In this document: piece after piece, positions 1 to 64,000 of the stretch
Layout: every line of letters begins with the position of its first letter
How positions within the stretch are numbered: position 1 is the stretch's first letter
Source: an uncultured Desulfobacterales bacterium
GTDB taxonomy: Bacteria; Desulfobacterota; Desulfobacteria; Desulfobacterales; C00003060
Length of the DNA: 64,000 nucleotides
NCBI GenBank assembly: GCA_964430705.1
Contig: CAYSGJ010000017.1
Coordinates: forward strand, 24,007-88,006
Direction: 5' to 3'
Notes under the pieces: generated by a model
The model's database searches: none
The model's input: the letters and a program-made list of their open reading frames with translations, nothing else
Told to the model about the DNA's origin: nothing
Made by a program: the position numbers and the translations under genes

Positions 1-252
1 ATAAACATGTTCCACGCCGCTTATTTGCCACAGAAGTTTTTCCAGGGGAGTGGCAACCAACTTTTCCACCTCTTCGGCGCTGGCACCCGGATACCGAACA
101 AACACATCCGCAAAGGGAACCACTATCTGGGGTTCTTCCTCTCGTGGGGTTGCAAAAATCGCGACAGCGCCAAGGGACACGGCGAAGATAACAAAGACAA
201 TGGAAAGGTTTGATGTTAAAAATATGCGGACAACACCCGCTATGAAACCCAT
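1..252 (-). CDS. RND efflux permease (AcrB/CzcA type), N-terminal fragment running off the window
   Basis: Minus-strand reading from ATG 252-250 gives MGFIAGVVRIFLTSNLSIVFVIFAVSLGAVAIFATPREEEPQIVVPFADVFVRYPGASAEEVEKLVATPLEKLLWQISGVEHVY. This is the typical TM1 plus first periplasmic loop of RND pumps. It lies 20 nt downstream of the adaptor gene. Confidence 0.75.
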   Translation of the reverse strand, partial: MGFIAGVVRIFLTSNLSIVFVIFAVSLGAVAIFATPREEEPQIVVPFADVFVRYPGASAEEVEKLVATPLEKLLWQISGVEHVY

Positions 253-271
253 GGGAATATCTGCCGACGCA

Positions 272-1441
272 TTACTCATGTTTGCCTGTGCGAAGGGCTA
301 TCTCTTCGTTTCCGTCCAGACCCGACAGGACGGCTAATTTCCCGTTTAACGCATCCCCTGTCTTTACCAACCGGCGGGACCATCGGCCTTGTCGTCGAAC
401 CTTGACGACCGTCATCTGTCCGATTTGCTGAACAGCACCGGCCGGCACTACAACGGTTTTCCGTGCCTCCAGGGGAATGCGCAGCCTGCCGAACATTCCT
501 GGATACAGACCCGAAACCGCGGGAATCCGCACCTTCGCCAAAAAGGTGCGGGTCAGTGGATCGGCCAACGGAATAACCTCCTCCACGGTTCCGTCCACAG
601 CAGCGTCAATAGCATCGACATGGACTCGGAGCCGGGATCCCGGCAGGACCTTCTCGATCAGACCTTCTCGCACATGGGCTTCCAGTCTGAGTGCCTCCGG
701 CGCTTGAAAAACCAAAAGCGGCTTCCCGGGCTGAGCGAGATCGCCGGGTTCGACCAGACGCTTGGCAATTTGCCCGGCTTCCGGGGCGGTTATTGTCGTG
801 TACCCCAAGGCGACGCGGGCCTCTTCTACCCGTTTTTCCGCCTCGGCGGCGCCGGCCTCCGCAGCAATCATTTTTTCTTTTGCTTGATTTACAGCGGCTT
901 GCTGTTGATGAAAAACGGCTTCCGCCTTTTCGAGATCGCGCTTGGTGGACGCCTCTTGGTAGAAAAACCCTTTTATTCTCTTGTAATGCAATTGCGCTTC
1001 CACAAAGGCTGCCCGGGTTCCGATAAGCGCTTGTTTTGCCTGCTGTACGGCGGCATTGGCCGCGCGCAGACCTTGGTGCGCCTGGTCGAGCCTGGCCTTG
1101 AATTCCCGGTCATCCAGTTGCAAAAGCAACATTTCTTTTTCGACCCTGTCTCCGGGACGCACGACGATGTCCACGACACGTCCGGTAATTTGCGCTGAAA
1201 TTTGAGCTTCCGCTTCAGATCGCACCGTTCCGACGGCCTCATACCATTCGGGCCAGTATTCCACGGACGCCCGACCAACGCTTTCGGCAGGGCCGTCACT
1301 GTTTTTTTCTGCCGTGATGATATCCGGGCGATCAGGAGCGGAACGAAAAACGCCTCCCGTATAAAGAAGCAACACAACGATAACCAGGAAGCCTCCCGCC
1401 AAAAAAAGAATGACGCGCGATGATTTGGCTCTATCTTTCAT
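272..1441 (-). CDS. Efflux RND periplasmic adaptor (HlyD/MFP family)
   Basis: ORF 272..1492. It has an N-terminal TM segment, a coiled-coil hairpin (LDDREFKARLDQAHQGLRAANAAVQQAK...) and a beta-barrel C-terminal part. Start taken at ATG 1441 (MKDRAKSS..), which overlaps the upstream gene end. Confidence 0.85.
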   Translation of the reverse strand: MKDRAKSSRVILFLAGGFLVIVVLLLYTGGVFRSAPDRPDIITAEKNSDGPAESVGRASVEYWPEWYEAVGTVRSEAEAQISAQITGRVVDIVVRPGDRVEKEMLLLQLDDREFKARLDQAHQGLRAANAAVQQAKQALIGTRAAFVEAQLHYKRIKGFFYQEASTKRDLEKAEAVFHQQQAAVNQAKEKMIAAEAGAAEAEKRVEEARVALGYTTITAPEAGQIAKRLVEPGDLAQPGKPLLVFQAPEALRLEAHVREGLIEKVLPGSRLRVHVDAIDAAVDGTVEEVIPLADPLTRTFLAKVRIPAVSGLYPGMFGRLRIPLEARKTVVVPAGAVQQIGQMTVVKVRRQGRWSRRLVKTGDALNGKLAVLSGLDGNEEIALRTGKHE

Positions 1442-2942
1442 CCGATGCCTCTGGATCTGCCGAAACAAAGTATCCCAATGCCCTGCATACATCGGCCTCG
1501 GCCTTTTTCACATCATATCGTGCCGACACATCCCGTATTCTGGCGGCATTGAGAGCCAATTCCGCATCAAGATACCGGGTAACCGTGGCGGTCCCCCCTT
1601 CATATTCCCTTTTGACAAGACGAAACGACTCTTCGGCGTGAGCCACGCCGGCTTGCGCGACAGCGCGCCTGGCGTTGGCCTCAGACAGCTTCAAATAAGC
1701 TGTTTTTACATCCAGCTGAACAGCCAGCGTGGCTTTGCGGTCGGCGGCGTACATTTGTTCCAAGGCCGCCTTGGCCCTTTGAACAGCCGATTTTGTGCCA
1801 AAGCCGGAAAAAAAATTCCAGTCCAGAACCGCGCCGGCCGCCCAATTGGCACGATCCCTGTCAAATCCCGGTTGTGAATCGTCGTAGTAGTATTTGCCGT
1901 GCGCATTGATCGTCGGAAGATAACCCGCCTTTTCCATGTCGACAGCCATCGCCGCATGGACGAGCCGTTGTCTGGCTTGAAGCAATTCAGGCCGTCTGCG
2001 TAAGGCCTCAAAAACGCCCGCCTGATAATCCGGGAAGACGTCCTCCGGCTTCCATTGCTCCCCTGACAATCGGATCGGTGTGTCCGGGTTGGCGCCCAGG
2101 AGATTGGCAAGCGCCGACAATGACAACTGGCAATTGTTTTCAGCCCTGACGGCATTTTCCTGCGCTTCGGCAACCCGAACCTCCAAAGAAAGGACATCCG
2201 ATTTCAGCACTGCTCCCCCCTGGAATCGGACGGACATGATCTGCAGTTGCGCTTCCACCGTTTTCAATGCGTCATGCGCAATGGCGACAAAATCTTGTGC
2301 TGTCAAAATGTTGTAGTAGGCATGGATGACAGAGGCTGCCAAGGCATTTTCGACCGCCAAGCGGTCCAGCTGTTCCATTTGCAGACCGCTTGCGGCCATT
2401 TTTTTTCTGAGCAGGTCTCCGCCGCCCTGGTATACATTCAACGAACCGGTGAGCCCGAGTTCATAATTGTCGATCCGGCCCGGGTCGTTGAAATCAACCC
2501 CGGACGGTAGGCTTCGTTGATCGATTTTTTTAAACAGGTACATCGAGGGCGCATCCGCTCGTGCGTATTCGGTATAATAGGACAAGGTAGGCCAAAAGGC
2601 GGCGTTCGCTTCATCCATCATCGCTTCTGTTTCGCGTATCCTTGCAATAGCCAGGCCGATGTCCGGATTGTTGCAAAGCGCAATGCGCACCGCCTCCATG
2701 ACGGAAAGAGGGCCTTTCAGGGAAGAAAGATCTGCTTTATGTGGAAATTGTTCGTCTGCTGGGCGGGCTGGTTGTCTGAAGCCGTGTTGGGATATCACCT
2801 CATTGTACGTGTATTCTTTCCCCAGCGTACATGCATTGAGCATAAGCGCAATCGCAAAGCCGGCCGCAACCGCACGTAAATTTTTCCGGCCTCTTTGCGG
2901 TATAACGCATTCATGGCTGTTGACCTTTTGCGGAATTGACAT
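1431..2942 (-). CDS. Outer membrane efflux protein, TolC/NodT family (lipobox LNAC)
   Basis: ORF 1431..2969. It shows duplicated TolC-type helical repeats and an N-terminal signal ending ALMLNAC. It is the first gene of an OMF-MFP-RND operon. Start is 2942 or 2969. Confidence 0.85.
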   Translation of the reverse strand: MSIPQKVNSHECVIPQRGRKNLRAVAAGFAIALMLNACTLGKEYTYNEVISQHGFRQPARPADEQFPHKADLSSLKGPLSVMEAVRIALCNNPDIGLAIARIRETEAMMDEANAAFWPTLSYYTEYARADAPSMYLFKKIDQRSLPSGVDFNDPGRIDNYELGLTGSLNVYQGGGDLLRKKMAASGLQMEQLDRLAVENALAASVIHAYYNILTAQDFVAIAHDALKTVEAQLQIMSVRFQGGAVLKSDVLSLEVRVAEAQENAVRAENNCQLSLSALANLLGANPDTPIRLSGEQWKPEDVFPDYQAGVFEALRRRPELLQARQRLVHAAMAVDMEKAGYLPTINAHGKYYYDDSQPGFDRDRANWAAGAVLDWNFFSGFGTKSAVQRAKAALEQMYAADRKATLAVQLDVKTAYLKLSEANARRAVAQAGVAHAEESFRLVKREYEGGTATVTRYLDAELALNAARIRDVSARYDVKKAEADVCRALGYFVSADPEASDER

Positions 2943-3201
2943 GACAACGCCGACCAACGACACCTGCAAGTTGGATGAGGTTTCAAGGACTTTTTTTTGG
3001 GTGCACGACCAAGAAGAATCTTATTGTTAAAGCCTCACGGCCGCAGCCGGTTCGTCAAGGCTCCCGTGAACTCCTTCCATTACCGGGTATTGTCACAAAG
3101 GATAGTCCCGGTCAATAAAAGGGGCATTGGTTCGCACCAAAAATTCTTTCCCCGGGGCAGTGGATTGCCAACACGTTGTGGCAATCCCCTGTCGGCGGTC
3201 T

Positions 3202-3810
3202 TTAGTCAAATGCCAAATCTGTCTTCCACACTTCCCAAACCTTTCCCACAAGATCCGGTCCCGGTTTCAATGTCGGTTTTCCAGGTTGCCATCCTGATGG
3301 CGTTGCCTCTGCTCCCTTGCTGTCTCTTACCAGTTGGAAGGCCTGAATTTGCCTCAGTGTCTCAGCAACATTTCGTCCTACCGGAGGCGTGAGCACTTCA
3401 AAGCCTTGAACAACGCCTTCCGGGTCAATGATGAATCTGCCCCGGGTTTCAACGCCGGCATCTTCATCGTAGATGCCGAATGCGGTTCCGACCTTGCCCC
3501 CCGCATCCGACAACATCGGAAACGGGATACCCCCCTCAACCATCTTTGACAGCTCCATGTCATTCCACATCTTGTGAACAAAAACACTGTCAATGCTCAT
3601 AGACATACACTGAACGTCGAGGCCCTCAAAGGTCTTGTATTTTTCGGCAACCGCCGAAATCTCTGTGGCTCACACAAAGGTGAAGTCTCCCGGATAAAAA
3701 CACAGCAAGACCCATTTTCCCAAGTACTCAGAAAGCTTCACGGATACGAATTTGCCTTGATGGTACGCCGGCGCCGAAAAATCCGGGGCTTTCTTTCCAA
3801 CTTTTATCAT
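3202..3810 (-). CDS. Peroxiredoxin (AhpC/Prx family) with in-frame TGA at the peroxidatic Cys position (candidate selenocysteine)
   Basis: ORFs 3670..3918 and 3202..3606 are in one frame. TGA at 3672-3670 replaces the C of the DFTFVCPTE motif (read here as GDFTFV-TGA-ATEI). GGAGG lies 8 nt before ATG 3810. An alternative start at 3918 also has a strong SD. Confidence 0.8.
3642..3659 (-). promoter_or_regulatory. SECIS-like hairpin downstream of the in-frame UGA
   Basis: The mRNA reads UUUCGGC-GGUU-GCCGAAA, a 7-bp perfect stem with a GGUU loop. The stem starts 11 nt after the UGA. Confidence 0.5.
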
Positions 3811-4030
3811 GGCGGCAACCTCCTTTTTGGTTTCAGCAATCGAACTTTGCTTATCGCTTTTTTCCCCGACGAGGCCGCCGGTCGGCCTCGCGCATCCGAC
3901 TTCCATGGTTTCTCCCATAGCCTCCTCCTTTATGTTTTTGGTGGTGTTTGTATCATACTATTTTGAGCAAGACGATGATTTTTGGGGACCTTTTTCAGCT
4001 GCAACCCCCTACCATCTCGGATGCCTGCTT

Positions 4031-4303
4031 TCAGTCGTCTCTCCTTTCTATGAGGAGTCGAAAGTGATCCGGCCTCTTCTCTACCGCTATACATCGGTGC
4101 GTGGAGTTGCGCATGATCGCTATCAAGTCGGTCTTTGTTTCCGTGTCCGCACACAGCACCTCCAGGATTTGGCCGGAGGTCATTTCGCCAAGTTGATTTT
4201 CCACTTTCAGCAGGCTGACAGGCGAAATGCAATTTCTTACATCGATCGTGGTGTCGGACCGGACGTTGTTGACAATATGTAATTTGTCAGGGGCTGTTGA
4301 CAT
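4031..4303 (-). CDS. TusA/SirA-like sulfur-carrier family protein
   Basis: 90 aa. IDVRNCISPVSLLK resembles the D-x-R-G-x-x-CP-x-P-x-L-K motif of TusA and has the Cys. It sits upstream of the peroxiredoxin on the same strand. Confidence 0.7.
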   Translation of the reverse strand: MSTAPDKLHIVNNVRSDTTIDVRNCISPVSLLKVENQLGEMTSGQILEVLCADTETKTDLIAIMRNSTHRCIAVEKRPDHFRLLIERRDD

Positions 4304-4344
4304 TTCTCAAACCCTTTCACGGTACAGCCATGACTTTGCGAGAA

Positions 4345-4360
4345 CCGTACCATCCGAAAA
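4345..4360 (-). promoter_or_regulatory. Sigma-54 type -24/-12 promoter candidate for the tusA-like/peroxiredoxin operon
   Basis: The minus strand reads TGGTACGGTTCTCGCA (GG-N10-GC spacing as in TGGCAC-N5-TTGC). It lies about 45 nt upstream of ATG 4303. Confidence 0.45.
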
Positions 4361-4411
4361 AGGAAGCCCATGTCTCCATAACATATTGAAAGAAAAGGTA
4401 AAAAATTTTCC

Positions 4412-4441
4412 ATCCTGTGTTGCGTGTTATCCTGTGTTGCG
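4412..4441. promoter_or_regulatory. Tandem 13-nt direct repeat (ATCCTGTGTTGCG x2, 17-nt period), possible activator binding site
   Basis: Perfect repeat in the divergent intergenic region, 55-95 nt upstream of the sigma-54-like promoter. Confidence 0.35.
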
Positions 4442-4514
4442 CTATATTAACAATTGTTTAGAGCCGAACGACTCCCGGGCAACCCATGGAAGATTTGACA
4501 GGGGAGTAAAAACC

Positions 4515-5909
4515 ATGGACGTTCTTTCCCGCTATTGGAAAACGGTGGTCAGTACCATGCAAGACGGTCTGTTGGTTGTAGATACCCAAGGGACCATTGT
4601 ATCGATGAACCCGGCTGCAGAAAGGCTTACCGGATATCGCAAAGGCGAACTGTTGGGCAAATCATGCGAGATATTGGCCTGTAATGGATGCAAAGTGTTT
4701 CGTGGACACAAGTCAAAACACTGGTGTTCCCTTTTTTCCTCCGGCAAGATCCGGGCGAAGAAATGTCTTATTACGAATAAATCGGGAGAGACCATCCAGG
4801 TCGTCAAACATGCATCCCTTTTAAAAGATGAGTCCGGGAAGGTGATTGGGGCTATTGAGACGCTCACGGACATTTCAGATGTCGTCCGGCAGGAAAACGA
4901 GATTGCCTCTCTGCGCCGGACATTGCGCAACAAGGACGGCTATCACGGTATCCTGGGCAGGTCTCCATCCATGGAAAGGCTTTTTGGGTTGATTGAAAAT
5001 GCCGCCCAGTCGGACGCTCCCGTGGCTATTTTCGGGGAGAGCGGGGTGGGCAAAGAACTGGTGGCAAAGGCCGTTCACCAGTCCAGCGAAAGGCGAAAAA
5101 AACCTTTCGTGAAGGTCAGCTGTGCCGCCCTGAATGAAAATCTTTTGGAAAGTGAGCTTTTTGGCCATGTTAAAGGTGCTTTTACCGGGGCGCATCGAAC
5201 CCGTATTGGAAGATTCGAGGCTGCCCAAGGGGGATATTTGCTGTTGGATGAAATCGGGGATATGCCCTCAACCACACAGGTCAAGCTCTTGCGGGTACTT
5301 GAGGAAAAGGAAATCGAGCGTGTGGGGGACCATCAACCCGTCCAGGTAGATGCACGCATTATTACCGCCACCAATAAAAACTTGGATGCCCTTGTCTCGC
5401 AAGGTATCTTTCGAGAAGATCTTTTTTACCGTATTAATGTGATTCCTATCCATGTGCCGCCCTTGCGAGAACGGCCGGAGGATATACCGATCCTGTCCCA
5501 GTCATTTTGCGAGCGCATTTCCTTGAGAGGGCCAAAATCGATTGGAACGATAAGCCCAACAGCCATGGAAATGCTTGTGGCCTATCCTTGGCCCGGTAAT
5601 GTTCGAGAGCTGCAAAACACCATTGAGTATGCTTTTGTACTGTGTCGAGGCAAAGAAATCAAACCAGGTCACCTTCCGCCAAAGATCGTATCGGGGGCGG
5701 GAAAAGAAAGGGGGCCGGCTGTTGCGGCGAGTCCGGATCCTGGCGGGTTGGGTGGCGTGCGGGACAATGACTCGCAAAGGCAACGCCTGATCAATGCATT
5801 GCGACGTACCCGGGGGCACCAATCCAAGGCTGCGGCGCTTCTTGGAATCAGCCGGGTGACCTTATGGAAGCGGATGAAAAAATATGGTGTCGCCGCGGAC
5901 TACCGGTGA
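4515..5909 (+). CDS. Sigma-54-dependent transcriptional activator (PAS - AAA+ - Fis-type HTH)
   Basis: GAFTGA motif (HVKGAFTGAHRTR), Walker A (GESGVGKE) and a C-terminal HTH (AAALLGISRVTLWKRMKKYG). The PAS domain contains a Cys-rich insert. Start taken at ATG 4515 after GGGGAG. Confidence 0.9.
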   Translation: MDVLSRYWKTVVSTMQDGLLVVDTQGTIVSMNPAAERLTGYRKGELLGKSCEILACNGCKVFRGHKSKHWCSLFSSGKIRAKKCLITNKSGETIQVVKHASLLKDESGKVIGAIETLTDISDVVRQENEIASLRRTLRNKDGYHGILGRSPSMERLFGLIENAAQSDAPVAIFGESGVGKELVAKAVHQSSERRKKPFVKVSCAALNENLLESELFGHVKGAFTGAHRTRIGRFEAAQGGYLLLDEIGDMPSTTQVKLLRVLEEKEIERVGDHQPVQVDARIITATNKNLDALVSQGIFREDLFYRINVIPIHVPPLRERPEDIPILSQSFCERISLRGPKSIGTISPTAMEMLVAYPWPGNVRELQNTIEYAFVLCRGKEIKPGHLPPKIVSGAGKERGPAVAASPDPGGLGGVRDNDSQRQRLINALRRTRGHQSKAAALLGISRVTLWKRMKKYGVAADYR

Positions 5910-5933
5910 CGGGACAAACGGTAAAACAATTTA

Positions 5934-6028
5934 GGTTCATCCGGTTAAAGCATACTTGAGGGATAGCCGTGTGTGTCAACACCCGGCTTCGTGGAGGATT
6001 GAAGGACTACGCTTTAACCGGATAAAAC
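5934..6028. mobile_element. 95-bp MITE-like element, copy 1
   Basis: About 85% identical to 56560..56654. Terminal inverted repeats are GTTCATCCGGTTAAAGC / GCTTTAACCGGATAAAAC. It is flanked by a direct repeat ACAATTTA(G) at 5926-5934 and 6029-6037. Confidence 0.6.
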
Positions 6029-6040
6029 ACAATTTAGAAT

Positions 6041-6075
6041 AAAAGCCTTTTGCCCACTGTGGACAAAAGGCTTTT
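6041..6075. terminator. Bidirectional rho-independent terminator between convergent genes
   Basis: AAAAGCCTTTTG-CCCACTGTGGA-CAAAAGGCTTTT. Confidence 0.7.
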
Positions 6076-6166
6076 GGTTAGAGATAATCATGTTTTTTTA
6101 TCCCCTGTGGTCTTCCAGGGTTTTATCAACCTGAGCGCCCAGCGCTGCCGCCCCTTGCTCGGTGTG

Positions 6167-8305
6167 TTACTTTGCCGCCTGCGGCGTGGCCCCCAAAGGC
6201 AGCTTCTTGAACCGACCGCCATGGATGATGGGATCTCCCTTGTAGCCCAGCGCCTTAAAATTCAGGTAGTCGGTCTGACCGATTAAATCAGACACATCCC
6301 GTCCACGGGTTTTCATGAACTCGAAATCCGTGCCCATCTTCGTGAGTTTTTTGAAATCCACGTTTCGGTTATCTTGATGGCACCGATTGCAGGTCTTTTC
6401 CCCGGTCAGTGCCTCATGGCATTGGGCGCACCCCAAGGCGTTTTCAGCCGGCATGGTCTCATGGGTCAATCCCCAATACATGATGGTCTCGACCCACTCG
6501 TACTCACCGCTGTAGTCCAGCCCGGCTGCCTTCATGCCGTTTTCGAACGATGTCTGCCAGTCCAGGGTCTTCCAATAGCCTCCGGGGCCGAAGAGATGGG
6601 GGATGATGAGATAATTGTTTTTGGCATCGGCCATCTGATTTCCCCGCATGGGCTTAAACGGAAAGATCTTTGACTCGGCGTCCCATATGGCCCCTACAGG
6701 ATCGGTGATCTTGGTAACCCCGTCCGGGTTGATTTTGTCGCCTTTGAGATGCCTTTTCACCTGGCCGTTGTACCAGAGGTATTCCGGCTTGGCGCTTTCT
6801 TTCCAAACAAAGTCACCCTTCATCCACGAATAATCGGGCATACCGTACTTGTCCTTCTTGACCTCGCGCTGTTTGTCGCCTGCCGTGGACCAGTCCCACC
6901 AGGTCTTGGTGGCCTTGCACTTGGCATAGACCGGACTGTGGCATGTCTGACAATTCACGTGTTCGGTGTGCTTGTTCAGGTGATGATTCAACAAGTTATG
7001 CCCCTCGTGCCCTTCACCGACATGGTGCTTGTGGGGCTGGGCGGTATGGCAGTCTTCACAGGAAGTGCTTCCCTCGGCCACAGGAAGAGACAGCGAGCGG
7101 CCGGAGATCTTGTGATTTCTGGTTTTGTGGCACTCGTGGCACTGGAAATCCATACCTCCCATGTGTACATCGCAGTTTCTAGACGGGTAGTAAAGGATGC
7201 CATTCATGTCGCCGTGTTTTACGGCATCCCCGCCGCCGCCCTGGAAGTGGCAGTCTCCGCAGGTCTTTCGACTCGGTTTGCCCACACTCTGGGCAATTTC
7301 CTTCAAGTTCAGTTGAGGAAAGGGCATGCCGGCCGCCGGAGGGGCCTTGCGGTATTTCAACGTGGTGTCGTGACACACTAGGCAGTCCATTCTCGTTTTA
7401 TCAGTAAAATCGAAGGTGGCGTCTTTCCAACCGTAGCCGGCATGACAGCTCGTGCACCGCGGCCAGTTGGATTCCAGGGCAATGCAAAAATTGTTGATCG
7501 TGTCACTGGCTTTTCCTAAATTTACCTGCTTTTCGTTTCCCACCGTGTATGGCGAAGGTCCCCTCCACAGCCAATGGGCCGAAGTAAGCATGTCCTGGGC
7601 CGCATCGTCATGACATCGAAGGCATTCCTTCGTTACCGTGAATGGATCGGGATTGTCCGGCAGTTTGACCAGGTCCTTGTGGTCCGGAACATTCTTGGGA
7701 TGACATCCGGCACAGTCCACAGGTCCCTTGTTTTCTTCTTTGTGGCAATCCATACACTGCTGGTGGTACGCAGCCTTAAGACCCAGGCGTTCCGGGAAAT
7801 CGGGATTGAAAGCATCCTGGTGGCAGGCTGAGCATTTGGTGGTTTCCGATGCGTCGGGGCCCTCGGGCTTATAGTGATGGCATTCTATACAGTTATTAAC
7901 GACGGAGGCATGCTTCATGTGCATAAATCGCACAGGACCATACAGGTCTCCGTATGGGTCTGTTCTCTTTTTCAGAATGGGGCTGTCTAAAACCAGGTAC
8001 CGATGCTTCATATCCTTCAGCGTGGGCGCCTTTTCCCCCAGACGAAGTTTACGTCCGGAAGGGGCTTCTTGCACCACCTTGCGGACCAGCTCCGGTACCT
8101 CATGGGCCCGCTTCAATGCAGCCACCTGGTCAACCGGTTCCCATGGCGTGCCGTCCTCAAAAACTTTCGGGGGCGGTGGCGGCGGCATGGGTTCCGTTGT
8201 GCCTTTTGAAGGTGTCGCCGCCCAACTGAGGGCAAGCAGCCCTGTGCAAAGAACAACTGTCAAGGCAGTAAAGATTGCGGGTTTTGTCCATTTCATGCAG
8301 TTCAT
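6167..8305 (-). CDS. Multihaem cytochrome c (13 CXXCH): N-terminal tetrahaem c3-like part plus octahaem-reductase-like part
   Basis: Signal peptide [29 protein letters not shown]. There are 13 CXXCH motifs (CIECH, CSACH, CMDCH, CAGCH, CLRCH, CTSCH, CLVCH, CGDCH, CHECH, CEDCH, CQTCH, CAQCH, CNRCH). AAGGAGGTGA precedes ATG 8305, which forms an ATGA overlap with the upstream gene. Confidence 0.85.
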   Translation of the reverse strand: MNCMKWTKPAIFTALTVVLCTGLLALSWAATPSKGTTEPMPPPPPPKVFEDGTPWEPVDQVAALKRAHEVPELVRKVVQEAPSGRKLRLGEKAPTLKDMKHRYLVLDSPILKKRTDPYGDLYGPVRFMHMKHASVVNNCIECHHYKPEGPDASETTKCSACHQDAFNPDFPERLGLKAAYHQQCMDCHKEENKGPVDCAGCHPKNVPDHKDLVKLPDNPDPFTVTKECLRCHDDAAQDMLTSAHWLWRGPSPYTVGNEKQVNLGKASDTINNFCIALESNWPRCTSCHAGYGWKDATFDFTDKTRMDCLVCHDTTLKYRKAPPAAGMPFPQLNLKEIAQSVGKPSRKTCGDCHFQGGGGDAVKHGDMNGILYYPSRNCDVHMGGMDFQCHECHKTRNHKISGRSLSLPVAEGSTSCEDCHTAQPHKHHVGEGHEGHNLLNHHLNKHTEHVNCQTCHSPVYAKCKATKTWWDWSTAGDKQREVKKDKYGMPDYSWMKGDFVWKESAKPEYLWYNGQVKRHLKGDKINPDGVTKITDPVGAIWDAESKIFPFKPMRGNQMADAKNNYLIIPHLFGPGGYWKTLDWQTSFENGMKAAGLDYSGEYEWVETIMYWGLTHETMPAENALGCAQCHEALTGEKTCNRCHQDNRNVDFKKLTKMGTDFEFMKTRGRDVSDLIGQTDYLNFKALGYKGDPIIHGGRFKKLPLGATPQAAK

Positions 8306-9471
8306 GAGGTCACCTCCTTGCGGCGGGTACTGAGTACCGGGAGATAGGTCACGGCAAGCCTGTAGAAAAAGATGATGCTGGCGATGAGCCCCGCAGTCAC
8401 CGCTATTTCGCCGATGGACGGGAAGTAGGATTGCTCGGCAAACGGCGGCTGGTAGCTGACCAGAAAGACGTTGACCCGGTTTAAGGCTACGCCCCCGACG
8501 ATAAGGGCACAAGTGACAAAAAGCCAGCGCGAAGAACGTCTTACGCCGGGAGAAAGGAGCATCATCCAAGGCAGTGCCACGCCGAAGACCATCTCCACGA
8601 GAAAAGCCCTGCTTTGAATCGACCCGTCGAAGAGATATACGTACGATCCTCTTGCAATCATGTCTCCGATTTTCAGCACCATGTAGAGACCCAGGAGAAA
8701 TATGGTGATTCTGGTCAGGGGGCCCAACACCTTCATTTCGTCATGTAATTTCATAGACCCTGTGGCAATGGTTGTCTCGAAAACCACCATGGGGTATCCG
8801 ACAGCAATGGCGGACATCAAAAATAGCAGCGGCAAGAGCGGCGTATACCACAAGGGGTGCACCTTTGTAGGAGCAATCAACATCAGCGATCCCAGCCCCG
8901 ACTGGTGCATGCAAGACAGAACCACACCGGCAATGATAAAAAACCACATGACCTTGCCCAATCCCCGGTTGAGCGTTTTTAAGAGCGGGATCTTGTCGCC
9001 GAAGCGTTCGGCTACCACCGGGATGAACTCGATGTACAGGACATGGAGATAGATGACCACGCACATCGCCACCTCAAAGAGCACCGAATTGGGTTGCCAA
9101 AACACAACGGGTTTCCAAATGGCCCAGGATCGGCCGATGTCAATGAAAAGCCCTATGGATACAAAAGTATATCCCAGCATGGCCGTTAGCAGGGCAGGAC
9201 GGGTGACCGCTTCGTACCGGTGACGGCCGAAGATATGCGCAAGCGCTGCTGTGGTAAAACCTCCTGCGGCCAGCGCAACGCCTGTGGCGACATCGATGCC
9301 GATCCACAGGCCCCAGGGGTGCGACATTTTCAGATTGGTGATTGCGGCCAGCCCGCCTGTGTAGCGAGCAATGATAAAGAAGCCTGCTGTTGCCATAAGG
9401 GCCAACAAAAACAAGACGCCCGGCGTCCAAAAGGGGGCTGCTACGGGGGCTGGTTTGCCGTGGTTACTCAT
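8302..9471 (-). CDS. NrfD/PsrC-family integral membrane quinone-interacting subunit
   Basis: Polytopic membrane protein (about 8-10 TM) between an FeS subunit and the cytochrome. ATGA overlaps at both ends indicate translational coupling. Confidence 0.8.
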
Positions 9472-10400
9472 GATAATCCCTCCTTTTTGTCCGCTTCCTG
9501 GTTTTGCCTTATCTGCCTGCGGTTGAAAACAGACATCGCGCCTCCCAACAGGGCAAACAGGGTCAATGGCGCCCACATGTAGGCAAATATACTGTGCTGA
9601 ATGGTTTCTGTGAGGTGAGGTATCGGTTTTTCGGGCAGGGTTTCAAGGCCGAGCCGCTCGAAAGGCACCCTGGATATGTACAACCAGGATGTGCCGCCAA
9701 CCTCATGTTCACCATAGATTTTGGGAACGTAATCCAGGGGGGCATCCTTCATCCTGCGTCGGGCCAAAGTCAGCAACTCGCTGCGCTTCCCAAAGGTGAT
9801 GGCCTCTACAGGACAGATGGAGGCACAACCGGGCAGCCCCCCTTCCTTGGAAATACGCTCAAAACAGAAGGTGCACTTTCTCACCCTGGGCATAAGAGGA
9901 TCGCTGAACTCGTAGGCAGGGATCTGAAAAGGGCACGCTACCATACAATACCTGCATCCGATGCACCGTGACTTGTCATAGATCACGGACCCATTTTCGT
10001 TTTTCTGCAACGCACCCGTGATACAGGCAGAGGCGCAGGCCGGATCCTGGCAGTGCATACACTGCACTTTAACATAGTTGGGAATGGGCTCATTTTTCTC
10101 GTTGAGCCGTCCGGAAAAATACCGGTTCACAACGGTAAAAGCCTTTTCCGTCGGCCGTCGTTCCTGGTCCATGACGGTCACGTCATCAAAAGGCTTTTCC
10201 GGTTCAGGCAGATCATTGACTTTGTTACAGGCCAGTTCACACTTGCGACACCCGATACAACGGCTCAGGTCTACCAGGCACCCGTAGGGATCCGATGGGA
10301 TCCGGGGTTGCCTGGAAGCCTCTACAGGGTTAACATGAGCGGTCAACGCGGCGCCTGTGGCTCCCATAACCTTAAAAAAACTGCGGCGATTAAGTTTCAT
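9468..10400 (-). CDS. Tat-exported 4Fe-4S ferredoxin-type subunit (NrfC/HybA/PsrB-like)
   Basis: Twin-arginine signal [21 protein letters not shown]. Multiple CxxCxxCxxxCP clusters ([40 protein letters not shown]...). Confidence 0.85.
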
Positions 10401-10448
10401 GGCGTCATCCTCGCTTTTTGGGTTGATGATCTTGTGACCTTGAAAAGC

Positions 10449-10462
10449 GCAAAGAATGTGCC
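10449..10462 (-). promoter_or_regulatory. Sigma-54 type promoter candidate for the FeS/NrfD/cytochrome operon
   Basis: The minus strand reads GGCACATTCTTTGC, an exact GGCAC-N5-TTGC. It lies about 50 nt upstream of ATG 10400. Confidence 0.55.
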
Positions 10463-10592
10463 GAAAACACCGGCAGGGCGATGATGGCAATTTTTGTTTT
10501 AAAATGAAAGGGTTATTGTTTCGGGATATCCTTGGAGGGTCGAGCCCGGTTTGTTATCATTTGTTAATGTTTTGCGGTTGCGCTAATGATTG

Positions 10593-11465
10593 TTAATGTT
10601 CTTTGGGATGGTTTTCGTTTTTAGAGGAGGCGTACTGGATCACGGTGTCTCCGGTGGTTACCCCGAGTTCTTCGGCAACGACGGAGCACTTGGCTTTTAA
10701 GAGAAAGAAAATGGGCCGCCTTTCCCTCGACAGACTTTCCCGGTTGCCCTGACCCTTGCTGATGATGAGGTCGGCCGTTTCGAAATGGTGACGGAATTCC
10801 TTTGAACAGCGCTCCAGGATAAACCCTGGGGCATCGCAGCCGGAAGATATGATCTCGGCTACCTCATCGAGACCGCTTTTGCGGGCGTCTTCGACGGTGG
10901 CATCATTAATGATGGGCTCGCCTCGCACGGCATAGACAACGCGACGGCCAATAGTCTCAATTAAAAGCTTGTCGAACACCGTTTCTCCGGCATTGTCTCC
11001 CAAAAAAAACACGTTCTGTGCGTCAGCCAATGCTTCGGTGAACAGCGGATAATGGTTGATGGCCGGTTCGGCCGCGATGATCTTTTTGAGGTCTTGTTCC
11101 AGTTGAAACCCGGGGTTGGCGCCAAAATCAATGACGTTGCCGGCGATGGCCAGCCTTACGGCCATTTCCAGAGGGTCGTCGGCTGTATCGACCATGCGCT
11201 TGAGGTCCGGATAGAGCCTGGAGGCCTTTTCGATGCTTTCGTCTTTGAGTTCCTTGAAAGGGTCTTGGATGCCCGTAGCCTGGTGAACGATCTTGTAAAC
11301 CTGGCGGCCGGTTTCAGGCGGGGAGCTGTCCATGGGTATGTGCGGAAGAAGCCGCCCGACCTCATCCATGATGCCTTTGATCCGGCTTTCGTCTTTGAGC
11401 ACAAGCCGTGCGGCAAAAAGCGCTTGCCTAAAAAAACAGGGAATACAATCCAGGTATGTTCTCAT
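10593..11465 (-). CDS. DUF89 (ARMT1-like damage-control phosphatase) family protein
   Basis: MRTYLDCIPCFFRQAL..., DNAGE, and KGQGN near the C-terminus are typical of the family. Start at ATG 11465. Confidence 0.75.
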   Translation of the reverse strand: MRTYLDCIPCFFRQALFAARLVLKDESRIKGIMDEVGRLLPHIPMDSSPPETGRQVYKIVHQATGIQDPFKELKDESIEKASRLYPDLKRMVDTADDPLEMAVRLAIAGNVIDFGANPGFQLEQDLKKIIAAEPAINHYPLFTEALADAQNVFFLGDNAGETVFDKLLIETIGRRVVYAVRGEPIINDATVEDARKSGLDEVAEIISSGCDAPGFILERCSKEFRHHFETADLIISKGQGNRESLSRERRPIFFLLKAKCSVVAEELGVTTGDTVIQYASSKNENHPKEH

Positions 11466-11574
11466 GGCTATTCTTTGTCCCCGGATGAAGCACAGCGCCG
11501 GATTTTTGAATGGCCGGTCGGGGTTCCCAGCTTTCGGACGTTGTATTTTTGTCGCCAGTGGCGCATGGGCACCT

Positions 11575-12825
11575 CTACGAACGGTAATCTGCATTAATTC
11601 TAATATATTCAACCGAAAGATCACAGGTATGCACAATGGCAGAGGCTGTGCCCCGTTTAAGGTCGATGGTGACAGTGAAGTCCTTTTTCTTGAGGACCTC
11701 TGTTGCACCGGCTTCGGCCTGTTGACCGCACCCTTGGCCGTTTTTAACCACGTGCACGTGGTCAAAGAAGATGTCAACGGCATCGCTATTGAGGGGCACC
11801 CCGGCACGGCCTGCCGCCGCCATAATCCTGCCCCAATTGGCGTCTTGGCCGAAAAAGGCGGTTTTCACAAGAGGAGACTCGGCAACCGTAAATCCCACCT
11901 TTCTGGCATCCTCCTCGCTCTGCGCCCCTTTTACTTCAATGCGAATCCGTTTGGTGGCCCCCTCACCATCCTCGACGATTCGCAGGGCCAGGGTCATAAG
12001 CAATTCGTCCAGGGTCTCCTGAAATGCTTCGGCACAATCGGCGTTTTTCATGTGCAGATCCGAGAGGCCGTTGGCAAGCACAAGGACGGTGTCATTGGTG
12101 CTCATGTCTCCATCTATGGTGATGGCATTGAACGAATTGGCCACAGCCTTTGTCAGGGCCTGTTTCAGAAGTTCGGGGGAAGCGCCCATGTCCGTGCAGA
12201 CAAAGCAGAGCATGGTGGCCATGTTCGGCCGTATCATGCCGGCCCCTTTTGCTACCGCAGCGACATGGAAGGCCTTGCGGCCGATCGGGACCTTCCGATA
12301 AACGGTTTTGGGAAATGTATCTGTCGTCATCATGGCCTGAGCCACATCTGAAAAACCCGCGGGGCTTAATTGAGCAGCCAGCTCCGGCAGCGCTTTCTTA
12401 ATGGCGGAAAGATTGAGCGGTTGGCCGATGACACCTGTAGAGGCGACAAGAACAAGCTCTTCGTCAATCGTCAATGCTTGGGCCGCAGCCCTGGCCATGG
12501 AACGGGCGTCTTCCATCCCTTTTGTGCCTGTACAGGCATTGGCATTGCCGCTGTTGGCCAAAATGGCCTGGGCGTAACCGGACGCGACGCGTGTCCGGTC
12601 CAAGACAACCGGCGCTGCTTGCACCGCATTGGTGGTAAACACGCCCGCAGCGCATGCCGGGGTTTGTGAAAAGATCAGAGCGAGATCTTTGCGATTCTTC
12701 TTTCTAATTCCGGCAGCCAAGGCCCCGCAGACAAAGCCCGGCACCCCGGATTTCGCTGCAAGCAACGACGTCCGTCCGGCACGGCCATACGTGTTTGGTT
12801 TTGCCGTATTGTTGTTTTGCAGCAT
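11575..12825 (-). CDS. argJ: Bifunctional glutamate N-acetyltransferase / amino-acid acetyltransferase
   Basis: 416 aa. Autoprocessing region ATMLCFVCTD and a C-terminal ...EYIRINADYRS, characteristic of ArgJ. Confidence 0.9.
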   Translation of the reverse strand: MLQNNNTAKPNTYGRAGRTSLLAAKSGVPGFVCGALAAGIRKKNRKDLALIFSQTPACAAGVFTTNAVQAAPVVLDRTRVASGYAQAILANSGNANACTGTKGMEDARSMARAAAQALTIDEELVLVASTGVIGQPLNLSAIKKALPELAAQLSPAGFSDVAQAMMTTDTFPKTVYRKVPIGRKAFHVAAVAKGAGMIRPNMATMLCFVCTDMGASPELLKQALTKAVANSFNAITIDGDMSTNDTVLVLANGLSDLHMKNADCAEAFQETLDELLMTLALRIVEDGEGATKRIRIEVKGAQSEEDARKVGFTVAESPLVKTAFFGQDANWGRIMAAAGRAGVPLNSDAVDIFFDHVHVVKNGQGCGQQAEAGATEVLKKKDFTVTIDLKRGTASAIVHTCDLSVEYIRINADYRS

Positions 12826-13067
12826 CGTAGCGAACCAGACTAGAGTGAATTAACATGCCTCAGGGTAAAGATATGGCGCCGCATTGAGAGTTCCACGGGA
12901 AAAGCAACGCCATCCGTGATTGCCGACCGCTTCAGCCGGGTTTGGATGGAGCTTAAAGATAGACCGCCGAAAACACACTACAATATGAGTGATTCAAACG
13001 TTTTGTGAAACCACGAGCACCCTTCAATGCGGCAATTAAAGCCGGGCGATTTGAACCCAACCCATCA

Positions 13068-15905
13068 TCATTGGCCACAGCATTTTTTATACTTTTTTCC
13101 GCTTCCGCAAGGACAGGGACTGTTGCGGCCGATTTTTTTTTCTTTTCGACGCACCGTTGCGCCGGCGTTATCTCCACCGTGAGAAAGAGAAATTTTTTCC
13201 TGTTTTGCTTTTTCTTTAGCGGCAATCTCTTCAGGTCTGGCAATCTGGACACGAGCCAAAAACCGAACGGTTTCCTGTTTTACCCTTTCAATCATCTTGG
13301 CAAACATATCGAAACCCTCCCGTTTGTAGACGACAAGAGGGTTCTGTTGGCCGTAGCCCCTCAAACCGATGCCTTCCTTCAATTGGTCCATGGCCAGAAG
13401 ATGTTCTTTCCAGAGATTATCCACCACCTGCAACACGACCATACGTTCCAATTCTCTAAACTCTTCCACTCCGATGCGCTTTTCTTTTTCTTCATAGGCG
13501 CTCATGGCCGATTCGGCGATTAGATCAGCAAGCCCTTCCTTGGTGAGTCCGTCCCGGGTATCGCGATCCATGTCGAGCCGGCAGCCAAACTGACCAAATA
13601 CGGTTTCCGTGAGTCCTTTCATGTTCCATTCGTCGGGCAACATATCCCCTTGGGCGAATTCTTCGGCGATGCCCTCGGAAAGTTCTACAATCATGGCTTC
13701 AATTGTCGGCCGGAGATTGTCGCCGGACAGAGCTTCCCTGCGCTGTTTGTAGATGACCTCCCGTTGTTGGTTCATCACGTCGTCATATTCAAGCAGGTGT
13801 TTGCGAATGTCGAAGTTGTGCGCCTCGACCTTGCGTTGCGCATTTTCAATGGCCCTGCTGATCATGGCGTGTTCTATGGGTTCGCCCTCTTCCATCCCAA
13901 GACGTTCCATGATGGAAGACATACGTTCGCCGCCGAATATTCGCAGCAAGTCATCTTCCAAAGACAGATAAAACCGGGAGGATCCCGGGTCGCCCTGCCG
14001 GCCTGATCGGCCCCGAAGCTGGTTGTCGATGCGACGGCTTTCGTGGCGTTCCGTGCCTATGATATGAAGACCGCCCAGCTCCTTGACCCCATCTCCCAAG
14101 ACGATGTCCGTGCCACGCCCCGCCATGTTGGTGGATATGGTCACACGATTTTTCTGGCCGGCATGCGCGACAATTTCCGCTTCCCGTTCATGTTGCTTTG
14201 CGTTAAGGACCTCATGTTTGATTTTGGCCCTGGATAGCATGCTGCTGAGCTTTTCCGACCGGTCAATGGAAATCGTGCCTACCAAGGTGGGCTGTCCCGT
14301 TTCCTGGAGTTCCTTGATTTCTTCCACCACTGCTCGGAATTTTTCAGTTTCCGTTTTGTAGATCACGTCCGGATAGTCTTTCCTGATCATCGGCTCATTG
14401 GTCGGAATAACAATTACATCGAGATCATAGATCTTTTTGAACTCCGCCGCCTCGGTGTCCGCCGTTCCGGTCATGCCTGCCAGCTTGTCGTACATCCGGA
14501 AGTAATTCTGAAAGGTCACCGTAGCCAGGGTCTGGTTTTCCTCCGCCACCTTGACGCCCTCTTTGGCTTCGACCGCCTGATGTAATCCATCGCTCCAACG
14601 CCGACCCGGCATCATACGACCCGTAAATTCATCTACAATGATGACCTGCCCGTCATTGACCACATATTGGACGTCTTTGTTGAATAACCAGTAAGCCTTG
14701 ATCAACTGGCGCGTTGCATGGAATCGTTCAGAGGCCTCCTGATAGGCTCTTTCAGCCTTTTGGGACTGGGTACGTTTTTCCGCGTTGGTCAGCGCTTCAT
14801 TTTCCTCGATTTTTTGTAATTCCTCGTCCAGGTCCGGCACGATATAGTCATCGGCCCTGCCTCCATAGATAAGTTGGAGGCCTTTTTCGGTCAGCTCAAC
14901 GATATTGTTGTTTTCCTCGATAACGCAAAACAACGCTTGATCCACTTGGGGTAACATTTTTTGAGTTGATAACTGTCCTTCGAGTCTTTCCACCTGCTTC
15001 TTCAAATGGGGGCGCTTTGAGATCAAATCAAGAAAACGGGGATTTTTTGGATCGCCTCGTTTCACCTGCAACAAAAGCTCCAACGCCCCTTCGCTGTCGT
15101 CCTGATCCAGCCTCTTCATCGCATCTTCCAGGATGCCGCCGATCAAGCGGTCCTGGTGTCGCTTCAATGTAATGACTTTCGGCTTCATTTCGTCGTAAAG
15201 TTGGTCTGTTGTATGTTCCACGGGACCGGATATGATCAACGGGGTCCTGGCTTCGTCAATAAGGATGCTGTCCACTTCATCCACAATGGCAAAGAAAGGA
15301 TCTCGTTGCACCATGGATTCCAGGGAGAACTTCATGTTGTCCCGCAGATAGTCAAAACCGAATTCATTGTTTGTTCCGTAGGTGATATCGGCATGGTATG
15401 CCTTTTGACGCTGGCTGTCATCCATCCCATGGACAATGGTGCCGACGCTAAGACCCAAAAAGCCGTATATAGTCCCCATCCATTCCGTATCGCGGCGCGC
15501 CAGGTAGTCATTGACGGTCACCACATGGACGCCCCTGCCGGCAAGGGCGTTTAAATAGGCGGGAAGAGTCGCCGCCAGGGTCTTTCCCTCGCCGGTCTTC
15601 ATTTCTGCGATTTTTCCCTGGTGCAGCACAATGCCGCCGATCAATTGCACATCGAAATGGCGCATGGAAAGGGTTCGGGCGGAGGCTTCACGAACAACGG
15701 CAAAGGCTTCGGGCAGCAACTCGTCCAAAGAAGCGCCGTTGTCGATCTGGTGCCGAAACGCCTGGGTTTTGGCTTTCAGGTCTGAATCCCCGAGCGCCCG
15801 GATCTGCGGTTCAAGGCTGTTGATTTGATCCACAATGGGGTGCAGCTTTTTGAGTTCTCTTTCGTTTTTGCTTCCAAAGACTTTGTTTAGAATATTGCCG
15901 ATCAT
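13068..15905 (-). CDS. secA: Preprotein translocase ATPase SecA
   Basis: 945 aa. N-terminus [24 protein letters not shown]-like motor motifs, and a C-terminal zinc finger [14 protein letters not shown]. Confidence 0.97.
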
Positions 15906-16027
15906 GTTTTCCGATTTTTCCCCTCATAAGACATTGACAAGCCGCAAAGACTGTATACAAAAATGTATAGCAGACAATGGAGGGTGGAACAACGGAATTT
16001 CGATGGAAAAAAGGGGTGCTTCAGCGC

Positions 16028-16945
16028 CTATGTGGCAAAATCCAGCATAAATTTGGCAGGGTTGGCGGGAATGCCGTTTACATGGACTTCGTAATGAAGG
16101 TGGGGCGCCGTGCTTCGCCCGGTATTGCCGACCAAACCGATTGTATCGCCGCGCTTGATGTGTGCTCCTCGGCGGACCAGCCATTTTTTCAGGTGGCCGT
16201 ATCGGGTGATTTTCCCGTAGCCGTGGTCTATGACCACCATGTTTCCGAGACCGCCCTTTTTGCCCACGAAGGTCACAACCCCATCGGCGGGTGCAATAAT
16301 AGGCGTCCCTTCTCGGGTAGCGATATCAATACCCCGGTGGAATTCTTTTTGACCGGTGAACGGTGATGTGCGGTATCCAAAGACGGAGGAAATCCATCCC
16401 GTGGTGGGGCGGATTGCGGGTGTCGAGGCCAGCATGGATTTCTGGTCCTGCAGATAATCATGAAGCTCTTCAAAGGCCTGCTTTTGAACCAGGGACGCTT
16501 CGTCCAACTGCTCCAGCTGGGCATGTATGGCCCGAATGACACCGCTATAATTTTCCGTGACCGGAGGCAGATCTTCCAAGTCCGTATCCAAGGTCCCGCC
16601 GATTCCGAAAACGGCATCTTGACCGGCCGGGGCCTCCACGTTGGCAATCACGCGCAATTTGTTTTCAAAATCATGCAATGCCTGCATTTCAGCATTCAGT
16701 GCCTGGACCTTTTCCGCATATGCCTGAATCTGAAATTTCTGGGCAGTCACCTCCTCGGTCAGGGAGCGCATTGACGGCATGGCCCCTTTCAAGGCATAGT
16801 AGTCATACAACACGCACGAGATTCCCACCACGCCTGCCATCACAAAACAGGCCATCAACACAAGAAGCGATTTTGAGAGTTTGACCTGCTTGACGTTGGA
16901 TGCGTTTTCCGGAACTAGCAAAAAGGTGATTTGTTTACCGGGCAA
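16028..16945 (-). CDS. M23 family metallopeptidase (peptidoglycan endopeptidase) with N-terminal TM and coiled coil
   Basis: HRGIDIA ... GNTGRSTAPHLHYEV motifs. TTG start preceded by AAGGGGGA. Confidence 0.85.
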   Translation of the reverse strand: MPGKQITFLLVPENASNVKQVKLSKSLLVLMACFVMAGVVGISCVLYDYYALKGAMPSMRSLTEEVTAQKFQIQAYAEKVQALNAEMQALHDFENKLRVIANVEAPAGQDAVFGIGGTLDTDLEDLPPVTENYSGVIRAIHAQLEQLDEASLVQKQAFEELHDYLQDQKSMLASTPAIRPTTGWISSVFGYRTSPFTGQKEFHRGIDIATREGTPIIAPADGVVTFVGKKGGLGNMVVIDHGYGKITRYGHLKKWLVRRGAHIKRGDTIGLVGNTGRSTAPHLHYEVHVNGIPANPAKFMLDFAT

Positions 16946-17157
16946 AATGTTCCCCCTTTTGAGCCCCCTGGGAAAGGCCTATACGCCAGCCGAATAATTT
17001 TTGGCATATTTACCAGAGCTTAATTGAACCTGTCAACCGTTTTTGCCTCGTAACAGGTTGTTTCTTTTGAGATTAAGCAAGCATCGTGCCAACCAGAATA
17101 ATGCCAAAGAGTCTCTGACAGCCTTCCTATCGGCACAAAAACCAAGCATCATTAGGA

Positions 17158-17631
17158 TCATGCCCTTCCTCCACGATCCAGCATCTTCCATACGGCTGTT
17201 TCATCGCAGTTTGGAAATTTCACGCATTTGATGCAGTCGGCCCAAATCTTTTGGGGTAACAAGTCTTTGTTAATGATCTCAAATCCGTGCCTGACAAAAA
17301 AACCGGGCTGATAGGTCAGGGCAAAAACACGACCGGCGCCAAGCGCTCCGGCTTCGGCCAGGGCATGAGCGACAAGGGCCGACCCAATGCCTCGTTTTTG
17401 ATGTTCCGGGGGTACGGCCAAGGAACGAATTTCCGCCAGATCTTCCCAGCATACGTGAAGGGCGCAAACTCCGACCATAAGGTTCCCCTCGTCTTTTTCA
17501 AAGATGCTGAAATCCCGTAAACAATCATATAGTTCGCTGAAAGGACGGGGAAGGAGTTCCCCTCGTTCTGCATGGCCGGCCAACAGGGCATGGATTTTTT
17601 TGACGTCAGGTATGGTTGCTTTGCGTATCAT
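17158..17631 (-). CDS. GNAT N-acetyltransferase (N-acetylglutamate-synthase-like)
   Basis: 157 aa. Contains RSLAVPPEHQKRGIGSALV (acetyl-CoA loop) and C-terminal CIKCVKFPNCDE. Confidence 0.8.
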   Translation of the reverse strand: MIRKATIPDVKKIHALLAGHAERGELLPRPFSELYDCLRDFSIFEKDEGNLMVGVCALHVCWEDLAEIRSLAVPPEHQKRGIGSALVAHALAEAGALGAGRVFALTYQPGFFVRHGFEIINKDLLPQKIWADCIKCVKFPNCDETAVWKMLDRGGRA

Positions 17632-17727
17632 GGGCTCCCGTCAATCCTTTTTTCGATTTTCAACAATTGCATTGGGGGCAATTCGAGACGAACGATTTGC
17701 ATGTGTTGAAACGCCGCGCAAGCTCTA

Positions 17728-17922
17728 TCAATCGTCCGCTTCGTCCGTTCCGTCCGCCGAAGGCTTTTTGCCCTTTTTCCGCAAAAAAAGCAAATAATAT
17801 AGGATTAGAACAGGATAGGGAAGAAAGGCCCGCTCAAAATCGCCCTGAAACATAAAATAGGTGGAATAGGCGATACAACCCAAGACAAACGCGATTTGCA
17901 GCCACGCCAAGATCCGCACCAT
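17728..17922 (-). CDS. Small membrane protein, hypothetical
   Basis: 64 aa with two hydrophobic helices and a charged tail. No recognisable family. Confidence 0.35.
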   Translation of the reverse strand: MVRILAWLQIAFVLGCIAYSTYFMFQGDFERAFLPYPVLILYYLLFLRKKGKKPSADGTDEADD

Positions 17923-18207
17923 AAAGAGACAGTCTCCCGAAAGCTCTGATTAAAAGGGCTCTGATTCCATATTGTTGGATAATTTTGTCTATATTGTAAT
18001 CCATCAAAAAAGGCCACCCATTTGCGCGGATGCTCTCCACTGCCGGTTAAAAAAACAGTCCGGCCATGTCGAAAAAACGTGCTCCGGATAACGTTTTCGT
18101 GTTTTATATCACGGTCCATCCCCATTTGTCCTCATTGACGTTTCTTTCCGTCCGTGTTTTAATATCAACAAGTTGTGGGAACATTGAGATGATGGGAGAT
18201 TTTTGAA

Positions 18208-18717
18208 ATGATGAAGAAACCGATTTTTAGAATGATGTTGATGGCGGTATGTGTTTTGGTGTCGAGTGTATGCTACGGGCACGGAGAATTCAACAACGAT
18301 ACCGGAAAACCGGTTCGGATTCTGGATCTCAACGATTCTGAGGGAAAACCCTTCGCCCGGTTGTTCATGACGGGAAAGAAGATGACCATCGATCACTACA
18401 ACTATCCCGAATCCGGCGCCGGATACTACGAGGCCCTGGAGGGACACGATTACTACATTCCTTTTGTGTCCGGCGGCCTTGGGGGGCTTCGTGTGGACAG
18501 GGTCGAATGGGATGATGCGGGAAAGGTTATCGGGATCAAAGGGCTTCGTCCCTTTTTCGATGGGGCGGAACTGATGAAGATAATGTCTGACGTGACAAAC
18601 CCGAAAATTGAAGACGGGATCCTCTATTTGAAGTTGGACCGAGAGGCGGACAAGGAGCATCAATTCAAGATCGTATTCGGCATCGGAATCTCCATTGTCC
18701 CTTCTTTATATGAATAG
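18208..18717 (+). CDS. Exported hypothetical protein
   Basis: Signal peptide MMKKPIFRMMLMAVCVLVSSVCYG. A TTGACG-17-TTTAAT promoter-like motif lies at about 18133-18161. No family recognised. Confidence 0.6.
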   Translation: MMKKPIFRMMLMAVCVLVSSVCYGHGEFNNDTGKPVRILDLNDSEGKPFARLFMTGKKMTIDHYNYPESGAGYYEALEGHDYYIPFVSGGLGGLRVDRVEWDDAGKVIGIKGLRPFFDGAELMKIMSDVTNPKIEDGILYLKLDREADKEHQFKIVFGIGISIVPSLYE

Positions 18718-18792
18718 AGCGGTCTTTTTTGACGGTCGGCTCTAAGGTTTTCGTTCGCCGTTGAGTAGTTTTTTCTTAAGGAGCAGAATATT

Positions 18793-19791
18793 TTGAAGAT
18801 TGCCGTCAGCGGCAAGGGGGGGGTGGGGAAAACCACCTTTGCCGCTTTGCTGATCAAAACGTTGAGCGAAAAAGGCAAGCGGGTCCTGGCCATTGATGCC
18901 GATCCCGATGCCAATCTGGCCGTGGCTCTGGGAATTTCACATCCCGAATCCATTGTCCCCATTTCCGAGATGAAAGAACTGATCAAGGAAAGAACGGGCG
19001 CCGAAGCGGGGTCTGTGGGGGCTTATTTTAAGCTCAACCCGAAAGTGGATGATCTACCTGAAAAATGTTCGGTGGAACTCGATGGGGTCAAGTTCATGAG
19101 ACTCGGCGGCGTCCAGAAGGGCGGCGGCGGCTGTATTTGCCCGTCCAGCACGCTGCTCAGGGTGTTGGTGAGTCATATCCTGCTGGCCCGAGATGAGGCG
19201 GTGGTCATGGACATGGAGGCGGGGATCGAGCATTTGGCCCGGGGGACGGCATCGGCTGTAGACAAATTGATTGTGGTGGTGGAACCGGGGCGAAGAAGCG
19301 TGGAAACCGCCCAAAATATCAAAAAGCTGGCTTCCGAAATCGGCCTTCACAGGATTTTCTTGCTGGGCAACAAGATCAGGAATCAGGAAGATCGCCAGTT
19401 TCTTGAAGCATTTGTGACCGGTTTCGAGTGGTTGGGATTTTTGCCCTTTGACAATGAGATCATCAAGTGCGATCTGGGCGGCAAATCCCCGTTTGATGTG
19501 GAGACGCCGGCCAAGAAAATCGTGGAAGACATCGCAACGGCGATGATTCAAGAGGCGCCTGACCAGGAGCGCTCTCATGCACACGAACATACCCACGTGC
19601 ATGAGCATGAACACGAGCACGGTGGAAGGGCTCACACGCACGCCCACATCCACAGCCACGTGCATGAGCACGGCCATATGCACATCCACGACCATGGCAA
19701 AAACACCCACGAACATGACCATGGCCATGACGGCGACCATGGTCCCCACGATCATGGGCACGACAATGAAAAACCCCCCAGCAACAAATAG
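18793..19791 (+). CDS. CooC/AcsF-type P-loop metallochaperone ATPase with a long His-rich C-terminal tail
   Basis: MKIAVSGKGGVGKTT P-loop and a CxC motif (GGGGCICPSS). 27 His in the last 71 residues. TTG start 9 nt after AAGGAG. Confidence 0.8.
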   Translation: MKIAVSGKGGVGKTTFAALLIKTLSEKGKRVLAIDADPDANLAVALGISHPESIVPISEMKELIKERTGAEAGSVGAYFKLNPKVDDLPEKCSVELDGVKFMRLGGVQKGGGGCICPSSTLLRVLVSHILLARDEAVVMDMEAGIEHLARGTASAVDKLIVVVEPGRRSVETAQNIKKLASEIGLHRIFLLGNKIRNQEDRQFLEAFVTGFEWLGFLPFDNEIIKCDLGGKSPFDVETPAKKIVEDIATAMIQEAPDQERSHAHEHTHVHEHEHEHGGRAHTHAHIHSHVHEHGHMHIHDHGKNTHEHDHGHDGDHGPHDHGHDNEKPPSNK

Positions 19792-19828
19792 TGTGTAGTA
19801 ATGGCGGGATCGGCCCACAACCTGGTGG

Positions 19829-19896
19829 AAATTACCCAAACCAGCTTTGAGCTAAAATGGGTAAAATTACCCAAAAGTGCTTTGAGCTGAAATGGG
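19829..19896 (+). repeat. Two tandem 33-nt repeats, each able to form a hairpin
   Basis: AAATTACCCAAACCAGCTTTGAGCTAAAATGGG and AAATTACCCAAAAGTGCTTTGAGCTGAAATGGG, with a 35-nt period. They lie directly upstream of the amidohydrolase gene. Confidence 0.7.
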
Positions 19897-19911
19897 CAAA
19901 AGGATAAGGTA

Positions 19912-21063
19912 ATGGCAATGAAATGTTGTGTTTTTGGAGGGAAGATCTACACCGGAAAGACGGTGATCGAAAATGCCTACCTGGTTTTCAACAATAAGAC
20001 GGTGCAAGGAATAACCAAGACCAAAAACGGGAAGCTTTTCGGCGAGTTCCCGGTGATTACCCCGGCCTTGATCGACGCCCACAGCCATATCGGCATGGTG
20101 AGGGCGGGCGAGCCCAGCCGCGAGGCGGAGGCCAATGAGCATATGGACACGGTTCTGGCGCTGGCAGACGCCCTGGATTCGGTGCACATGGACGACCGGG
20201 CCTTTCGAGATGCTATGGAGATGGGGGTGTTGTATTCCTGCGTGCTGCCTGGAAGCGGCAATATCATCGGCGGCCGGTCGGCAGTCATTCGGCATTACGG
20301 CAAGAACAGCACCGAGGCCCTGGTTTGTCGGGCCGGGGTGAAGGCGGCGTTTGGCTACAACCCCATGGCCGTACAAGACTGGAAGGGGACCAGACCTTCC
20401 ACCCGTATGGGAGCCCTGGCAATTTTGCGAAAAAGACTCGATGAGGTGCGGCAAAAGATGCAAAAACACCGCAAGGCTCGCGGAAAAAACAAAGAGGACA
20501 TTGTTTTTTCCGCGGAGGAAAAGATTTTATGCGACCTGCTGGCCAAACGACAGGTGCTTCGGGCTCATGTGCACAAAACGGACGATATCGCCCTGATGCT
20601 TCGCCTGGCCGATGAATTCAAGCTGAAAGTCTCAGTCGAACATGCCATGGATGTGGATCAACCGGAGATTTTTGAGGAATTGAGAAAACGCAAGATCCCT
20701 GTCGTCTACGGCCCCCTGGATGCCTTTGCGTACAAGGTGGAGCTGAAGCACAGCAACTGGCGCAACATCCGCTGCCTCCTGGAATCCAAAGCGCCGTTCG
20801 GGCTCATGAGCGACCATCCGGTGACCCCCGCCGGCAGTCTATTGATCCAGACCCGCTGGTTTGTCAGGGCGGGACTTTCCAAGCAACAAGCCCTGGAGAT
20901 CGTCACCCGGCAGAACGCCGACATCTTGGGCCTTGGGAACGTCCTCGGGACCCTTGACAAAGGGAAGTGGGCCTCTTTTGTGTGCTGGAACGGCGATCCT
21001 TTTGAACTGACAAGATACCCCGTGGCCGTCTACGGGGAAGGCGCAGTGCTCTTTTCCGAGTAA
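19912..21063 (+). CDS. Amidohydrolase-superfamily metallohydrolase
   Basis: 383 aa. PALIDAHSHIGM metal-binding motif near the N-terminus, with TIM-barrel hydrolase-like spacing. Confidence 0.75.
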   Translation: MAMKCCVFGGKIYTGKTVIENAYLVFNNKTVQGITKTKNGKLFGEFPVITPALIDAHSHIGMVRAGEPSREAEANEHMDTVLALADALDSVHMDDRAFRDAMEMGVLYSCVLPGSGNIIGGRSAVIRHYGKNSTEALVCRAGVKAAFGYNPMAVQDWKGTRPSTRMGALAILRKRLDEVRQKMQKHRKARGKNKEDIVFSAEEKILCDLLAKRQVLRAHVHKTDDIALMLRLADEFKLKVSVEHAMDVDQPEIFEELRKRKIPVVYGPLDAFAYKVELKHSNWRNIRCLLESKAPFGLMSDHPVTPAGSLLIQTRWFVRAGLSKQQALEIVTRQNADILGLGNVLGTLDKGKWASFVCWNGDPFELTRYPVAVYGEGAVLFSE

Positions 21064-21087
21064 GCTGCGGAGGCCGTTGCGATCCTG

Positions 21088-22482
21088 CTATGTTTTTGCA
21101 TGTTCATGGTTTCGGTTTTTCCTGAAATTGAAATACCAATATACGCAGATGCCTGCGCCGATCGTTGCCAGACCGAACAGGGAAGCGACGGGTCGGCTTT
21201 TGAGGGAAAAAAAGACGATCCACAAATTTCCAGCCATAAAAAGAGCCGGCGTCAACGGATATCCGAGCGTCCTGTAGGGTCTTTTTGCCCCCGGTTGCGT
21301 GATTCTCAGCACCATCAACCCCGCCACGGTGGCTATGGCGCACAGGGAAAGCGTGAAGCCGATATAGATAAGCAACTTGTCAAAGGATGCGGTAAGCGCC
21401 ATCGCAATGGCCACGGCGCCCTGCAAAAAGATGGCATGCGCCGGCGTCCTGTGGAGCCTGTCGACCTTGCCGAGACGCTCAAAGAAAACCCGGTCTTTTG
21501 CCATGGCATAGTAAACCCTTGGTCCGGTCATGACCATGGCGCTCAGGACCGACAACAGCCCCACGGCGATGGCCGCGCTGAAATATCTGCTGATGTGCGG
21601 GCCGAACAAGGCTATGGCCGATTCCGCCCCGACTTCCATCACTCCGCTCATTTGCTGCACAGGAAGGGCATAAACGTAAACCACGTTGAGAGCAACGTAG
21701 AGGCCCGTCACCACGAGGGTACCGACAAAAAGCGCCAACGGAATATTGCTGCCCGGATTTTGGATCTCCCCGCCCAGGTAGGCGGCGGCATTCCATCCGC
21801 TGTAGGCAAACGCGATGAATATGAGTGAAACGGCGAACTTGTCCTGAAACACGGAGGAGACATCAAGATCTGCCGAGAAATGCGCTGTTGAGCCATGCCC
21901 CATGAAAAGTCCGCCAACAACCAGAGCGAGAATGAAGCTTATCTTAAAAAGGGTCAAACCGTTTTGCACGCCCGTTCCCAGGCGGAGGCTGTGATAGTGA
22001 ATGAGGGAAACCGCAATAATAGCCGCCACAGCCAAGAGGGTGACCGGAGACAGGGTCAGAATCCTCACGCCGAAAAAAGACATCGTGTATTCGATGGAGG
22101 CTGAGATCGGCGCCACGCGAAAACAATAGCCGGCAAAGGCGATGGCCGCTGCTGCGATAGGAGCGGAAAACCCTACGATCAAGGAAATCCAGCCGGAAAG
22201 AAAAGCGATGCCCTTTCCGAATGCCTCCCGCAAGAACACATATTCGCCGCCGGCCTTTGGGAACATGGCGCCAAGTTCGCCATAACAAAGCGCCCCGCAT
22301 AAGGCAAAGACGCCGCCTACGACCCAGGCAGCAAGCATGGTATTGGGATTGCCAAGCTCCGCGATGATAAAGCCGGAGGTGGTAAAGATGCCGGTTCCCA
22401 CCATATTGGCAATCACCAGCACTGTCGCCGAAAAGAGGCTCAGTTCTCTTTTGAGGGTGCTGTTGTTCAACGTATTTTTCAA
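21088..22482 (-). CDS. APC-superfamily amino acid/polyamine-type permease
   Basis: 464 aa, about 12 TM. The N-terminal GTGIFTTSG motif is typical of APC transporters. Its start overlaps the upstream stop. Confidence 0.85.
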   Translation of the reverse strand: MKNTLNNSTLKRELSLFSATVLVIANMVGTGIFTTSGFIIAELGNPNTMLAAWVVGGVFALCGALCYGELGAMFPKAGGEYVFLREAFGKGIAFLSGWISLIVGFSAPIAAAAIAFAGYCFRVAPISASIEYTMSFFGVRILTLSPVTLLAVAAIIAVSLIHYHSLRLGTGVQNGLTLFKISFILALVVGGLFMGHGSTAHFSADLDVSSVFQDKFAVSLIFIAFAYSGWNAAAYLGGEIQNPGSNIPLALFVGTLVVTGLYVALNVVYVYALPVQQMSGVMEVGAESAIALFGPHISRYFSAAIAVGLLSVLSAMVMTGPRVYYAMAKDRVFFERLGKVDRLHRTPAHAIFLQGAVAIAMALTASFDKLLIYIGFTLSLCAIATVAGLMVLRITQPGAKRPYRTLGYPLTPALFMAGNLWIVFFSLKSRPVASLFGLATIGAGICVYWYFNFRKNRNHEHAKT

Positions 22483-23159
22483 GGCCCTTTGTCCCCGACG
22501 GCTCCCGTGTGTTCATCAAAGATGTGCCTTCGATCCAGATCTCGCCAATAGCCAATGGCCAATGTCCGAATATGGGCGAAATAGTCAGGATTGAGGCCGC
22601 CGTGCTCCTTCAAGGCGGCCTCAATGCCGGCCTTGATTTGGGCCACGATGTGGTCTTTGATCTTCAAGGTGATTTTGCGATCGTTGTAAGAAAAAGCGGC
22701 TGACGATGACGATGTTTCCTCAGAAATGCTTACAATAGCTGCACCTGCCGGTTTGCACTCGCGATATTGCTTGGACAAGTCGGCGGCATCAGACCAATGC
22801 ACGTCTTCGGACCAGGACCGCCATGGCGGCGCCGGCTTTTCCGATTCCTTTCCCTTGGCGACCACCGTGCGTTCTTGATTGAAATACTTCAAAAGCATGG
22901 CTGCATTGCGGCAGCCAACCTCGGGCGAGGATGCTCCGTCAGAGGTCACTATCAACGGAATATCCGCTGTGCCTGAGTTTAAAAGCATAATCATGGCGCG
23001 CATGTCGTCAAGGGCCAGATCCGTGTCCATCACGACCGATATCGTGTATGTGTGTGCCCCTGCAAAACGGACGAAAGATAACAGGCATACGAGCATGCAT
23101 GCCACGAGGGCCCTCCCGAAAAGAACCGGTCCCTTTATACCCTGATCTGTGGTTTTCAT
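22479..23159 (-). CDS. Exported protein with an N-terminal nucleoside-hydrolase-like (DXDXXXDD) domain
   Basis: Start ATG 23159. Hydrophobic signal/anchor LVACMLVCLLSFVRFAGA. VVMDTDLALDDMRAMIMLLNS matches the IU-nucleoside hydrolase signature. At 226 aa it is shorter than canonical enzymes. Confidence 0.6.
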   Translation of the reverse strand: MKTTDQGIKGPVLFGRALVACMLVCLLSFVRFAGAHTYTISVVMDTDLALDDMRAMIMLLNSGTADIPLIVTSDGASSPEVGCRNAAMLLKYFNQERTVVAKGKESEKPAPPWRSWSEDVHWSDAADLSKQYRECKPAGAAIVSISEETSSSSAAFSYNDRKITLKIKDHIVAQIKAGIEAALKEHGGLNPDYFAHIRTLAIGYWRDLDRRHIFDEHTGAVGDKGP

Positions 23160-23160
23160 A

Positions 23161-24096
23161 TCATCTTGCTTTCGTCTGCAGTCGCTGCATGGCGCTTTCG
23201 TAGGGCTTGCCCTCAAGAAACCGCCCGATGAAAAGCAGCCCCATGAATTTCTCGGCGTCTTTTGAAAGTTTCTCTCCCATGTCGGCCACCGTTCCGCGTA
23301 CGATACGCTGCCGATCCGGATACCCCGCCCAGAAGACGACCGCGCACGGCATGTCGGCGGGCAACACCTCCCCAAGATCTGCAAACAACTTCTCCGGATC
23401 ACGCAAGGCCATGTAAAGAACCATCGTGGCTGGGTATTTGGCCAGGTCCTGAAGGATCTGGGCGTCTTTCAAGCTTGCATCATCTCCCGACGCTCGATCT
23501 CTCAAAAAGGAAGGGCTTGCCTGCATAACGAACCTGGTGTCGTGGGAAGGAATCGTGCTTTTTCCAAGAGCTGCCATGGCCGACGCATCGCAGCCCATGC
23601 CCGGGATGATGATCACGTCTTGCGAATCGAAGTGCTCCACGTACCAGTGACTGGGACCGAACAGGCAGGGATTTCCCGAGTCGAGCAACCCTACATCTTT
23701 GCCCTGCGCCAACAGGGCCTTGATTTGTTTGACCCGCTCGTCCCTTATTTTGAACCGCTCCACCTTGAATTCGGCCTTTTCCTCCTCGCTCAGTTCCTGG
23801 GATTTTTTTCCCTTATAATCCCAGAGCCCTTTCCACGGATCAAACAAGGCCGTTTTCGGATCAATGTATTGCTCAAAAAGCTTCGCATGCTTTTCCGATG
23901 CCACAATCACCTCCATCCGCTTCATGGTCTCGAGGGCCTGCAAGGTGGCGGTCTGGGGGCCCGCAGGCCCGGTGCCGATGACATAGAAGTGGCCGCGTCC
24001 CCACGATCCGGCCTGAGGCGTGTGAAGACATAGAATGAGGACGGTTACAACGGCGACGGTCAAACAAGCTCGAATCGGTTGATGCCTATGCTTCAT
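23161..24096 (-). CDS. Exported tetrapyrrole-methylase-fold protein, paralogue 1
   Basis: Signal/anchor, then FYVIGTGPAGP, LLDSGNPCLFGPS, IIPGMGCDASAMAALG and TMVLYMAL. This is the motif order of the corrin/porphyrin methylase superfamily, with an altered Gly loop. Confidence 0.7.
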   Translation of the reverse strand: MKHRHQPIRACLTVAVVTVLILCLHTPQAGSWGRGHFYVIGTGPAGPQTATLQALETMKRMEVIVASEKHAKLFEQYIDPKTALFDPWKGLWDYKGKKSQELSEEEKAEFKVERFKIRDERVKQIKALLAQGKDVGLLDSGNPCLFGPSHWYVEHFDSQDVIIIPGMGCDASAMAALGKSTIPSHDTRFVMQASPSFLRDRASGDDASLKDAQILQDLAKYPATMVLYMALRDPEKLFADLGEVLPADMPCAVVFWAGYPDRQRIVRGTVADMGEKLSKDAEKFMGLLFIGRFLEGKPYESAMQRLQTKAR

Positions 24097-24103
24097 AAAT
24101 ACC

Positions 24104-24865
24104 TCACTTAATCCCAAAGGTTAACGTCATACAGTAAAAAAGCTCGTCGCATTCTGCCTGGTCAGGATACGGGCGTTTGTGAGGAACCTTGATCAGCCAC
24201 TCGCCCTTTTTTAAAATCTTGATATTGGCGATGCCGTCCCGGTTGACCATGGTTGAAAAGGCAAAGGTCTCGCCTTCATCGGAAAAACCGGCATAGGTGG
24301 CGTGTATGAAATCCCGAAACAGGGGGTGTCCTTTGTAGAGAAACTTTACCGGCAGCGTGTCCCCTTCTTTGAGGCTTGCCGGATTTGCCAGCGGCACAAT
24401 TTCGATAAAATCATTTTTTTCCCGGTTCAGGCCCTGTTCCTGTCCTCCCGCGTTGATGACCGCCTTGGCCCGCATATCATAGCTGACGCAATGCAGGGCG
24501 TTGTCCAGCCCTTTTTTATTCTGCCGTTTGGATCCTTCCGTGGTCTTGGTATACACACCGGGATTGATCTCGGCATACACCAGGTAGGTTCCTTTTTGTT
24601 TGACGGCAAGCTCGTATTTTCCTACGGCACGTTGCTTTATCGCCACGACATTGCCGTTTGGATCCAAAACATTCACATGCGCCAAGCGCTCCTCTTGCAC
24701 GATCTCATCTTTCGGAAACTTGTGACCCCAACCGACTTCGATCAGAACCGTGTCGCCGACTTGGGGCGCATAGTCGCCGGCATTGATCCAAAGCATGTGC
24801 CCCCAAACGGGAAGGGCGGCTGTAACCATCATCAAAAAGCACAACACAGAGACAATCTTTTTCAT
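24104..24865 (-). CDS. DUF4198-type periplasmic protein, paralogue a
   Basis: Signal peptide, then GHMLWINAGDY. Beta-rich, 253 aa. The family recurs next to the TonB-dependent receptors in this window. Confidence 0.7.
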   Translation of the reverse strand: MKKIVSVLCFLMMVTAALPVWGHMLWINAGDYAPQVGDTVLIEVGWGHKFPKDEIVQEERLAHVNVLDPNGNVVAIKQRAVGKYELAVKQKGTYLVYAEINPGVYTKTTEGSKRQNKKGLDNALHCVSYDMRAKAVINAGGQEQGLNREKNDFIEIVPLANPASLKEGDTLPVKFLYKGHPLFRDFIHATYAGFSDEGETFAFSTMVNRDGIANIKILKKGEWLIKVPHKRPYPDQAECDELFYCMTLTFGIK

Positions 24866-24976
24866 CCCAAATCTCCTTTCAAAAGCAATCCTATGCCTGT
24901 TTCATCAGGGCAGAAATCGGGTTTTTCGCGATCCGTCGTCAGATGCGGCGGCTCGGGTCTGTTGACGACACAAAGG

Positions 24977-25888
24977 TTACTGCGTCCTGTGTTTGACCAT
25001 TCCCCGTTGCGGCTGCCCTTCCAGGCACCGGCCGACGATAATCATGCCCATCCAGTTTTCCTTTTCCACCTTGATGTCGTTCAGGATGGTTCCGAGGGTT
25101 CCTCTGATAATCTTTTCCTTGTCCGGATCTCCCGCGTAATACACAACTGCCGCGGGCATGTCATCGGGATAGTACTTTCTCAGCGTAGCCATGAGGTTGT
25201 CTGCCTTTTTCAGGGCCATGTAGAGGCCGATGGTAATGGGATACTTGGAAAGATCTTTCAGGATGGCCTCGTCTTCCGGTTTTCCGAACAGAAACGTAGG
25301 CGCGGTGAGCATGAGAAATCGGGTATCATAGGCCGGGATCGACGATGTTTTTAACGCCGCCATGGAGGCCTGGAAGCACCCCAGTCCCGGGATGATCTCA
25401 AATTCGTCTTTTCGGAGGCCCTCGGCAACCCGGTGGGAAGGGCCGAAAACGCAGGGATCTCCGCTATCCAGGACGGCCACGGTCTTGCCCCGGGCCATTT
25501 GTTGTCTGATTTTGGCAACCGTCTCATCCCAGAATCGGAACCGCTCTTCCCGATATTCCTTTTTTTCCTCCGGGCCTAAAGTTTCCAGGTTTTTATATTT
25601 GAAGTCACCACCCCACGGGTTGCCCAGGTACTCTTTGCCCTCGAGATAGGAAGAGAACCTTTCGCGCACGTCATCCGAGCAAAAAATAACATCCGCTTCC
25701 TTGATGCATTGCATGGCCTTGACCGTGGCATGCTCGGGGCCGGCCGGCCCGGTCCCGATGACGTAGCATTTGCCCCGGCCTTTGTGATCCGGATCGGCCC
25801 AAACATGGGAAGCACCTGTAAATAAGAGAAAAACAACTGTCAGGATAAATAAATCCCGTAACGCCATCATGTTACACCGGGTGTGCAT
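24977..25888 (-). CDS. Exported tetrapyrrole-methylase-fold protein, paralogue 2
   Basis: ATG 25888 lies 7 nt after AAGGAG. Signal ...FTGASHVWA/DP. Motifs CYVIGTGPAGP, VLDSGDPCVFGPS, IIPGLGCFQASMAAL and GLYMAL. Confidence 0.7.
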   Translation of the reverse strand: MHTRCNMMALRDLFILTVVFLLFTGASHVWADPDHKGRGKCYVIGTGPAGPEHATVKAMQCIKEADVIFCSDDVRERFSSYLEGKEYLGNPWGGDFKYKNLETLGPEEKKEYREERFRFWDETVAKIRQQMARGKTVAVLDSGDPCVFGPSHRVAEGLRKDEFEIIPGLGCFQASMAALKTSSIPAYDTRFLMLTAPTFLFGKPEDEAILKDLSKYPITIGLYMALKKADNLMATLRKYYPDDMPAAVVYYAGDPDKEKIIRGTLGTILNDIKVEKENWMGMIIVGRCLEGQPQRGMVKHRTQ

Positions 25889-26078
25889 TGTCAGACTCCT
25901 TTTTTCATTAACATCTTTTCGCCGAGCCACACTATCATATCGGGTTGAGCAAACATTCCCTCCCCGACGCCTAATCAACCACCCTTCTGTAGGAAAAGGG
26001 CTTATGCCCGCACGAAAACTGTCATGCCGGATTACATCCGGCATGACAGAAATGGTAACGCATCGTTGATTCACAACA

Positions 26079-28142
26079 CTAGAATTTCAGCGTCGCTGTC
26101 AGGCCGGCGGTTGTTCCCGGCATGTCATACCCGTATTTGAGCTGATAATCCTGGTTGGTGACGTTGTTTACATACCCCTTCAAGACGAATTCGCAATCTT
26201 GGGGCAGTTTGAAAGTGTGCTGTGCACCCACGTCCACAACCACCACGTCTTTCATGGTGTCGTGCTGTTTGTTGTAACGTTCCCCCAGGTACTTGGCATT
26301 GAGGTTCACCACCCCGTTTTCCCAGAGCTTGTAGTCCAGACCCATGGATACCTTGTTCCGGGGCTGGCTCTGCAGGAGATAGTGGGTGTTTTCCGTGTCC
26401 ATGGGATGGTTGCTGGCGTTCCAGTCCTGATACGTGTAAGCCAGATAGCCGCTCAGATCCTGGGTGAAGCTTCTGGAAAGCTCCAGCTCAACCCCGTAGA
26501 CGAGCATATCGATATTGTACACGACCGCAGAGGCAGCGCCGCTGATGTAATTGTGCTGCTGATAGTCGCTGATGTCGGAATAATAAAAGGCGGCGCGGAA
26601 TTTCGTGTCTTCCAGAAGCTCTTTGACGCCCCCTATTTCATACGTCCACGCTGTTTCTGTCTTATACTCGGGATTTGCCGCTGCATATGCCGCTTCGGAC
26701 CCGGCCCGGGCCCATCTCCAGATATCTCAGATTCAGGGCAAACGCATTTCACGGCTGACAGCCGCATAGAGCGACAGGCTGTCATCCCAGTCGTAGTCCA
26801 GCCGCGTCTTGGGACACCACTCCCGTTCCACCCTTACTGTCGCTGTATTGGGATCTCCAAATACGCGGGAGTCGGTCGAAAATTCGTACCAGCGCGTTCC
26901 AAATGTCAGCGTCGTCGCGTCGGTGATAGACCACACATCCTGAATAAAAAGCGCGGTAATTTCATAGTAATCTTTGTTGTCGGGCGTACCCTGATTCCGG
27001 TAGTCGCCGCCGATGGACAGTGAATGATCCTTGATCAGGGTGAAATCCAAGTAATCCAGCGCAATGCCCCCGGTGTATTCTTCCTTGTAGTTGGAGCTGT
27101 CCGTTCCGTCGGCATTATGCCGGTACCGGTCCCGCTTGGACAATTGCTGGTACACCTGCCCCCGCAACTGCCCGACCGGAAGAGGCTGTTCGATGAGAAG
27201 GCTCTGGTCGTTGACCGTCCTTTCCCACTGGTTTTTCCCTCCGGCGTAGGCCGTGCCTTCGTAGTCGTGGCTGAAGGTGTCCACCTCGCCGGCACGAACA
27301 ACCGGGTACCCGGGATCGTAGTTCGAATCCGGATCATCGGGGTCGTTGATCACGGCGTAACCCGTGACCGTGTCCACATGGTCGATGCCGTAGGTGATCG
27401 TGCCGCCCGTGGGAAGGTAAAGCGAGAAACGTCCATTGATGTTGTCCGTGTTATAGTCGTTTCCGCGCAAAAAACCATCGCCTTCCCTGTGGCCCGCCGC
27501 AACCGCATAACCCAAGGTATTCAGCACGCCGCCGCTAAGGCTTGCACTGTAGTTTTGGGCGCCATAAGGACCGAAGCCCGTTTTGACGGTTCCGTTGGGA
27601 GTAAGATCATCGGTCTTTTTCCCTTTTTTGGTAATCAGGTTGACCGCTCCGCCCATGGAAAACGGGAAAAGGAGCGAATGGCTTCCGCGGACGATCTCAA
27701 TGGTCTCGATCATGTCCAAGGGCATGGTGCTCCAGTCCATCTTGAAATATCCGTGACTTCCGTGGAGTCTTAAGGGCCTGCCATCCATGAATACCTGGAA
27801 ACGCGAATCGTCCATTCCCCGGATATAGACTCCCTCGCTTTGCGACGGGGTCACGGAAGAGAAAAGCACGTTTATGCCAAGCGCGTCGCTCAGAATATCC
27901 TGTACATTTTCCGCCTTGCCGGCTTTTTGAAATTCCTCCACATTGATGACCGTCACCTGCGGCGTCACCACCATCGATTCATCCCGCAAGGGATGATCCC
28001 TTACAATGACCTTGTCGAGTCGATAGACCTTTTCGTCCTTCTTGGGTTCCGTCTTCTGGGCCCTACTGAAGCCCGGAATCGACAACACAAGAATCAGGCC
28101 CATCAATCCGACCAGGCCGCATCTTAGAATCCTCGTTGTCAT
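26079..28142 (-). pseudogene. TonB-dependent receptor 1, one continuous frame interrupted only by two TGA codons (26735-26733 and 26729-26727)
   Basis: ORFs 26733..28142 (plug plus barrel) and 26079..26522 (C-terminal barrel ending ...ATLKF) are in the same frame. The gap reads ..REMRLP-TGA-I-TGA-DIWRW.., aligning to GFRAPSLFELY of paralogue 2. Confidence 0.6.
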
Positions 28143-28423
28143 TCTCCCTCCTGCTCCTTTAATACGTGTCCGGTGTGTTTATAAGGGAGATCGATCTCGG
28201 GCGTGACAAATGCGTGTTCAGGGACCATCCAATTGACCCGGGGATGATTCGGTAGTATAAATACTTTCGAAGCATCCTCCACCCGAGGGGCTTCCCGGGG
28301 AAGGCGGCGCTATGACTCTGGGTGAGCCTGCCGCCTTCCCCAACCTTTACGATCTCGGTTTTCCAGCAGCCGATTGCCGTCATCACCTCCTTTCTTTGGT
28401 TGTGTTGCTGCGCAAAAAACGAC
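28143..28423 (-). promoter_or_regulatory. Structured 5' leader domain (type-2), homologous to 42123..42414
   Basis: Shared blocks: AAAGGrGGUGAU; a 12-bp helix GGGGAAGGCGGC/GCCGCCUUCCCC; AAGCCCCUCGGrUGGAGGAUGCUUCG; an AU-rich segment; CAUCCC. Compensatory changes relative to the paralogue. Confidence 0.55.
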
Positions 28424-28578
28424 AAAAAAAAGCCACGAAGTCACATCATCCCTTCTAGGATGCAAGCCTTCGTGGCTGGATTTGAGAAATTCCGAATCTA
28501 AATTGGTATTACCGGCAGTTTCTACCGCCGAGTTGCAAGTATATGCTCATATTTATCAGCCAAGCCCATACCTGTCAA
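28424..28578 (-). promoter_or_regulatory. Leader module i: promoter + AGAA-loop hairpin + terminator-like compound hairpin
   Basis: TTGACA (28578-28573)-17-TAAATA (28555-28550). Hairpin CGGCGGU-AGAA-ACUGCCG (28530-28513). AUCCAGCCACGAAGGCU..inner AUCCU-AGAA-GGGAU..CUUCGUGGCU plus U8 (28477-28424). Confidence 0.6.
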
Positions 28579-28840
28579 TGGAAAATCATGCCTTCCCCCC
28601 AAAAAAACGGTTGAAAAATAGCAGACAATGTCTAAAAAAATAACACTTTGGCATAAGCATGAAACATGTCAAACTGATTTCAATTTCATTATCGCACACT
28701 AACGAATTTAAGCTGCGGAAGCTGTCTTTTTCAGAAGAAAAGGAATCCTTGCGTGGCTTTATTGTTTTTGGCGCCGGGACCTGAGTAAATCGCGGAAGTG
28801 AACCTCGAAGGACATGATTTCAATTGGATACAGGAAGCCC

Positions 28841-29140
28841 ATGAAACCGATGAACGAGCAGGAAAAACTGAGAGTGCTTTTGGGTCACTGGGCGGCACAC
28901 AACCGTGAACATGCACAGGAATTTCGACGGTGGGCTCAGCGTGCCGGGCAGTTCGGGTCCGGCGATGCCGCCTCAGAACTTAAAAGCGCAGTACAAGAAA
29001 TGGAGCTGTTAAACAACAGCCTCCAGACCGCACTGGAAATGCTCAGGGCCCCCCTGGGAGACCACCATCATGATCACGACGTTATGCAAGCCGGCGGTGT
29101 CTTTATTGCCGATCCTGGCTATAAGCGCCGGATTTTATGA
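28841..29140 (+). CDS. Hypothetical helical protein with a His cluster (GDHHHDHD)
   Basis: ORF 28814..29140. Divergent from leader module i. No family recognised. Start uncertain (28814 or 28841). Confidence 0.4.
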   Translation: MKPMNEQEKLRVLLGHWAAHNREHAQEFRRWAQRAGQFGSGDAASELKSAVQEMELLNNSLQTALEMLRAPLGDHHHDHDVMQAGGVFIADPGYKRRIL

Positions 29141-29279
29141 TGCCCGGAGTATCCCTTTCTCGTTTTGGAATCGTCAGGTAGCTCCGACCGGCGCAACCTG
29201 ACCTACACTATTTATTTTAAACGACAAGGAACGCTCCGTGACGTTGTTTATTAAATTTGCCGGCGCAGCGCGATGGCCG

Positions 29280-29335
29280 CAAACCGCCCCGATTCAAACA
29301 ACGCGTTGTTTTATTCTAAAACTGAAAAAACATCG
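29280..29335. repeat. Left copy of a about 55-nt direct repeat flanking the vapBC cassette
   Basis: CAAACCGCCCCGATTCAAACAACGCGTTGTTTTATTCTAAAACTGAAAAAACATCG, compared with 30844..30931. Confidence 0.7.
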
Positions 29336-29429
29336 ATATCATTGGCTTGGATTTGCATCCAACGTCAAACTGTCGTTCGCAATTTAGACGGCATTCAGGG
29401 AGGTTGGCGTATGATTTGATTCGCGTGAA

Positions 29430-29880
29430 CTTGATGCATGGCTCAAGTGGCCGAACTGGAAACCGATGGTGCTCAGAGGCGTACGGCAGGTGGGAAAAAC
29501 GTGGCTTGTGCGGGATTTCGCCCAGAGGAACAAGCTTCGGCTGATTCAATCGAATGAAAAATTCTTCAAGGGCCTGATGCTGGATATCGGGCTCCGTTTC
29601 CACCATGCTCGGCCTTTCTTCGGTAGGACAGTCCCGCACTCAAATCATGGCTTTTGCAAATAAGGGGGGGCTGGCGGAACAGTTTGTCGGGCAACAATTG
29701 AGGGCGGCTCAGTCCCCATCACAGGATCCCCAGCTCTTTTACCGGCAAAGAACCGGCGGCCGCCAGGGTGAAATCGATTATGTCGTCCAGCATGGAAGTC
29801 ATATCATTCCCATCGAGGTAAAAGCCGTGGCCTCGGGAGGAATGAAATCCCTCCATCAATTCCTGTATGATGCCTTGACA
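29430..29880 (+). pseudogene. Remnant of an AAA+ ATPase (DUF4143-type) gene
   Basis: The P-loop piece VLRGVRQVGKTWLVRDFA joins directly to C-terminal pieces (..EIDYVVQHGSHIIPIEVKA..) in shifted frames. The N-terminus and middle are missing. Confidence 0.55.
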
Positions 29881-29897
29881 TTTCAGAACTTGATGCT

Positions 29898-30179
29898 ATG
29901 ATGCCTTTCATGAGAACAACACTGACCTTACAGGACGACCTGGCTCGAAAACTTCGTGAAAAGGCCCACCAGGAAGGCGTGTCTTTCAAGGAAGTCGTGA
30001 ATAATGCGATCAGGGAAGGTTTGAGCAGAATCGATCGACCCCAAAAAAATAAAAAACCGTATAAGTGCAAATCCTACAGCTTGGGTTATCCGCCCCGGGC
30101 TGCCCTTGACCACGCGCTGGAACTGGCAGACAGATTGGAATCAGAAGAGCTTGCGCGTAAATTACTGCTCAGAAAATGA
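29898..30179 (+). CDS. vapB: Type II antitoxin (VapB-like)
   Basis: MRTTLTLQDDLARKLREKAHQEG... is a typical short antitoxin. Its stop overlaps the start of the PIN gene. The start may be ATG 29910. Confidence 0.75.
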   Translation: MMPFMRTTLTLQDDLARKLREKAHQEGVSFKEVVNNAIREGLSRIDRPQKNKKPYKCKSYSLGYPPRAALDHALELADRLESEELARKLLLRK

Positions 30180-30604
30180 AACTCGTCGATATCAATCTGC
30201 TGATTTACGCCATCAATAAAGACACGCCCCATCATTCCAAGGCAAAGATTTGGCTGGAAGAGTCCCTGTCAAATGAGGAACCTTTTGGTTTCGCCTGGAT
30301 TGTGATTTTAGGTTTTTTGAGGATCGTCACAAATTCCAGAATCATGCCGGCTCCGCTTTCGCCCGAGCTTGCCATCGCTATTGTTGACGATTGGCTGCAA
30401 CAGCCGCCGTCGCTGACAGTTGTGCCATCACAACGGCACTGGTCCATATTGAAAGAATTGCTGCCGCCCCTTGGAACCGCCGCAAATTTAACCTCCGATG
30501 CCCATCTAGCTGCTCTGGCAATCGAGCACGGGGCCCGTCTCTATTCTACGGATAACGATTTCACCCGGTTTCAACCATTACGCTGGACAAATCCCTTGGA
30601 ATGA
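30176..30604 (+). CDS. vapC: PIN-domain toxin VapC
   Basis: MKLVDINLLIYA (first acidic residue), ...TSDAHLAALAIEHGARLYSTDNDF (PIN C-terminal acidic motif). Confidence 0.85.
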   Translation: MKLVDINLLIYAINKDTPHHSKAKIWLEESLSNEEPFGFAWIVILGFLRIVTNSRIMPAPLSPELAIAIVDDWLQQPPSLTVVPSQRHWSILKELLPPLGTAANLTSDAHLAALAIEHGARLYSTDNDFTRFQPLRWTNPLE

Positions 30605-30843
30605 CTGAGCCTTGCTCCAGAATGTCTTCAATGTAAAGGGAATCGAGCGACACGTTCTGGGCATTTTCAATATATAACGTTCTTCGAATTTCCACTTTTA
30701 ACGCTGAATATGTCCCTGTCGGCTGTAAGTGCGGCGGTTGAAAGAGGCGCAAGATTCGCCGCGGCGAACAACTATCTATTAACGGAAACCCTAAACATGT
30801 AAATCGAAAGAGAACGTCCCCAAAAGCCTGTGCACGATGGTCA

Positions 30844-30931
30844 CAAACCGACCCCACTCAAACAACGCGTTGAAATTTATATTTTTGACAATTTCAACGC
30901 GTTGTTTTATTCTAAAACCGAAAAAACATCG
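30844..30931. repeat. Right copy of the direct repeat, carrying an internal 15-bp inverted duplication
   Basis: CAACGCGTTGAAATT-N12-AATTTCAACGCGTTG is inserted relative to the left copy. Confidence 0.7.
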
Positions 30932-31189
30932 GCTTCGCAGTTCGCTTCAACGCCAATCCTCCAATGATTGAAAAAATAGACGTGAAAACAACATTGGGAC
31001 GGCCGGTTAAATACCGGCTGCTTTCATTGCCGCTGTATCTCGCCGGACGCCTCAACGCTCTCAGCGATTTGTATTACCAACCCGAATAAACGGGCGGCTT
31101 GCTGCACTTGTCCCATGGCAAGCAGTCAGCTTGCTGGTTGTCGTGGGCTCTCTATTTTTTCTTGCCTCCTTGATCGGATGTGAATACCG

Positions 31190-32278
31190 CTACAAAAGCC
31201 ATCTCTTAAAAAAGGGGTCGTGAATCGTCCAATGGTCGTTTTTTTCTACAGCCCCCAACTGCTCTACATGCGAAAGGGCGGCCGTGAGCTGTGATCCGGT
31301 CCGAAAGCCGTATTGGCTGAGGTTTTCTGCGGCAAAGACATTCTTGCCTCCTGTGCCCGCCACAAGCTTTAACGCCCGTTTTTGGTTCAACGTCAGGGTA
31401 TCCCACACGTAAGCGTACTCCGGTATCCGCTTCTCCACAAGGCGCCGTTCGATCCGATCGAGGACCTCAACGGACATATCCTTTTCCGGCCACAGGTGGA
31501 AAAAAAAGGCCTGGACATACATAGGGTGGTTTTCGCAACGCCCCGCCACGTCTTCGATCAATCTGTCGTCAATGGGCCGGTCGGCGTTCTTATAAAGACC
31601 CTTGATCCACCTGACATAATGTATAGTCTCGATCTTTCCCAACGGATATCCTTCAGCAGCCAGGTAGAAGGCGCGGTTTTTATCGCGGAACATTTCGGTG
31701 AGCAGATGGCGTTGGCTTCCGGCAAAAATGTACCCGATATTTCCGTGCATCTGGATCGCCTTTCTCAGGCGTTTTTCGAATGCCGGGCCGCCGTATGCCG
31801 CCACCTCCTGAAATTCATCGAAAGCAACGACCACTCTTTTCTTCCGGGAGAGGTTTTCTGCAACCTCAAATATCTCTTCGATGGTTCGATCTTCCACCGC
31901 CTTGCTGAACACGGGAACCGCCGTCGGCAGTCCGGTAACGGGATCGACGCTAAAGTTGATACCGATACTCCGGACGCCCTCACGAAATACTTTGATAAGC
32001 CGCTCCATTTTCGATTCGACGGTGCTGAGTCCTTTTAGGAAGGCGATCACAAATTCTTCCACACGGGTCGTCCCATAGAGGTCTACGTAGACCGGCGTCG
32101 CCTGCCTCAGGCCCTTGAAGATTTTCAGGATCAAAGATGTTTTACCGAACCGGCGGTGGGAATAGAGCAACACGTTCTGACCGTTCTCTATGTATTGCCG
32201 TAATTCTTTTTGCTCCTTTTCCCGATTACAAAAAGCACGATCTGCCACGACGCCTGAAAATTTGAATGGATTTTTCAT
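31190..32278 (-). CDS. AAA+ ATP-binding protein (archaeal-ATPase-like family)
   Basis: FCNREKEQKEL...LLYSHRRFGKTSL (Walker A), VVAFDEFQE (Walker B). 362 aa. Confidence 0.75.
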   Translation of the reverse strand: MKNPFKFSGVVADRAFCNREKEQKELRQYIENGQNVLLYSHRRFGKTSLILKIFKGLRQATPVYVDLYGTTRVEEFVIAFLKGLSTVESKMERLIKVFREGVRSIGINFSVDPVTGLPTAVPVFSKAVEDRTIEEIFEVAENLSRKKRVVVAFDEFQEVAAYGGPAFEKRLRKAIQMHGNIGYIFAGSQRHLLTEMFRDKNRAFYLAAEGYPLGKIETIHYVRWIKGLYKNADRPIDDRLIEDVAGRCENHPMYVQAFFFHLWPEKDMSVEVLDRIERRLVEKRIPEYAYVWDTLTLNQKRALKLVAGTGGKNVFAAENLSQYGFRTGSQLTAALSHVEQLGAVEKNDHWTIHDPFFKRWLL

Positions 32279-32594
32279 GGCCGGCCCACCCTCCGATATG
32301 ACGTTCGAGACGACTCCGTTTTGTTGTATTTATATTACGTTTTTTACGTATTGTCAATAAATAAGTAGCCTACTTGAAAGGAAGGCGTACCGCCACGGAA
32401 TCGCCCGGGCGCCTTTTGGCGTTGCGGGAAGTTGGAGACGCAGGTTAAATCATAATGTGATTCCCGAGGACGAAGCTGTTGCGAAAGGCGACATCGCTCC
32501 AGGAACATCAATTCTTGGTTTGCGAGGCGGGAAACACCGACTGAAGATCTGAATTTGAAGTTGATTGAAGAAAGAGATTCTACAATATCCCCCT

Positions 32595-33455
32595 TTACTT
32601 TGCGCACTGCCCCATGATGACCAAACCCAGCCATTTCTCATCCATTGCCTTCAGGTCCTGTTCGATCTTTCCCAGGCTGCTTCTCAAGACCCGCTCCTTG
32701 TCCGGGTAACCGGCGTAATATACGACGGCGATCGGCAAATCGGGAGAATAGTGTTGACGAAATCTTTCCGCCGCCTTGCTCATGGACGAAAGGGACATAT
32801 ACAAAACCATGGTCGTCTCATATTTAGACAAGTCCTTGAGGATCTCGTCTCCCTTTTCCCATGACTCGCCGAACAGGGACTGCGGCGAGGTCAGCGCGAC
32901 AAACCGCACATCACTTGGCGTCACGGTGGTTTTGAGGGCCGCCGCCGCCGCATTAAAAGCGCCCATGCCCGGCACCACTTCGAACAGGTCGGCATCAAAC
33001 CCTTCCAGCAGATAGTGAAGGCTCGGCCCGTAGACACAGGGATCGCCGCCGTCCATCATGGCTACGGTTTTTCCCTCGCTCAGTTTTTCCATGATGAATG
33101 CCTGCACCTTGGCCACCCGTTCCTTCCTTTCGGCAACCGCCCCCTCCGGATCGCTTTTTTTATCCTTTTCGACTTCCTTTCCCATCACGCGTTTCCACGG
33201 ATCAAAGGCAACCTTCTTGGGATCGATGTGCGTACCGAATCGCGCGAAGCGTTCCGGCATTCTCGGGGAACAAAGGTAAACGTCCGCCTTTTCAACGACG
33301 GCCAGCGCGCGGGGCGCCGTCAGATCGGCTCCGGCCGGCCCCATACCCACCACATACAGCTTGCCCATCCTGCCGCTGAACGCACTGAATGGGAATATCA
33401 GAAGGACAAGAAAAGCAACAACCGGCGCCAAGAAAAAGCTCGGGAATTTTCTCAT
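32595..33455 (-). CDS. Exported tetrapyrrole-methylase-fold protein, paralogue 3
   Basis: ATG 33455. Signal MRKFPSFFLAPVVAFLVLLIFPFSAFS. Motifs LYVVGMGPAGA, MMDGGDPCVYGPS, VVPGMGAFNAAAAAL and VLYMSL. Confidence 0.7.
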   Translation of the reverse strand: MRKFPSFFLAPVVAFLVLLIFPFSAFSGRMGKLYVVGMGPAGADLTAPRALAVVEKADVYLCSPRMPERFARFGTHIDPKKVAFDPWKRVMGKEVEKDKKSDPEGAVAERKERVAKVQAFIMEKLSEGKTVAMMDGGDPCVYGPSLHYLLEGFDADLFEVVPGMGAFNAAAAALKTTVTPSDVRFVALTSPQSLFGESWEKGDEILKDLSKYETTMVLYMSLSSMSKAAERFRQHYSPDLPIAVVYYAGYPDKERVLRSSLGKIEQDLKAMDEKWLGLVIMGQCAK

Positions 33456-33511
33456 AAAGCGACCTTCTCTTTCCGGATCTCTTTGTTCATATGGATGTTG
33501 CAACACGGCTG

Positions 33512-34021
33512 TTACCGCCCATCCCGTTTTTTCATGGCTGTTCGGTTTTTCCAAAGATAAGCAATCGCACCAACGTTGAACATCAGGCTTAGTCCCAATG
33601 CGATTTTACCGGATTTTGAGGTTGGTCCGGATACCATCGCCTGCGTATCCTTATTGGGATGGACCGAGTCGGCCTGCTCGGTTGCATCCGGTGCGACCTC
33701 GATGACACCGCGCGCCAGGTGGCCCATGCCATCCTGGACCTCTATATGCCATGTGCCTGCCGTGTCCGGATAGAAAGCGAATCTGCCGCGACGATCGGTT
33801 CTTCCGTTTTGATATTCGACTTTTTCATCCAACGGACTGAACACGAGCACTTCGGCATACTGCATGGGTTCTCCGTCGGCATAATTGAACTCGGCTGTAA
33901 CGGCCCTGGCATCGTCCAAGACCCGATAGGCCGTTCCATGGGCGCCGGCAGCGGCGGCGCCGAAAAACACCAACGCCGGAATAACTCCGAACCAAACAAG
34001 ATATTTCATCACATTCTTCAT
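33512..34021 (-). CDS. Periplasmic Ig-like/carboxypeptidase-regulatory-like domain protein with a C-terminal membrane anchor
   Basis: Signal peptide, then a beta-sandwich-like segment (GRTDRRGRFAFYPDTAGTWHIEVQD), then a C-terminal TM (IALGLSLMFNVGAIAYLW). TAATG overlap with the upstream gene. Confidence 0.6.
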   Translation of the reverse strand: MKNVMKYLVWFGVIPALVFFGAAAAGAHGTAYRVLDDARAVTAEFNYADGEPMQYAEVLVFSPLDEKVEYQNGRTDRRGRFAFYPDTAGTWHIEVQDGMGHLARGVIEVAPDATEQADSVHPNKDTQAMVSGPTSKSGKIALGLSLMFNVGAIAYLWKNRTAMKKRDGR

Positions 34022-34743
34022 TATGGAACCTCAAATACGAGAAAGGTGGTAAAAAGATGATAATCTTTTTCCGGATCGCCTTTGACAGGAACCTTGTGCC
34101 GTGCCATCAATGGGTAAAAACCCTTTTTTGTTATCTTGATGCGGCCGGTCCCATTTGCGTCGGTTCGAATTGCCTCTCCATCCACGTCCAAAAGCGTGAC
34201 GTTCGCTAATGGATTGTCGTCGAAAACAGCCTGTATGGACAGGTCGCCGCCCACGGGAACGCGTGAAGGGTCTTCGAAGGGAATCAATTCAAATTTTATT
34301 CCAATCGGTTTTGTATTCCCCTCGCCTTCTTTGAACAGAACCTTGGCGTATTGGGTTGAAAAAAAGGAATCGATCACCCGAAGGCCCGCCTTTTCCGCAT
34401 CCTGCCTTCGCAACAGCTTTTTGCCCTGGGTCGTGTTGACGCGATATCCCCAATCACACCGGACCCCGACCAGTGAAATGCTTTCCGATGTCCGGAATCG
34501 AACTCGCTCCGCATCATCGATTCTCTGAAGCTTTTCAGCGGGTATGATCGCACCGTCCGGTCCTACCGCGACAAACGCCTTGACGTACTCGGGCTTATAG
34601 GGATCCAGTCGTTCAGGAATGAGCCCCCGGGCAACAACGTAGGAATCGTTAGTTTTCACCACCCATAGATGATGGGCGTATGCGGCGCTTACAGGAGAAA
34701 AGCCCATCAAGGCAAAAATGAAAGAGAGTCTAATCCAGGTCAT
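34021..34743 (-). CDS. DUF4198-type periplasmic protein, paralogue b
   Basis: Signal, then AHHLWVVKTND. Same architecture as 24104..24865 and 41340..42122. Confidence 0.7.
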   Translation of the reverse strand: MTWIRLSFIFALMGFSPVSAAYAHHLWVVKTNDSYVVARGLIPERLDPYKPEYVKAFVAVGPDGAIIPAEKLQRIDDAERVRFRTSESISLVGVRCDWGYRVNTTQGKKLLRRQDAEKAGLRVIDSFFSTQYAKVLFKEGEGNTKPIGIKFELIPFEDPSRVPVGGDLSIQAVFDDNPLANVTLLDVDGEAIRTDANGTGRIKITKKGFYPLMARHKVPVKGDPEKDYHLFTTFLVFEVP

Positions 34744-34886
34744 GTGGTTTTTCCCCGTGAAACAGGCCTGCAGGGGTTACAGTTCAACACCTTGTAACCT
34801 GCATGGCACGTCCATTGTTTCGGTGATTGCTGCCTGGGAAAGCCTCTGCGGCGCTCCGAGCAGCCGTTTTACCTCTCCTGCGATGT

Positions 34887-36968
34887 TTAAAATTCAACCT
34901 TCAGACCGGCTGTCACTATAGCACCCGGGGCGATGGTGTCCCCGCTCGAAATGGATCGAAATATAGGGTACTCTTTATCAAATATGTTTTCCGCATTCAC
35001 ATAAGCGGTGACGCGATCGAAGAATTTGCGCGAAACCGAAGCATCCACGGTAAGATAATCAGTTTCCTTCAGTGTGTTTTCATTGTCAAAGTAAATATTG
35101 GCATAGTAATTGGCGGTCAGCGAGATATTTACCAATTGCGGATTTTGATACCGGATCCCGAAATGGACCTGGTGCCGAGGATCGTTGGGCAGGTAGTTTC
35201 CCTCCAGATCGGCATTGTTCTCATCCTTTTTGACCTCAGAAATATTGAAGGTGTAGTTAGCAAAAAGGGTGAGGTCGGATAGCGCATACCACTCCAGTTC
35301 CGTTTCAACTCCGTAAATGTCTACCTCGCTGATATTGTCCAACTGATACTCATACCGGGTTTTGCCCCCGGCAAAGATGCCGGTGCCGGTGAGACGGTCG
35401 CCGATATAATCCTTGGCAAGAGACTGGTAAAAAGTCAGTCTGCCTTGGAGGCTGTTGGTCAGGAAATGTTCCACCCCTACATCGTAGGACCATATTTCCT
35501 CAGGCTCCAAATCGGGGTTGGCTTCACGATAATAGGTACCACCGCCGCGGACGTGAACTTTGTAAAGCTCAAAAAGACTGGGGGCCCGAAAACCCTTTCC
35601 GCCGGAGGCCCTTAGCGTGGTGTTATCATCGGGATGCCAGGCAACACCCAGTTTGGGGGAGAAACTGCCTTCCGTGTTGGAATCGTACCTATTGCTGTAG
35701 GCCGCCTTGCCCGCGCTTGCGGCCGTATCCCAATTGGCTCCGTCCGAGGTTTCAATCCAATCGTAGCGCGCCCCCAGGTTGACGATCAGACTGTCATTCA
35801 GAAAACGCAAATCCAGATTGGCAAAGGGAGAAATGAACTGCTGGGTGCCCTCGGCGCCTGCGTCACGGGTGCTGCCGGGGTAGTCCTCGTCATATTCAAA
35901 TTGCGCTTCCTTAAATGACGCGCCGAAAGTTATCCGGGCCGGGTTCCAATTCAAAAGTGTTCCCTGGAGATCGGCGCCCCAGGTTTGAGTGCCCTTAAAC
36001 TTTTCGTCTCTAAAGGGAGATGTGTAATTGTCGTTGGCCGTGTCCTGAAAGGCCGTTTTGTCCGCACGGTTGAGATAAAGGAGGCCCTTCAGCCCGAGGT
36101 TCTCCCCCGTGTTGGTGTAATTCAACCAGTATTGGTCCAGTTGCAGGTCGTTGTGAAAAAACTTGCGCCCCTGGCCCGCGTCCTGATCGAAATACAGTGC
36201 CGCAATAGAGATATCGGAGGACGAGGTCAGATCATAGGTCGCCTTGCCCAGCACCTTGCCCGCCTCACGGTACCGTTTGATGTTATAACTTTCCACCCGA
36301 TCAGTCATGTAAAAGCCGTCACTCTCCTCATAGCCGCCTGCCAGCATGAGTCCAAGGTCGTTGAATCTCTGGCTGTGATAGGCAGAACCGCTATAGGTGT
36401 CCCCGGTTCCCGCCGTTACATGCAGCGACGTTTGTCTCTGCAATTTCGGCTTTTTGGTGATGATATGGACCACACCGCCCAAGCCTTCTGATCCATACAT
36501 GGCGGAGGTCGGACCCCGCACGATCTCGATGCGCTCAATCGTTTCTTTGGGAATGTGACCCCAGGCCACCCAGGCAATGGCGTTGTTGAAATTGTCATTC
36601 TGCGGCACCCCATCCACCAGCACCAGAACCCTGTTGTTGCCGACGCCGCGCATTTTGAGGGGACTTACGATACCATTGGTCTGAAGTCCATAATGTCGAA
36701 AATTGTACATGCCCGGCACGCTGCGTACGATATCCTCCACGCGCTCAAAGGGCGAGGCCATGAGTTCCTCGTTGGAAATGACCGTAACACTCTGGGGCAC
36801 ATCGAACACGGACATCTCGCTTCGCGTGGCGGAAACAACCACTTCATCCAGCCTAATCCTTTGAGGTTCCGTGTCAGCCGCCAAACCGCACAAGGGAAGT
36901 GCCAAGACCATGGCCGTGAGCGCGGCGACGATGTGTGTTTTCACTCTTCTTCTCCCTTTCTTTTTCAC
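34887..36968 (-). CDS. TonB-dependent receptor 2
   Basis: Plug domain (DEVVVSATRSEMSVFDVPQSVTVI), barrel, GFRAPSLFELY, C-terminal ...AGLKVEF. GTG start 6 nt after AGGAGA; a later GTG at 36944 is also possible. Confidence 0.85.
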   Translation of the reverse strand: MKKKGRRRVKTHIVAALTAMVLALPLCGLAADTEPQRIRLDEVVVSATRSEMSVFDVPQSVTVISNEELMASPFERVEDIVRSVPGMYNFRHYGLQTNGIVSPLKMRGVGNNRVLVLVDGVPQNDNFNNAIAWVAWGHIPKETIERIEIVRGPTSAMYGSEGLGGVVHIITKKPKLQRQTSLHVTAGTGDTYSGSAYHSQRFNDLGLMLAGGYEESDGFYMTDRVESYNIKRYREAGKVLGKATYDLTSSSDISIAALYFDQDAGQGRKFFHNDLQLDQYWLNYTNTGENLGLKGLLYLNRADKTAFQDTANDNYTSPFRDEKFKGTQTWGADLQGTLLNWNPARITFGASFKEAQFEYDEDYPGSTRDAGAEGTQQFISPFANLDLRFLNDSLIVNLGARYDWIETSDGANWDTAASAGKAAYSNRYDSNTEGSFSPKLGVAWHPDDNTTLRASGGKGFRAPSLFELYKVHVRGGGTYYREANPDLEPEEIWSYDVGVEHFLTNSLQGRLTFYQSLAKDYIGDRLTGTGIFAGGKTRYEYQLDNISEVDIYGVETELEWYALSDLTLFANYTFNISEVKKDENNADLEGNYLPNDPRHQVHFGIRYQNPQLVNISLTANYYANIYFDNENTLKETDYLTVDASVSRKFFDRVTAYVNAENIFDKEYPIFRSISSGDTIAPGAIVTAGLKVEF

Positions 36969-37040
36969 GTTTTCTCTCCTTTCTCGAAGCTTCTCCAGTC
37001 CCTTGTTCGCCGCTAAAACCGACAGACCTCCATTGCCCCG

Positions 37041-37202
37041 TAAAATAAAAAAGCCACGAGGCCGAATCATCCCTTCTAGGACGCGAGCCTTCGTGGCTGG
37101 ATTTACAAAATCGTGTGTTTAAAATTGCGCTGATCGGCGGTTTCTACCACCGGATTATAAGCATATGCTTATTTTTCTATCATCGGCATGGTCGTCTGTC
37201 AA
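37041..37202 (-). promoter_or_regulatory. Leader module ii
   Basis: TTGACA (37202-37197)-17-TAGAAA (37179-37174). 12-bp palindrome AAGCATATGCTT (37159-37170) at the predicted start site. Hairpin CGGUGGU-AGAA-ACCGCCG (37152-37135). Compound hairpin 37098-37052 plus a U-tract. Confidence 0.6.
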
Positions 37203-37390
37203 TAGGGAAAAGGCCGCATGGGCCGTGCAACCTCGCGCGCAAGCGGCATGTTTCTGTAAATCGGAAACTTTTCCGTTTTTTTATTGACAACCCCGAAAAA
37301 ACAATTACGATCACGCCAAAGGGCGTCTGAAATGCTTTTTATCGATTGCCATGAAGGCAATCCAAATCTTCAGGAGAGGAGGGAATTGTC

Positions 37391-37453
37391 ATGAAAATCA
37401 AAAAAGTTGAAAAGTGTCGGAAAGGGCTTTGTAAGTGTAAAAGCTCTTGCTGA
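37391..37453 (+). CDS. 20-codon Cys-rich micro-ORF (MKIKKVEKCRKGLCKCKSSC)
   Basis: GGAGAGGAGGG lies 7 nt upstream. TTGACA-16-TACGAT promoter-like motif at about 37276-37303. A strong terminator lies 24 nt downstream. Confidence 0.5.
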   Translation: MKIKKVEKCRKGLCKCKSSC

Positions 37454-37476
37454 CGTTTAAGAACCTTCATCAGAAA

Positions 37477-37508
37477 AAGCCTGGCATTTTGCAATGCCCG
37501 GCTTTTTT
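37477..37508 (+). terminator. Rho-independent terminator of the micro-ORF transcript
   Basis: AAGCCTGGCATT-TTGC-AATGCCCGGCTT followed by TTTTTT. Confidence 0.7.
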
Positions 37509-37732
37509 GCGGTTATGAGCCTCTTGTCGCATCTAATGATAACATTTGAAAATCGAACAACTTTCATCTCTGACAATATGAACGGTCGAACAACAACGTA
37601 TAAAAAAACACAGATGTGTTTAAAGCAACGCGAAAAAGTGGGCAGGTTTGACAATACGTCGGGCATGCATTAATTTTTTAAAATTATTGAATTCAACAAA
37701 GCAACCCCTTCCCACGAAAGGAGGACTTGGCG

Positions 37733-37996
37733 ATGAAAGGCACTCATGAACACGAACATCTGCACTCCCACGAACACACCCACCAACATGACCATGAACA
37801 CAATCACGGAGATGAAGTGCACATGCATGAACACGCCCACACCCATGTTCACGAGCACGAACACCAACACGCTCATGAACATGGCCACGGCGACGACGAG
37901 CACGTTCACGAACACAAACACACGGAAGGAGACCACGGATCGCATGAACACGTGCATCCAGCCCACGATTCAGAGGTGCACAAGCATTCACATTAG
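37733..37996 (+). CDS. Histidine-rich cytoplasmic protein (35 His in 87 aa)
   Basis: AAAGGAGG lies 8 nt before the ATG. No signal peptide. TTGACA-17-TAATTT promoter-like motif at about 37647-37675. A terminator follows. Confidence 0.75.
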   Translation: MKGTHEHEHLHSHEHTHQHDHEHNHGDEVHMHEHAHTHVHEHEHQHAHEHGHGDDEHVHEHKHTEGDHGSHEHVHPAHDSEVHKHSH

Positions 37997-38014
37997 GCGA
38001 TTGGAATACCTTGG

Positions 38015-38056
38015 GCAGAAAAGGCTGGCTCTTTGAGGCCGGCCTTTTCTGCTTTT
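38015..38056 (+). terminator. Rho-independent terminator
   Basis: GCAGAAAAGGCTGGC...GCCGGCCTTTTCTGC followed by TTTT. Confidence 0.7.
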
Positions 38057-38248
38057 ACAGTCTACCACCCCATGGTGATCTGAGTTCTCTGTCAAGTTTT
38101 TGCATCGAATATCTTAAAAGGTGGACACATGGCGATAGTTGGGGCAATCGTTTTTTGGAACGGCCACCCCGTTTTTCAGGGTCGAGCACCCTGACAGACC
38201 ATCCCGATCGTGACCTGGGTTGTGCTTGATAAGCCGGTAATCTTTGGA

Positions 38249-38473
38249 TCAGACTTCGACCCATACCGTCTTTCTGTTGTCAGCATCCTTTTTGGAAGCC
38301 AGCCAATCCTTGCCGAGCCTCCTGCACCAGTCACGTACAGCCTTTTCAAAATTCGTGCAATCCCCCACGACTTGCAGGATATCGCCATGATGCATTTCCG
38401 CCGCCTTCATAGCTATCTGAAAGACCACTTTGGGATACCGCAGACCACTTGTATCGAGGACCTGGTTTTGCAT
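38249..38473 (-). CDS. TusA/SirA-fold protein lacking the catalytic Cys
   Basis: 74 aa. LDTSGLRYPKVV stands where TusA has LD-x-RGL-x-CP-x-P. GAGGAGGG lies 6 nt before the ATG. Confidence 0.65.
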   Translation of the reverse strand: MQNQVLDTSGLRYPKVVFQIAMKAAEMHHGDILQVVGDCTNFEKAVRDWCRRLGKDWLASKKDADNRKTVWVEV

Positions 38474-38890
38474 AGATGTCCCTCCTCAAAGACCAAGATT
38501 ATAGGCTTTGGTATTTTTCCTCCATCAGGCATCCTTTGGAGCGCTCCAAGAAAAAGGGGGAAAGGGTTTCCGGGATGCAGGTTTTCCTTTGCGCCACTGT
38601 CTCCCATGTCCGGGAACTGCGGGGTGATTCCGGAAACCTTTTTCCCCCGGTGTGGGTATGTTTGTTGCGACGTCTTTCCTTGTACTGTGCAGGGGGTTGG
38701 GGGAGCCGTGTCCATGCTGACGGAGGGTGTCTACTACCAGAAGGCAATTCTTGCAGTACTGCGCATTCTTTTTGACGGCCTGAGCCAAACGGACCTGTCG
38801 AAGCTGGAAAAGGCATTGGCAAAAAGTGTTGCGATTATCCATCTGCGTTACTCCACCCAACCCCTGCACCCGGGTGTGTATCCCATCGTT

Positions 38891-39035
38891 TTTCCGGTGG
38901 CCCTCAACGCGGCACCAACGCGGCAAGGGCGACCGGGGTTAAGGAGGTGATGGGGGTGAACAAACGACCCGGTCCGGGAAAAACCAAAAAAAAAGCCAGG
39001 GGTCTCAGGCATTCCGCCTGTCGGCCTTCCTGGCT
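38891..39035. repeat. Repeat A (paralogue of 42882..43031): hairpin + perfect SD + GTG small ORF + compound hairpin
   Basis: Shared string TTyCCGGTsGCCC..CGCGGCACCrACGCGGCA..GCGACC..AAGGAGGTGA..GTGAAC..CCsGG..GGGAAAA..AAAAAAAGCCAGGGGTCTCAGGC.TTC.GCCTGT..GCCTTCC.GGCT. Confidence 0.7.
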
Positions 39036-39041
39036 TTTTTT
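38986..39041. terminator. Bidirectional terminator-like compound hairpin, downstream of TonB-dependent receptor 3
   Basis: A9-AGCCAGG...inner CAGGC-ATTCC-GCCTG...CCTGGCT-T7. Confidence 0.6.
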
Positions 39042-39253
39042 ATTATTTAATACTGAGTCAATAACTACTGTGGATCACATCTTCATGATGTAAACACACT
39101 TTAATGTAAAATTGCGGCGATGTCAAGGATTAGTTTGTCGATGTTTACAAAAAACGCATACGACAATGATCAAAAGTTCGCACGTCCTACTCCTCGTCCA
39201 GAAAAAAACACCAACAGGTTGTCCCGGCCAGCAACACCAATTCGCTACCTTAA

Positions 39254-41302
39254 CTAGAAGTCGTACATGACGGTCACATAATATGATCGAGCATTGCTGC
39301 CGGCGTATTGATTTTCACCTGACCAATAACTGACAAACTCGGAATAGGTTTCGTCAGTCAGGTTCTTAACATCGAAAGAAACCGTCCACTTTTTCCCCAG
39401 GGACTGTATTACCTTTACGTCTAAAGTCTCGTAACCTTCGTAGGAGTTGTCGTTCGTGGCATTCGTGTACCATTCCCCCACATCGTTGTACCAGGCACGA
39501 ATCTGTGTTGACTCCCAAGGCAGTGTGTATTGAGCCCCCAGTTTCCAGATATACTCAGGAATATGGGCCAGTTCCTTTCCCTCATTGGGGCCTGTTTCAT
39601 ATTCTGCGTCATAGATTGTATAGGAGGTAAATAACTCAAGACTATGCCATGGAATGGCATTGACCTCGAATTCATGTCCCTTGCGCCTTGCATCGCCCTG
39701 GCTCACCCATTCGCCGTTCACCAAAGCCAACCCGTCCTCTTCCTGATCGAAATAAGCATAGCGAAACAGCAGCCAGTCCCAAGGCTCACCCTTAAGACCT
39801 ATTTCCCAGAAAAAGTAGTCTCTTTCATCGGGCGCATTTTCCGCGTATTTAGCCGTTCCAGACGGAAGCGCAAACGTGGTTGCTGCATTGGCATAGAAGC
39901 TGTATTTTTCGACGGGTGTGACGATAAGGCCGCCCTTGTAGGTTGTAACGTCGTAATCTTTCATATCGCGCTGAACGCCGGTCTCCCAATTTGTTGTCTC
40001 TCCGGTGAACCAGTCATGACGAATTCCAGCGAAAAGCCGAAGAACCTTGAACGGATCATAGTTGGCCTTCAAATACGTTCCGTAATTGATAAAATCAAAA
40101 TCCCCGTTGTTAGAACTTCCGGCGACCAAGCTGTCCCGACGGCGTGCCGTCGTGTTCCAATTTTCGCCGTGGCTCTCAAAAGATCGATAGTCAAACCCCA
40201 CGTCCAGCCGTAGCGCCTGTTCTGGCGCCGGCTCAAGATCCCAACCAAAATTCGACAAAAAACCGTAGGTCTCATTATCAAAATAGCTTTCCGTTTGTCC
40301 GCCTCCCCAATCCGCGTATCTCGCATAAGTATCGTGGATGCCCCAAGCTTTGGCGGTTAAAACCTTGTCTGATGCAATATTCCAATCAAGGTGAAGAGAA
40401 CCCTCTGTCAGATCCTTGTAGCCGCCGTCATCCTCGGACGTAGGAATGCTTTGCCTTGGATTCTGTTTCCAATAGCTCTCGGGTAGATAGCCGGCAGTCT
40501 CCCAATCCGCGTCGTAAACGTGGGTATGCAGACCGATTTGAAGTTCGTCGGAGGGACGATAGTACCATTTGGCATATGCGTTCTGCCGTTCTCGATCGGC
40601 ATCGTCTCTCCAGCCTTCTGCCGTGTAGTATTCCAGCGAATAGACTTGGTTGAACTTGCCGTCGAAGTGTTCTGTCCCTAAGGAAGCATAGGCCTTCTTG
40701 TGGTCCCAGCTTCCATAAGAAACCTTGGCCTTTTGGAAATCCCCGCGAGTGCGCGTGTGCAGATGCAGAACGCCGCCTCGGCTCCAGTTCCCGTAACGTG
40801 CATCAATTGGGCCTTTGATCAATTCCAGACGATCGACCTCCTCGGGAGTGAGTTGATTGAGATCGGGGGCCCCGTCTGCCGATCCCAAGTGTGAGTTAAT
40901 GGGAATACCATCTATGGTGACAACAGTATGGTTTCCATGGCTATTCGAATCGTATCCCCGAAGCGTGAATCCGTTGGGGACCCCGCCATTTCCGTAATCA
41001 CCGATAGTAATTCCGGGAATTTTGCGGAGCAATTCCAACGAATTATCAAGATTTTCATGTTTAACCTCATCCCATCCCAACACATCGACCGAACCGGGCA
41101 GGTCGACGTTTCTGATAGCATCTTTCCTATCTCGGATAACAACCTCTCCGATATTCATAAAGACTTCTCCTGAACCAGGGCGAAGCTCTTCCAATGCCTT
41201 CGTTTCCTGATCGCTTTTTACGGCTTCTTCAGACCGGACGTTTGAAACACTCAAAATGCAGACTATGGAAACGATAAGACTCATAAAAACGGTCTTGTTC
41301 AT
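39254..41302 (-). CDS. TonB-dependent receptor 3
   Basis: Signal peptide, plug (PGSVDVLGWDEVKHENLDNSLELLRKIPGITI), 22-strand-size barrel, C-terminal ...YVTVMYDF. Confidence 0.85.
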   Translation of the reverse strand: MNKTVFMSLIVSIVCILSVSNVRSEEAVKSDQETKALEELRPGSGEVFMNIGEVVIRDRKDAIRNVDLPGSVDVLGWDEVKHENLDNSLELLRKIPGITIGDYGNGGVPNGFTLRGYDSNSHGNHTVVTIDGIPINSHLGSADGAPDLNQLTPEEVDRLELIKGPIDARYGNWSRGGVLHLHTRTRGDFQKAKVSYGSWDHKKAYASLGTEHFDGKFNQVYSLEYYTAEGWRDDADRERQNAYAKWYYRPSDELQIGLHTHVYDADWETAGYLPESYWKQNPRQSIPTSEDDGGYKDLTEGSLHLDWNIASDKVLTAKAWGIHDTYARYADWGGGQTESYFDNETYGFLSNFGWDLEPAPEQALRLDVGFDYRSFESHGENWNTTARRRDSLVAGSSNNGDFDFINYGTYLKANYDPFKVLRLFAGIRHDWFTGETTNWETGVQRDMKDYDVTTYKGGLIVTPVEKYSFYANAATTFALPSGTAKYAENAPDERDYFFWEIGLKGEPWDWLLFRYAYFDQEEDGLALVNGEWVSQGDARRKGHEFEVNAIPWHSLELFTSYTIYDAEYETGPNEGKELAHIPEYIWKLGAQYTLPWESTQIRAWYNDVGEWYTNATNDNSYEGYETLDVKVIQSLGKKWTVSFDVKNLTDETYSEFVSYWSGENQYAGSNARSYYVTVMYDF

Positions 41303-41339
41303 TATTTGCTTTCCTCCTATTTAATCGCTTTCTGAAACG

Positions 41340-42122
41340 CTATTTCACCTCGATCATCATGTATGGCCGATAGTTCTCAAAGTCAGCATGCGGGCTGGCC
41401 GGGGTGTCAAACTCATACTTGGCATAAACCAACCATTTTCCGGCACGGCTCAACTTGACCTCTGCAATACCGTTTTCCTTTGTGGTTGTCTTCACGGGCT
41501 GATCAGAATGATCCTTCGGTTTGTACCCCTCGTAGATGCCGAATACCGGCACATCTGCAACAGGCCGGCCTTGGTACAGGACCAATATAGGGAGTATTTG
41601 TCCCACTTTGAGCTCTGTCGGGTTCTTTTGCGGGATTATTTCTATCGTGTGCCCCAACAGCATTTTGTAAGAATCCGTTGGGCGTTCTACGGTGACAAAG
41701 CTTTTAACCGATTTGACGTATTTGCCGGCCTTCAATACATTTTCATGTTCACTCTTGCGGCCTGTCTTCCAACCATCCGTGGTTTGGCAAAAATATCCAG
41801 GAGCTGTGGATGCTGCACTGATCACATAGGTTCCGGGTCCAGCCAAGGGGATTGATATCCATGCCGCTTTTGCTTCGACTCTAGAATAGGATAAGGGTAT
41901 TTCTCGATTTTGGGGGGTGACCATGCTGATACGATACTTGGAAATATCAGGCACTTCTTCCAGGTCAAAATAATGATGACCTTGTGTAAAGGCTGCTTCC
42001 GTGACATCGTTGCCTTTGTGCCGGAATGATTCCGGCATGATCCAATAGTCGTGTCCCCAAACTGACGGGACTGTCCACAGGACGACCAGCAAAACCAGAA
42101 CGCCCCATTGCGTGATTTTCAT
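41340..42122 (-). CDS. DUF4198-type periplasmic protein, paralogue c
   Basis: Signal, then GHDYWIMPESF. 260 aa. It is followed after 37 nt by receptor 3. Confidence 0.7.
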   Translation of the reverse strand: MKITQWGVLVLLVVLWTVPSVWGHDYWIMPESFRHKGNDVTEAAFTQGHHYFDLEEVPDISKYRISMVTPQNREIPLSYSRVEAKAAWISIPLAGPGTYVISAASTAPGYFCQTTDGWKTGRKSEHENVLKAGKYVKSVKSFVTVERPTDSYKMLLGHTIEIIPQKNPTELKVGQILPILVLYQGRPVADVPVFGIYEGYKPKDHSDQPVKTTTKENGIAEVKLSRAGKWLVYAKYEFDTPASPHADFENYRPYMMIEVK

Positions 42123-42414
42123 CTATTTTCTCCTTTCTGAAAAATGAAAGAGACCGGTCAGGTCGCTATGATGACCTGAACAAATTCAGCTTTAACGAAT
42201 TCGTTGCTCGCAGGCACTTGAAGAGAAAACGGCTTGAAGGCGGGATGCCAAGATGATATGAATAACTACGAAGCATCCCTCCATCCGAGGGGGCTTTACT
42301 GGGAGGGCAGCGTGCGACTTTCGCCGGTGGCAGCTGCCTTCCCGACCCTTTTTTCTATGCCTGGTTTTGACCTCGACGTGTGTTGATCACCCCCTTTCTT
42401 CATTTTATTGCCAC
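42123..42414 (-). promoter_or_regulatory. Structured 5' leader domain (type-2), homologous to 28143..28423
   Basis: AAAGGGGGUGAU; GGGAAGGCAGC/GCUGCCCUCCC helix; AAGCCCCCUCGGAUGGAGGGAUGCUUCG; GGGAUGC/GCAUCCC helix. Confidence 0.55.
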
Positions 42415-42572
42415 AAAAAAAGCCACGAAGACATCGTATCCGTTCTCGGATGACAGCCTTCGTGGCCTTGGATTGTGCGGCGAACTCTAAACGCTATAAA
42501 AAATCGACATTTTGCAGCTTCTGCTGCAACAATTCATATCAACTCAATAGTATTTATTTCGACTGTAGTCAA
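42415..42572 (-). promoter_or_regulatory. Leader module iii
   Basis: TTGACT (42572-42567)-17-TATTGA (42549-42544). Hairpin UUGCAGC-AGAA-GCUGCAA (42529-42512). AUCCAAGGCCACGAAGGCU..AUCCG-AGAA-CGGAU..CUUCGUGGCU plus U7 (42467-42415). Confidence 0.6.
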
Positions 42573-42881
42573 TAGAAAAATTTACACTCGTATTTTTAGG
42601 CCTCGGAATTTGTCAGGAAGAAGAACCCAACTGCAACAATTGCCGCAAGGCTTGTGACAGTGTCTTTTTGTCGTGGCTCGCCAATCGGCCTGTTTTGCTC
42701 AAAACCAACCGATGATCCAGCGTAAAAAGCTTCATCCGCACCTTGGAATCGGCTTTCAATCAAGCTTTCCGTTTGTCGGTGATTGCTGTGTCGAGAGGCT
42801 GGTCGGGATTCCTCTGACTGGTGATCATGGCAAGCACCACGTGACCGCTTGCTATGTTGAACATCTTTGGATCTGACCTTG

Positions 42882-43031
42882 TTTCCCGGTCGCCCCCACC
42901 GCGGCACCGACGCGGCAGGAGCGACCTGGAGTAGAAAGGAGGTGAGAAAGTGAACCAGAAAAAACCTGGCCCGGGAAAACCACAAAAAAAGCCAGGGGTC
43001 TCAGGCGTTCTGCCTGTAAGCCTTCCCGGCT
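42882..43031. repeat. Repeat B (paralogue of 38891..39035)
   Basis: See repeat A. SD AAGGAGGTGA at 42936-42945. GTG 42950 opens a 35-codon ORF, MNQKKPGPGKPQKKPGVSGVLPVSLPGFWLCSCVS. Confidence 0.7.
42984..43031 (-). terminator. Terminator-like compound hairpin downstream of the methyltransferase gene
   Basis: Minus strand: AGCCGGGAAGGCU..CAGGC-AGAAC-GCCUG..CCCCUGGCU plus U7. Confidence 0.55.
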
Positions 43032-43154
43032 TTTGGTTGTGCTCCTGTGTCAGCTAATGTTGCGTGCATCATACGAGGCATCTTCATGATGCCTACGCTC
43101 TATGAAATCAGCAATGTCATCAAATTCCGAACAAGTGTCTTGATCGTGACGTTA

Positions 43155-43859
43155 TCAGTGCATCGCGTTCCAGCAGAAAAGGCCAACCAGGGCGGTATCG
43201 TCCATCCAGAGGTGATCGCCTCGCTTCACCAGTTTTTGCGCGATGTCATCTTTTTCCCGGATGTCGGGCCGACGGCCGTTGTTGGCCGCCCAATGTTCAA
43301 ACGCCTCGTTCACGCTATGGTAGGCGAAACCATTTCCGATCTTTTCCACCCGGACATACTGCAAGGCATAGTTGCCGCGTCGCAAAGGGATCCGTATTTC
43401 CGGGGAGAAAAGTTCCGTCACGACCACGACCCGTTTTGCTTGTGTGGCAAAAACCTTGGAAAGGGCGGGCGTGAAACCAATCCGGGTGAGATGCAAGCTG
43501 TTGCAGGCCAATATCAGGTCATAGCCTCTGAAGGCCCTGCACGGCACTTGCTCCCATGGCCGCCCGTCGATTTTTACGCTATGGGAGGAATCTTTACGCG
43601 TCTGTTCTCTGAGAAGATGCCTCATAGCCGAAGACGGTTCCAGCGCGGTGACTTCGCATCCCATGTGCGCAAGGGGCCTGGAAAGAACCCCGTTTCCAGC
43701 TCCGATATCGAGCACCTGCCACGATGGCTTCGCTAAGGTTGTTAGGGTCCTGGCGATGCGTTCGTGATAACGGCTGTGGGCCATCCATTGCTGATACCAA
43801 CGAAAATACCCTTGCCAGAAGGCCGGTGTCGTTGCTCTCTTCCAGATTTGCTTTTCCAT
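43155..43859 (-). CDS. Class I SAM-dependent methyltransferase
   Basis: VLDIGAGNGVLSRPLAHMGCEVTALEPS (motif I). Start ATG 43859 lies 13 nt after the U-tract of leader module iv. Confidence 0.8.
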   Translation of the reverse strand: MEKQIWKRATTPAFWQGYFRWYQQWMAHSRYHERIARTLTTLAKPSWQVLDIGAGNGVLSRPLAHMGCEVTALEPSSAMRHLLREQTRKDSSHSVKIDGRPWEQVPCRAFRGYDLILACNSLHLTRIGFTPALSKVFATQAKRVVVVTELFSPEIRIPLRRGNYALQYVRVEKIGNGFAYHSVNEAFEHWAANNGRRPDIREKDDIAQKLVKRGDHLWMDDTALVGLFCWNAMH

Positions 43860-43871
43860 ATTTGCCCAAAT

Positions 43872-44005
43872 AAAAAAGGCCACGAACCCCACCTTCAGGT
43901 GGATAGCCTTCGTGGCCTGGATGTTATGTCTATGGATTTTGTGTTCAGGACCCTTCAGTGGTCCGTTTAATATTCAGATATACTGAGCAAAACCTATGCC
44001 ATCAA
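43872..44005 (-). promoter_or_regulatory. Leader module iv
   Basis: TTGATG (44005-44000)-17-TATATC (43982-43977). Hairpin GGACC(A)C-UGAA-GGGUCC (43964-43948). AUCCAGGCCACGAAGGCU..CCACC-UGAA-GGUGG..UUCGUGGCC plus U6 (43917-43872). Confidence 0.5.
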
Positions 44006-44360
44006 GGCGTGGTTCGGCATTTGCCGTATTTTTAGTAAGTTAATTTTTTTGAAGACGAATACATGACCAAACTTTTTCCAATAATGCAGTTGGTAATGAG
44101 AAAACAAATTCCTATTGTTGGCATTCTATTGGCCATCATGTCGGTTGGCCGGTCAACCGGTTAGGCCGGTTGCCCCTTTTGACCGTTAAGTGTGGTTGCC
44201 GGTTTGGGCGTTTGCTGATATCAAACGGTATCAATCCACCGCTTCATATCTCTGATGGTTGCTCCAAAACCTCAACAATACTTCTCGCAGGGCGCAGCCC
44301 TGCTGAAAAAACCCGTGCTGAACCAACCGGCCAACGGATTAACCGGCGTAACCATCTTGA

Positions 44361-45083
44361 CTACGTCAGCTCGAAGACGATGGTCAGCTCCAAGGGGATC
44401 TCCCCCTCAAAAAAGCGTCGCGGGGGCTTGGAAAAGGGCGCGGCGGCCTGCACGGCTCTTAAAGCGGCGGCATCGAGATCCTTGTTTCTCGAATGCCTTG
44501 TAATTTCCAACTGTCGAACAGCGCCGTCCGGCGTGATCACAAAGCGGATCGTCACCCGGCCTTCGATATTCCTCACCCTGGCCAGGTCGGGATATTTCTT
44601 GTGCCGTTCTATCTTGAGCCTCACCATCTCAAGATAGTTCTGGGCGGTTGCAAAATCGCCCCCCGCGTCGTCCACCAGTGCGCCGGGCGCCCAGTCCGCC
44701 ATCGCAAGGCCCGGGGTGTCCGGTATGTCCGGCATGGCAATGCCTTCCACCAGGCCGTCCGGAAGGTTTTTCTCAGGAGGTTCCATCTTGATCGGTCTTA
44801 GCCGGGGCACCTGCCGCTGGATGACATTGAGCTTTTTTACTTCCTGCACCTCAGGGGTCTTGGGCCTGAATCGGGGCCTGGGAATATCTCGTACGGACGG
44901 TTTGGACATATCGTGCATGGTCAGCTCTATGTAGGTCAAGACACTGGAGTTGTACAAGCCCGTAACATGCATGAAAATGAAGGCATGAATCACCAGAGAA
45001 ACGCCGATGAGGCCTCGAAAGAGCCAGTTAGGTCTATTAGACACAGATTTCGCAGATTCCACGGATTTAGGGTTACCTGACAT
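44361..45083 (-). CDS. tonB: Energy transducer TonB
   Basis: N-terminal TM (LFRGLIGVSLVIHAFIF), Pro-rich spacer (RPRFRPKTPE...PRLRPIKMEPPEKNLP), and a C-terminal TonB domain (GRVTIRFVITPDGAV...). Confidence 0.85.
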   Translation of the reverse strand: MSGNPKSVESAKSVSNRPNWLFRGLIGVSLVIHAFIFMHVTGLYNSSVLTYIELTMHDMSKPSVRDIPRPRFRPKTPEVQEVKKLNVIQRQVPRLRPIKMEPPEKNLPDGLVEGIAMPDIPDTPGLAMADWAPGALVDDAGGDFATAQNYLEMVRLKIERHKKYPDLARVRNIEGRVTIRFVITPDGAVRQLEITRHSRNKDLDAAALRAVQAAAPFSKPPRRFFEGEIPLELTIVFELT

Positions 45084-45387
45084 TGTCAAATATTTTTCGT
45101 TTGACCTGAACGGAAGGACCGAAGTTAATGAGCAAACCCACCTCTATTCCGGTTGCTTTGAGATAGTTCACCAATTGCACTTCGTGGATTTCAGCCAGAT
45201 CTTTGACCGCTTTCAATTCAAGAATCACCTTGCCTTCCACAATGGTGTCTGCTGAATAATCACCTACGATTTGACCCTCATAATACACCCTAATGGCCTT
45301 TTCGTTTTCGACTTGCAATCCGATTTTATTGAGTTCAAGGATGAGAGCATTCTGATAAACCTTCTCCAGAAATCCAAAACCCAGCAC
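45073..45387 (-). CDS. GxxExxY-family small protein without a canonical start codon
   Basis: GFGFLEKVYQNAL...KAV..L..IHEVQLVNYLKATG. The frame extends upstream (..IKHSHLTEKIIRAAFSVHNVLG) to a TAA with no ATG/GTG/TTG, next to a G8 run. Confidence 0.55.
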   Translation of the reverse strand: MLGFGFLEKVYQNALILELNKIGLQVENEKAIRVYYEGQIVGDYSADTIVEGKVILELKAVKDLAEIHEVQLVNYLKATGIEVGLLINFGPSVQVKRKIFDNVR

Positions 45388-45515
45388 GTTGTGAACTGAA
45401 AAGGCTGCCCTGATTATCTTTTCGGTAAGATGCGAATGTTTGATTGGCCCCCCCCGTTTTCTTTATGCGGATTGCATCGATTCTCAGAAATCCGCGTAAT
45501 CTGTGGAATCCGTGT

Positions 45516-45923
45516 CTAGAAGTCCTTTTCCGTGGCCAGGCACAGCCTTCCTGCGCCGGCAGCCTTGGCGATGTCCATGACCTTGACCGCCTTGTTCAAG
45601 ATGACGCTCCGGTCGGCGCGAACCACCACGAGCTCGTCCTGCCTGGATCCGATCCTTTCCTGAAGCCGGCTGAACAACCTGTCCAGCGGCACCTCGTCCG
45701 TTCCGAGAAAGGCCCGTCCATGCTCGTCCACATAGACGGTAATGACTTCTTCGGTCTGCGGGGCCGCGGCCTTGGCCTGGGGAAGCTTGACCTTGATCCC
45801 TTCGTCTACCATGAAGTTGGTGGTGAGCAAAAAATATATGAGCAGCATGAAGACAATATCGATGAGCGATGTCAGCGGCGTCTGGATTTGATATCGTTTC
45901 CTACGGTTTTTGTTTGAAAACAT
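45516..45923 (-). CDS. exbD: Biopolymer transport protein ExbD/TolR
   Basis: 135 aa. TPLIDIVFMLLIYFLLT TM segment. GAGGAGG lies before the ATG. Confidence 0.88.
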   Translation of the reverse strand: MFSNKNRRKRYQIQTPLTSLIDIVFMLLIYFLLTTNFMVDEGIKVKLPQAKAAAPQTEEVITVYVDEHGRAFLGTDEVPLDRLFSRLQERIGSRQDELVVVRADRSVILNKAVKVMDIAKAAGAGRLCLATEKDF

Positions 45924-45963
45924 CTACAACCTCCTCAAAAGAAATCTCCAGTAAGCTCGTGGC

Positions 45964-45981
45964 ACGAATATCAATATTCGT
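45964..45981. promoter_or_regulatory. 18-bp perfect palindrome in the exbB-exbD spacer
   Basis: ACGAATAT-CA-ATATTCGT, inside an unusually long (166 nt) exbB-exbD gap. Confidence 0.4.
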
Positions 45982-46089
45982 ATTTCGAATTTTTCAATGA
46001 GCATTTCAACACAACATAGCCTCAACTTTGCCCGCACTATCTCCTTCTGTTTTGCCCTTTGCCTTATGCTCTTTGCCCTAAGCTGTTTT

Positions 46090-46749
46090 CTAATGCGCAT
46101 GGCTGTGAGAGTGCTCATGGGTGTGAAGCCCGTTGTGTCCGTGGATCCGGTAGCCGATGGCCTTGACGAACACCACGGCGCCGTCTTGCAGCTGGGCTTC
46201 ATATGTGTCTACACGGGCAACCAGATAACTGTGAGCCACCATGACGGGAAGAGCCACCGCCAGCCCAAGGGCGGTCGTCAACATGGCTTCCCAGATTCCC
46301 CCTGCCAGCACGGCGGCATTGACTTTGCCGCCCATTTCCTGAATCACCATGAAGGCCTTGATCATACCCAGAACCGTACCGAGAAGGCCCAGCAGCGGGG
46401 CGATATTGCCGATGGTAGCCAAGGCCTGGAGATAGCGGGAAAGCTCCCGCGTTTCCTTTTCCGTGGCGTGCACAATGACGGTTTCCAGGGTTTCCCGGTC
46501 CTGGTCTTTTACCTCCATAGCGTGTGTCAAAACCCGTCCCATGGGTTTGTCGTCGGCGCTGGCCAGGTCATACGCCTTCTGGTCTTCGCCGTTTTTCAAG
46601 TATCGCCCCACCTTTTCCACCAATCCGTAGCCCCGTATCTTGACGCGGCTGAAACGGATAAGTCGCTCTAAAAAGATGGCCAGCGCCAACACCGAACACA
46701 ATAAAATGGGTCCCACAAGGACCCCGCCCTTTGCAAGAAAATCGAACAT
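46090..46749 (-). CDS. exbB: MotA/TolQ/ExbB proton channel with a His-rich C-terminal tail
   Basis: ATG 46749 after GGAGG. Three TM segments, with the GNIAPLLGLLGTVLGMI motif. Tail ...RIHGHNGLHTHEHSHSHAH. Confidence 0.88.
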   Translation of the reverse strand: MFDFLAKGGVLVGPILLCSVLALAIFLERLIRFSRVKIRGYGLVEKVGRYLKNGEDQKAYDLASADDKPMGRVLTHAMEVKDQDRETLETVIVHATEKETRELSRYLQALATIGNIAPLLGLLGTVLGMIKAFMVIQEMGGKVNAAVLAGGIWEAMLTTALGLAVALPVMVAHSYLVARVDTYEAQLQDGAVVFVKAIGYRIHGHNGLHTHEHSHSHAH

Positions 46750-46840
46750 GGTTAGCCTCCGGACTCTGAGAAAGTAAGCAGGTGCGAAAGTGAGAAAGCG
46801 TGAGATAAAAACAGCGTTTTCCAATTATCGCCCGCGGTGT

Positions 46841-47241
46841 TTATATTTCTTCGTTTTTCTGTTTTTTCATCAGCCAAGGTTTTGGGTCGTTTCCCATGAC
46901 AACCAGTTTTCCGATAATGTGATCATAAGCTTTGTGGAGGTCTTTTCCTACCTTTCGTTCATATATTTACACCTCACGGCATACTCCAGCCAAACCTGGG
47001 GCTCCGCCGCTTCACTCTCTGATTCATTCAGTTTATTCACAAAGGCCCTTTCGTATTTCCTTCTTCTCCAAGCCTCAGCGATTGCAGAAGAAACAGCACG
47101 AGATGACCGACGTATTTGATCGGTTAACGAAAACAACTCTTCCTTTGGGAAACCCTTTGACAACTCGTATATTTCCATCGCTGACACCACAGACATCTTG
47201 TATACATCCAAGTCCCAGTGATGCTGTATCTTTTTACTCAC
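46841..47241 (-). pseudogene. Four-helix-bundle (23S rRNA intervening-sequence protein-like) gene with a frameshift
   Basis: ORF 46948..47241 stops at ..KYMNER. Another frame continues with KVGKDLHKAYDHIIGKLVVMGNDPKPWLMKKQKNEEI, the expected C-terminus of the family. Confidence 0.6.
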
Positions 47242-47279
47242 CCCTTCTCACTTTCCCACCTGCTTACCGACCAACCGGC

Positions 47280-49046
47280 TCACGGTTCCGTCTGCGCCAC
47301 ATCTTCAACGTCCGGTGTCCCGTCATAATTCAGGTCCCTTGACCTTTTGATCAGGGCTTCCGCCTTATCGTATTCCTCCCATAGATCGGGTTTTCCGTCC
47401 CCGTTGGTGTCCTCCTCTACGGCCACAAGACTGCCCTTTTCGTAGTAATACCATGTGTCCACCTCCCCGTCGCCGTTGTTGTCTTTTTCCGCCCGGACGG
47501 CTTCTTCGTCGTCATTGTAGAACCAGACGATGGTGAAACGGCCCGCGCCCTGGTCGTCTTCTTCGCTCTTTTCCAGCTTTCCCTGCGGGCTATAATGCTC
47601 TCTCAGGTCCGGCTTTCCGTTGCCGTTTCCGTCGATTTCTTTTAATCTCAACACGCCGTCTTTGTGGTAGTAACGGCCTTCGGGCCTTCCGTCTCCGTCC
47701 GCATCCAACTCCATGACCATGTCCCACGGGGGCCTGTTGAACCACTGGGTGATTTCAAAATGCCCGTCCCCGTCCTGATCCCGGATGAGGCGCTGTTTGA
47801 CGCCCTTTTCGTAGTACACCTTAAGATCCACCGTGCCGTCGCCGTTTTCGTCTCGTTCCGCCCGGACGAGTTCTTGATTGATAAAAAACTCCCAGGCATC
47901 GATTTTTCCATCCAGATTCGTGTCGCTTTCCACCCGCTCCTTTTCTTCCTTGGCATTGAAAAAGATCGTCACATCCGGTTTTCCATCCTTGTTGCGGTCC
48001 TGCGTTTGTTGAAACATTTTTCCTTTTTGGAACAAGGTGACGGTTTCCATGAAACCATCGCCGTCGGAATCGTAAACGACCGTTGTCGGTTCCCCGTCCC
48101 GGTAGGTCCGGATCCGGTCGATGCGGCCCGTATGCCTAGTGTCTTCCTCCATCTTTTCGGGATATCCCTTGGCGTCAAAACGGATAAACACGTCGTCCTT
48201 TCCGTCAAAATTCGTGTCTTTTTCCTGGTGCGACGGCAGTCCTTCCTTGAAATAAGTCACGATGTCAAAGCGGCCGTCTCCGTTGGAGTCCCTTTTCTGT
48301 TTGACCGGCTTGCCGTCTTCAAACAGGGTGATGATCTCGAACTTTCCGTCCTTGTCTTCGTCTTTTCTCTGCTCGACCAGATCGCCCGCCCGATACAAAC
48401 GCACGACTTCCATGAAACCATCGCCGTCCAAATCGTGGAGGCTCTTTTTCGGAAGGCCTTCATCGTCGTACAGGGTAATGCTGTCGATATTGCCGTCGCC
48501 GTCATCGTCCGTGCGCCGTTCGACGGGTTTATCGTCTTTATAGGTTTGCCAGACGTTCACCTTGCCGTCTCCGTTGGCATCCTTGGTGGACCGGACCAGC
48601 TTTCCTTCTTCAAAATAATACAGGGCGTCAAAACGGCCGTCCAAGATAGTGTCCCGTTGCATCTCCAGGGGCCGCTCTTCGGGGTCAAACAGGATGACCA
48701 GCTCCAGCCGGCCTGCGTCTTCATCTGCGCGTTCATGTCGGATCCTTTTGCCGTTTTCAAAAAAATCCCACGCGTCAATTTTCTGATCGTGGTTTCTATC
48801 GCTTTCAATTTTTGAAATTACTTCATTGGAATAGTGCTGAAACCGGTCCATGAAGCCGTCCCCATTGCTGTCTATTTCGAGCTTCACCAACTTGCCCTTT
48901 TGATCGAAATGGGCAATTTGATCGATTTGGCCGTCGTCGTTTGTGTCCCGTTCTATGGGTTTTTTCCCGGCTGAGGCCGACCATGGAGAAAGTACGAGAC
49001 AACATATCAAAAAAAATGAACAAACGCTTTTCATGACGATATACAT
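47280..49046 (-). CDS. Exported protein with 23 tandem about 24-aa repeats, each carrying a Dx[DN]xDGxx[DE] loop
   Basis: Signal ...FFLICCLVLSPWSASA. Repeats such as DSNGDGFMD, DANGDGKVN, DDDGDGNID, DTNGDGKPD. Start is 49046, 49034 or 49058. Confidence 0.8.
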   Translation of the reverse strand: MYIVMKSVCSFFLICCLVLSPWSASAGKKPIERDTNDDGQIDQIAHFDQKGKLVKLEIDSNGDGFMDRFQHYSNEVISKIESDRNHDQKIDAWDFFENGKRIRHERADEDAGRLELVILFDPEERPLEMQRDTILDGRFDALYYFEEGKLVRSTKDANGDGKVNVWQTYKDDKPVERRTDDDGDGNIDSITLYDDEGLPKKSLHDLDGDGFMEVVRLYRAGDLVEQRKDEDKDGKFEIITLFEDGKPVKQKRDSNGDGRFDIVTYFKEGLPSHQEKDTNFDGKDDVFIRFDAKGYPEKMEEDTRHTGRIDRIRTYRDGEPTTVVYDSDGDGFMETVTLFQKGKMFQQTQDRNKDGKPDVTIFFNAKEEKERVESDTNLDGKIDAWEFFINQELVRAERDENGDGTVDLKVYYEKGVKQRLIRDQDGDGHFEITQWFNRPPWDMVMELDADGDGRPEGRYYHKDGVLRLKEIDGNGNGKPDLREHYSPQGKLEKSEEDDQGAGRFTIVWFYNDDEEAVRAEKDNNGDGEVDTWYYYEKGSLVAVEEDTNGDGKPDLWEEYDKAEALIKRSRDLNYDGTPDVEDVAQTEP

Positions 49047-49063
49047 ATAACCTAACAATCTAT

Positions 49064-49239
49064 AAAAAAAGGCCAGGATGGAATGACAGACTTCCTGTCT
49101 GCAAGCCTTCCTGGCCCGTGTTTATTTTTCCGATAAAAATAAAATTAGATGAAAAAAACCTTATGCACCTTCTGGTGCAGTTTTTCAGTCTTTACAACGA
49201 ATCCATGGCATTGTACATGCAGAAGACAGAGGATGTCAA
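49064..49239 (-). promoter_or_regulatory. Leader module v
   Basis: TTGACA (49239-49234)-18-TACAAT (49215-49210). Hairpin UGCACC-AGAA-GGUGCA (49179-49164). GGCCAGGAAGGCU..GACAG-GAAGU-CUGUC..UCCUGGCC plus U7 (49116-49064). Confidence 0.55.
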
Positions 49240-49371
49240 GGACTTCCTTTTGCCTTGGCCCAAGGACCCCACGTCACTATGTTCAATGTCGGCAGGTCGA
49301 ACACGGCCTGGTGTTTCAAGCCGAAACGGTGAGCGGTAGGTTCAGGTCCTTGGCGAATTTCCACCGATCGG

Positions 49372-50439
49372 TTGTTGTTGAAACAGCAAAGGATAGCGTT
49401 GAAAGACCTAAAAAAACAACTCGAATCCCAGCCCGTGAGCGCTTCTGCGGCCTGTAGAATTGACTGCGGGGGAACCCTGGACATCAAAACCCTTTATTAC
49501 CCTTTGCGCCATCTTTCCCCTTGTACCTTTAATATTGCCTTGAACCTGAAAACCAGAGTCACGCTTCTTCCCCATCGGTCCGGAAGGGTGAAAATTTCAT
49601 CAAGAGGTTTTGACGGTGACGAGTACGCGGTGGACGATGCGCCTTTTGATTCCCCATTGGGCCTGATGTTTGCTGTGGCTGCTTATTTTCGGGTCGGCGG
49701 CGTGCACATCGATATCGTGTCTGAATCGCCGCCCAAAAGCGCCCTGGGAGGTTCTTCCACGGCGGCCGTGGCTCTGATCGGCGCCCTGTCGATGGCCCTT
49801 CATGGCCGGGTGAGTCAAGAAAAGGCGGTTCTTTTGGCCCATGCTATTGAGGAGTCGGCGGCAGGGCTGCCCTGTGGCATCCAGGATCAGCTGGCGGCGG
49901 CCTACGGAGGCATCCACGCCTGGTATTGGCCGTCCGGACCTGCAGAGCCCCCGTTTAGGGGGCGTGATGTCCTTCCAAAGAAAGACTACGGCACCCTGGA
50001 AGAACGTCTGCTTGTCGCCTATTGCGGCGTGCCCCACGAATCCCGCGACATTAACGGCAAGTGGCTTCGGGGGTTTATAGGCGGAAAAGACAGGCGTCGA
50101 TGGATGGAGATCGTGGGTTATACCAGGGCATTCGTCAAGGCATTGAACATAAAGGACTGGACGTCCGCCGTACAGGCCATGAACAACGAGGTGGAGATCA
50201 GGCGTCAGATGACTCCGGAAGTATTTGACGACATGGGAAACGCCCTTGTGGAAAAAGCCCGGGCCCACGATTGCGCCGCCCGGTTCACCGGCGCCGGTGG
50301 CGGGGGATGTCTCTGGGCGCTGGGGACGAAAGCCGGGATTAAGGCACTGCGTCCGGCCTGGACAGCTGTCTTGTCGAAACGCGACGGCGCATGCATGTTG
50401 GATTCAAAGGTGGATCGAAAGGGGCTCGAAGTTGGATGA
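49372..50439 (+). CDS. GHMP-family sugar/small-molecule kinase
   Basis: PPKSALGGSSTAAVALIGAL is the GHMP motif II equivalent. There is no in-frame ATG near the 5' end, so the start is probably TTG 49399 (after AAGGA) or GTG 49435. Confidence 0.7.
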   Translation: MLLKQQRIALKDLKKQLESQPVSASAACRIDCGGTLDIKTLYYPLRHLSPCTFNIALNLKTRVTLLPHRSGRVKISSRGFDGDEYAVDDAPFDSPLGLMFAVAAYFRVGGVHIDIVSESPPKSALGGSSTAAVALIGALSMALHGRVSQEKAVLLAHAIEESAAGLPCGIQDQLAAAYGGIHAWYWPSGPAEPPFRGRDVLPKKDYGTLEERLLVAYCGVPHESRDINGKWLRGFIGGKDRRRWMEIVGYTRAFVKALNIKDWTSAVQAMNNEVEIRRQMTPEVFDDMGNALVEKARAHDCAARFTGAGGGGCLWALGTKAGIKALRPAWTAVLSKRDGACMLDSKVDRKGLEVG

Positions 50440-50554
50440 CATTGACGCAAATCCTAATTGTGAGTTATACTGTCTTATCTAAAAATCGTCTTCATGAAAA
50501 TATCTTATAATAGACCGCCGGGAGGCGGATGATATTACCTTAGGAGGAATTCCC

Positions 50555-51004
50555 ATGTTTGGACTTGGTGTTCCGGAAATACTGATCATCGCAATAATCA
50601 TTCTGCTTATTTTTGGCGCCAAACGCCTTCCCGGCATTGGGGAGGGGTTGGGCAAGACGGTCAAGGAACTTCGCAACATTAAAAAAGACGCAAGCAGGGA
50701 AGAAAAACCCAAAAAAACGCAGGCCATTGAAGGCGGCGATCATTCCGTGTCGGCATCAAAACAAGGGGCTTCTCACGATAGAGCGTCCTCAACGTCATCG
50801 CCGAAACAACGCCGTTCCGACGAGGGCGCTGAGTCTACGCCTGCGGCTTCGCAAGATCAGCCTCCGGAAGACGACATGGTCGATGCCTTTCAAAAAAAAA
50901 TGACCAAAAATGTCACGGACAGAGTCCTTGCCCAGGTTCCGGGAATCAGGCAGGCCAGACAACTGAAAAACACGGCCGACAAAATTAAAAAGATTGTGAG
51001 TTAA
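50555..51004 (+). CDS. tatA: Twin-arginine translocase TatA/E family protein with a long acidic/basic tail
   Basis: MFGLGVPEILIIAIIILLIFGAKRLPGIGEGLGKTVKELR. A TTGACG-18-TATACT promoter-like motif lies upstream. Confidence 0.88.
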   Translation: MFGLGVPEILIIAIIILLIFGAKRLPGIGEGLGKTVKELRNIKKDASREEKPKKTQAIEGGDHSVSASKQGASHDRASSTSSPKQRRSDEGAESTPAASQDQPPEDDMVDAFQKKMTKNVTDRVLAQVPGIRQARQLKNTADKIKKIVS

Positions 51005-51098
51005 ACCCAAGCTCGTTAACGGACCTTCGTGATTTTCAATCATTGTTTTGAAAACTACGGCATCAGGAATGCGATGTTTTTTTCAGGATTTGTTGGCC

Positions 51099-51686
51099 TT
51101 AAAACGACAACCGGCGTCTTCTCGGCTGTTTGCCGACAAGCAGCCCCACGACTAACCCGGAAAAAAGGACCAACCCTCCGGTTGTAAACCACTTCTGCCT
51201 CTTGGCGGATTTCAATATATCGTTTTCCTCGGCAAGCGTTTGGGCCTTTTCACGGGCCAATTCGAACTCTTTCTTCAGCTCTTGGCTGAGGCTTTGTTCT
51301 CTGCGGATCTTGTTTTCCCATCTCTGATCCAACGTGGCCAGTTTTTCTTTCAATTCGGCGTTTTGCTCTTGAAGGTTTTTCGCTTGATTTTCCCAGGGCA
51401 ACCTATTGACAAGATAGCGGCTCAGAACCCACCCTTCGAGAATGGCATCTTCGCCTTCCAGGATCTTCACACGACTCCAACCATCTTGCGTTTCCAAGAT
51501 TTCTACGGGCAAACCGGAGGGAACAAACCTGAGAATCTTGTTCTCGATACTGGGTCCCCTGCGAAGGCTGATCCTGAAGTTATCGGTCACAAAAGCCCTG
51601 GAGGCCCAACTTGTCTGGGCGATCAAAGAAAAACCTAGGGCTGCCAGCACAAAAAAGACATTCCAAAACCTAGGCATTGCGGCCAT
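51099..51686 (-). CDS. SH3-domain protein with coiled coil and C-terminal TM (YgiM-like)
   Basis: Signal, SH3-like segment (LRRGPSIENKILRFVPSGLPVEILETQDGWSRVK), coiled coil, C-terminal TM. Confidence 0.7.
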   Translation of the reverse strand: MAAMPRFWNVFFVLAALGFSLIAQTSWASRAFVTDNFRISLRRGPSIENKILRFVPSGLPVEILETQDGWSRVKILEGEDAILEGWVLSRYLVNRLPWENQAKNLQEQNAELKEKLATLDQRWENKIRREQSLSQELKKEFELAREKAQTLAEENDILKSAKRQKWFTTGGLVLFSGLVVGLLVGKQPRRRRLSF

Positions 51687-51790
51687 TTTCCTCCTTGCTT
51701 CCAGATTGGGTTTTTGGCGCAGGACATTGGTTTACCTGTTTGTTCTTGCTCAGCCCGGATGTCGCGTGCAGCAATCCATGGCCAACGGCA

Positions 51791-52117
51791 TTATTGTTCT
51801 TCCAGGATTTCCAGGCCAACCAAATAGTGGCCCTTGAAACGTCCTTGATCGTCCCTGGTGATGTCCCGGATTTCAGTGCTCAGAAACGCCGGCGAATGGT
51901 TTGCATTCACCGAGTAGTATTTGACGTCGAATACCTCACCGACCTTGAGCCAAGGTACGATGTTTGAGTCCTGTCTTACCAACACACACATAGGGATCGA
52001 ATCGGTGTTCCGGAGCCTGAACTGATAGGCGGCGTCAAGGCCATCGATGGAAAATTCCGCGCTGTAGTATGGATCTTTGGTCCTGATGTTGCCTTTTTGA
52101 TCTGCGGTGGTATTCAC
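51791..52117 (-). CDS. Hypothetical small beta-rich protein (possibly PilZ-like)
   Basis: 108-aa ORF with no competing frame. The family assignment is weak. Confidence 0.4.
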   Translation of the reverse strand: MNTTADQKGNIRTKDPYYSAEFSIDGLDAAYQFRLRNTDSIPMCVLVRQDSNIVPWLKVGEVFDVKYYSVNANHSPAFLSTEIRDITRDDQGRFKGHYLVGLEILEEQ

Positions 52118-52636
52118 AAAACAATATCAATCCTTTTTGTTTTCAATTTGGTGGTCATTGAAACGTTTCGGTTTGTGATATTCTTATGCGCACTCCATAC
52201 GGCCAGCAAAATTAATGCCAAGCCCTTGCGGAACACAAAAATCGCGGCAACCGGCTGAATATGCCGGGTTTAACAAAAAAATGACCGTGATGAAACCGGT
52301 GTCCCAAGACGCCTGTTACGGCGTGGAATCGATGTCAAAACTTTGACAAGTCGTCACCGAACCGAGCGGGCTTTGTTCGAGGTCAAACAGGGGTTCAGGT
52401 TTCGATGCGCAAGCCGGCGCCGGGTCCGCCGTCTTTTGAATTTGCCGCAAATGCGGTGGACGCAAGGCCGTATCGCGGCGTTTTCTTTTAACGGCAGCCA
52501 GTGGATCTGGGAACCGGGCGATTGCTGGACATGGTGAAGCAGGAATGATAACAAGCCGGACTCAGAACATTACAAAAACAAGGGCTTTGGGGAGAAAGCC
52601 GGATACGGCTTTTTCCGGGCTGTGTTGGAGGAGACA

Positions 52637-54259
52637 ATGGGTGATGGGGAGCTGATCAGACAAAGGATTCTTGTCGAGCGGAGGCTCGGCCGTGAGGCAT
52701 GGAATTTTGCAGCCACCTACTTGGCTGTGTGCGATCTTCACGGCCTTATCAGGATGCGGCCGTCAATAGGCTGTGCTGAGACAATAGCCGTATTGGAAGG
52801 GGTGCTGAAAAACACCGGTTTCTCTTCGGAAACGCAGGCCCTGTTTCTCTATAGGCAAGCAGCCCAAGCTCTTGTCACCATGGTTGTGGACAGCGAGAAC
52901 GCACTTCTGGCTTCCCGGGCGTTAGCCACTGTTGAGAATCTCTTGGGAAAAACACGGGGGCATCCACACAGGGCGTCTACGGAAGCGTTGGGATCCCTTC
53001 CGGTAAGTGTCAAGGGCCCGTGCTTGAGCCAAAAACCCCTTCAACAGGTTTCGGTTGTAGGCTGGGACGAACTCATTGAGAAAACCGGTTCGCGGCCCTG
53101 TGCTTCACCAACTGTTCTGGGCAGGAGCCTGGTAACCGAGACCGGCACTCCGGGCCTAATGTTGGTGGTCAAGTCGGTCCAGTCTAAACAGGCCGTGCAA
53201 GGTATTTACGAGGAAGCAATCTGGATGAAATACCTGCATCAAGCAAATTTTTGTTTTCCCGTTCGATTTACTATTCCTGCGCCCGTCAAGGTCCGTGACA
53301 GTTACGTATTCAGGTTGACCAATCTGCCGGCTGGCGTAAAGCAGATTGTGGATCCTGTCGGGAACTGCCACGCCATTGCATTTCTTGCCCCGGCAGACTA
53401 TTTTTCCTATCCGAATGATCACCGACCCGAAAGACGGCTGTCACCTGACCAATTCCTGGAAGTAATGTCAAGAAATGCTTGGCTTTTCGGGAAATTGGCC
53501 GCTCAAGGCATTGTGCACTCCGCCCCCATTCCACTATTTCACAACCGGGTTCAAAGAAGCAGAAGGCCGGACCAGGGATTCTATGAATGGCAGCGAGGAG
53601 GCAGACTTGACAGGTGGCTTCACTCCTGTCGTTATCCGAATTTTGGCGTGACCGGTGTCAGGGATTTTGAGCACCTCGTTTCCTTGTTCGGTACCAGCCG
53701 GCAACTTTGTTATCATATTGGAACCGAATTGTTGGGTCTCTTGTTGACCGCTGGAAGCTACTTTCGCAACAAGGATATCGGCCGGCTGGGGATTGATGAA
53801 AAAGGAAATCCTGTGGATGCCCGGGACCTTTTTGACAAGCCCCTTTTCGAACAGGTAATTCATGGCATTTTTTTTAATTATTACAACGCATTTTGCGGGA
53901 AAGACTTTATGGGCAAGCCGCCTTTTCGAATGCATGACCTGGCAACCCGCATGATCGAAGAGATGGGCATAGATCGTCATATGGAAGAAGTCCTCAGAGT
54001 GGCAGACCAGGAGAGCATGTCAGCAAACGCGTTCCGGGAATTCCTCTTAGGCAGGGGCTATCCGGAGGAAGCCATCAAAAGCCTTCCCAAAGGCCAACAG
54101 GACATTGTTATCCATACGGGGCCGCACCTCGGGGGATTTAACGAGAGAATTTCCCTGCCGGAACTCATCGAATCCGTCAGCACCATGTCCGCCTTATGTA
54201 TCGCAGGCAAATGGTGCACTGAAAATATTCCTCAAGGATTTCTTCACAAAGCAGCCTAG
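52637..54259 (+). CDS. Hypothetical 540-aa protein with kinase-like catalytic-loop and DFE motifs
   Basis: GGAGGAG lies before ATG 52637. GIVHSAPIPLFHNRV (H..x..HN-type loop) and VRDFEHL (DFG-like) suggest an atypical kinase fold. No family recognised with confidence. Confidence 0.6.
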   Translation: MGDGELIRQRILVERRLGREAWNFAATYLAVCDLHGLIRMRPSIGCAETIAVLEGVLKNTGFSSETQALFLYRQAAQALVTMVVDSENALLASRALATVENLLGKTRGHPHRASTEALGSLPVSVKGPCLSQKPLQQVSVVGWDELIEKTGSRPCASPTVLGRSLVTETGTPGLMLVVKSVQSKQAVQGIYEEAIWMKYLHQANFCFPVRFTIPAPVKVRDSYVFRLTNLPAGVKQIVDPVGNCHAIAFLAPADYFSYPNDHRPERRLSPDQFLEVMSRNAWLFGKLAAQGIVHSAPIPLFHNRVQRSRRPDQGFYEWQRGGRLDRWLHSCRYPNFGVTGVRDFEHLVSLFGTSRQLCYHIGTELLGLLLTAGSYFRNKDIGRLGIDEKGNPVDARDLFDKPLFEQVIHGIFFNYYNAFCGKDFMGKPPFRMHDLATRMIEEMGIDRHMEEVLRVADQESMSANAFREFLLGRGYPEEAIKSLPKGQQDIVIHTGPHLGGFNERISLPELIESVSTMSALCIAGKWCTENIPQGFLHKAA

Positions 54260-54583
54260 AATCCATACCGTTGTATAAGCGCTTGTTACATTCAATGCCG
54301 TCGCGTTTGTTGCGGGCGGGAGACCTTCCCGACGTTTCAACCCAATCGCCGCGGACCTGCGATCCACCACAAAAAAATGGTGGCAGGCTTTTATTGGATC
54401 TGCAGGTTCTTTCGCAATAGGCATAGATCTTTCAACCAAGTCTTTTTCAATATTGTGCGTGGTCCGCTTATTGCAGACTTTTTGGCCCGACACAAGGCCG
54501 CCGTCCTTGTCGGTCCGCCTTGCGACAACACTTCGGCTAATGCGGGGACAGGCATCAATATCTCGATAAACGGATGGTAATCC

Positions 54584-54955
54584 ATGGAAAAGACGGTTTT
54601 AATTGTCGATGATTCGGCTATGATTCGTCATGTGGTCGGCCAGATCGTCAAAGCAGCCGGATTTCGTGTGTTGTTGGCACAAGATGGTCAAGAGGGCTAT
54701 GACGTAGCCAAACACCGACTTCCGGATTTGGTGATCATGGACGTTGAAATGCCGACCATGGACGGCATTGAGGCTACCGGACTGATTGCATCGGATCCGA
54801 CAACAGCTCACATCCCGGTCATGATTTTCACCTCCCTGGGTGGGGAAGACGATATGAAGCGGGCCAAAGAAGCGGGCTGCCGTGGAATTCTGAACAAGCC
54901 CATCTGTAAAGAGTCATTACAGTCTACCCTCCGGGACATATTCAGCGATCAGTAA
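54584..54955 (+). CDS. Single-domain response regulator (CheY-like receiver)
   Basis: VLIVDDS..., phospho-acceptor context DLVIMDVEMPTMDG, and conserved T/K positions (IFTS, ILNKP). Confidence 0.9.
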   Translation: MEKTVLIVDDSAMIRHVVGQIVKAAGFRVLLAQDGQEGYDVAKHRLPDLVIMDVEMPTMDGIEATGLIASDPTTAHIPVMIFTSLGGEDDMKRAKEAGCRGILNKPICKESLQSTLRDIFSDQ

Positions 54956-54967
54956 GGCATTGCAATC

Positions 54968-56488
54968 TTGAACGCCATCACAGCATATATGACGGATACG
55001 GGGTTTGTTGAAAAGGTCGTTGCTTACTTGCAGAACGAACACGGAATCCGCGCCGTGGTTTTGGACAGTAATGGTCAACGCGTTCACATCGGTGATAACA
55101 ATGCGGAAACAGCAGCGAAAACCATGTATTATCCCTTTGATTTTCCTGAAGACATCGGCGGCCTTCAATGTTCGAGCCTGTCCGAATCCGCCTTGATAAA
55201 GGCAAAACCCCACATACACATGTGCCTTAAAGGCATCAACGATCTACTGCAACGGGAACTCGTGCTTCAGGAAACAACTGATGAGATGTTGCAGTTGTCC
55301 GAGCAACTGCATTTTCTTCTGAACTTGGCGAACAAAGTCATCGGCCTTCATGACCTCAGGAGTTATAGCAAGGTCATCTTGGAAGAGGTTGCGCGAGCCG
55401 TGGCCGCGGATTACGCCTTTGTGCGGACATGGGGAAAGTGGGCCAACAAACTCAACGTGTCGCTCAACGTTTCAACTCAAAAGGCCTCGCAGATCACGGC
55501 ATGTCCCTCTTTCCGGGCGGCGGCCAAAGATAGAACCGTTGTTTTTTCGCTGGCAGACGGCACGTCGACCTTGCTGGCGCCCATCAAAGAAAAGGATGGG
55601 CAAACCGGCTACATGGCTTTTTTCAAAACCAAAGAGAAGCGTTTTTTTACGGCCTATGAGAAAAAGTTTGTAACGATCATCGACAATATTATCTCTCCCA
55701 CCATGGAGAGCCTGCGGCTCTATGACAGCCTTCATGAACTCTATCTCAACACGGTAAAGGCCTTGGCCGCCGCCATTGACGCCAAGGACGAATATACCCA
55801 CGGCCATTCCTTCAGGGTCGCCAAATATGCCGTAGCTATCGGCAGAAAGATGGATATTGGTCCGGAGCAACTCACCGATTTGGAAATTGCGGCGTACATG
55901 CACGATTTGGGTAAAATCGGGGTCCCTGAGAAAATTTTGGGAAAACCCGGGAAGCTGACCGAAGAAGAGTTTGCGGAAATCAAGAAGCATCCGGTACTTA
56001 CCAACAAAATCTTAGAACCCATTGAGCTGTCCCCCATTATCGTCGATGCCGCTGTGCAGCATCATGAACGGCTTGACGGCCGGGGCTATCCCAACGGGCT
56101 GACGGGTAACAAAATTTCTCCCTTCGCCAAGGTAATTGCGGTAGCCGACGTTTTTGATGCCCTGACCTCTTCACGGCCCTACCGAGATGCCATGACGGTG
56201 GAAGATGCCCTGGGAATTCTCTATAAGGGCATTGACACGGAGTTCGACCGACACGTGGTGTTGGCTCTCATTTCAGCCCTCCGGAGCGAGAGCGATGACG
56301 AGGCGTTGTCCAAGCTCTATCCCAGGCTGAAATTCCTGAACATCAACCAGATGAATGATTTTCTCCTTAAGCTTACCGAACTTCTCGTTCCTGCCGAGAT
56401 CGGCACACAGTCCGGCCCGCTACCTCCGTTTTCGGGACCCGGCCCTGAAACCTGCCATCCGGGATCATATCGTTCCCATCGCCTGTAA
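54968..56488 (+). CDS. HD-GYP domain phosphodiesterase with an N-terminal sensor (GAF-like) region
   Basis: HGHSFRVAKYA...HDLGKIGVPEKIL...HHERLDGRGYPNGL. Start uncertain (TTG 54968 or ATG 54989). Confidence 0.85.
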   Translation: MNAITAYMTDTGFVEKVVAYLQNEHGIRAVVLDSNGQRVHIGDNNAETAAKTMYYPFDFPEDIGGLQCSSLSESALIKAKPHIHMCLKGINDLLQRELVLQETTDEMLQLSEQLHFLLNLANKVIGLHDLRSYSKVILEEVARAVAADYAFVRTWGKWANKLNVSLNVSTQKASQITACPSFRAAAKDRTVVFSLADGTSTLLAPIKEKDGQTGYMAFFKTKEKRFFTAYEKKFVTIIDNIISPTMESLRLYDSLHELYLNTVKALAAAIDAKDEYTHGHSFRVAKYAVAIGRKMDIGPEQLTDLEIAAYMHDLGKIGVPEKILGKPGKLTEEEFAEIKKHPVLTNKILEPIELSPIIVDAAVQHHERLDGRGYPNGLTGNKISPFAKVIAVADVFDALTSSRPYRDAMTVEDALGILYKGIDTEFDRHVVLALISALRSESDDEALSKLYPRLKFLNINQMNDFLLKLTELLVPAEIGTQSGPLPPFSGPGPETCHPGSYRSHRL

Positions 56489-56559
56489 TAAAAAAGCTCT
56501 TAGGCTAATGCCGATTGCCGTAGAAAACCATCCAAATGCACGACGAATATCGGTTTTTT

Positions 56560-56654
56560 GGTTCATCCGGTTAAACATTATTTGAGGGATAGCAGCGCGT
56601 GTCAACAGCCGGCTTCGTGGAGGATGGAAGGAGTACGTTTCAACCAGATGAACC
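56560..56654. mobile_element. 95-bp MITE-like element, copy 2
   Basis: GGTTCATCCGGTTAAAC...GTTTCAACCAGATGAACC, with a 17-bp terminal inverted repeat. Flanked by GTTTTTT on both sides. Confidence 0.6.
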
Positions 56655-56753
56655 AGTTTTTTTTAAAAAGACGACAAAGATTGTTAAAGTTTCCGGCTTC
56701 AAGAATCGAAAAGCCTATGGAGAAGGGGCGAAAAACACCAAGGAGGTTTGAGC

Positions 56754-58355
56754 ATGGACAGCAACACGTCGGAAGAACTAAAATCCATCAGGGAGTTGTT
56801 GCAAAAAGCATGGCATATATACAGGACACGGATGCGGACTCTTTTGGGCGTATGGTTTGCAGCGATTTTTCTGCCCGTCCTGGCCATTATGCCCCTGGTT
56901 GTTCTGGGTTACTTTGGTCTCCAAGGCGGATCGGGGTCCAACGCACTCATCATGGTGGCGACCTTCCTGGTGGGTACGGCAGCGGCAGTGTGGCTTGGAA
57001 ATTGGGGAATCGCAGCCTTTCTTACGGTTATTGTGGACGAACAAATAGGCATCAAGGAGGCGTTTTCAAAGGCCAAGCCCCTCACACTTGCACACATTTG
57101 GCTGGGGATTCTGACGGGGTTCATTGTTGCCGGTGGTTACTTCCTTTTGTTTATACCGGGTATTATATTCTCCGTATGGTTTTTCTTCGCGCCCTTTGTG
57201 TTCATTTCAGAAGATGCTCGAGGCATGGATGCCCTGTTGAAAAGCAAGGCCTATGTCAGCGGCAAATGGATTCCCGTAGGCATAAGGTTAATGGCCGTTT
57301 GGCTACTTTCGGTCTTTGTTTCGCTGATACCTTTGGTGGGGCAGTTGTTGGCCTTGTTTCTCATTCCCTTGTGTTTTATCTACACCTTTCTTGTATACAA
57401 AGACCTCAAGACGTTAAAGGGCGCCATGGAGTTGCGTCCTTCCAAAAAAGAGAAATTGCGGTTTGTGGCGGCATCAGCCTTTGGTTTCGTCATGCCGTTT
57501 GTATTCGTCTTTGCATTCATGGGCTCAATGTTTTTCATGCCTTTTTCCATGCTCAAGGCCAAGGTTGCCGGGACCTCGCCTTTCCCGATGGATACGCCCC
57601 AGGATGCGGGCAAAGGGACGTTTTCGGTTACACCGGCCGGCCCCGTTATGAACCACAATATGGATAATAATATCCTTGTTGGCAAAGACAAGGGCGGTGA
57701 CACGAGGGAACAATCGCAAGCTGCACTCAGGTTGGGACAATCGCAAAACAAGGCGGCTGTTTTATCTGTTAATCCCGAGGTCAAAGGCAAAAAGAAAAAG
57801 CAGGGCGATCCGAGCGAACATGTGGCGACCGGCCTGAGTGGAACGGAATCGAAGCAATACAGAGACCTGATCCAGACTTGTGAAAAGGCGCTGCGCATTG
57901 AGCCGACCGATAGCCCGACATATCACAACCGTGCCGTAGCCTACTTCAGGCTGGGTCAATACCAGGAGGCTATCAATGATTTCACCGAAGCCATCAAACA
58001 CGACGATAAAGATGCCGTAGCATACTACAATCGCGCTATTGCCTACGGGATGCTTGGTGAGCACGAAAAAGCGATTGAAGACGGAATCATGGCTGTCAAA
58101 CTGAACCCTGAAGATGCCGGCGCCTATGCAAACCGCGGCGTGGATTACATTGCTGTAGGCAAATTCAACGAGGCCGTAGATGATTTCACCCAGGCCGTCA
58201 CCATGAAAGCTGCCGATGCTTCCGTGTATTACGCCCGCGGTGTGGCCTATCACAAACTGGGCGCCGAGGAACAAGCCCTGGAAGATTTCAAACATGCGGC
58301 CAAAAAAGGCTATCAAAAAGCACGCGAATACCTCAAGGCCCGCGGACAATCTTAG
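56754..58355 (+). CDS. Membrane protein (multi-TM N-terminal half) fused to C-terminal TPR repeats
   Basis: AGGAGG lies 7 nt before the ATG. Five or six TM helices, then repeats of the form YHNRAVAYFRLGQYQEAINDFTEAI, YYNRAIAYGMLGEHEKAIED and so on. Confidence 0.8.
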   Translation: MDSNTSEELKSIRELLQKAWHIYRTRMRTLLGVWFAAIFLPVLAIMPLVVLGYFGLQGGSGSNALIMVATFLVGTAAAVWLGNWGIAAFLTVIVDEQIGIKEAFSKAKPLTLAHIWLGILTGFIVAGGYFLLFIPGIIFSVWFFFAPFVFISEDARGMDALLKSKAYVSGKWIPVGIRLMAVWLLSVFVSLIPLVGQLLALFLIPLCFIYTFLVYKDLKTLKGAMELRPSKKEKLRFVAASAFGFVMPFVFVFAFMGSMFFMPFSMLKAKVAGTSPFPMDTPQDAGKGTFSVTPAGPVMNHNMDNNILVGKDKGGDTREQSQAALRLGQSQNKAAVLSVNPEVKGKKKKQGDPSEHVATGLSGTESKQYRDLIQTCEKALRIEPTDSPTYHNRAVAYFRLGQYQEAINDFTEAIKHDDKDAVAYYNRAIAYGMLGEHEKAIEDGIMAVKLNPEDAGAYANRGVDYIAVGKFNEAVDDFTQAVTMKAADASVYYARGVAYHKLGAEEQALEDFKHAAKKGYQKAREYLKARGQS

Positions 58356-58617
58356 TCATTCATGATCCGGGGGCGTTGCGTCTCTCTTCATGATTGAGAA
58401 GCAGGCCGTTATTGCGTATCGAAAAATGAATGCCGTCAACGAAACTTGTATCTTGACGGCCCTCCTGAACCAGATATACATTTCCTTGGAAACCGCGTAG
58501 CACCAACTTCAACAATACGGACATCATCAGAACCCTTGACGTTAAATAACATGTGTCCCGGCGGTTCGCGGGATTGCGTGTTGAGGCGCAGGGGAAAACC
58601 GGTATGAGGTAAAGGAA

Positions 58618-60528
58618 ATGGCCACAAAGCCGACATATCAGGAACTGGAGCAACGGATCAAGGAACTGGAAAGGAAGGATCTTGCACGGATTCGCGCACT
58701 GGAGGCCCTTGAGACCGGCGAATTTTTGTATTCCCTTGCCCAACGAGCGGCCAACATGGGCAGCTGGCATTGGAACATCACCTCCGGGGATTTGACGTGG
58801 TCCGAGATGATCGAACCTATGTTCGGTTTTGGCTTAGGACAATTTGAAGGTACTTATGAGGCCTTTCTGGACAGGGTACACCCCGAAGACCGGCAGCGCG
58901 TTATAGATGCCGTCAACGCCACTTTGACGCAGGGGATGGACTACGCCATAGAACATCGTATTGTGTGGCCGGATGGCTCTGTGCGCTGGGTGTCCGAAAA
59001 AGGAGCAGTTATTAGAGACAAAAAGGGCAAAGCGGTTCGGATGCTCGGTGTCGTTCAAGACATCACCGAAAGCAAGGATGCACAGACAGCGCTTCGGGAA
59101 AGCGAAATACGTTATAGCACTCTGGCGCGGGCAAGTTTTGAGGGGATATTAATACATGATAAGGGCGCCATCATAGACGCCAACTCGAGACTCGCCGAGA
59201 TGTTTCAATACAACGCGGACGAACTGATTGGGAAAAACGCCTTGGATTTCATTGACCCCCGATTCCGGCACGTGGTGAACGATGCCGTCGCCCAGGGGCT
59301 TGAAAAACCCTATGAAGTGTTGGGACGGAAAAAAGACGGGTCCACTGTTCCCTTAGAAATACAAGCCAGACACATGCAATGCGGAAATCGTATATTAAGG
59401 GTTGCTGCCATTCGAGACATCTCGAACCGAAAAAAGGCGGAAACCCGAATCACGAAGGCCAAGCGAGAATGGGAGCAGACCTTTGATGCGGTCCCTGATC
59501 TGATCACCATTATTGACATGGAATATAGAATCCTGCGGGCAAACAAATCCGCGGCGCTCCGGCTGGGGCGGTTGCCCCAAGACCTGGTAGGACGCTTGTG
59601 TTACGAGGCGTTTCATGAGACGGAGGAACCGCCGCTATTTTGTCCGCACAAAAAATATTCCTTGCAAGGCAAAGATGGTTTCGCAGAAGTTCACGAAACG
59701 CGCCTGGGAGGTGATTTTCTTGTTTCCGTGTCTCCCTTGGTAGGCGACGACGGCACGCAGTGGGGCGTTGTCCATGTGGCACGTGATGTGACCCGCCAAC
59801 GGCAGGCCGAAAAGGCTTTGAGGAAGGCCCATGAAGAATTGGAAAAACGTGTTCAGGAGCGCACTGCCCAGCTTGGACAACTATCATCGAAGCTTTTGAA
59901 TGCCCAGGAAGATGAAAGAAAAAGAATCTCCAGAGAACTTCATGACAGCATTGGGCAGTCCTTGGCCGCCGTCAAGGTTGTGGCTGAAAGTGCGCTTTCG
60001 CAGATCCGGCAGGGCGAGATCAACGCGGGCGGCAAGACAGTGGCGACGCTCATCCCTCTGATTCGGGACGCGAGCGAAGAAGTGCGCAGGATTTATACGG
60101 ACTTGCGGCCGTCCTTGCTGGATGACCTGGGCATTATTACAACGATTTCCTGGTTCTGTCGTGAATTTCAAAACGTTTTTCCCGGGATAACGATTCAAAA
60201 ACGCATAGCGATCAAAGAAGAGAACGTGCCGGAAGCGCTGAAAATCGTCATTTTCAGGGTGTTGCAGGAAGCTATGAACAATGCCTCGAAACATTCGAAG
60301 GCCGACTTGGTGCAAATAGGACTGGGCGATAAAGGCAGCCACCTGGAATTAAGCGTAAAGGATAACGGTCGGGGATTCGATGTCCCGCATCCGGTATCTT
60401 CAGAAACTGCCGATAGGGGCTTTGGTTTGCAAAGCATGAAAGAACGCGTCGAACTCACCGGTGGAACGCTTATCCTTGAATCCGCCTCCGGTGCGGGCAC
60501 TATTGTTCGAGCGTCATGGCAGGTATGA
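58618..60528 (+). CDS. PAS-domain sensor histidine kinase (HisKA_3/NarX-type core)
   Basis: Three PAS-like modules, H-box ISRELHDSIGQSLAAV, and an HATPase_c domain (N-box EAMNNASKHS, G-boxes DNGRGF, GFGLQSM). Confidence 0.9.
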   Translation: MATKPTYQELEQRIKELERKDLARIRALEALETGEFLYSLAQRAANMGSWHWNITSGDLTWSEMIEPMFGFGLGQFEGTYEAFLDRVHPEDRQRVIDAVNATLTQGMDYAIEHRIVWPDGSVRWVSEKGAVIRDKKGKAVRMLGVVQDITESKDAQTALRESEIRYSTLARASFEGILIHDKGAIIDANSRLAEMFQYNADELIGKNALDFIDPRFRHVVNDAVAQGLEKPYEVLGRKKDGSTVPLEIQARHMQCGNRILRVAAIRDISNRKKAETRITKAKREWEQTFDAVPDLITIIDMEYRILRANKSAALRLGRLPQDLVGRLCYEAFHETEEPPLFCPHKKYSLQGKDGFAEVHETRLGGDFLVSVSPLVGDDGTQWGVVHVARDVTRQRQAEKALRKAHEELEKRVQERTAQLGQLSSKLLNAQEDERKRISRELHDSIGQSLAAVKVVAESALSQIRQGEINAGGKTVATLIPLIRDASEEVRRIYTDLRPSLLDDLGIITTISWFCREFQNVFPGITIQKRIAIKEENVPEALKIVIFRVLQEAMNNASKHSKADLVQIGLGDKGSHLELSVKDNGRGFDVPHPVSSETADRGFGLQSMKERVELTGGTLILESASGAGTIVRASWQV

Positions 60529-60598
60529 GACATGGGGGAAATAGATGCCGGTCAGCCGGAAGCTCGCGCTTGATCTTCACCGACTGCGGGTAAACGCC

Positions 60599-61315
60599 TC
60601 AGATGAGCTGCACAAAATTTTGAAACATGATTTCAAATTGATCACCCAAGATTCTCTCCTGTTCGGCGGCTTTGTCAAGTATGGCGGATGGATCTATCCC
60701 CGGCGGTCGGGAAATCCAGGCTTCGTCCGCTTTCAGCCATGCACGCACGTCTGTTGCCGTTGCGGACTGATTGTCAAATTGAAGGCCCATCACATAAGGC
60801 CTGCCTTCCACGGAAATCGCCTCTATCTGACAGGCTGCTGACGTCATGAGCACCTCCACGCCTTTCGGAAGCGGCGGCAAGACCGCTTGAGAATGCCACT
60901 TAAAAAGGGAAAAGGATTTGGGCAGCCCTTTTAGCACAGGATGTTTGCGACCCTCGACGGTGAGATGGCCGGAAACGAATCCAATGCTCCGACAGAAATT
61001 AGGCCCGACCCTAGCGCCCAATGCCTCGGCGAGGAGCTGATGCCCCAGGCAAAACCCCAAATACGCCTTTTTCGCGCCCAACGCCTGACGAATGGCCTGC
61101 TTTTCCGCGCTCAAAAAGGGATAGGTCTTTTCCTGGTCCACGTTGGGGCTGCCGCCCAATACGATGAGTCCGTCGTAAGGAGAAACGTCCGGGATCGGCT
61201 TGCGCCGGACCTCGACCACATCCAGTGAGATCCGGGCGTTTCCGGCTGCCCGAACCAGGTGTCCTCCTGGCCCTTCCCAGGGCATATGTTGAAATACAAG
61301 GAACCGCTTTGCCAT
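60599..61315 (-). CDS. Class I glutamine amidotransferase-like protein
   Basis: MAKRFLVFQHMPWEGPG..., nucleophile elbow YLGFCLGHQLL. Start at ATG 61315. Confidence 0.8.
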   Translation of the reverse strand: MAKRFLVFQHMPWEGPGGHLVRAAGNARISLDVVEVRRKPIPDVSPYDGLIVLGGSPNVDQEKTYPFLSAEKQAIRQALGAKKAYLGFCLGHQLLAEALGARVGPNFCRSIGFVSGHLTVEGRKHPVLKGLPKSFSLFKWHSQAVLPPLPKGVEVLMTSAACQIEAISVEGRPYVMGLQFDNQSATATDVRAWLKADEAWISRPPGIDPSAILDKAAEQERILGDQFEIMFQNFVQLI

Positions 61316-61420
61316 GGTTGTTGCCCTCGAATACATGAGGCGCGGTTCTCGGTCGAGCCGGTTGTCACCACAAGAACCGCACCCCAATGTGGCATTGATA
61401 AGTGGGTCGATGAGCGCCGG

Positions 61421-62227
61421 CTAGAAAGCCATGTTGCAGGTCAAGCCGCCGAAGAAGAAGTTGTCGTCTTCGCCGTTCTGGCTTCGCGCCTTCATGTCGT
61501 TTTTCGCATCTGATGAAAGCGGGAAGACATAGGACACCGTGGGCGTGATGGTGAAATACTCGCCCAGGGCGATCGGCAGACTTGCCGAAATAACCCCGTC
61601 GTGGAAGTTACTAAACTTGTCTCCTGTAGACATGAGCTGGTCGTTATACTCTGGATATTCATCTTCATCGTCGCTGCTCAGATAGCTTACAGAACCTCCC
61701 AGCTCCAGCGAGATGGTTTCCGTCAATGCAAAGGCATGGGATATGCCCGCCAGGAAATAGGTATGTTTATAGCTGGATATATCCCGGTAAATCGTCAACG
61801 TCGGAGCAAGTAACACATCAAGGCCCAGGTTGAGGTACAATTCATACGTGTCATCGGCACCGTCCAGGCCGTAGTAAATCCAGCCCGCTTCCGCGCTCAC
61901 CATCCCGAACTCTTTGCCGTAAGAAAGCGTAAAATCGGTTTCATTCCAGTTTTCTTTCGAAGTGTCGTCGTAAGGATCGGTGTCCAGGTTGCCCCACAGG
62001 TTGGCGGCAAAGCCCTTGTAGCCCACGGTCATGGAAGGCTGAACAACGATGCTGTCCTTACTCAACTCCTGGCCGCGCCACACATACTTGCTCAGCAAGG
62101 CAACCGAAAAGTCCGTGGAAGGCATCTCTTCTTCCGCCAAAGCCGGTGAGATGGAAACCACCCCCAAGATCAATGCTACAGACAATGCCAAAATCCCTGA
62201 CGTGCCTTTGTGAAATGCTTTTCTCAT
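61421..62227 (-). CDS. Outer-membrane beta-barrel porin (TorF-like family)
   Basis: Signal peptide, alternating beta-strand pattern, LSKYVWRGQELSKD near the N-terminus, C-terminal ...GGLTCNMAF. Confidence 0.7.
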   Translation of the reverse strand: MRKAFHKGTSGILALSVALILGVVSISPALAEEEMPSTDFSVALLSKYVWRGQELSKDSIVVQPSMTVGYKGFAANLWGNLDTDPYDDTSKENWNETDFTLSYGKEFGMVSAEAGWIYYGLDGADDTYELYLNLGLDVLLAPTLTIYRDISSYKHTYFLAGISHAFALTETISLELGGSVSYLSSDDEDEYPEYNDQLMSTGDKFSNFHDGVISASLPIALGEYFTITPTVSYVFPLSSDAKNDMKARSQNGEDDNFFFGGLTCNMAF

Positions 62228-62468
62228 TGTTTTCTCCCGCTCCTTTTCTTTGGTTTACACTGTTTTTATCTTCCGACCCTAAGGGGTCGGTTTGGGGCCA
62301 AATCTCCCTGCCTTTTGTCAAACCAAAGATTTGCACCCATGCTTTGCTTGTCGGCCACCAGGGGGGCCTAATAGGCCCCCTGGCGCCGTTTAAGGAAGTC
62401 GGACCATCGGGCGGCTACACCCCCCACAAAAGACATTTGCCCGGGTGGTGTGCACGTGTTGTATTGAA

Positions 62469-63809
62469 CTAAATGCGACTTGCCACCTGGAAATCCGGGT
62501 AAGCCGAAGCACCATGCTCGCCGTAGTCCAGGCCCTCTGTTTCTTCTTCGGGGGTAACCCGCAGGCCGATGGTGGCATCGATGAGTTTGAACATGAGCAA
62601 TCCTGCGCCGAAGGCCCACACAAAGGCGGCGCCGACGCCCAGCAGCTGCACACCGATGATCTTGGCCGAGGTGCCGCCGATGTTAAAGATCCCCGCAGCC
62701 AGGGTGCCCCAGGCGCCACACACGCCGTGGACGGATATGGCTCCCACGGGGTCATCGATTTTGATCTTGTCAAAAAACAGCACGGAAAGCACCACAAGCA
62801 CTCCGGCAATAGCGCCGATGATAACAGCGCTTAAGGGTGTCACCGTGGCGCAAGGCGCCGTGATGGCCACCAGGCCCGCCAGGGCGCCGTTTAAGCTCAT
62901 GCCCGCATCCGGTTTTGCGAACTTTAACCAGGCCGTGATCATGGCGAGGATCGCGCCGGCGGCGGCGGCAATGTTGGTGTTGACAAAGATCATCGCAATG
63001 TCTTTGTTGGCCGCGGTAGTGGAGCCGGGGTTGAACCCGAACCAGCCGAGCCACAGGATAAACACACCCAGCGCGGCCAACGGGAGGTTATGGCCGGGAA
63101 TCGGCTTGACTTTTCCATCTTTGGTAAACTTGCCGATTCGAGGGCCCAAAACGATGGCGCCTGCCAGGGCCACCCAGCCGCCAACGGAATGAACGACCGT
63201 GGATCCGGCAAAATCGATGAACCCCAGGCCTTCCAGCCAACCATTTCCGTTATATAGGCTTCCCCAGGCCCAACTTCCAAAGATGGGATAGATGAAGGCG
63301 GTCAACAGGGCGCTGTAGGTCAGGTATCCTATGAATTTTGTTCGTTCCGCCATGGCTCCCGATACGATGGTGGCTGCCGTAGCGGCGAATACGGCCTGGA
63401 ACATCCAGAAGGCCAGGACCCACGGATCGCCTCCCGGGATAAAATCGCTCAGGAAAAATCCGGAGGTTCCGAACCAGCCGGTGGTGGTGGCCCCGAACAT
63501 GAGCCCGAATCCGATAGCCCAGAAGGTGATGGAACCCATGGAAAAGTCCATCAGATTTTTCATCAAAATGTTTACGGCGTTTTTGGCACGGGTGAAGCCG
63601 GCCTCTACCATGGCAAAACCTGCTTGCATGAAAAAGACGAGGGCCGCAGCTATGAGGGTCCAAAGGTAATCCGCATGGGATTGCACCAGTGCTATGGCTT
63701 CTGCGTTGCCGGCCACTGTCGGTAATTCTTCCGCTCCCCACCCGATGGCAGGTAAGGTGAGCAAAGCTCCCACAACAAAATAGATTGGTTTTTTGATTCG
63801 TTCCTTCAT
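62469..63809 (-). CDS. amtB: Ammonium transporter
   Basis: 446 aa. DFAGSTVVHSVGG and AISVHGVCGAWGTL are Amt signature regions. About 11 TM. Confidence 0.93.
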   Translation of the reverse strand: MKERIKKPIYFVVGALLTLPAIGWGAEELPTVAGNAEAIALVQSHADYLWTLIAAALVFFMQAGFAMVEAGFTRAKNAVNILMKNLMDFSMGSITFWAIGFGLMFGATTTGWFGTSGFFLSDFIPGGDPWVLAFWMFQAVFAATAATIVSGAMAERTKFIGYLTYSALLTAFIYPIFGSWAWGSLYNGNGWLEGLGFIDFAGSTVVHSVGGWVALAGAIVLGPRIGKFTKDGKVKPIPGHNLPLAALGVFILWLGWFGFNPGSTTAANKDIAMIFVNTNIAAAAGAILAMITAWLKFAKPDAGMSLNGALAGLVAITAPCATVTPLSAVIIGAIAGVLVVLSVLFFDKIKIDDPVGAISVHGVCGAWGTLAAGIFNIGGTSAKIIGVQLLGVGAAFVWAFGAGLLMFKLIDATIGLRVTPEEETEGLDYGEHGASAYPDFQVASRI

Positions 63810-63887
63810 TCTCTTGCCTCCTTGATGAATAGTCTTTCAATCGATGCCATATTACAAACAACAGACGTGGGCCGCCGGTCAGCCCAA

Positions 63888-64000
<113 letters not shown>

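Follow-up and report, generated by a model that had tools for sequence, protein, structure and literature searches.

A predicted nickel-uptake regulon of a Desulfobacterales bacterium whose units share an RNA leader

Introduction

Several components that recur at the locus described here are already known from other systems. DUF4198 proteins have now been shown to bind Ni or Zn (PMC12537917, PMC12663993); IsDUF4198 binds Ni with a Kd of 18 nM, and its gene neighbours are TonB receptors and NikR_C (PMC12537917), while the structurally characterised N. gonorrhoeae protein Zcp is a Zn- and Zur-regulated zinc protein that also binds Co, Ni and Cu in vitro (PMC12663993). The nikK and nikL genes were proposed to encode periplasmic nickel components in delta-proteobacteria (PMC545781), Ni-transporting receptors are known (PMC11247825), and a selenoprotein TonB-dependent receptor, PUIUD, is curated in NCBIfam. 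Thus receptor and DUF4198 neighbourhoods, NikK/NikL and the PUIUD receptor have precedents. In contrast, we found no description of an exported methylase-fold module, or of the leader RNA reported below, in Rfam 15 or in the papers searched, so that the claim of the preliminary description that this combination of parts is not a described system is half right.

Results

The window we analysed is a 64,000-nucleotide stretch of an uncultured Desulfobacterales bacterium (GCA_964430705.1, contig CAYSGJ010000017.1), within which about 27 kb is occupied by outer-membrane metal-import genes, most likely for nickel. The preliminary description listed three TonB-dependent receptors, three DUF4198 proteins, three exported tetrapyrrole-methylase-fold proteins, an anchored Ig-like protein, an exported nucleoside-hydrolase-like protein, an APC permease, a SAM methyltransferase, a motor led by a repeat protein and a shared leader, and we confirm that every one of these items is in the sequence, although several require correction. 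The features are as follows, with other stretches of DNA that were compared with the window designated by L numbers.

28425-28533 (minus), leader copy 1, heading unit 1; promoter-proximal GAA-loop hairpin P1, linker and terminator GCCACGAAGGC...TCGTGGC-U8; 62.1 bits, E 5.6e-7 with our covariance model (R1); the fold shows the composite hairpin followed by a U-tract
28143-28424 (minus), a second structured 5'-UTR element (part B) containing AAGGAGGUGA, a GGGGAAGGCNGC...GCNGCCUUCCCC hairpin and GAAGCCCCUCGG..GAGGGAUGCUUCG
26079-28142 (minus), TonB-dependent receptor 1, a selenoprotein of the PUIUD type
24977-25888 (minus), exported class III (tetrapyrrole) methylase-fold protein 2; PF00590, E 3e-38; signal peptide; invariant GPAG where methylases have GPGD; placed with CobM/CbiF by AlphaFold and Foldseek
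24104-24865 (minus), DUF4198 periplasmic metal-binding protein 1; PF10670, E 2e-36
23161-24117 (minus), exported methylase-fold protein 1; PF00590, E 5e-30
22479-23159 (minus), remnant of an exported IU-nucleoside-hydrolase-FmdE fusion
21088-22482 (minus), APC-superfamily permease, last gene of unit 1; AA_permease_2, E 2e-51
37046-37154 (minus), leader copy 2, heading unit 2; 63.6 bits, E 3.4e-7
34887-36968 (minus), TonB-dependent receptor 2; TIGR01785, TIGR01783 and Plug/barrel family hits
34021-34743 (minus), DUF4198 protein 2; PF10670, E 4e-17
33512-34021 (minus), NikL-like protein with a signal peptide, an Ig-like domain and a C-terminal membrane anchor
32595-33554 (minus), exported methylase-fold protein 3; PF00590, E 1e-34
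42415-42531 (minus), leader copy 3, heading unit 3; 59.1 bits; followed by a part B element at 42123-42414
41340-42122 (minus), DUF4198 protein 3; PF10670, E 3e-37
39254-41302 (minus), TonB-dependent receptor 3; TonB-receptor family hits
49065-49182 (minus), leader copy 4, heading the motor operon; 54.4 bits; promoter TTGACA-18-TACAAT at 49239-49210, scoring 11 of 12 in a promoter scan
47280-49058 (minus), exported Asp-rich repeat protein of 592 aa with a signal peptide, first gene of the motor operon
44361-46824 (minus), exbB (46090-46824, with a His-rich C-terminal tail), exbD (45516-45923), an inserted PDDEXK_3 gene (45073-45387) between exbD and tonB, and tonB (44361-45089), from Pfam matches
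43872-43967 (minus), leader copy 7; 44.3 bits, E 2.4e-4; its U-tract ends 12 nt before the methyltransferase ATG
43155-43859 (minus), cytoplasmic class I SAM methyltransferase; Methyltransf_12/25/23/11
38988-39095 (minus), leader copy 5, heading a 74-aa TusA-fold ORF (38249-38473; PF01206, E 2e-8) that has Tyr in place of the active-site Cys; 62.1 bits
42984-43096 (minus), leader copy 6, a duplicate of copy 5 (repeat families D5 and D7) whose downstream TusA-like gene has been lost, only its 3' end surviving at 42847-42877; 52 bits
37727-37996 (plus), His-rich 89-aa ORF, convergent with the units and without a leader, homologues of which lie near leaders in L123 and L063
18793-19791 (plus), CooC-like ATPase with a His-rich tail, outside the range of 22479-49239 given in the preliminary description

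The leader was said to head five transcription units, but the covariance model finds seven copies, all on the minus strand between 28.4 and 49.2 kb, co-oriented with and immediately upstream of the units, and none elsewhere in the 64 kb; all seven transcription units between 21 and 49 kb start with it. Copy 7 was not used to build the model. Each copy has a promoter, a hairpin with a GAA loop, an A/U-rich linker and an intrinsic terminator whose 5' strand is GCCNNGAAGGC, and there is no room for another promoter between terminator and start codon, the gap being 12 nt at the methyltransferase. No Rfam 15 family matches the leader. All 6 P1 pairs show compensatory changes, with a covariation score of 0.367 against 0.121 in shuffles (0 of 500 shuffles reach it) and at most 0.117 for slid partners, and the result repeats on loci collected through the methylase-fold protein rather than through the leader (0.364 against 0.161). 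P1 with an xGAA loop is present in 90 of 125 leaders, against about 18 in shuffled sequence. Part B, which also has no Rfam match, is conserved in L003, L004, L016, L020, L040 and L097, and RNAalifold predicts 20 pairs, 6 of them with compensatory changes.

The leader recurs in more than 119 stretches, mainly from Desulfobacterota, and the same leader and gene set recur in many related genomes. The first homologous gene downstream of 44 pattern hits belongs to a family also found in the window (receptor, DUF4198, NikL-like, repeat protein-ExbBD-TonB or methyltransferase), and methylase-fold and APC genes follow further along in several of these operons. The rest include CbiM+PDGLE, SBP_bac_5, Peripla_BP_2/FecCD, ABC_tran, FmdE, DUF3842 and porins. 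Elsewhere the leader thus precedes Nik(MN)-type ECF, NikA-like ABC, NikL, LarE and DUF3842-CooT genes as well as CbiM+PDGLE fusions and NikA-like binding proteins, which points to nickel rather than corrinoid or zinc. LarE scores 212 bits (cut-off 150) and NikL 177 bits (cut-off 100), and a leader copy lies directly upstream of DUF3842-CooT in L004. The order repeat protein-ExbB-ExbD-(TonB) follows the leader in L011 and L014, and homologues of the repeat protein are the first gene after the leader in L021, L074, L083 and L118. Homologues of the SAM methyltransferase are the first gene after the leader in L107, L041, L033 and L088, and four further methyltransferases appear in the census.

Receptor 1 is one reading frame with two in-frame TGA codons, at 26733-26735 and 26727-26729, and matches NCBIfam NF049944 at 1279 bits (cut-off 850). 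The same two TGA codons are conserved in L003 and L004, a conserved 8-bp hairpin lies 15-21 nt downstream, and TGA is an ordinary stop in five neighbouring genes. Each of the three DUF4198 proteins has a signal peptide followed directly by His. DUF4198 protein 1 aligns full length to Zcp (PDB 9MHI-9MHO; E 1e-20), with the N-terminal His kept but the Zcp His triad not. The anchored Ig-like protein matches the NikL family NF058648 at 53 bits, below the cut-off of 100, and has weak DUF4198 and CarboxypepD_reg matches. The match of the supposed nucleoside hydrolase to IU_nuc_hydro is real, but the gene is an internally deleted remnant lacking about 275 central residues, matching residues 6-140 and 415-494 of a 502-aa protein from L134 that carries IU_nuc_hydro plus FmdE. 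The repeat protein has 18 strict D-x-[DN]-x-[DN]-G motifs at about 24-aa spacing, rather than the 23 repeats originally counted.

The exported methylase-fold proteins form an uncharacterised family. Their fold is confirmed by AlphaFold modelling (pLDDT 85), for which the best Foldseek hits are CobM/CbiF with TM 0.81-0.84. Of 80 metagenome loci holding the methylase-fold protein, about 73 carry receptor, DUF4198, NikL-like, APC or IU-hydrolase-like genes on the same strand, in two recurring orders, both of which occur in the window.

No ABC or ECF importer had been seen in the window, and the view that no importer is visible needs correction. No ABC signature motif occurs anywhere in the window, but the APC permease is conserved after the methylase-fold/DUF4198 genes in L067, L124 and many metagenome loci, and is the obvious inner-membrane candidate. 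No delta-proteobacterial NikR box lies at the unit promoters, and no cobalamin riboswitch occurs in the window or in eight methylase-fold loci.

Discussion

The interpretation first offered, that of one regulon for outer-membrane import of Ni/Co or of a metallated tetrapyrrole, is partly supported by our findings. That the units form one regulon is strongly supported; Ni/Co import is supported, with nickel favoured; import of a corrinoid or other metallated tetrapyrrole is neither supported nor excluded. We consider it more likely than not that this is a nickel (possibly Ni/Co) acquisition regulon of a sulfate-reducer-type bacterium. While the genes, the leader copies and their recurrence elsewhere are read from sequence, the mode of control, the cargo and its route, the sensor acting on the leader and the role of the methylase-fold proteins are inferred, and no experiment bears on cargo, sensor or methylase-fold role; there are no expression or transport data.

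In this view, each of the seven units is transcribed from a σ70-type promoter into the same ~105-nt leader, which ends in a strong intrinsic terminator, and downstream genes would be expressed only by readthrough, with transcripts stopping in the leader when the metal is sufficient and reading through when it is scarce. The stable 5' hairpin P1 has a loop of the form C-(N)NGAA-G, and the same motif recurs as GCC-ACGAA-GGC inside the 5' strand of the terminator, where it could form a 3-bp mini-hairpin (P2) that excludes the terminator. The most economical model is that a two-site factor binds P1 and P2 and prevents termination. It is possible that this factor is a protein, although we hold this only tentatively, and direct ligand or metal binding seems to us less likely still; the sensor itself is not identified. 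We note that P2 has only 3 base pairs and that its sequence conservation was partly imposed by our search pattern and model; no antiterminator helix is conserved, and no candidate RNA-binding regulator was found. As regards the cargo, families and conserved gene order suggest that the three receptors, one carrying a Sec-x-Sec motif in the barrel, move it across the outer membrane, powered by a dedicated ExbB-ExbD-TonB motor with the Asp-rich repeat protein. In the periplasm it would meet the DUF4198 proteins (N-terminal-His metal binders), the NikL-like anchored protein and the exported methylase-fold proteins, and the APC permease would take it across the inner membrane. The methylase-fold proteins have lost the GPGD motif and sit where SAM is not expected, and so are probably ligand binders rather than enzymes.

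The assignment to nickel rests on annotations of co-regulated genes in other genomes, some of which are equally typical of cobalt/B12 regulons. CbiM-type hits are named cobalt transporters and score below their cut-offs, ChlI/CobN-like chelatase genes follow the leader in L025 and L075, and Cob_adeno_trans and a BtuFCD-like transporter sit beside the module in L003. The methylase-fold proteins, moreover, are closest to cobalt-precorrin-4 methylase and have no invariant His or Cys that would suit a Ni site. We cannot rule out, although we think it unlikely, that the regulon imports a metallated tetrapyrrole (a corrinoid or precursor, or a nickel tetrapyrrole such as F430-type or sedimentary Ni-porphyrins), with the methylase-fold proteins as the periplasmic tetrapyrrole binders and the leader sensing that cofactor or its metal. 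These proteins are specifically closest to tetrapyrrole methylases (CobM/CbiF, CysG, NirE, CbiL), not to RsmI or diphthine synthase; they are encoded directly after the receptor gene in many loci and within the receptor operon in most others; and their conserved residues are acidic, basic or aromatic, which suits an organic ligand. There is also a precedent for an exported tetrapyrrole-pathway enzyme in a sulfate reducer, the periplasmic Dv-CbiK(P) (mentioned in PMC4063343). Apart from the lack of a cobalamin riboswitch, however, the conserved inner-membrane partner belongs to the APC family, which carries small substrates, the module's metal binders (DUF4198, NikL-like) and the wider regulon (LarE, CooT, Nik(MN), NikA-like) handle free or lightly chelated Ni, and no tetrapyrrole-degrading or dechelating enzyme is evident.

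Less likely again is a zinc, or broadly divalent-metal, scavenging regulon for sulfidic habitats, where all soft metals are scarce. Zcp is a zinc protein, His-rich and Asp-rich repeat proteins are not metal-specific, and we infer that Sec-x-Sec in a receptor barrel would bind any soft metal. Nevertheless, the Zcp His triad is not conserved here, and no Zur-type markers (ZnuABC, COG0523, ZinT) appear among the downstream families recovered with the leader, whereas several Ni-specific genes (LarE, NikL, DUF3842-CooT) do.

Finally, it is very unlikely that the repeated module is not a metal-responsive switch but a family of small RNAs or merely a lineage-typical terminator through which the units are not co-regulated, even though its architecture of promoter, hairpin, A/U-rich stretch and terminator also describes Hfq-type small RNAs, part of its conservation was imposed by our search pattern, and a few hits are in unrelated taxa such as Bacteroidia and Thermoplasmata, since all seven copies are co-oriented with and abut the downstream genes with no intervening promoter, the downstream gene families are strongly non-random across genomes, and, by our own count, the leader appears upstream of the receptor (occasionally of the methylase-fold gene) in about 24 of about 29 loci that were collected without reference to it and have enough upstream sequence.

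Organization of the locus

ORF listing and family searches confirm that the parts listed in the preliminary description are present, although some details need correction. Between 21.1 and 49.2 kb almost everything is on the minus strand and falls into seven units:

Unit 1 (28142 to 21088): receptor 1, methylase-fold protein 2, DUF4198-1, methylase-fold protein 1, an IU-nucleoside-hydrolase-like ORF and an APC permease.
Unit 2 (36968 to 32595): receptor 2, DUF4198-2, a NikL-like anchored Ig-fold protein and methylase-fold protein 3.
Unit 3 (42122 to 39254): DUF4198-3 and receptor 3.
Unit 4 (49058 to 44361): an exported Asp-rich repeat protein, ExbB (with a His-rich tail), ExbD, an inserted PDDEXK_3 gene and TonB.
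Unit 5: a 74-aa TusA-fold ORF lacking the catalytic Cys.
Unit 6: a decayed duplicate of unit 5.
Unit 7: a cytoplasmic class I methyltransferase.

A VapBC pair and an ATPase (28.8-32.3 kb) interrupt the series and look unrelated, and the window contains no ABC signature motif. The closest relatives of the proteins come from Desulfobacterales, such as Desulfosarcina, and from Desulfobacca. The repeat protein at the head of the motor operon has 18 strict DxDxDG-type motifs rather than the 23 repeats first counted, and the leader occurs seven times rather than five.

Receptor 1 (26079-28142, minus strand) is not split or broken. It is one frame with two TGA codons one codon apart (RLP-TGA-I-TGA-DIW), at 26733-26735 and 26727-26729, which sit at the position of the conserved RAPSLxELY barrel motif. 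We considered a frameshift or pseudogene as the explanation and rejected it, since both stops are TGA, in frame and conserved in three genomes (the window and two loci from other genomes, L003 and L004), and the family is curated as a selenoprotein. TGA is a normal stop in five neighbouring genes, and a conserved 8-bp hairpin that starts 15-21 nt downstream looks like a shared SECIS for both codons. The protein scores 1279 bits against NCBIfam NF049944, "TonB-dependent receptor, PUIUD motif-type", whose cut-off is 850, and it therefore belongs to a curated family of two-selenocysteine receptors; insertion of selenocysteine was not assayed, and the Sec machinery genes are not in the window. A sister type (FCYXU) was predicted by deep-Sep in Desulfosarcina sp. 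BuS5 in 2025 (PMC12013277; listed in PMC13188914).

The ORF at 22479-23159 (minus strand), first taken for an exported nucleoside-hydrolase-like protein, is a remnant. It is an in-frame deletion derivative that matches residues 6-140 and 415-494 of a 502-aa exported IU_nuc_hydro-FmdE fusion, which is intact in a close relative (locus L134, 4282-5790). That fusion recurs in the module in other loci (L128, L132, L134, L137, L140, L142, L204 and L206), and FmdE-domain proteins are also frequent first genes behind the leader.

The leader

Read on the minus strand, each copy of the leader has a TTGACA-type promoter, a hairpin (P1) whose stem sequence differs between copies but whose loop ends in GAA and is usually closed by C-G, 25-65 nt of A/U-rich linker, and a long G+C-rich hairpin followed by six to nine U. 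The 5' strand of that last hairpin reads GCCNNGAAGGC, with NN covarying with the 3' strand (ACG/CGT, AGG/CCT, and ATG/CAT in L003), and its interior often carries another GAA-loop hairpin. A simple terminator scan misses these composite terminators because their loops exceed 8 nt, and folding and a covariance model were used instead. The covariance model, built from 45 copies, finds exactly seven copies in the window, all co-oriented with and adjacent to the units, one of which was not in the training set. At the methyltransferase the U-tract ends 12 nt before the ATG, so the gene can only be transcribed by read-through. A conserved structured RNA and an intrinsic terminator lie between the promoter and the start codon and recur before functionally related genes, as expected of a transcription-attenuation leader, although condition-dependent read-through was not measured here.

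Searches with Rfam 15 at gathering level, on the window and on eight module loci, gave no hits, and permissive searches on the leaders gave only noise at E up to 5-10; in particular, there was no match to the cobalamin, NiCo, Mn, Mg, Moco or mini-ykkC families. A 2024 review of metal-sensing RNAs lists none for nickel uptake (PMC11672702), and a full-text literature search for the leader core sequence found nothing relevant. We also sought the NikR operator of delta-proteobacteria (GTGTTAC-N13/14-GTAACAC; PMC545781). With up to 3 mismatches there are 2 and 5 matches for the N13 and N14 spacings, respectively, none of them at a unit promoter; the N13 count is at chance level, and the N14 count is above expectation but its matches lie away from the promoters. 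Between the -10 box and P1, leader 2 has a perfect 16-bp palindrome, ATAAGCATATGCTTAT (37130-37175, minus strand), and leader 1 (28540-28560, minus strand) and L004 have similar GAGCA(T/A)ATACTT sequences. This may be an additional DNA operator, but it is not conserved in all copies.

A second conserved structured RNA of about 180 nt lies between the leader terminator and the start codon of some receptor and DUF4198 operons. It is found in the window at 28143-28424 and 42123-42414 (both minus strand), in L003 (7469-7747), in L004 (7556-7867), and in the loci L016, L020, L040 and L097. It begins with a perfect anti-16S sequence, AAGGAGGUGA, followed by a GGGGAAGGC...GCCUUCCCC hairpin, a GAAGCCCCUCGG..GAGGGAUGCUUCG element and a conserved GUCAAC, and it has no Rfam match. 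We considered whether it encodes a leader peptide, but the Shine-Dalgarno-like sequence is not followed by a conserved start or ORF, and we rejected it as coding.

Distribution of the leader and the genes downstream

An exact-pattern scan of one genome per species found more than 119 stretches, a number that is a minimum. Most are in Desulfobacterota, with some in Nitrospirota/Thermodesulfovibrio and NC10 and a few in Clostridia. In Clostridia (L023 and L121, from Oscillospiraceae and relatives; L010, L043 and L102) the leader has two upstream GAA-loop hairpins instead of one and precedes LarE, a methyltransferase or an ECF S-component-like protein, so the motif is not confined to bacteria with an outer membrane. 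Our scan forced the GCCACGAAGGC core and the covariance model inherits that bias, so that conservation of this element is overstated, whereas the P1 covariation and the gene census are not affected; R-scape was not run on an alignment seeded without this constraint, and the model was not searched over complete genomes. On 69 model-aligned copies all six P1 pairs show compensatory changes, and the covariation score is 0.367, against 0.121 in shuffles (0 of 500 reach it) and at most 0.117 for slid partners. The same holds on 26 distinct copies from loci collected through a protein rather than the RNA (0.364 against 0.161).

Structural features of the leaders, observed and in shuffled controls
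P1 hairpin with xGAA loop upstream: observed in 90 of 125; about 18 in the shuffled control
P1 closing pair is C-G: observed in 65 of those 90; shuffled control not measured
GAA-loop hairpin inside the terminator: observed in 43 of 125; 2.6 in the shuffled control

For 44 hits the first homologous gene downstream belongs to a family also found in the window: receptors, DUF4198, NikL-like, repeat protein-ExbB-ExbD-TonB or methyltransferase. Methylase-fold and APC genes follow further along in several of these operons. The remainder include CbiM fused to a PDGLE domain (the Nik(MN) arrangement), NikA-like SBP_bac_5 proteins, ABC ATPases and Peripla_BP_2/FecCD, NikL (177 bits in locus L117, cut-off 100), LarE (212 bits, cut-off 150), DUF3842, FmdE proteins and further methyltransferases, ChlI/CobN-type chelatase subunits, and outer-membrane porins. 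In L004 a copy sits directly upstream of a DUF3842-CooT operon. This is a metal-acquisition regulon, and its most specific members are nickel genes: NikL, LarE for the nickel-pincer cofactor, and CooT for CODH maturation. The idea put forward in the preliminary description, that of a single regulon for outer-membrane import of Ni/Co or of a metallated tetrapyrrole, is supported in part.

The periplasmic proteins

DUF4198 is no longer of unknown function. IsDUF4198 binds Ni with a Kd of 18 nM through its N-terminal His, and its gene neighbours include TonB receptors and NikR_C (PMC12537917), while gonococcal Zcp is a Zur-regulated zinc buffer that also binds Ni and Co in vitro (PMC12663993). 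The three copies here score 126.4, 63.3 and 129.0 bits against PF10670 (gathering cut-off 34) and have a signal peptide followed by an N-terminal His, a feature kept in 79% of the family (PMC12537917); the mature N-termini read HMLW, HHLW and HDYW, and H23 aligns with H27 of Zcp. They do not keep the His triad that is the zinc site of Zcp, a DUF4198 cluster 1 protein. At the positions that differ between wild-type and mutant Zcp chains (AHTHGG and VGHES), the window protein has GDYAPQ and AGGQE, although which Zcp residues are the ligands is our inference from those mutant chains. nikK and nikL were proposed in 2004 as periplasmic nickel components in delta-proteobacteria (PMC545781). The anchored protein at 33512-34021 scores 53.1 bits against the NikL family (NF058648), below the equivalog cut-off of 100, and is NikL-like rather than a called member.

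The exported methylase-fold proteins are the new element. They carry the class III tetrapyrrole methyltransferase domain (PF00590, E 5e-30 to 3e-38), and structurally they are closest to CobM/CbiF, CysG and NirE, with Foldseek hits to CobM/CbiF at E 7e-19 and TM 0.83 (range 0.81-0.84). The GDP and PG motifs are kept. However, all 34 aligned members have an N-terminal hydrophobic signal sequence, which argues against a cytoplasmic location with access to SAM, although cleavage and location are inferred from sequence only. They share an invariant GPAG where CbiF has GPGD, and so lack the canonical G-x-G-P-G-D SAM loop; they have a family-specific insert of about 45 residues that models as a long helix (residues 106-132 of the model), and they have no invariant His or Cys. 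They score far below every NCBIfam equivalog cut-off, the best hit being TIGR01465 at 95 bits against a cut-off of 260 for CobM/CbiF. Among cultured bacteria, Desulfobacca acetoxidans carries the leader-receptor-methylase-fold arrangement (L001), and Desulfosarcina widdelii encodes a methylase-fold homologue (P0030), for which a search for encoding contigs returned no record.

The preliminary description had proposed in advance that its reading be checked by a census of the neighbourhoods in which exported methylase-fold proteins, TonB-dependent receptors and DUF4198 occur together, and chance co-occurrence would have counted against it. In the eight loci examined first, the methylase-fold gene lies in a receptor operon; in seven it follows a receptor gene directly, and in L115 it follows receptor, DUF4198 and NikL-like genes. 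In 80 metagenome loci found with the family alignment, about 73 by our count carry receptor, DUF4198, NikL-like, APC or IU-hydrolase-like genes on the same strand. Two orders recur, and both are present in the window: receptor, methylase-fold, DUF4198, (methylase-fold), (IU-hydrolase-FmdE), APC, (NikL-like); and receptor, DUF4198, NikL-like, methylase-fold, (APC). The leader lies upstream of the receptor, or occasionally of the methylase-fold gene, in about 24 of about 29 of these loci with enough upstream sequence, again by our count. We infer that the methylase-fold proteins are probably binders, not enzymes, and that their ligand is organic or a metal chelate. The conserved APC permease is the likely inner-membrane step, which would be an unusual route for nickel.

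How the leader might act

The terminators are strong, with 9-11 G+C-rich pairs and a long U-tract, so the default state should be termination. The conserved GCC-ACGAA-GGC element has the same form as the apex of P1 (in some genomes P1 is literally GCCACGAAGGC or GGCACGAAGCC) and lies in the 5' strand of the terminator, and a 3-bp P2 hairpin and the terminator are therefore mutually exclusive. Inspection by eye across copies found no conserved antiterminator helix between the linker and the terminator's 5' strand. The simplest model is a factor with two equivalent sites that binds P1 and P2 and blocks terminator formation when the metal is scarce, which is the logic of ANTAR regulators, although the loop consensus differs. 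A direct ligand-bridged hairpin pair, in the manner of guanidine-II, is the alternative. We favour the protein model only tentatively, and regard the direct model as possible but less likely still; neither is shown. Everything concerning the ligand, the direction of regulation and transport is inferred from sequence, conserved context and annotations.

We sought a regulator among the linked genes. The TusA-like ORF sits behind its own leader, but a tblastn search found no homologue in any of the other leader loci, and we rejected it as a general factor. A TM1266-like (NikR C-domain-like) gene in L003 has no leader upstream and is not recurrent, and was not considered further. Leader presence was not profiled phylogenetically against protein families to find a co-occurring RNA-binding regulator.

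Alternative explanations

Corrinoid or nickel-tetrapyrrole cargo is not excluded. The fold relationship of the exported methylase-fold proteins, the Cob_adeno_trans and BtuFCD-like transporter genes beside the module in L003, and the chelatase genes behind the leader would fit such a cargo. On the other hand, there is no B12 riboswitch in the window or in the eight module loci, and the rest of the regulon is nickel-ion machinery. A zinc or general soft-metal role is less likely, in view of the genes found behind the leader and of the features of the periplasmic proteins. That the module consists of unrelated small RNAs or generic terminators is contradicted by position, orientation and the gene census.

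A more speculative possibility, which we consider unlikely but which would be of much interest if true, is that the leader is a new class of metal-responsive RNA switch, in which two or three hairpins with identical GAA loops would sense Ni(II)/Co(II), or a Ni complex, directly and would shut off a whole uptake regulon by termination across Desulfobacterota, Nitrospirota and some Clostridia. Within that regulon, a tetrapyrrole-methylase fold would have been recruited as a periplasmic cargo binder, for example for nickel tetrapyrroles or another organic Ni chelate, and would hand cargo from a selenocysteine-lined receptor to an APC-type permease, which would be a new route for nickel entry.

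Relation to described systems

In the NikR-controlled TonB-dependent nickel uptake of Helicobacter (FrpB4/FecA3 with ExbB-ExbD-TonB), and with other Ni receptors listed in PMC11247825, outer-membrane receptors and a dedicated TonB motor are likewise placed under one metal-responsive control, for a metal usually thought to need no receptor. Control here, however, is an RNA leader with a terminator rather than NikR boxes, and the periplasmic and inner-membrane parts are DUF4198, NikL-like and methylase-fold proteins and an APC permease rather than NixA or an ABC transporter. With the Nik(K/L)MQO ECF nickel transporters of delta-proteobacteria (PMC545781) and the DUF4198 proteins IsDUF4198 (PMC12537917) and Zcp (PMC12663993), the locus shares a DUF4198 protein next to a NikL-like anchored protein, the N-terminal His after the signal peptide and, in published neighbourhoods, TonB receptors; it differs in that there is no NikM/Q/O in the window, the pair is attached to receptor operons and to an APC permease, and the Zcp His triad is absent. 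Receptor 1 does not differ from the PUIUD type, of which it is a member, but its regulon context and leader were not described in the sources we consulted, and a literature search for the PUIUD motif found nothing relevant.

ANTAR-type antitermination (EutV, NasR and AmiR targets) uses two small hairpins, the second overlapping a terminator. The leader likewise has two copies of one hairpin-loop motif, the second embedded in the 5' strand of an intrinsic terminator, so that stabilizing it would prevent termination; but the loops are (N)NGAA closed by C-G rather than hexaloops with A at position 1 and G at position 4, the second hairpin has only 3 bp, and no ANTAR protein was identified. The guanidine-II (mini-ykkC) riboswitch also has two small hairpins with identical conserved loops and a variable linker, but the loops here are not ACGR. 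The Mg2+ M-box, described as an "off" switch for an uptake transporter (PMC11672702), is a metal-sensing RNA that shuts off an uptake gene by termination; the RNA here, of about 105 nt, is far smaller than known metal-sensing aptamers. The exported chelatase CbiK(P) of Desulfovibrio vulgaris is a precedent for a tetrapyrrole-pathway fold exported to the periplasm, alongside which the methylase-fold genes stand out in sitting in the receptor operon, often directly after the receptor gene.

TonB-dependent nickel uptake as a concept, DUF4198 metal binding and its receptor neighbourhoods, NikK/NikL, and the PUIUD selenoprotein receptor family are thus already known or curated. In Rfam 15 and in full-text searches, including one for exported tetrapyrrole methylases with TonB, we did not find described the leader RNA, the exported methylase-fold family and its module with the IU-hydrolase-FmdE fusion and APC permease, the Asp-rich repeat protein heading the motor operon, or the placement of the selenoprotein receptor in this regulon. 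The leader is a candidate new cis-regulatory RNA class. Nickel feeds CODH/acetyl-CoA synthase and [NiFe] hydrogenases, the core enzymes of sulfate reducers and their syntrophic partners, and in sulfidic sediments free nickel is vanishingly scarce; how these bacteria get nickel across two membranes, and how they regulate that, is largely inferred from NikR and Nik/Cbi systems. This locus, with more than 100 related loci, defines a conserved import module (receptor, exported methylase-fold protein, DUF4198, NikL-like protein, IU-hydrolase-FmdE fusion and APC permease), a regulon context for the recently curated two-selenocysteine receptor, and a compact, widespread leader RNA that would be the first RNA-level "off" control of transition-metal uptake genes other than the Mg2+ and B12 cases. 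The leader can be used as a marker to read out the nickel regulon in uncultured genomes, and it makes the question of what senses nickel in these lineages directly testable.

Additional features of the locus

Leader copies 5 and 6, with about 100 nt of structured sequence after them, are 86% identical duplicates (38249-39095 and 42596-43096, both minus strand). Copy 5 precedes the TusA-fold ORF, which has Tyr in place of the catalytic Cys, and after copy 6 only the last ~30 nt of that gene remain (42847-42877). The PDDEXK_3 (PD-(D/E)XK nuclease superfamily) gene inserted between exbD and tonB (45073-45387, minus strand) is absent from the same operon in the loci L011 and L014. Three His-rich stretches occur, none of which has its own leader: the C-terminal tail of ExbB (HGHNGLHTHEHSHSHAH; 46090-46140, minus strand), a free-standing 89-aa His/Glu-rich ORF (37727-37996, plus strand) with homologues near leaders in L123 and L063, and the roughly 70-residue His-rich tail of a CooC-like ATPase (18793-19791, plus strand). 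Lastly, direct repeats of 85% and 97% identity (41 and 37 nt), at 29268-29335 and 30832-30931, flank a DUF4143 fragment and the VapB(RHH)-VapC(PIN) pair, suggesting a small inserted or duplicated cassette between units 1 and 2.

Follow-up and report, generated by a model that had tools for sequence, protein, structure and literature searches.

The window (the whole 64,000-nucleotide stretch of DNA that was analysed) encodes three proteins, TPM_A, TPM_B and TPM_C (hereafter TPMs), that combine the tetrapyrrole methylase (TP_methylase) fold with a predicted Sec-type signal peptide. Gene order across related loci, together with natural gene fusions, suggests that they serve TonB-dependent uptake modules as periplasmic components. 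We think that they are binding or hand-over proteins rather than methyltransferases, and tentatively (with a probability of about 0.4) regard them as periplasmic binders of an organic nickel or cobalt chelate delivered by the receptor.

Exported proteins of the tetrapyrrole methylase fold

The three open reading frames lie where the earlier note had placed them, on the minus strand (which that note did not give), and JGI gene calls made independently for identical contigs have matching starts for the proteins of 303 aa and 311 aa.

23161-24096, minus strand: TPM_A (311 aa), exported protein of the TP_methylase fold, the second such copy within operon 1
24977-25888, minus strand: TPM_B (303 aa), exported protein of the TP_methylase fold, directly 3' of the selenoprotein receptor
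32595-33455, minus strand: TPM_C (286 aa), exported protein of the TP_methylase fold, closing operon 2

The proteins share 36-42% pairwise identity (41% between TPM_A and TPM_B), and their proposed membership of the TP_methylase superfamily was borne out by full-profile matches to Pfam PF00590 (cutoff 27.8 bits) in TPM_A (E 4.7e-30, 105.5 bits), TPM_B (E 3e-38, 132.3 bits) and TPM_C (E 7.4e-35, 121.3 bits). They are none of the known NCBIfam enzymes: in the equivalog search all three scored far under every enzyme cutoff, the top match of TPM_B (cobM_cbiF) reaching 95 bits vs a cutoff of 259.65. The AlphaFold model of TPM_B (pLDDT 89.1) has CobM/CbiF as its closest structures (TM-score normalised to target, 0.82-0.83).

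The motifs quoted in the earlier note recur in the translations (given in the order A, B, C): the loop as FYVIGTGPAGP, CYVIGTGPAGP and LYVVGMGPAGA; the second motif as LLDSGNPCLFGPS, VLDSGDPCVFGPS and MMDGGDPCVYGPS; the third as IIPGMGC..AMAAL, IIPGLGC..SMAAL and VVPGMGA..AAAAL; and the fourth as LYMAL, LYMAL and LYMSL. The AVV motif stands as quoted in TPM_A (AVVFWAGYPD) and TPM_C (AVVYYAGYPD), but TPM_B reads AVVYYAGDPD, with D where Y had been given. The DPW helical insert is likewise real (about 23 extra residues relative to CbiF, falling between query residues 74 and 121), and the model has a long helix at 106-132.

All three N-termini run from a charged n-region through a hydrophobic h-region to a c-region of small residues (TPM_A, MKHRHQPIR-ACLTVAVVTVLILCL-HTPQAGS; TPM_B, MHTRCNMMALRD-LFILTVVFLLF-TGASHVWA/D, the signal peptide ending in ...HVWA/DPDH; TPM_C, MRK-FPSFFLAPVVAFLVLLIFPF-SAFS/G), and a twin-arginine motif is absent from each; assessed by rule and by eye, these are predicted Sec-type signal peptides. 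The TPM family numbers more than 100 proteins, almost all from Desulfobacterota, with a GPAGP loop in place of the canonical GPGD, and forms a branch of its own, largely specific to Desulfobacterota, within the class III (tetrapyrrole) methyltransferase fold; our literature search found no paper that describes it. Its cultured carriers include Desulfobacca acetoxidans, Desulfosarcina variabilis and D. widdelii. A hydrophobic signal segment is present in 110/110 full-length family N-termini (106 satisfy a simple rule; the remaining four keep the h-region). Natural fusions occur as SP-DUF4198-TPM (P0126, P0183), SP-rhodanese-TPM and SP-(YedY-like)2-TPM, and the DUF4198-TPM fusions, which sit behind a single signal peptide, confirm export of the TPM; a characterised DUF4198 member is periplasmic by experiment. 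The export claimed earlier is supported both family-wide and by the fusions.

That the hydrophobic N-terminus is instead a membrane anchor, with an ordinary methyltransferase domain staying in the cytoplasm, is very improbable. Although the signal-peptide assessment is rule-based only, and the NCBI start of the D. widdelii orthologue lies downstream and removes the signal, the positive charges before the h-region predict an N-in, C-out orientation, AxA-type c-regions are frequent in the family, the fusions put the TPM after DUF4198 (whose metal site requires a cleaved N-terminal histidine), and the neighbours are all envelope proteins, with no cob, cbi or hem gene among them.

Operons and leader RNAs of the window

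The TPM genes lie in operons 1 and 2, and the window holds the following further features.

21088-22482, minus strand: amino-acid permease of the APC superfamily (LAT-like), closing operon 1 (Pfam AA_permease_2, E 2e-51)
22479-23159, minus strand: remnant of a gene for an exported-type fusion of IU-nucleoside hydrolase and FmdE, from which about 270 internal residues have been deleted in frame
24104-24865, minus strand: DUF4198_1, predicted periplasmic metal-capture protein (Pfam PF10670, E 2e-36)
26079-28142, minus strand: TBDR_1, a PUIUD-type selenoprotein among the TonB-dependent receptors, two TGA codons lying in frame
28232-28395, minus strand: element-2 structured RNA, before operon 1
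28424-28575, minus strand: leader-1 copy, before operon 1
33512-34021, minus strand: NikL-like small exported or anchored protein, N-terminus AGA/HG
34021-34743, minus strand: DUF4198_2 (Pfam PF10670, E 4e-17), predicted mature N-terminus AYA/HH
34887-36968, minus strand: TBDR_2, TonB-dependent receptor lacking Sec, at the head of operon 2 (Pfam Plug and barrel domains)
37047-37196, 42415-42565 and 43872-44015, minus strand: further leader-1 copies, the last preceding the class-I methyltransferase ORF
39254-42122, minus strand: operon 3, DUF4198_3 (41340-42122) then TBDR_3 (39254-41302), by Pfam
42233-42399, minus strand: second element-2 copy, before operon 3
43155-43892, minus strand: class-I methyltransferase ORF
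44361-45089, minus strand: TonB, energy coupling, adjoining the operons (Pfam TonB_C)
46090-46824, minus strand: ExbB, energy coupling, adjoining the operons (Pfam MotA_ExbB)

The TGA codons of TBDR_1 stand in the context CCC TGA ATC TGA GAT (about 26727-26735; translated RLP-stop-I-stop-DIW). We rejected a pseudogene, since the N-terminal part alone scores 842 bits against NCBIfam NF049944 (TonB_dep_PUIUD), in-frame stop(s) of this type are kept in about 20 related loci, and a SECIS-like hairpin begins about 21 nt 3' of the codons. The predicted mature N-terminus of DUF4198_1 begins with histidine (VWG/HM). Only the N-terminal ~110 aa and C-terminal ~70 aa are retained in the nucleoside-hydrolase/FmdE remnant, whose full-length 490-aa orthologues (L035, L012, L006) match PF01156 and PF02663. 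The top NCBIfam match of the permease, TIGR00911 (L-type amino acid transporter, 210 bits), is under cutoff; among the models closest to the permease are those of L-type, methionine/branched-chain and S-methylmethionine transporters. Orthologues of TPM_A occupy the equivalent operon position in L005 and L006.

TBDR_2 likely starts at the GTG at 36968 rather than at 37070, because the longer ORF would run into the leader terminator, and a ribosome-binding site followed by GTG is seen; its best NCBIfam subfamily is that of haem/haemoglobin receptors (248 bits vs a cutoff of 317). The NikL-like protein reaches 53 bits against NF058648 (NikL family, cutoff 100), with weak DUF4198 and CarboxypepD_reg matches. 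TPM_C orthologues (54-63% identity) adjoin TBDR_2-type receptors in L030-L033 and L037. The window also encodes a CooC-like ATPase whose tail is rich in His.

Two conserved, uncatalogued leader RNAs lie upstream of these operons. Leader-1 (25 instances aligned) carries a conserved AGCCACGAAGG...CCTTCGTGGC-Tn hairpin, 5' of which are a small hairpin with an xGAA loop and a TTGACA promoter. Element-2 has no Rfam match, and its P2 helix shows 6 compensatory pairs, with 90% of cells paired vs about 50% in slid controls (21 instances aligned). The leaders also control receptor/DUF4198 operons that lack a TPM gene, among them operon 3.

Conservation of the module across loci

The synteny sample drew on about 41 loci, with about 49 TPM genes among them. 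In 32 of the ~49, less than 300 nt separates the TPM start from the end of a receptor gene, and in 7 more the distance stays within 1.6 kb; a DUF4198 gene directly follows in 25, and an APC permease follows in about 16 loci (as well as in a distant clade without DUF4198). The usual order is TonB-dependent receptor, TPM, DUF4198 and often a LAT-like APC permease or NikL-like protein, these last being the inner-membrane partners; such conserved synteny agrees with the functional partnership with receptors and DUF4198 proteins suggested in the earlier note. Modules of the operon 2 type carry a TPM without an APC permease. Since receptor/DUF4198 operons also exist without a TPM (operon 3, L052, L059, L081, L087), the TPM is accessory. 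A Nik/Opp-type ABC system and CooT adjoin the module in L042, and the L039 operon includes FmdE and a flavin reductase of the cytoplasm, which would be expected were a metal chelate to enter this compartment. Several operons hold an exported IU-nucleoside-hydrolase/FmdE fusion. The L096 operon (distant exported clade) encodes a CcsA-like protein, whose WWD motif is degenerate, and a protein faintly similar to ResB, both below curated cutoffs. No genes for making metallophores were identified next to the operons, and the class-I methyltransferase co-regulated with them is uninformative.

SAM pocket and catalytic positions

Pocket and catalytic positions were mapped by motif alignment to NirE. 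The 16 invariant family columns fall almost all within the canonical motifs, and five of the six SAM-contact positions mapped from NirE are kept: D144 (116/122), P48 (122/122), Y223 (117/123), M224 (123/123) and G253 (122/123). As no other columns of the family are better conserved, the SAM-type pocket is probably still in use, although motif retention may instead reflect fold stability without ligand binding. R190 is conserved in 111/123 members, at what would be, by motif alignment, the position of the carboxylate-binding Arg in SUMTs. The GPGD Asp is replaced by Gly in 121/122 members and the NirE T133 equivalent by Gly in 119/123, while in TPM_B motif mapping puts Pro at NirE R111 and Asp at K102. 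Most SAM-contacting positions are thus retained and the catalytic ones replaced. The earlier judgement that such proteins are unlikely to methylate is reasonable, but the retained positions call for caution. Our own view that they are not methyltransferases rests on this loss (the GPGD Asp and the positions matching NirE catalytic residues), and on Sec export in the unfolded state, in which they could not carry SAM out.

Ligand and function

If the TPMs bind a metal chelate, the receptor would import a nickel/cobalt-type metal on a small, carboxylate-bearing organic ligand, the TPM would take this ligand in the cleft that holds SAM and tetrapyrrole in its enzymatic relatives, DUF4198 would accept the metal at its N-terminal histidine site, and the APC permease would carry the amino-acid-like ligand, or the complex, over the inner membrane. 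The ligand could be a SAM-derived aminocarboxypropyl-type metallophore or a metal-tetrapyrrole. Both characterised DUF4198 members bind bare ions: IsDUF4198 binds Ni2+ (Kd 18 nM; family neighbours include TonB receptors and NikR) and Zcp binds Zn2+. Against a chelate, the Sec-x-Sec motif of the receptor could mean that the cargo is bare metal ions, and a related exported clade retains the canonical GMGPGD loop, which fits retained chemistry. APC permeases are, to our knowledge, not carriers of metal chelates.

A periplasmic binder or chaperone of tetrapyrroles (corrinoid, haem, sirohydrochlorin or F430) fed by the TonB receptor, akin to the ligand class put forward in the earlier note, is possible but doubtful. 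The nearest relatives, CbiF/CobM, bind cobalt-tetrapyrroles, and the best subfamily of TBDR_2 and the position of R190 point the same way; however, no cobalamin riboswitch or any Rfam riboswitch was found in about 345 kb of sequence from the window and 14 related loci, nor any BtuFCD-, Hmu- or HmuTUV-type importer among operon genes annotated or with Pfam calls, the partner family DUF4198 binds bare ions, and an amino-acid-type inner-membrane permease would be too small for tetrapyrroles. With partners of metal and amino-acid type, the sole hint towards such ligands is the CcsA/ResB-like pair (haem-handling families, under cutoff) beside the distant clade, and the proposal is left unsupported.

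The conserved SAM motifs invite two further readings, and both seem unlikely. In one, a LAT-type exchanger (exchange being typical of LAT-family transporters) would export SAM while taking up spent product, the TPM would methylate receptor cargo, and the exported nucleoside hydrolase, where present, would remove SAH; this would suit the GMGPGD loop of the related clade, the co-occurrence of the permease even without DUF4198 and the hydrolase/FmdE fusions. We know of no periplasmic SAM-dependent methylation, though, and the window family lacks the GPGD Asp and the R111, K102 and T133 equivalents, operon 2-type modules have no permease, Sec export excludes co-export of SAM, and the hydrolase, being a deleted remnant in this window, is dispensable. 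Scavenging of SAM, SAH or another nucleoside-amino-acid conjugate, in which the TPM would bind an adenosyl/methionine-like nutrient for import by the permease and the metal proteins would be loosely linked, has a similarly low probability: it accords with the retained pocket residues, the transporter models nearest to the permease and the exported hydrolase of some operons, but not with DUF4198 adjoining the TPM in most loci (and fused to it in some genomes), nor with leaders common to TPM-less receptor/DUF4198 operons, and the carriers, probably free-living Desulfobacterota, have no evident reason to import SAM.

The precedent cited in the earlier note is correct and counts in favour of a tetrapyrrole binder: the periplasmic CbiK of D. 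vulgaris, an exported chelatase paralogue, binds metalated porphyrins. A tetrapyrrole-binding TPM would compare with this protein and with FetB of Porphyromonas. The TPMs themselves are secreted relatives of cytoplasmic methylases of vitamin B12 and haem precursors, encoded in putative outer-membrane metal-uptake operons.

Exported TP_methylase-fold proteins in TonB-receptor operons

An earlier note had picked out three open reading frames as exported relatives of the tetrapyrrole methylases (here TPM_A, TPM_B and TPM_C), and all three were confirmed on the minus strand; JGI had independently called the same starts on identical metagenome contigs. They belong to operons that pair a TonB-dependent receptor (TBDR) with a DUF4198 (PF10670) protein:

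28142-26079, minus: TBDR_1, first gene of operon 1, followed by TPM_B
24977-25888, minus: TPM_B, operon 1
24865-24104, minus: DUF4198_1, operon 1, after TPM_B and before TPM_A
23161-24096, minus: TPM_A, operon 1
23159-22479, minus: deleted remnant of an exported IU-nucleoside-hydrolase/FmdE fusion, operon 1, after TPM_A
22482-21088, minus: LAT-like amino-acid permease (APC superfamily), last listed gene of operon 1
36968-34887, minus: TBDR_2, first gene of operon 2, followed by DUF4198_2, a NikL-like protein and TPM_C
32595-33455, minus: TPM_C, operon 2
42122-39254, minus: operon 3, DUF4198_3 then TBDR_3, without a TPM

All three proteins match the Pfam profile TP_methylase (PF00590; E 4.7e-30, 3e-38 and 7.4e-35 for TPM_A, TPM_B and TPM_C), scoring 105-132 bits (gathering score 27.8) and covering profile positions 1-211 of 212, and they share 36-42% identity with one another. 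Every motif that had been read from the DNA was found in the three translations, together with the DPW insert, which makes the proteins ~23 residues longer there than CbiF and contains a long helix (106-132 in the AlphaFold model). The nearest solved structures are those of CbiF/CobM (phmmer E 3e-17), and the AlphaFold model of TPM_B (pLDDT 89.1, pTM 0.80), in which two alpha/beta/alpha domains are predicted to enclose an interdomain cleft, superposes best on CobM/CbiF (target-normalised TM-score 0.82-0.83, 19-24% identity, Foldseek E about 1e-18), with TP methylases making up all of its best 50 Foldseek matches. The TPMs are thus members of the class III methyltransferase fold (PF00590 superfamily). 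The name precorrin-4 C11-methyltransferase (CobM/CbiF), which JGI gives to many homologues, does not apply: the best curated enzyme model, cobM_cbiF (NCBIfam TIGR01465), has a cutoff of 259.65 bits, of which the three reached 69.4, 95.1 and 94.3, no NCBIfam enzyme model was approached by any of the three, and the signal peptides and the non-cob/cbi neighbours in ~41 loci argue against the same identity.

The invariant columns of the family fall almost entirely within the canonical motifs. Crystal contacts of NirE (PMC4731766) were transferred to the family by motif alignment only, and on this mapping five of six SAM-contact positions are retained (D144, P48, Y223, M224 and G253), the sixth (T133 of NirE) being replaced by Gly.

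Active-site positions in the TPM family (counts from the family alignment of 122-123)
GDP Asp: D144 kept, 116/122; Asn in TPM_A
Loop Pro: P48 kept, 122/122
NirE Y185 / M186: Y223, 117/123; M224, 123/123
NirE G215: G253 kept, 122/123
Asp of GPGD: Gly, 121/122
NirE T133: Gly, 119/123
NirE R111: Pro in TPM_B; family position 150 is Pro in 104/123 and Arg in 19/123
NirE K102: Asp in TPM_B; family position 141 is Asp in 105/122

In place of the canonical GxGPGD loop (GAGPGDP in CbiF) the family carries GxGPAGP (A49 in 118/122, G50 in 121/122); a distant clade of fusions with YedY-like domains retains GMGPGD. An arginine in the IP..TR loop (R190, 111/123) occupies what, by motif alignment, would be the site of the SUMT carboxylate-binding Arg. 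We read this pattern as that of a pocket that is probably still in use, in a protein that appears to have lost the methyl-transfer machinery of the characterised enzymes. A family-specific metal site was also considered and rejected, as there is no conserved Cys/His cluster (C146 in 99/122, H152 in 103/123).

Export and distribution of the family

In each of the three N-termini a charged n-region leads into a hydrophobic h-region and a c-region of small residues, and none of them contains a twin-arginine motif, so that Sec export in the unfolded state is expected. A search of the databases yielded 200 homologues, nearly all of them in genomes and MAGs of Desulfobacterota/Thermodesulfobacteriota, under the names "SAM-dependent methyltransferase", "tetrapyrrole methylase" or "precorrin-4 methylase". 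Cultured species that carry the gene include Desulfobacca acetoxidans (WP_013706566.1) and Desulfosarcina widdelii (WP_170302272.1, whose annotated start lies downstream of the true one). Among the 110 complete N-termini 106 satisfy a simple signal-peptide rule, and the other four have a hydrophobic segment. A scan of one genome per species gave 34 TPM loci (33 in Desulfobacterota lineages, one in Latescibacterota), and a profile search of 1.8 billion representatives gave 147 TPM clusters at E<=1e-30. Some of these clusters are natural fusions with one signal peptide at the front, namely DUF4198-TPM (P0126, P0183), rhodanese-TPM (P0124), TPM-TPM (P0122) and a large group in which two YedY-like (Oxidored_molyb) domains precede the TPM (~590 aa; P0153, P0164, P0207 and about 20 others).

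DUF4198 proteins are periplasmic and build their metal site on an N-terminal His exposed by signal cleavage (PMC12537917, PMC12663993). Since that site needs the cleaved His, the DUF4198-TPM fusions are independent evidence for a periplasmic TPM, and together with the family-wide signal segment they agree with the export that had been proposed from the three window copies, as far as sequences can predict it. In about half of the TPM_B orthologues (P0002-P0045) the predicted first mature residue is itself His (e.g., ...ALA/HPEH, ...THA/HQEK, the stroke marking cleavage), reminiscent of the DUF4198 sites; in the window TPM_B the mature N-terminus is predicted to be Asp (VWA/DPDH), and no window copy starts with His.

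Genomic context

The partnership with receptors and DUF4198 proteins that the earlier note suggested recurs well beyond the window. Counted over ~49 TPM genes (~41 independent loci), the TPM starts <300 nt from the end of a TonB receptor gene in 32 cases and within 1.6 kb in seven more, DUF4198 follows directly in 25, and an APC permease lies downstream in about 16 loci (e.g., L003, L011, L026-L028, L035, L039), while operons of the TBDR_2 type have a NikL-like gene downstream. In the distant YedY-like-TPM clade, one operon (L096, 704-7342) encodes a receptor, the fusion, an APC permease and ExbB-ExbD-TonB; further products resemble CcsA (a match below cutoff, the WWD motif being degenerate) and, faintly, ResB. 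Gene content across the loci, this one included, thus gives a recurrent core of receptor, exported TPM and APC permease, and DUF4198 is a Desulfobacterota addition to it. Two loci carry further genes: in L039 a cytoplasmic flavin reductase and an FmdE/Zn-ribbon protein stand between receptor and TPM, and in L042 a Nik/Opp-type ABC system and a class-I methyltransferase lie just upstream of the module, with CooT nearby.

The window DUF4198 proteins match PF10670 at E 2e-36, 4e-17 and 3e-37, and combine a signal peptide, a His as first mature residue (predicted VWG/HM, AYA/HH) and an adjacent receptor, as expected of a Ni/Zn capture module; genes for TonB and ExbB are close to the operons. The same neighbourhood has a nickel flavour: a CooC/CbiA-type ATPase (18793-19791, plus) bears a long His-rich tail. 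Three further products, none with a Pfam match, were noted nearby: an exported protein with a predicted mature N-terminal His (18208-18717, plus; CYG/HGEF), a small ORF with the short His run DHHHDHD (28814-29140, plus), and a small ORF divergent from operon 2 (37727-37996, plus) that by eye is almost all His, Glu and Asp. The stretch between operons 1 and 2 (28800-32300) looks like inserted, unrelated DNA, holding a VapBC-like toxin-antitoxin pair (29898-30179 and 30176-30604, recognised by eye only) and an ATPase_2/AAA gene (31190-32278). The 190 nt that separate TBDR_1 from TPM_B contain a hairpin with a perfect 14-bp stem (CTGTCATGCCGGAT-GTA-ATCCGGCATGACAG, 26019-26049, minus), which might serve in transcript processing or stability or act as a partial terminator.

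A selenoprotein receptor and two leader RNAs

TBDR_1 is cut in two by ORF finders, because it reads ...RLP-TGA-ATC-TGA-GAT..., with two in-frame TGA codons one Ile codon apart at about 26727-26735. The resulting U-x-U would stand where the usual FRAPSxxEL barrel motif has S-L-F, and a SECIS-like hairpin (GGGCCCG-GGC-CGGGUCC) begins ~21 nt past the first UGA. Residues 1-469 alone score 842 bits against NCBIfam NF049944 ("TonB-dependent receptor, PUIUD motif-type"), for which 850 is the whole-protein cutoff. In-frame stops recur in the receptor genes of about 20 related loci; this recurrence and the profile match rule out a pseudogene, and TBDR_1 is predicted to be a PUIUD-type selenoprotein. 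Selenoprotein TonB receptors were predicted earlier in Desulfosarcina sp. BuS5.

Two uncatalogued RNA leaders precede the operons:

28424-28575, 37047-37196, 42415-42565 and 43872-44015, minus: leader-1
28232-28395 and 42233-42399, minus: element-2

Leader-1 combines a sigma-70-like promoter, a small xGAA-loop hairpin and a long hairpin, whose sequence-conserved base reads AGCCACGAAGG/CCTTCGTGGC and leads into a T-run, and lies upstream of operons 1, 2 and 3 and of a class-I methyltransferase ORF (43155-43892), which returned generic matches only and no ligand clue. We aligned 25 instances in all, the window copies included (loci L003, L008-L011, L013, L018, L019, L022, L023, L026, L029, L030, L032, L033, L037, L040, L041, L055, L081, L087). 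Some copies sit between convergent genes, and some act elsewhere as bidirectional terminators, so that leader-1 may be a lineage-typical terminator rather than a sensor; it could also be an attenuator or a protein-binding site. In L003 the operon is cut off from leader-1 by a DDE transposase (5891-7498) that lies ahead of the receptor gene.

Element-2, a structured RNA of ~165 nt, follows leader-1 in operons 1 and 3, ahead of their first gene, and was recovered also in L005-L010, L022 (two copies), L029, L035, L042, L052, L054, L055, L059, L062, L081 and L087. Its 21 aligned instances share the pieces GAAAGGAGGUGAU, GGGAAGGCAGC...GCUGCCUUCCC and GGUGAAGCCCCCUCGGGGUGAGGGAUGCUUCG; its P2 helix has six compensatory pairs, with 90% of cells paired against about 50% in slid controls, and an alternative, competing hairpin uses the common strand AUGCUUC. 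Rfam holds no match, and element-2 is a candidate for a new riboswitch. A pattern scan of metagenomes gave 53 matches, 12 of which passed a motif filter; two of these (L051, L063) lie inside a high-GC coding region and are chance. Among the ten real ones the next recognisable gene encodes a receptor or DUF4198 in eight, the contig ending first in L062 and L092. As the same holds for every instance with a recognisable next gene on its contig, the scan brought no new ligand information.

Cargo and mechanism

Characterised members of the DUF4198 family number only two. The first binds Ni2+ (Kd 18 nM), and TonB receptors and NikR are among the genomic neighbours of the family (PMC12537917); the other is a periplasmic Zn2+ binder (PMC12663993). 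Among transporter models the operon 1 permease comes nearest to those for L-type amino acids, BcaP and FrlA, scoring below each cutoff, and by eye has a GTGIF stretch in its first transmembrane segment. Our reading, which we hold tentatively (at roughly 40% as a whole), is that the receptor would bring in an organic, carboxylate-bearing chelate of the Ni/Co type, that the TPM would act in the periplasm as the binding or hand-over protein for that chelate, that DUF4198 would take the metal from it, and that the APC permease would take up the amino-acid-like ligand or the whole complex. Fold, export signals, family conservation, synteny and fusions are what the sequences show; the class of ligand, the hand-over and the lack of catalysis are the parts of it that we infer.

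The proposal of the earlier note, that the TPMs bind tetrapyrroles, draws on their fold and on a precedent it had cited correctly, the periplasmic CbiK of Desulfovibrio vulgaris, which binds metalated porphyrins; we regard it as unlikely. No cobalamin riboswitch, nor any other Rfam riboswitch, was found in the window or 14 loci (~345 kb) at Rfam gathering thresholds or in permissive scans of the upstream regions, and the annotated operon genes comprise no BtuFCD- or Hmu-type transporter and no ABC importer save the Nik/Opp-type system beside L042. The receptors score 59-144 bits against the BtuB equivalog (600). A corrinoid (BtuB-type) uptake locus, which would be recognised by a cobalamin riboswitch and BtuFCD, is not supported, and nothing here points to corrinoid or haem import. 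The 29 upstream regions likewise held nothing credible for the Fur, NikR (two spacings and the E. coli type) or Zur consensus.

A true periplasmic methylation system, in which an exported class III methyltransferase is fed SAM through the co-encoded LAT-type exchanger, SAH is removed by the exported nucleoside hydrolase and the methyl acceptor is the cargo of the selenoprotein receptor, would accommodate the conserved SAM-contact positions and the hydrolase fusions. The latter are full-length, with the DTDxxxDD motif, in L035 (5598-7073), L012 (11177-12649) and L006 (14446-15942); the window remnant (22479-23159) has an in-frame internal deletion of ~270 residues. The apparent loss of the catalytic residues speaks against such a system, and we think it improbable; if true, it would to our knowledge be the first SAM-dependent methyl transfer outside the bacterial cytoplasm, of which we know no earlier case. 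Scavenging of SAM or of nucleoside-amino-acids, which could draw on the same hydrolase and permease, has an equally slim chance beside the receptor-DUF4198 pairing. A cytoplasmic domain held on a membrane anchor could show the same hydrophobic N-termini; with DUF4198-TPM fusions behind one signal peptide it is very improbable. There is also a small chance that the TPMs serve a role we have not thought of. Under the chelate hand-over reading, the TPM ligand would bear on Ni/Co-type trace-metal acquisition across the outer membrane of Desulfobacterota, which rely heavily on Ni, Co and Se.

Class III methyltransferases are known from the cytoplasm, where they serve in the synthesis of B12, sirohaem and haem d1, and a conserved exported branch in TonB uptake operons would give the fold a second role, in the cell envelope. 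In the literature that could be searched we found no paper on a tetrapyrrole methylase that is exported or periplasmic, nor on a link of such a protein with TonB receptors, and exported TPMs do not figure in a recent study of nickel homeostasis in Desulfobulbaceae. Public databases already contain the sequences, with enzyme names that are generic or wrong, and the labels "precorrin-4 methylase" and "SAM-dependent methyltransferase" will inflate B12-pathway calls in sulfate-reducer metagenomes. The selenocysteine receptor and the two leader RNAs at the same loci offer further testable entry points to the cargo, which the ligand of element-2 would probably reveal.

Comparison with known systems

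With CbiF/CobM (PDB 1CBF, 2CBF, 3NDC, 4E16) the TPMs share the two-domain class III fold and the GDP, PG and A-[GT] motifs; they differ in overall sequence (19-24% identity), in GPAGP for GPGD, in the DPW insert with its long helix, in the signal peptide and in the lack of a cob/cbi context. The SUMT family (CobA, NirE, the CysG methylase domain) has in common with them the Y-M motif (Y185/M186 in NirE, Y223/M224 in TPM), the Asp of GDP and, presumably, the Arg of the IP..TR loop, which was placed by motif alignment; however, SUMT enzymes are cytoplasmic, and the catalytic or structural R111, E114 and K102 of NirE are not retained in the TPMs.

BtuB loci (with BtuG/BtuH or BtuFCD) likewise have a TonB receptor followed by accessory binding proteins, whereas the window operons have no cobalamin riboswitch, no BtuFCD and receptors far below the BtuB equivalog. 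Closer in layout are the NikK/Zcp-type modules of TonB receptor and DUF4198, which share with the window operons the receptor pairing, the mature N-terminal His and a NikL-like partner. Unlike the window operons, the described modules contain neither a TP_methylase-fold component nor an APC permease. Here uncatalogued RNA leaders precede the operons, and no NikR, Fur or Zur site was found in the 29 upstream regions.

The nearest conceptual precedent is a different fold in the periplasm: CbiK of Desulfovibrio vulgaris (PDB 2XVX) and FetB/IhtB of Porphyromonas gingivalis both bind metalated porphyrins. They have a class II chelatase fold unrelated to the TPMs, and their ligand has been demonstrated, whereas that of the TPMs is a proposal. 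The FetB/IhtB gene adjoins a TonB-dependent receptor gene. In both cases a paralogue of a tetrapyrrole-biosynthesis enzyme has acquired a signal peptide and would work in the cell envelope, so that the evolutionary idea is the same.

Follow-up and report, generated by a model that had tools for sequence, protein, structure and literature searches.

A conserved RNA domain with three covarying helices in Desulfobacterales uptake operons, probably a new gene-control element

Introduction

Sulfate-reducing Desulfobacterales are key organisms in marine sediments and in syntrophic consortia, where they include partners of alkane-oxidising archaea. To our knowledge, the control of trace-metal and cofactor uptake in this order is largely unknown. 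The locus analysed here, a 64-kb stretch of DNA from an uncultured Desulfobacterales bacterium (the window), raises this question in a concrete form: two stretches on its minus strand, at 28143-28423 ahead of the gene for TonB-dependent receptor 1 and at 42123-42414 ahead of a DUF4198 gene, had been predicted to share a structured leader domain that fitted no recognised riboswitch class. We asked whether the two stretches form an RNA domain conserved for its structure, whether this domain is already catalogued and how it might act on the genes that follow it.

Results

The Domain Recurs in Desulfobacterales and Matches No Catalogued RNA Family

The two copies of the domain (DD) lie on the minus strand where the original prediction had placed them, and they are homologous (local alignment, z = 18, 23 and 10 against dinucleotide shuffles under three scoring schemes). 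The similarity is patchy, and plain blastn aligns only the terminator just upstream of each stretch, not DD itself. A pattern search with GGGAAGGCRGC-N(10-40)-GCYGCCYTCCC returned two matches only, at 28298-28340 and 42301-42343 (chance expectation 0), and a covariance model likewise found exactly two copies of DD in the 64-kb window. All of the sequence blocks that had been proposed were found again, namely AAAGGrGGUGAU, the long helix in which G-C changes to A-U, AAGCCCC..GGAGG(G)AUGCUUCG, the AU-rich stretch and CAUCCC. The extent had to be revised, as the shared similarity begins further upstream and the upstream unit (UE) at 28424-28578 and 42415-42590 is also common to both.

Relatives were gathered with a pattern on the upstream UE, which left the DD sequence unconstrained. 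The genome scan gave 13 true loci, 11 of them labelled Desulfobacterales, Desulfobacteraceae, Desulfobacteria, Syntrophobacterales or Deltaproteobacteria, and the metagenome scan gave about 19 more; of the other two genome loci, L009 is binned as Candidatus Stahlbacteria, and L017 is labelled uncultured bacterium only. DD comes after the U run of UE in 14 of 35 UE-pattern leaders, and a profile search added two copies (L041 and L020) that have no adjoining match to the UE pattern. Both scans being UE-anchored, the range of DD given here reflects a UE-anchored collection. Orthologues of receptor 1 were also fetched by protein alone (52-80% identity, no RNA sequence used), and the blocks of DD were kept upstream of the orthologue in nine of the 11 distinct loci retrieved, being absent in L070 and L071; the expected conservation ahead of orthologous operons was thus observed. 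As the orthologous receptors of L070, L071 and L014 occur without DD, the domain is dispensable. Altogether, there are 25 distinct copies, two from the window and 23 from Desulfobacterales MAGs and metagenomes. A covariance model was made from these 25, each of which it scores at 70-140 bits; no other match exceeds 23 bits. Locus L015 belongs to the MAG of Eth-SRB2, a partner of alkane-oxidising archaea.

A scan of the whole 64-kb window against Rfam 15 (4227 models, among them Cobalamin, AdoCbl-variant, NiCo, Mn/yybP, Moco and c-di-GMP-I/II) gave no match scoring at or above the gathering threshold of its family. With permissive filters and E ≤ 10, both leaders gave only chance-level matches, with no riboswitch model and none for cobalamin among them; the best match inside either leader, freshwater-2 (19.5 bits against a threshold of 49.9), falls on the ribosome binding site (RBS) and not on DD. 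In 20 related loci (137 kb), the Rfam scan found one tRNA and nothing else. Literature searches returned no earlier account of DD or UE, including in a 50-genome survey (PMC11109978). In summary, the failure to place the domain in a known class was borne out at the level of the full catalogue, and since no Rfam family matches DD, it is probably a new gene-control element.

We also examined the coding potential of DD. No reading frame is open in all copies, none is open in more than 10 of the 25, and the anchor-to-anchor distances differ by amounts that are not multiples of three. Hence, DD is non-coding, and the claim that no conserved ORF follows the Shine-Dalgarno-like block holds. Copy 1 happens to contain an ORF of 88 codons.

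A Shine-Dalgarno Mimic Precedes Three Covarying Helices

Read 5′ to 3′, DD consists of a Shine-Dalgarno (SD) mimic, a spacer, hairpin P1, the junction GUGAAG, a long-range helix P2 that encloses hairpin P3, and an unpaired GUCAA. The mimic (block 1) is an extended SD string of 12 nt that looks accessible, AAAGGAGGUGAU in copy 1 (28393-28382, minus strand) and AAAGGGGGUGAU in copy 2 (42397-42386, minus strand), with an A-to-G change that would make a G-U wobble with the 16S tail. At least 10 of the 12 positions of AAAGGAGGUGAU match in 21 of the 25 copies, and we take the block to be a 12-13-nt perfect complement of the bacterial 16S rRNA 3′ tail (GAUCACCUCCUUU). It offers no usable start codon in copy 1, where the AUG overlaps the mimic, as it does in all copies that have one. 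A tiny ORF after the mimic, MRK(K/N)VD, was considered and rejected, as in close relatives its AUG has become AUA or its stop codon has gone.

The mimic has no consistent intramolecular partner either, the base-pair probabilities naming a different one in nearly every copy; the cis pairing GGAGGU:GCUUC given by RNAalifold was rejected on the same grounds. Two look-alikes of the 16S tail, AUCACCUCCUUA (near 38949) and UCACCUCCUUUCU (near 42944), were rejected as trans partners: they are present only in the window and in the close relative L017, and are more simply read as the opposite strand of good RBSs on the plus strand, which have a GUG 7-8 nt further downstream. The leader contains an SD-complementary string in the 5′-UTR that is unused for initiation, which is the sequence feature of a STAB-SD. 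A block without a usable start codon and without a conserved, predicted intramolecular partner is consistent with recognition in trans, for instance by the 30S subunit as for a STAB-SD. Between block 1 and P1, the original prediction had a variable hairpin, which turned out to be a variable, purine-rich spacer of 22-72 nt (41 nt in copy 1 and 41-43 nt in 12 copies). Many GGA motifs occur in these spacers.

Hairpin P1 of copy 1 (28297-28341, minus strand) is formed by GGGGAAGGCGGC (28341-28330) and GCCGCCUUCCCC (28308-28297) with the apical part GGCUC-ACCCA-GAGUC, and that of copy 2 by GGGAAGGCAGC and GCUGCCCUCCC (42343-42301, minus strand). Its general form is GGGAAGGCAGC/GCUGCCUUCCC, which is replaced by GGGGAGGUGAC/GUCACCUCCCC in L069, and P1 alone has a folding energy of about -20 to -33 kcal/mol. 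The junction that follows (J1/2) is GGGAAG in copy 1 (28296-28291, minus strand), and the AAG of the family consensus GUGAAG is nearly invariant. Hairpin P3 pairs GGAUGCUUCG (28277-28268) with CGAAUCAUCC (28251-28242) in copy 1 and GGGAUGC (42279-42273) with GCAUCCC (42248-42242) in copy 2, all on the minus strand; the AU-rich loop inside it holds a conserved AUAnCAC. Its stem varies from GGGAUGC/GCAUCCC to GGGUGCC/GGCGCCC in L020 and GGACGCUU/AAGCGUCC in L041.

The covariation of P1 and P3 was counted on a MAFFT alignment made without any structural constraint. Changes on both sides were found at eight of the 11 pairs of P1, where 94% of the cells are paired in the 25 copies, and at seven of the 10 pairs of P3. 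Taken together, 15 of 21 pairs changed on both sides, compared to 6.5 ± 1.7 in column shuffles (reached by none of 500), and 85% of the cells were paired, compared to 39-54% when the 3′ partners were slid by one to three columns. The picture was unchanged in a model-fitted alignment.

The architecture first proposed contained the helices P1 and P3 and missed the long-range P2, which makes the helices three. P2 joins the 14 nt that follow the junction to a segment 1-50 nt past GUCAA; in copy 1, CUCGGGUGGA (28287-28278, minus strand) pairs with UCACGCCCGAG (28206-28196, minus strand) at -17.0 kcal/mol. Cognate duplexes average -16.1 kcal/mol compared to -13.7 kcal/mol for non-cognate ones (none of 20000 permutations), and among 13 representatives, the values are -17.1 and -12.6 kcal/mol (none of 50000 permutations). 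The strand pairs are wholly different and yet complementary in seven loci (L068, L073, L063, L017, L041, L074 and L005), for example CCCCUUGAUCGGA with UCCAUCAGGGG in L068, UUGGUGAG with CUCACCAA in L073, GGGACAGA with UCUGUCC in L017, CCACGGGG with CCCUGUGG in L041 and CUCGAA with UUCGAG in L074. Copy 2 has no P2, its best long-range partner reaching only -7.8 kcal/mol (z = +0.8), and a local hairpin, CCCUC-GGAUG-GAGGG (42291-42277, minus strand), can stand in for it, as is also the case in L048 and L020. A further helix that would close the domain, by pairing the AAAGG flank on the 5′ side of P1 with the pyrimidine tail beyond P3, was rejected (cognate -4.2 versus non-cognate -3.6 kcal/mol, permutation p = 0.066).

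Besides the helices, several unpaired nucleotides are fixed, namely RAAG at the junction, UCAA, the CCGGCCAG loop and AUAnCAC. The GUCAA that lies 3′ of P3 is found at 28237-28233 in copy 1, and the UCAA after P3 at 42237-42234 in copy 2 (both minus strand); UCAA is invariant or nearly so in the 25 copies. That these nucleotides are fixed while unpaired argues for a specific recognition and not for mere stability. The 25 copies come from one order and include many close relatives (effective sequence number 6.6), and so the conservation of the unpaired positions weighs less than the raw count implies. The helices contain G-U pairs, which indicates that the structure belongs to the gene strand. 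In summary, the proposed combination of covarying stems with conserved loops is present, all three helices covary, and DD shows the covarying secondary structure and conserved unpaired nucleotides that are generally expected of a riboswitch.

The Upstream Unit and the Genes That Follow

The leaders are composite, with UE, a promoter-proximal hairpin-plus-terminator unit, as the first module and DD as an optional second one. UE comprises a sigma-70-like promoter, a hairpin, an AU-rich linker and an intrinsic terminator, and it occurs seven times in the window, always on the minus strand and within the uptake island at 28-49 kb, with one unit before receptor 2. Unit 1 (28424-28578, minus strand) has a promoter-like TTGACA (28578-28573), a hairpin with an AGAA loop (28531-28512) followed by the AU-rich linker, and the terminator GCCACGAAGGC..[CAUCC-UAGAAG-GGAUG]..CUUCGUGGC (28476-28432) with a U run to 28424. 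Unit 2 (42415-42590, minus strand) has a promoter-like TTGACT, the hairpin UUGCAGC-AGAA-GCUGCAA (42529-42512) and a terminator at 42466-42422 with a U run to 42415. The stem of the UE hairpin varies freely around an NGAA loop, and reaches at least 6 bp in 32 of 53 units compared to 1.9 expected; the terminator stem is GCCACGAAGGC/GCCUUCGUGGC, with a second NGAA-loop hairpin on top. A generic, genome-wide terminator was rejected as an explanation of GCCACGAAGGC, as its four exact copies within the 64 kb are all in leaders of the uptake island, and so are the three covarying variants.

UE resembles ANTAR targets and the HMP-PP thiS riboswitch (PMC6478431) in having two hairpins, a conserved loop motif, a variable linker and an adjoining intrinsic terminator, and it shares with terminator-embedded aptamers of the HMP-PP/thiS kind (PMC6478431) conserved nucleotides within the terminator stem. 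Each of the two hexaloops of an ANTAR target, however, has A as its first and G as its fourth nucleotide, and the terminator and the second hairpin are in competition (PMC8934654), whereas the UE loops are xAGAAx or NGAA and the second hairpin tops the terminator stem without competition. The assignment of UE as an ANTAR target was therefore rejected, its loops (UAGAAA, CAGAAG, AUGAA or GAGAAC) departing from the hexaloop consensus.

The genes that follow 42 UE units include 18 TonB-dependent receptors, four DUF4198, three CbiM and two FmdE, with CobN, TP_methylase, an ECF S-component, a BtuF-like binding protein and others once each. This gene set is a Co/Ni/corrinoid-type regulon without a classical cobalamin riboswitch. 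The associations of DD are narrower: all 25 copies are co-oriented with a gene and directly upstream of it, and these genes are 19 TonB-dependent receptors, three DUF4198, two exported TP_methylase-like genes and one that is cut short and unassigned (L048), so that 24 of 25 belong to the three named classes. A cis position in the leader of functionally coherent genes is another general feature of riboswitches that DD displays. Many of the receptors preceded by DD have two in-frame UGA codons, and some receptors and DUF4198 genes behind DD have none. Without a UE beside it, DD also occurs inside operons, where it follows tonB in L060 (gene order tonB-DD-receptor), the gene of a flavin reductase in L074 and that of a permease in L041. 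As DD is found after an upstream terminator as well as inside operons, it tracks the downstream cistron and not the promoter.

Modelling of the Downstream Ribosome Binding Site

DD and the start codon are far apart and at no fixed distance, mostly about 40-130 nt, with L041 (306 nt) and L072 (411 nt) beyond that range. In copy 1, the untranslated leader spans the interval between the promoter of unit 1 (near 28578) and the AUG of receptor 1 (28142-28140, minus strand), with about 50 nt from the P2 3′ strand to the SD and AUG. Here, the minimum-energy fold of the full leader predicts that UCUCCCUU (28190-28183) pairs with the true SD GGAGGGAGA (28151-28143, both minus strand), and this pairing is not conserved across the family. 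No intrinsic terminator was found after DD.

We then modelled the access to the RBS in 18 leaders. The unpaired probability of the RBS in L015, L043 and L069 is 0.51-0.69 with P2 formed, compared to 0.19-0.29 with its 5′ strand blocked. In the clade of L015, L037 and L043, the 3′ strands of P3 (CAUUUUCC) and P2 (CCCCGAGG) show complementarity to the real CUUUGGGGGAAAAUG, at the SD and AUG. In the other 15 leaders, RBS access is equal with or without P2, and over all 18, the means are 0.53 with P2 and 0.45 without it (Wilcoxon p = 0.054). P2 is simply part of the minimum-energy fold in most leaders and hence looks constitutive; a general P2-dependent RBS switch is unsupported outside the three leaders. 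With no terminator after DD and a clear RBS switch in only three of 18 leaders, the expression platform of a riboswitch is not established.

Discussion

DD is a conserved, non-coding, strand-specific RNA domain in the mRNA leaders and intercistronic spacers of Desulfobacterales uptake operons, and we regard it as a new instance of a structured cis-regulatory leader RNA that is in no catalogued family. The closest comparison by position is the cobalamin riboswitch (RF00174 and variants) of btuB-type leaders, as both are structured 5′ leaders of TonB-dependent receptor genes. The DD/UE regulon likewise recalls the B12/cobalt regulon in its receptors, CbiM, CobN, BtuF-like binding proteins and ECF S-component, and the G/A-rich GGGAA and GGUGAAG are superficially similar to the cobalamin core. 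However, no cobalamin model matches DD even at E ≤ 10, there is no B12 box or GCCACUG in the right order, and the topology of DD is a hairpin plus a nested two-helix stack, whereas the cobalamin riboswitch is a four-way junction with a kissing loop. With the orphan riboswitch candidates (of the Breaker/Weinberg type; e.g. PMC11109978), DD has in common a narrow phylogenetic range, a few dozen representatives, covarying stems, conserved junctions and one associated gene class; it differs from them in its absence from Rfam 15, its SD mimic and its place as a second module after another RNA element.

The explanation that we prefer, judged from sequence and modelling and put forward as possible, a little short of probable, is that DD is a factor-binding cis-regulatory RNA, either an orphan riboswitch or a binding site for a protein or the ribosome, which acts on the next cistron. 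In this mechanism, DD would act in cis, after the initiation of transcription, on a downstream cistron that always appears to encode an exported uptake component. It would bind a specific trans factor, which could be a small ligand, a protein or, through the SD mimic, the 30S subunit, and the bound factor would set either the access of ribosomes to the mRNA of the next cistron or the survival of that mRNA. The pyrimidine-rich strands CCUUCCC, CCCCCUC and CAUCCC are anti-SD-like, and the fold may lock them away from the real RBS; in the L015/L037/L043 clade, the formation of the DD fold is predicted to turn translation on. DD would be an optional second layer, placed after a terminator unit that lies close to the promoter and gates the operon as a whole. 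A more specific proposal, which we consider rather unlikely, is that DD is a riboswitch aptamer of a new class, one that senses the cargo, or a cargo-linked signal, of the receptor/DUF4198/TP_methylase systems and that would form, with UE, a two-input tandem leader replacing cobalamin or metal regulators across the Desulfobacterales uptake regulon. The candidate signals in that case would be a metal (for example Ni or Co), a tetrapyrrole, whether a corrinoid or another, or a compound related to selenium.

The main rival is a constitutive module for mRNA stabilisation or processing that senses no signal. After read-through of UE or an endonucleolytic cleavage within the operon, a 30S subunit on the SD mimic, together with P1-P3, would guard the receptor cistron against 5′-end-dependent decay, and an abundant outer-membrane component would be provided with more mRNA than its operon neighbours. 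The STAB-SD of Bacillus thuringiensis cry3A is reportedly such a 5′ mRNA stabiliser (Agaisse and Lereclus, 1996, cited in PMC7509114). DD shares with it an SD that is located in an untranslated leader, far from the start codon, and does not initiate; indeed, a perfect complement of the 16S tail without an ORF and without a conserved RNA partner is the defining trait of a STAB-SD. The position of DD between cistrons, as in tonB-DD-receptor, the large folding energy of P1 alone (about -20 to -33 kcal/mol) and a P2 that belongs to the minimum-energy fold and mostly leaves RBS access unaffected also agree with a stabiliser. Hairpins that serve stability need no invariant unpaired nucleotides, however, and yet RAAG, UCAA and the loop motifs are fixed. 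Moreover, a STAB-SD stands alone, close to a processed 5′ end, and is documented for Gram-positive bacteria that have RNase J1, whereas the mimic of DD goes with a conserved three-helix fold in Desulfobacterota and lies far from the primary 5′ end, with some 130-170 nt of UE ahead of it. We hold a constitutive stabiliser to be unlikely, while taking it seriously.

The remaining alternatives appear weaker. DD could be a Rho shield, hiding the C-rich tracts of an untranslated leader of more than 400 nt, or a processive antitermination element that modifies RNA polymerase, so that transcription would reach the end of long operons whose first gene has two slowly decoded UGA codons. The leaders are indeed long (from about 28578 to the AUG at 28142 in copy 1), the C-rich CCUUCCC, CCCCCUC and CAUCCC are all within helices, and many copies precede a receptor with two in-frame UGA codons; but DD also precedes receptors and DUF4198 genes without UGA codons, and the Rfam scan shows no likeness to the known put or EAR elements, which makes this improbable. 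It is quite improbable, too, that a stable small RNA or sponge is set free from the leader and acts in trans, its SD-like and anti-SD-like tracts titrating, for instance, an RNA-binding protein or another RNA, with the position of DD upstream of receptors being incidental. Such a role would suit the compact, stable fold and the purine-rich spacers with their many GGA motifs, but not the lack of a conserved promoter or terminator of its own, nor the finding that 25 of 25 copies are co-oriented and directly upstream of one gene class. Finally, the similarity might reflect the shared ancestry of duplicated operons or a small protein gene, with no RNA structure under selection, since the two operons of the window are paralogous in content, each with a TonB-dependent receptor and DUF4198, and copy 1 holds the 88-codon ORF. 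This is scarcely credible given the compensatory changes in all three helices among 25 copies, the absence of a frame open in more than 10 of them, indels that are not multiples of three, and the different genes that come next (a receptor in the case of copy 1, DUF4198 in that of copy 2).

In summary, the analysis provides a reproducible RNA family, with a covariance model, 25 members and three covarying helices, together with its partner element UE, and the two mark out an uptake regulon without a recognised riboswitch or repressor site. If DD binds a ligand, the domain would constitute a new riboswitch class and a handle on the cargo of the receptors. If DD is instead a ribosome-binding stabiliser, it would extend the STAB-SD principle to a Gram-negative phylum. 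In either case, the family offers defined mutations for experimental work.

A Recurrent Hairpin-Plus-Terminator Unit

The upstream unit, the promoter-proximal first module of the composite leader, occurs in seven copies in the window, all on the minus strand, and each is built in the same order of promoter, hairpin with an NGAA loop, AU-rich linker and terminator. The stem of the first hairpin covaries freely around this loop, and the terminator stem (GCCAsGAAGGC/GCCUUCsUGGC), in which a C-G to G-C swap is compensated, is itself crowned by a second NGAA-loop hairpin. In each unit the hairpin lies upstream of the terminator, at a distance of 45-65 nt (hairpin and terminator, respectively, at 28531-28512 and 28476-28432, 37152-37135 and 37097-37053, 39093-39075 and 39034-38983, 42529-42512 and 42466-42422, 43094-43076 and 43030-42982, 43964-43948 and 43916-43879, and 49179-49164 and 49115-49072). 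More than 50 units were found in related contigs, where the genes that follow encode TonB-dependent receptors, DUF4198, CbiM, CobN, FmdE, BtuF-like and ECF proteins. The unit has no counterpart in Rfam, and an assignment as an ANTAR target was rejected, as the loops depart from the ANTAR consensus. It resembles an attenuator or a small-RNA family that would serve the whole regulon of cobalt, nickel and corrinoid uptake.

In some of the units, the -10 region and the first hairpin flank a palindrome, AGCATATGCT (28547-28538 and 37170-37159 on the minus strand of the window, and also in the related loci L069 and L029), with the variants AAGCATATGCTT in unit 3 and AGCATATACT in unit 1 (28424-28578). 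The palindrome, which is missing from part of the units, could be bound by a dimeric repressor as its operator.

After two of the units comes no obvious gene but an element of some 110 nt that is common to both (38850-38985 and 42850-42980, minus strand; also around 5700-5830 in the related contig L017). This element holds a hairpin (CCGGUCGCCC..GCCGCGUUGGUGCCGCG..GGGCCACCGG) and a look-alike of the 16S rRNA 3′ end, AUCACCUCCUUA or UCACCUCCUUUCU, which is complementary to the 12-nt Shine-Dalgarno mimic at the 5′ start of the conserved leader domain. On the plus strand, the same string reads as a strong ribosome-binding site with a GUG 7-8 nt downstream, from which small Lys-rich ORFs (VN(K/Q)..PGPGK..) run antisense through the terminator of the unit.

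A lone mimic string, AAAAAGGAGGUGAA or AAAAAGGAAGUGAA, is also kept at two orthologous receptor genes that are without the domain (about 2425-2440 in L070 and 2440-2455 in L071), around 65 nt 5′ of the start codon and with no conserved ORF after it at either locus; therefore, the mimic can exist apart from the fold.

Receptor 1 Is a Candidate Selenoprotein

The TonB-dependent receptor gene that follows the first domain copy (receptor 1, 26079-28142, minus strand) is a single reading frame of about 687 codons with two in-frame UGA codons (26735-26733 and 26729-26727), separated by one codon (..MRLP-UGA-I-UGA-DIWRWA..). The gene is not a broken one. All 12 orthologues checked carry the P-UGA-(I/V)-UGA-D motif, and a covarying hairpin about 17 nt 3′ of it (GGGCCCrGGCyGGGUCC or GGGCGCAGGCUGCGUCC) looks like a SECIS element. 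As the UGA pair is kept in orthologues and followed by this SECIS-like hairpin, receptor 1 is a candidate selenoprotein among the TonB-dependent receptors, in which the two UGA codons would give a Sec-x-Sec motif. For Desulfosarcina sp. BuS5, there is a computational prediction of a Sec-containing TonB-dependent receptor (PMC12013277).

Neighbouring Genes

A typical VapBC-type toxin-antitoxin pair lies between the uptake operons on the plus strand and consists of a ribbon-helix-helix gene (29898-30179) and an overlapping PIN-domain gene (30176-30604), with a DUF4143/NERD fragment directly upstream.

The receptor and DUF4198 genes are constantly accompanied by genes for proteins of the tetrapyrrole-methylase fold (PF00590; 24977-26074, 23161-24117 and 32595-33554, minus strand; L029 7820-8674 and L041 890-1744 in related loci), and an IU_nuc_hydro-FmdE fusion is often encoded next (L070, L072). 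These PF00590 proteins carry N-terminal signal or transmembrane segments. An exported TP_methylase-like protein is unusual in an uptake operon and may point to a tetrapyrrole or a corrinoid as the cargo.
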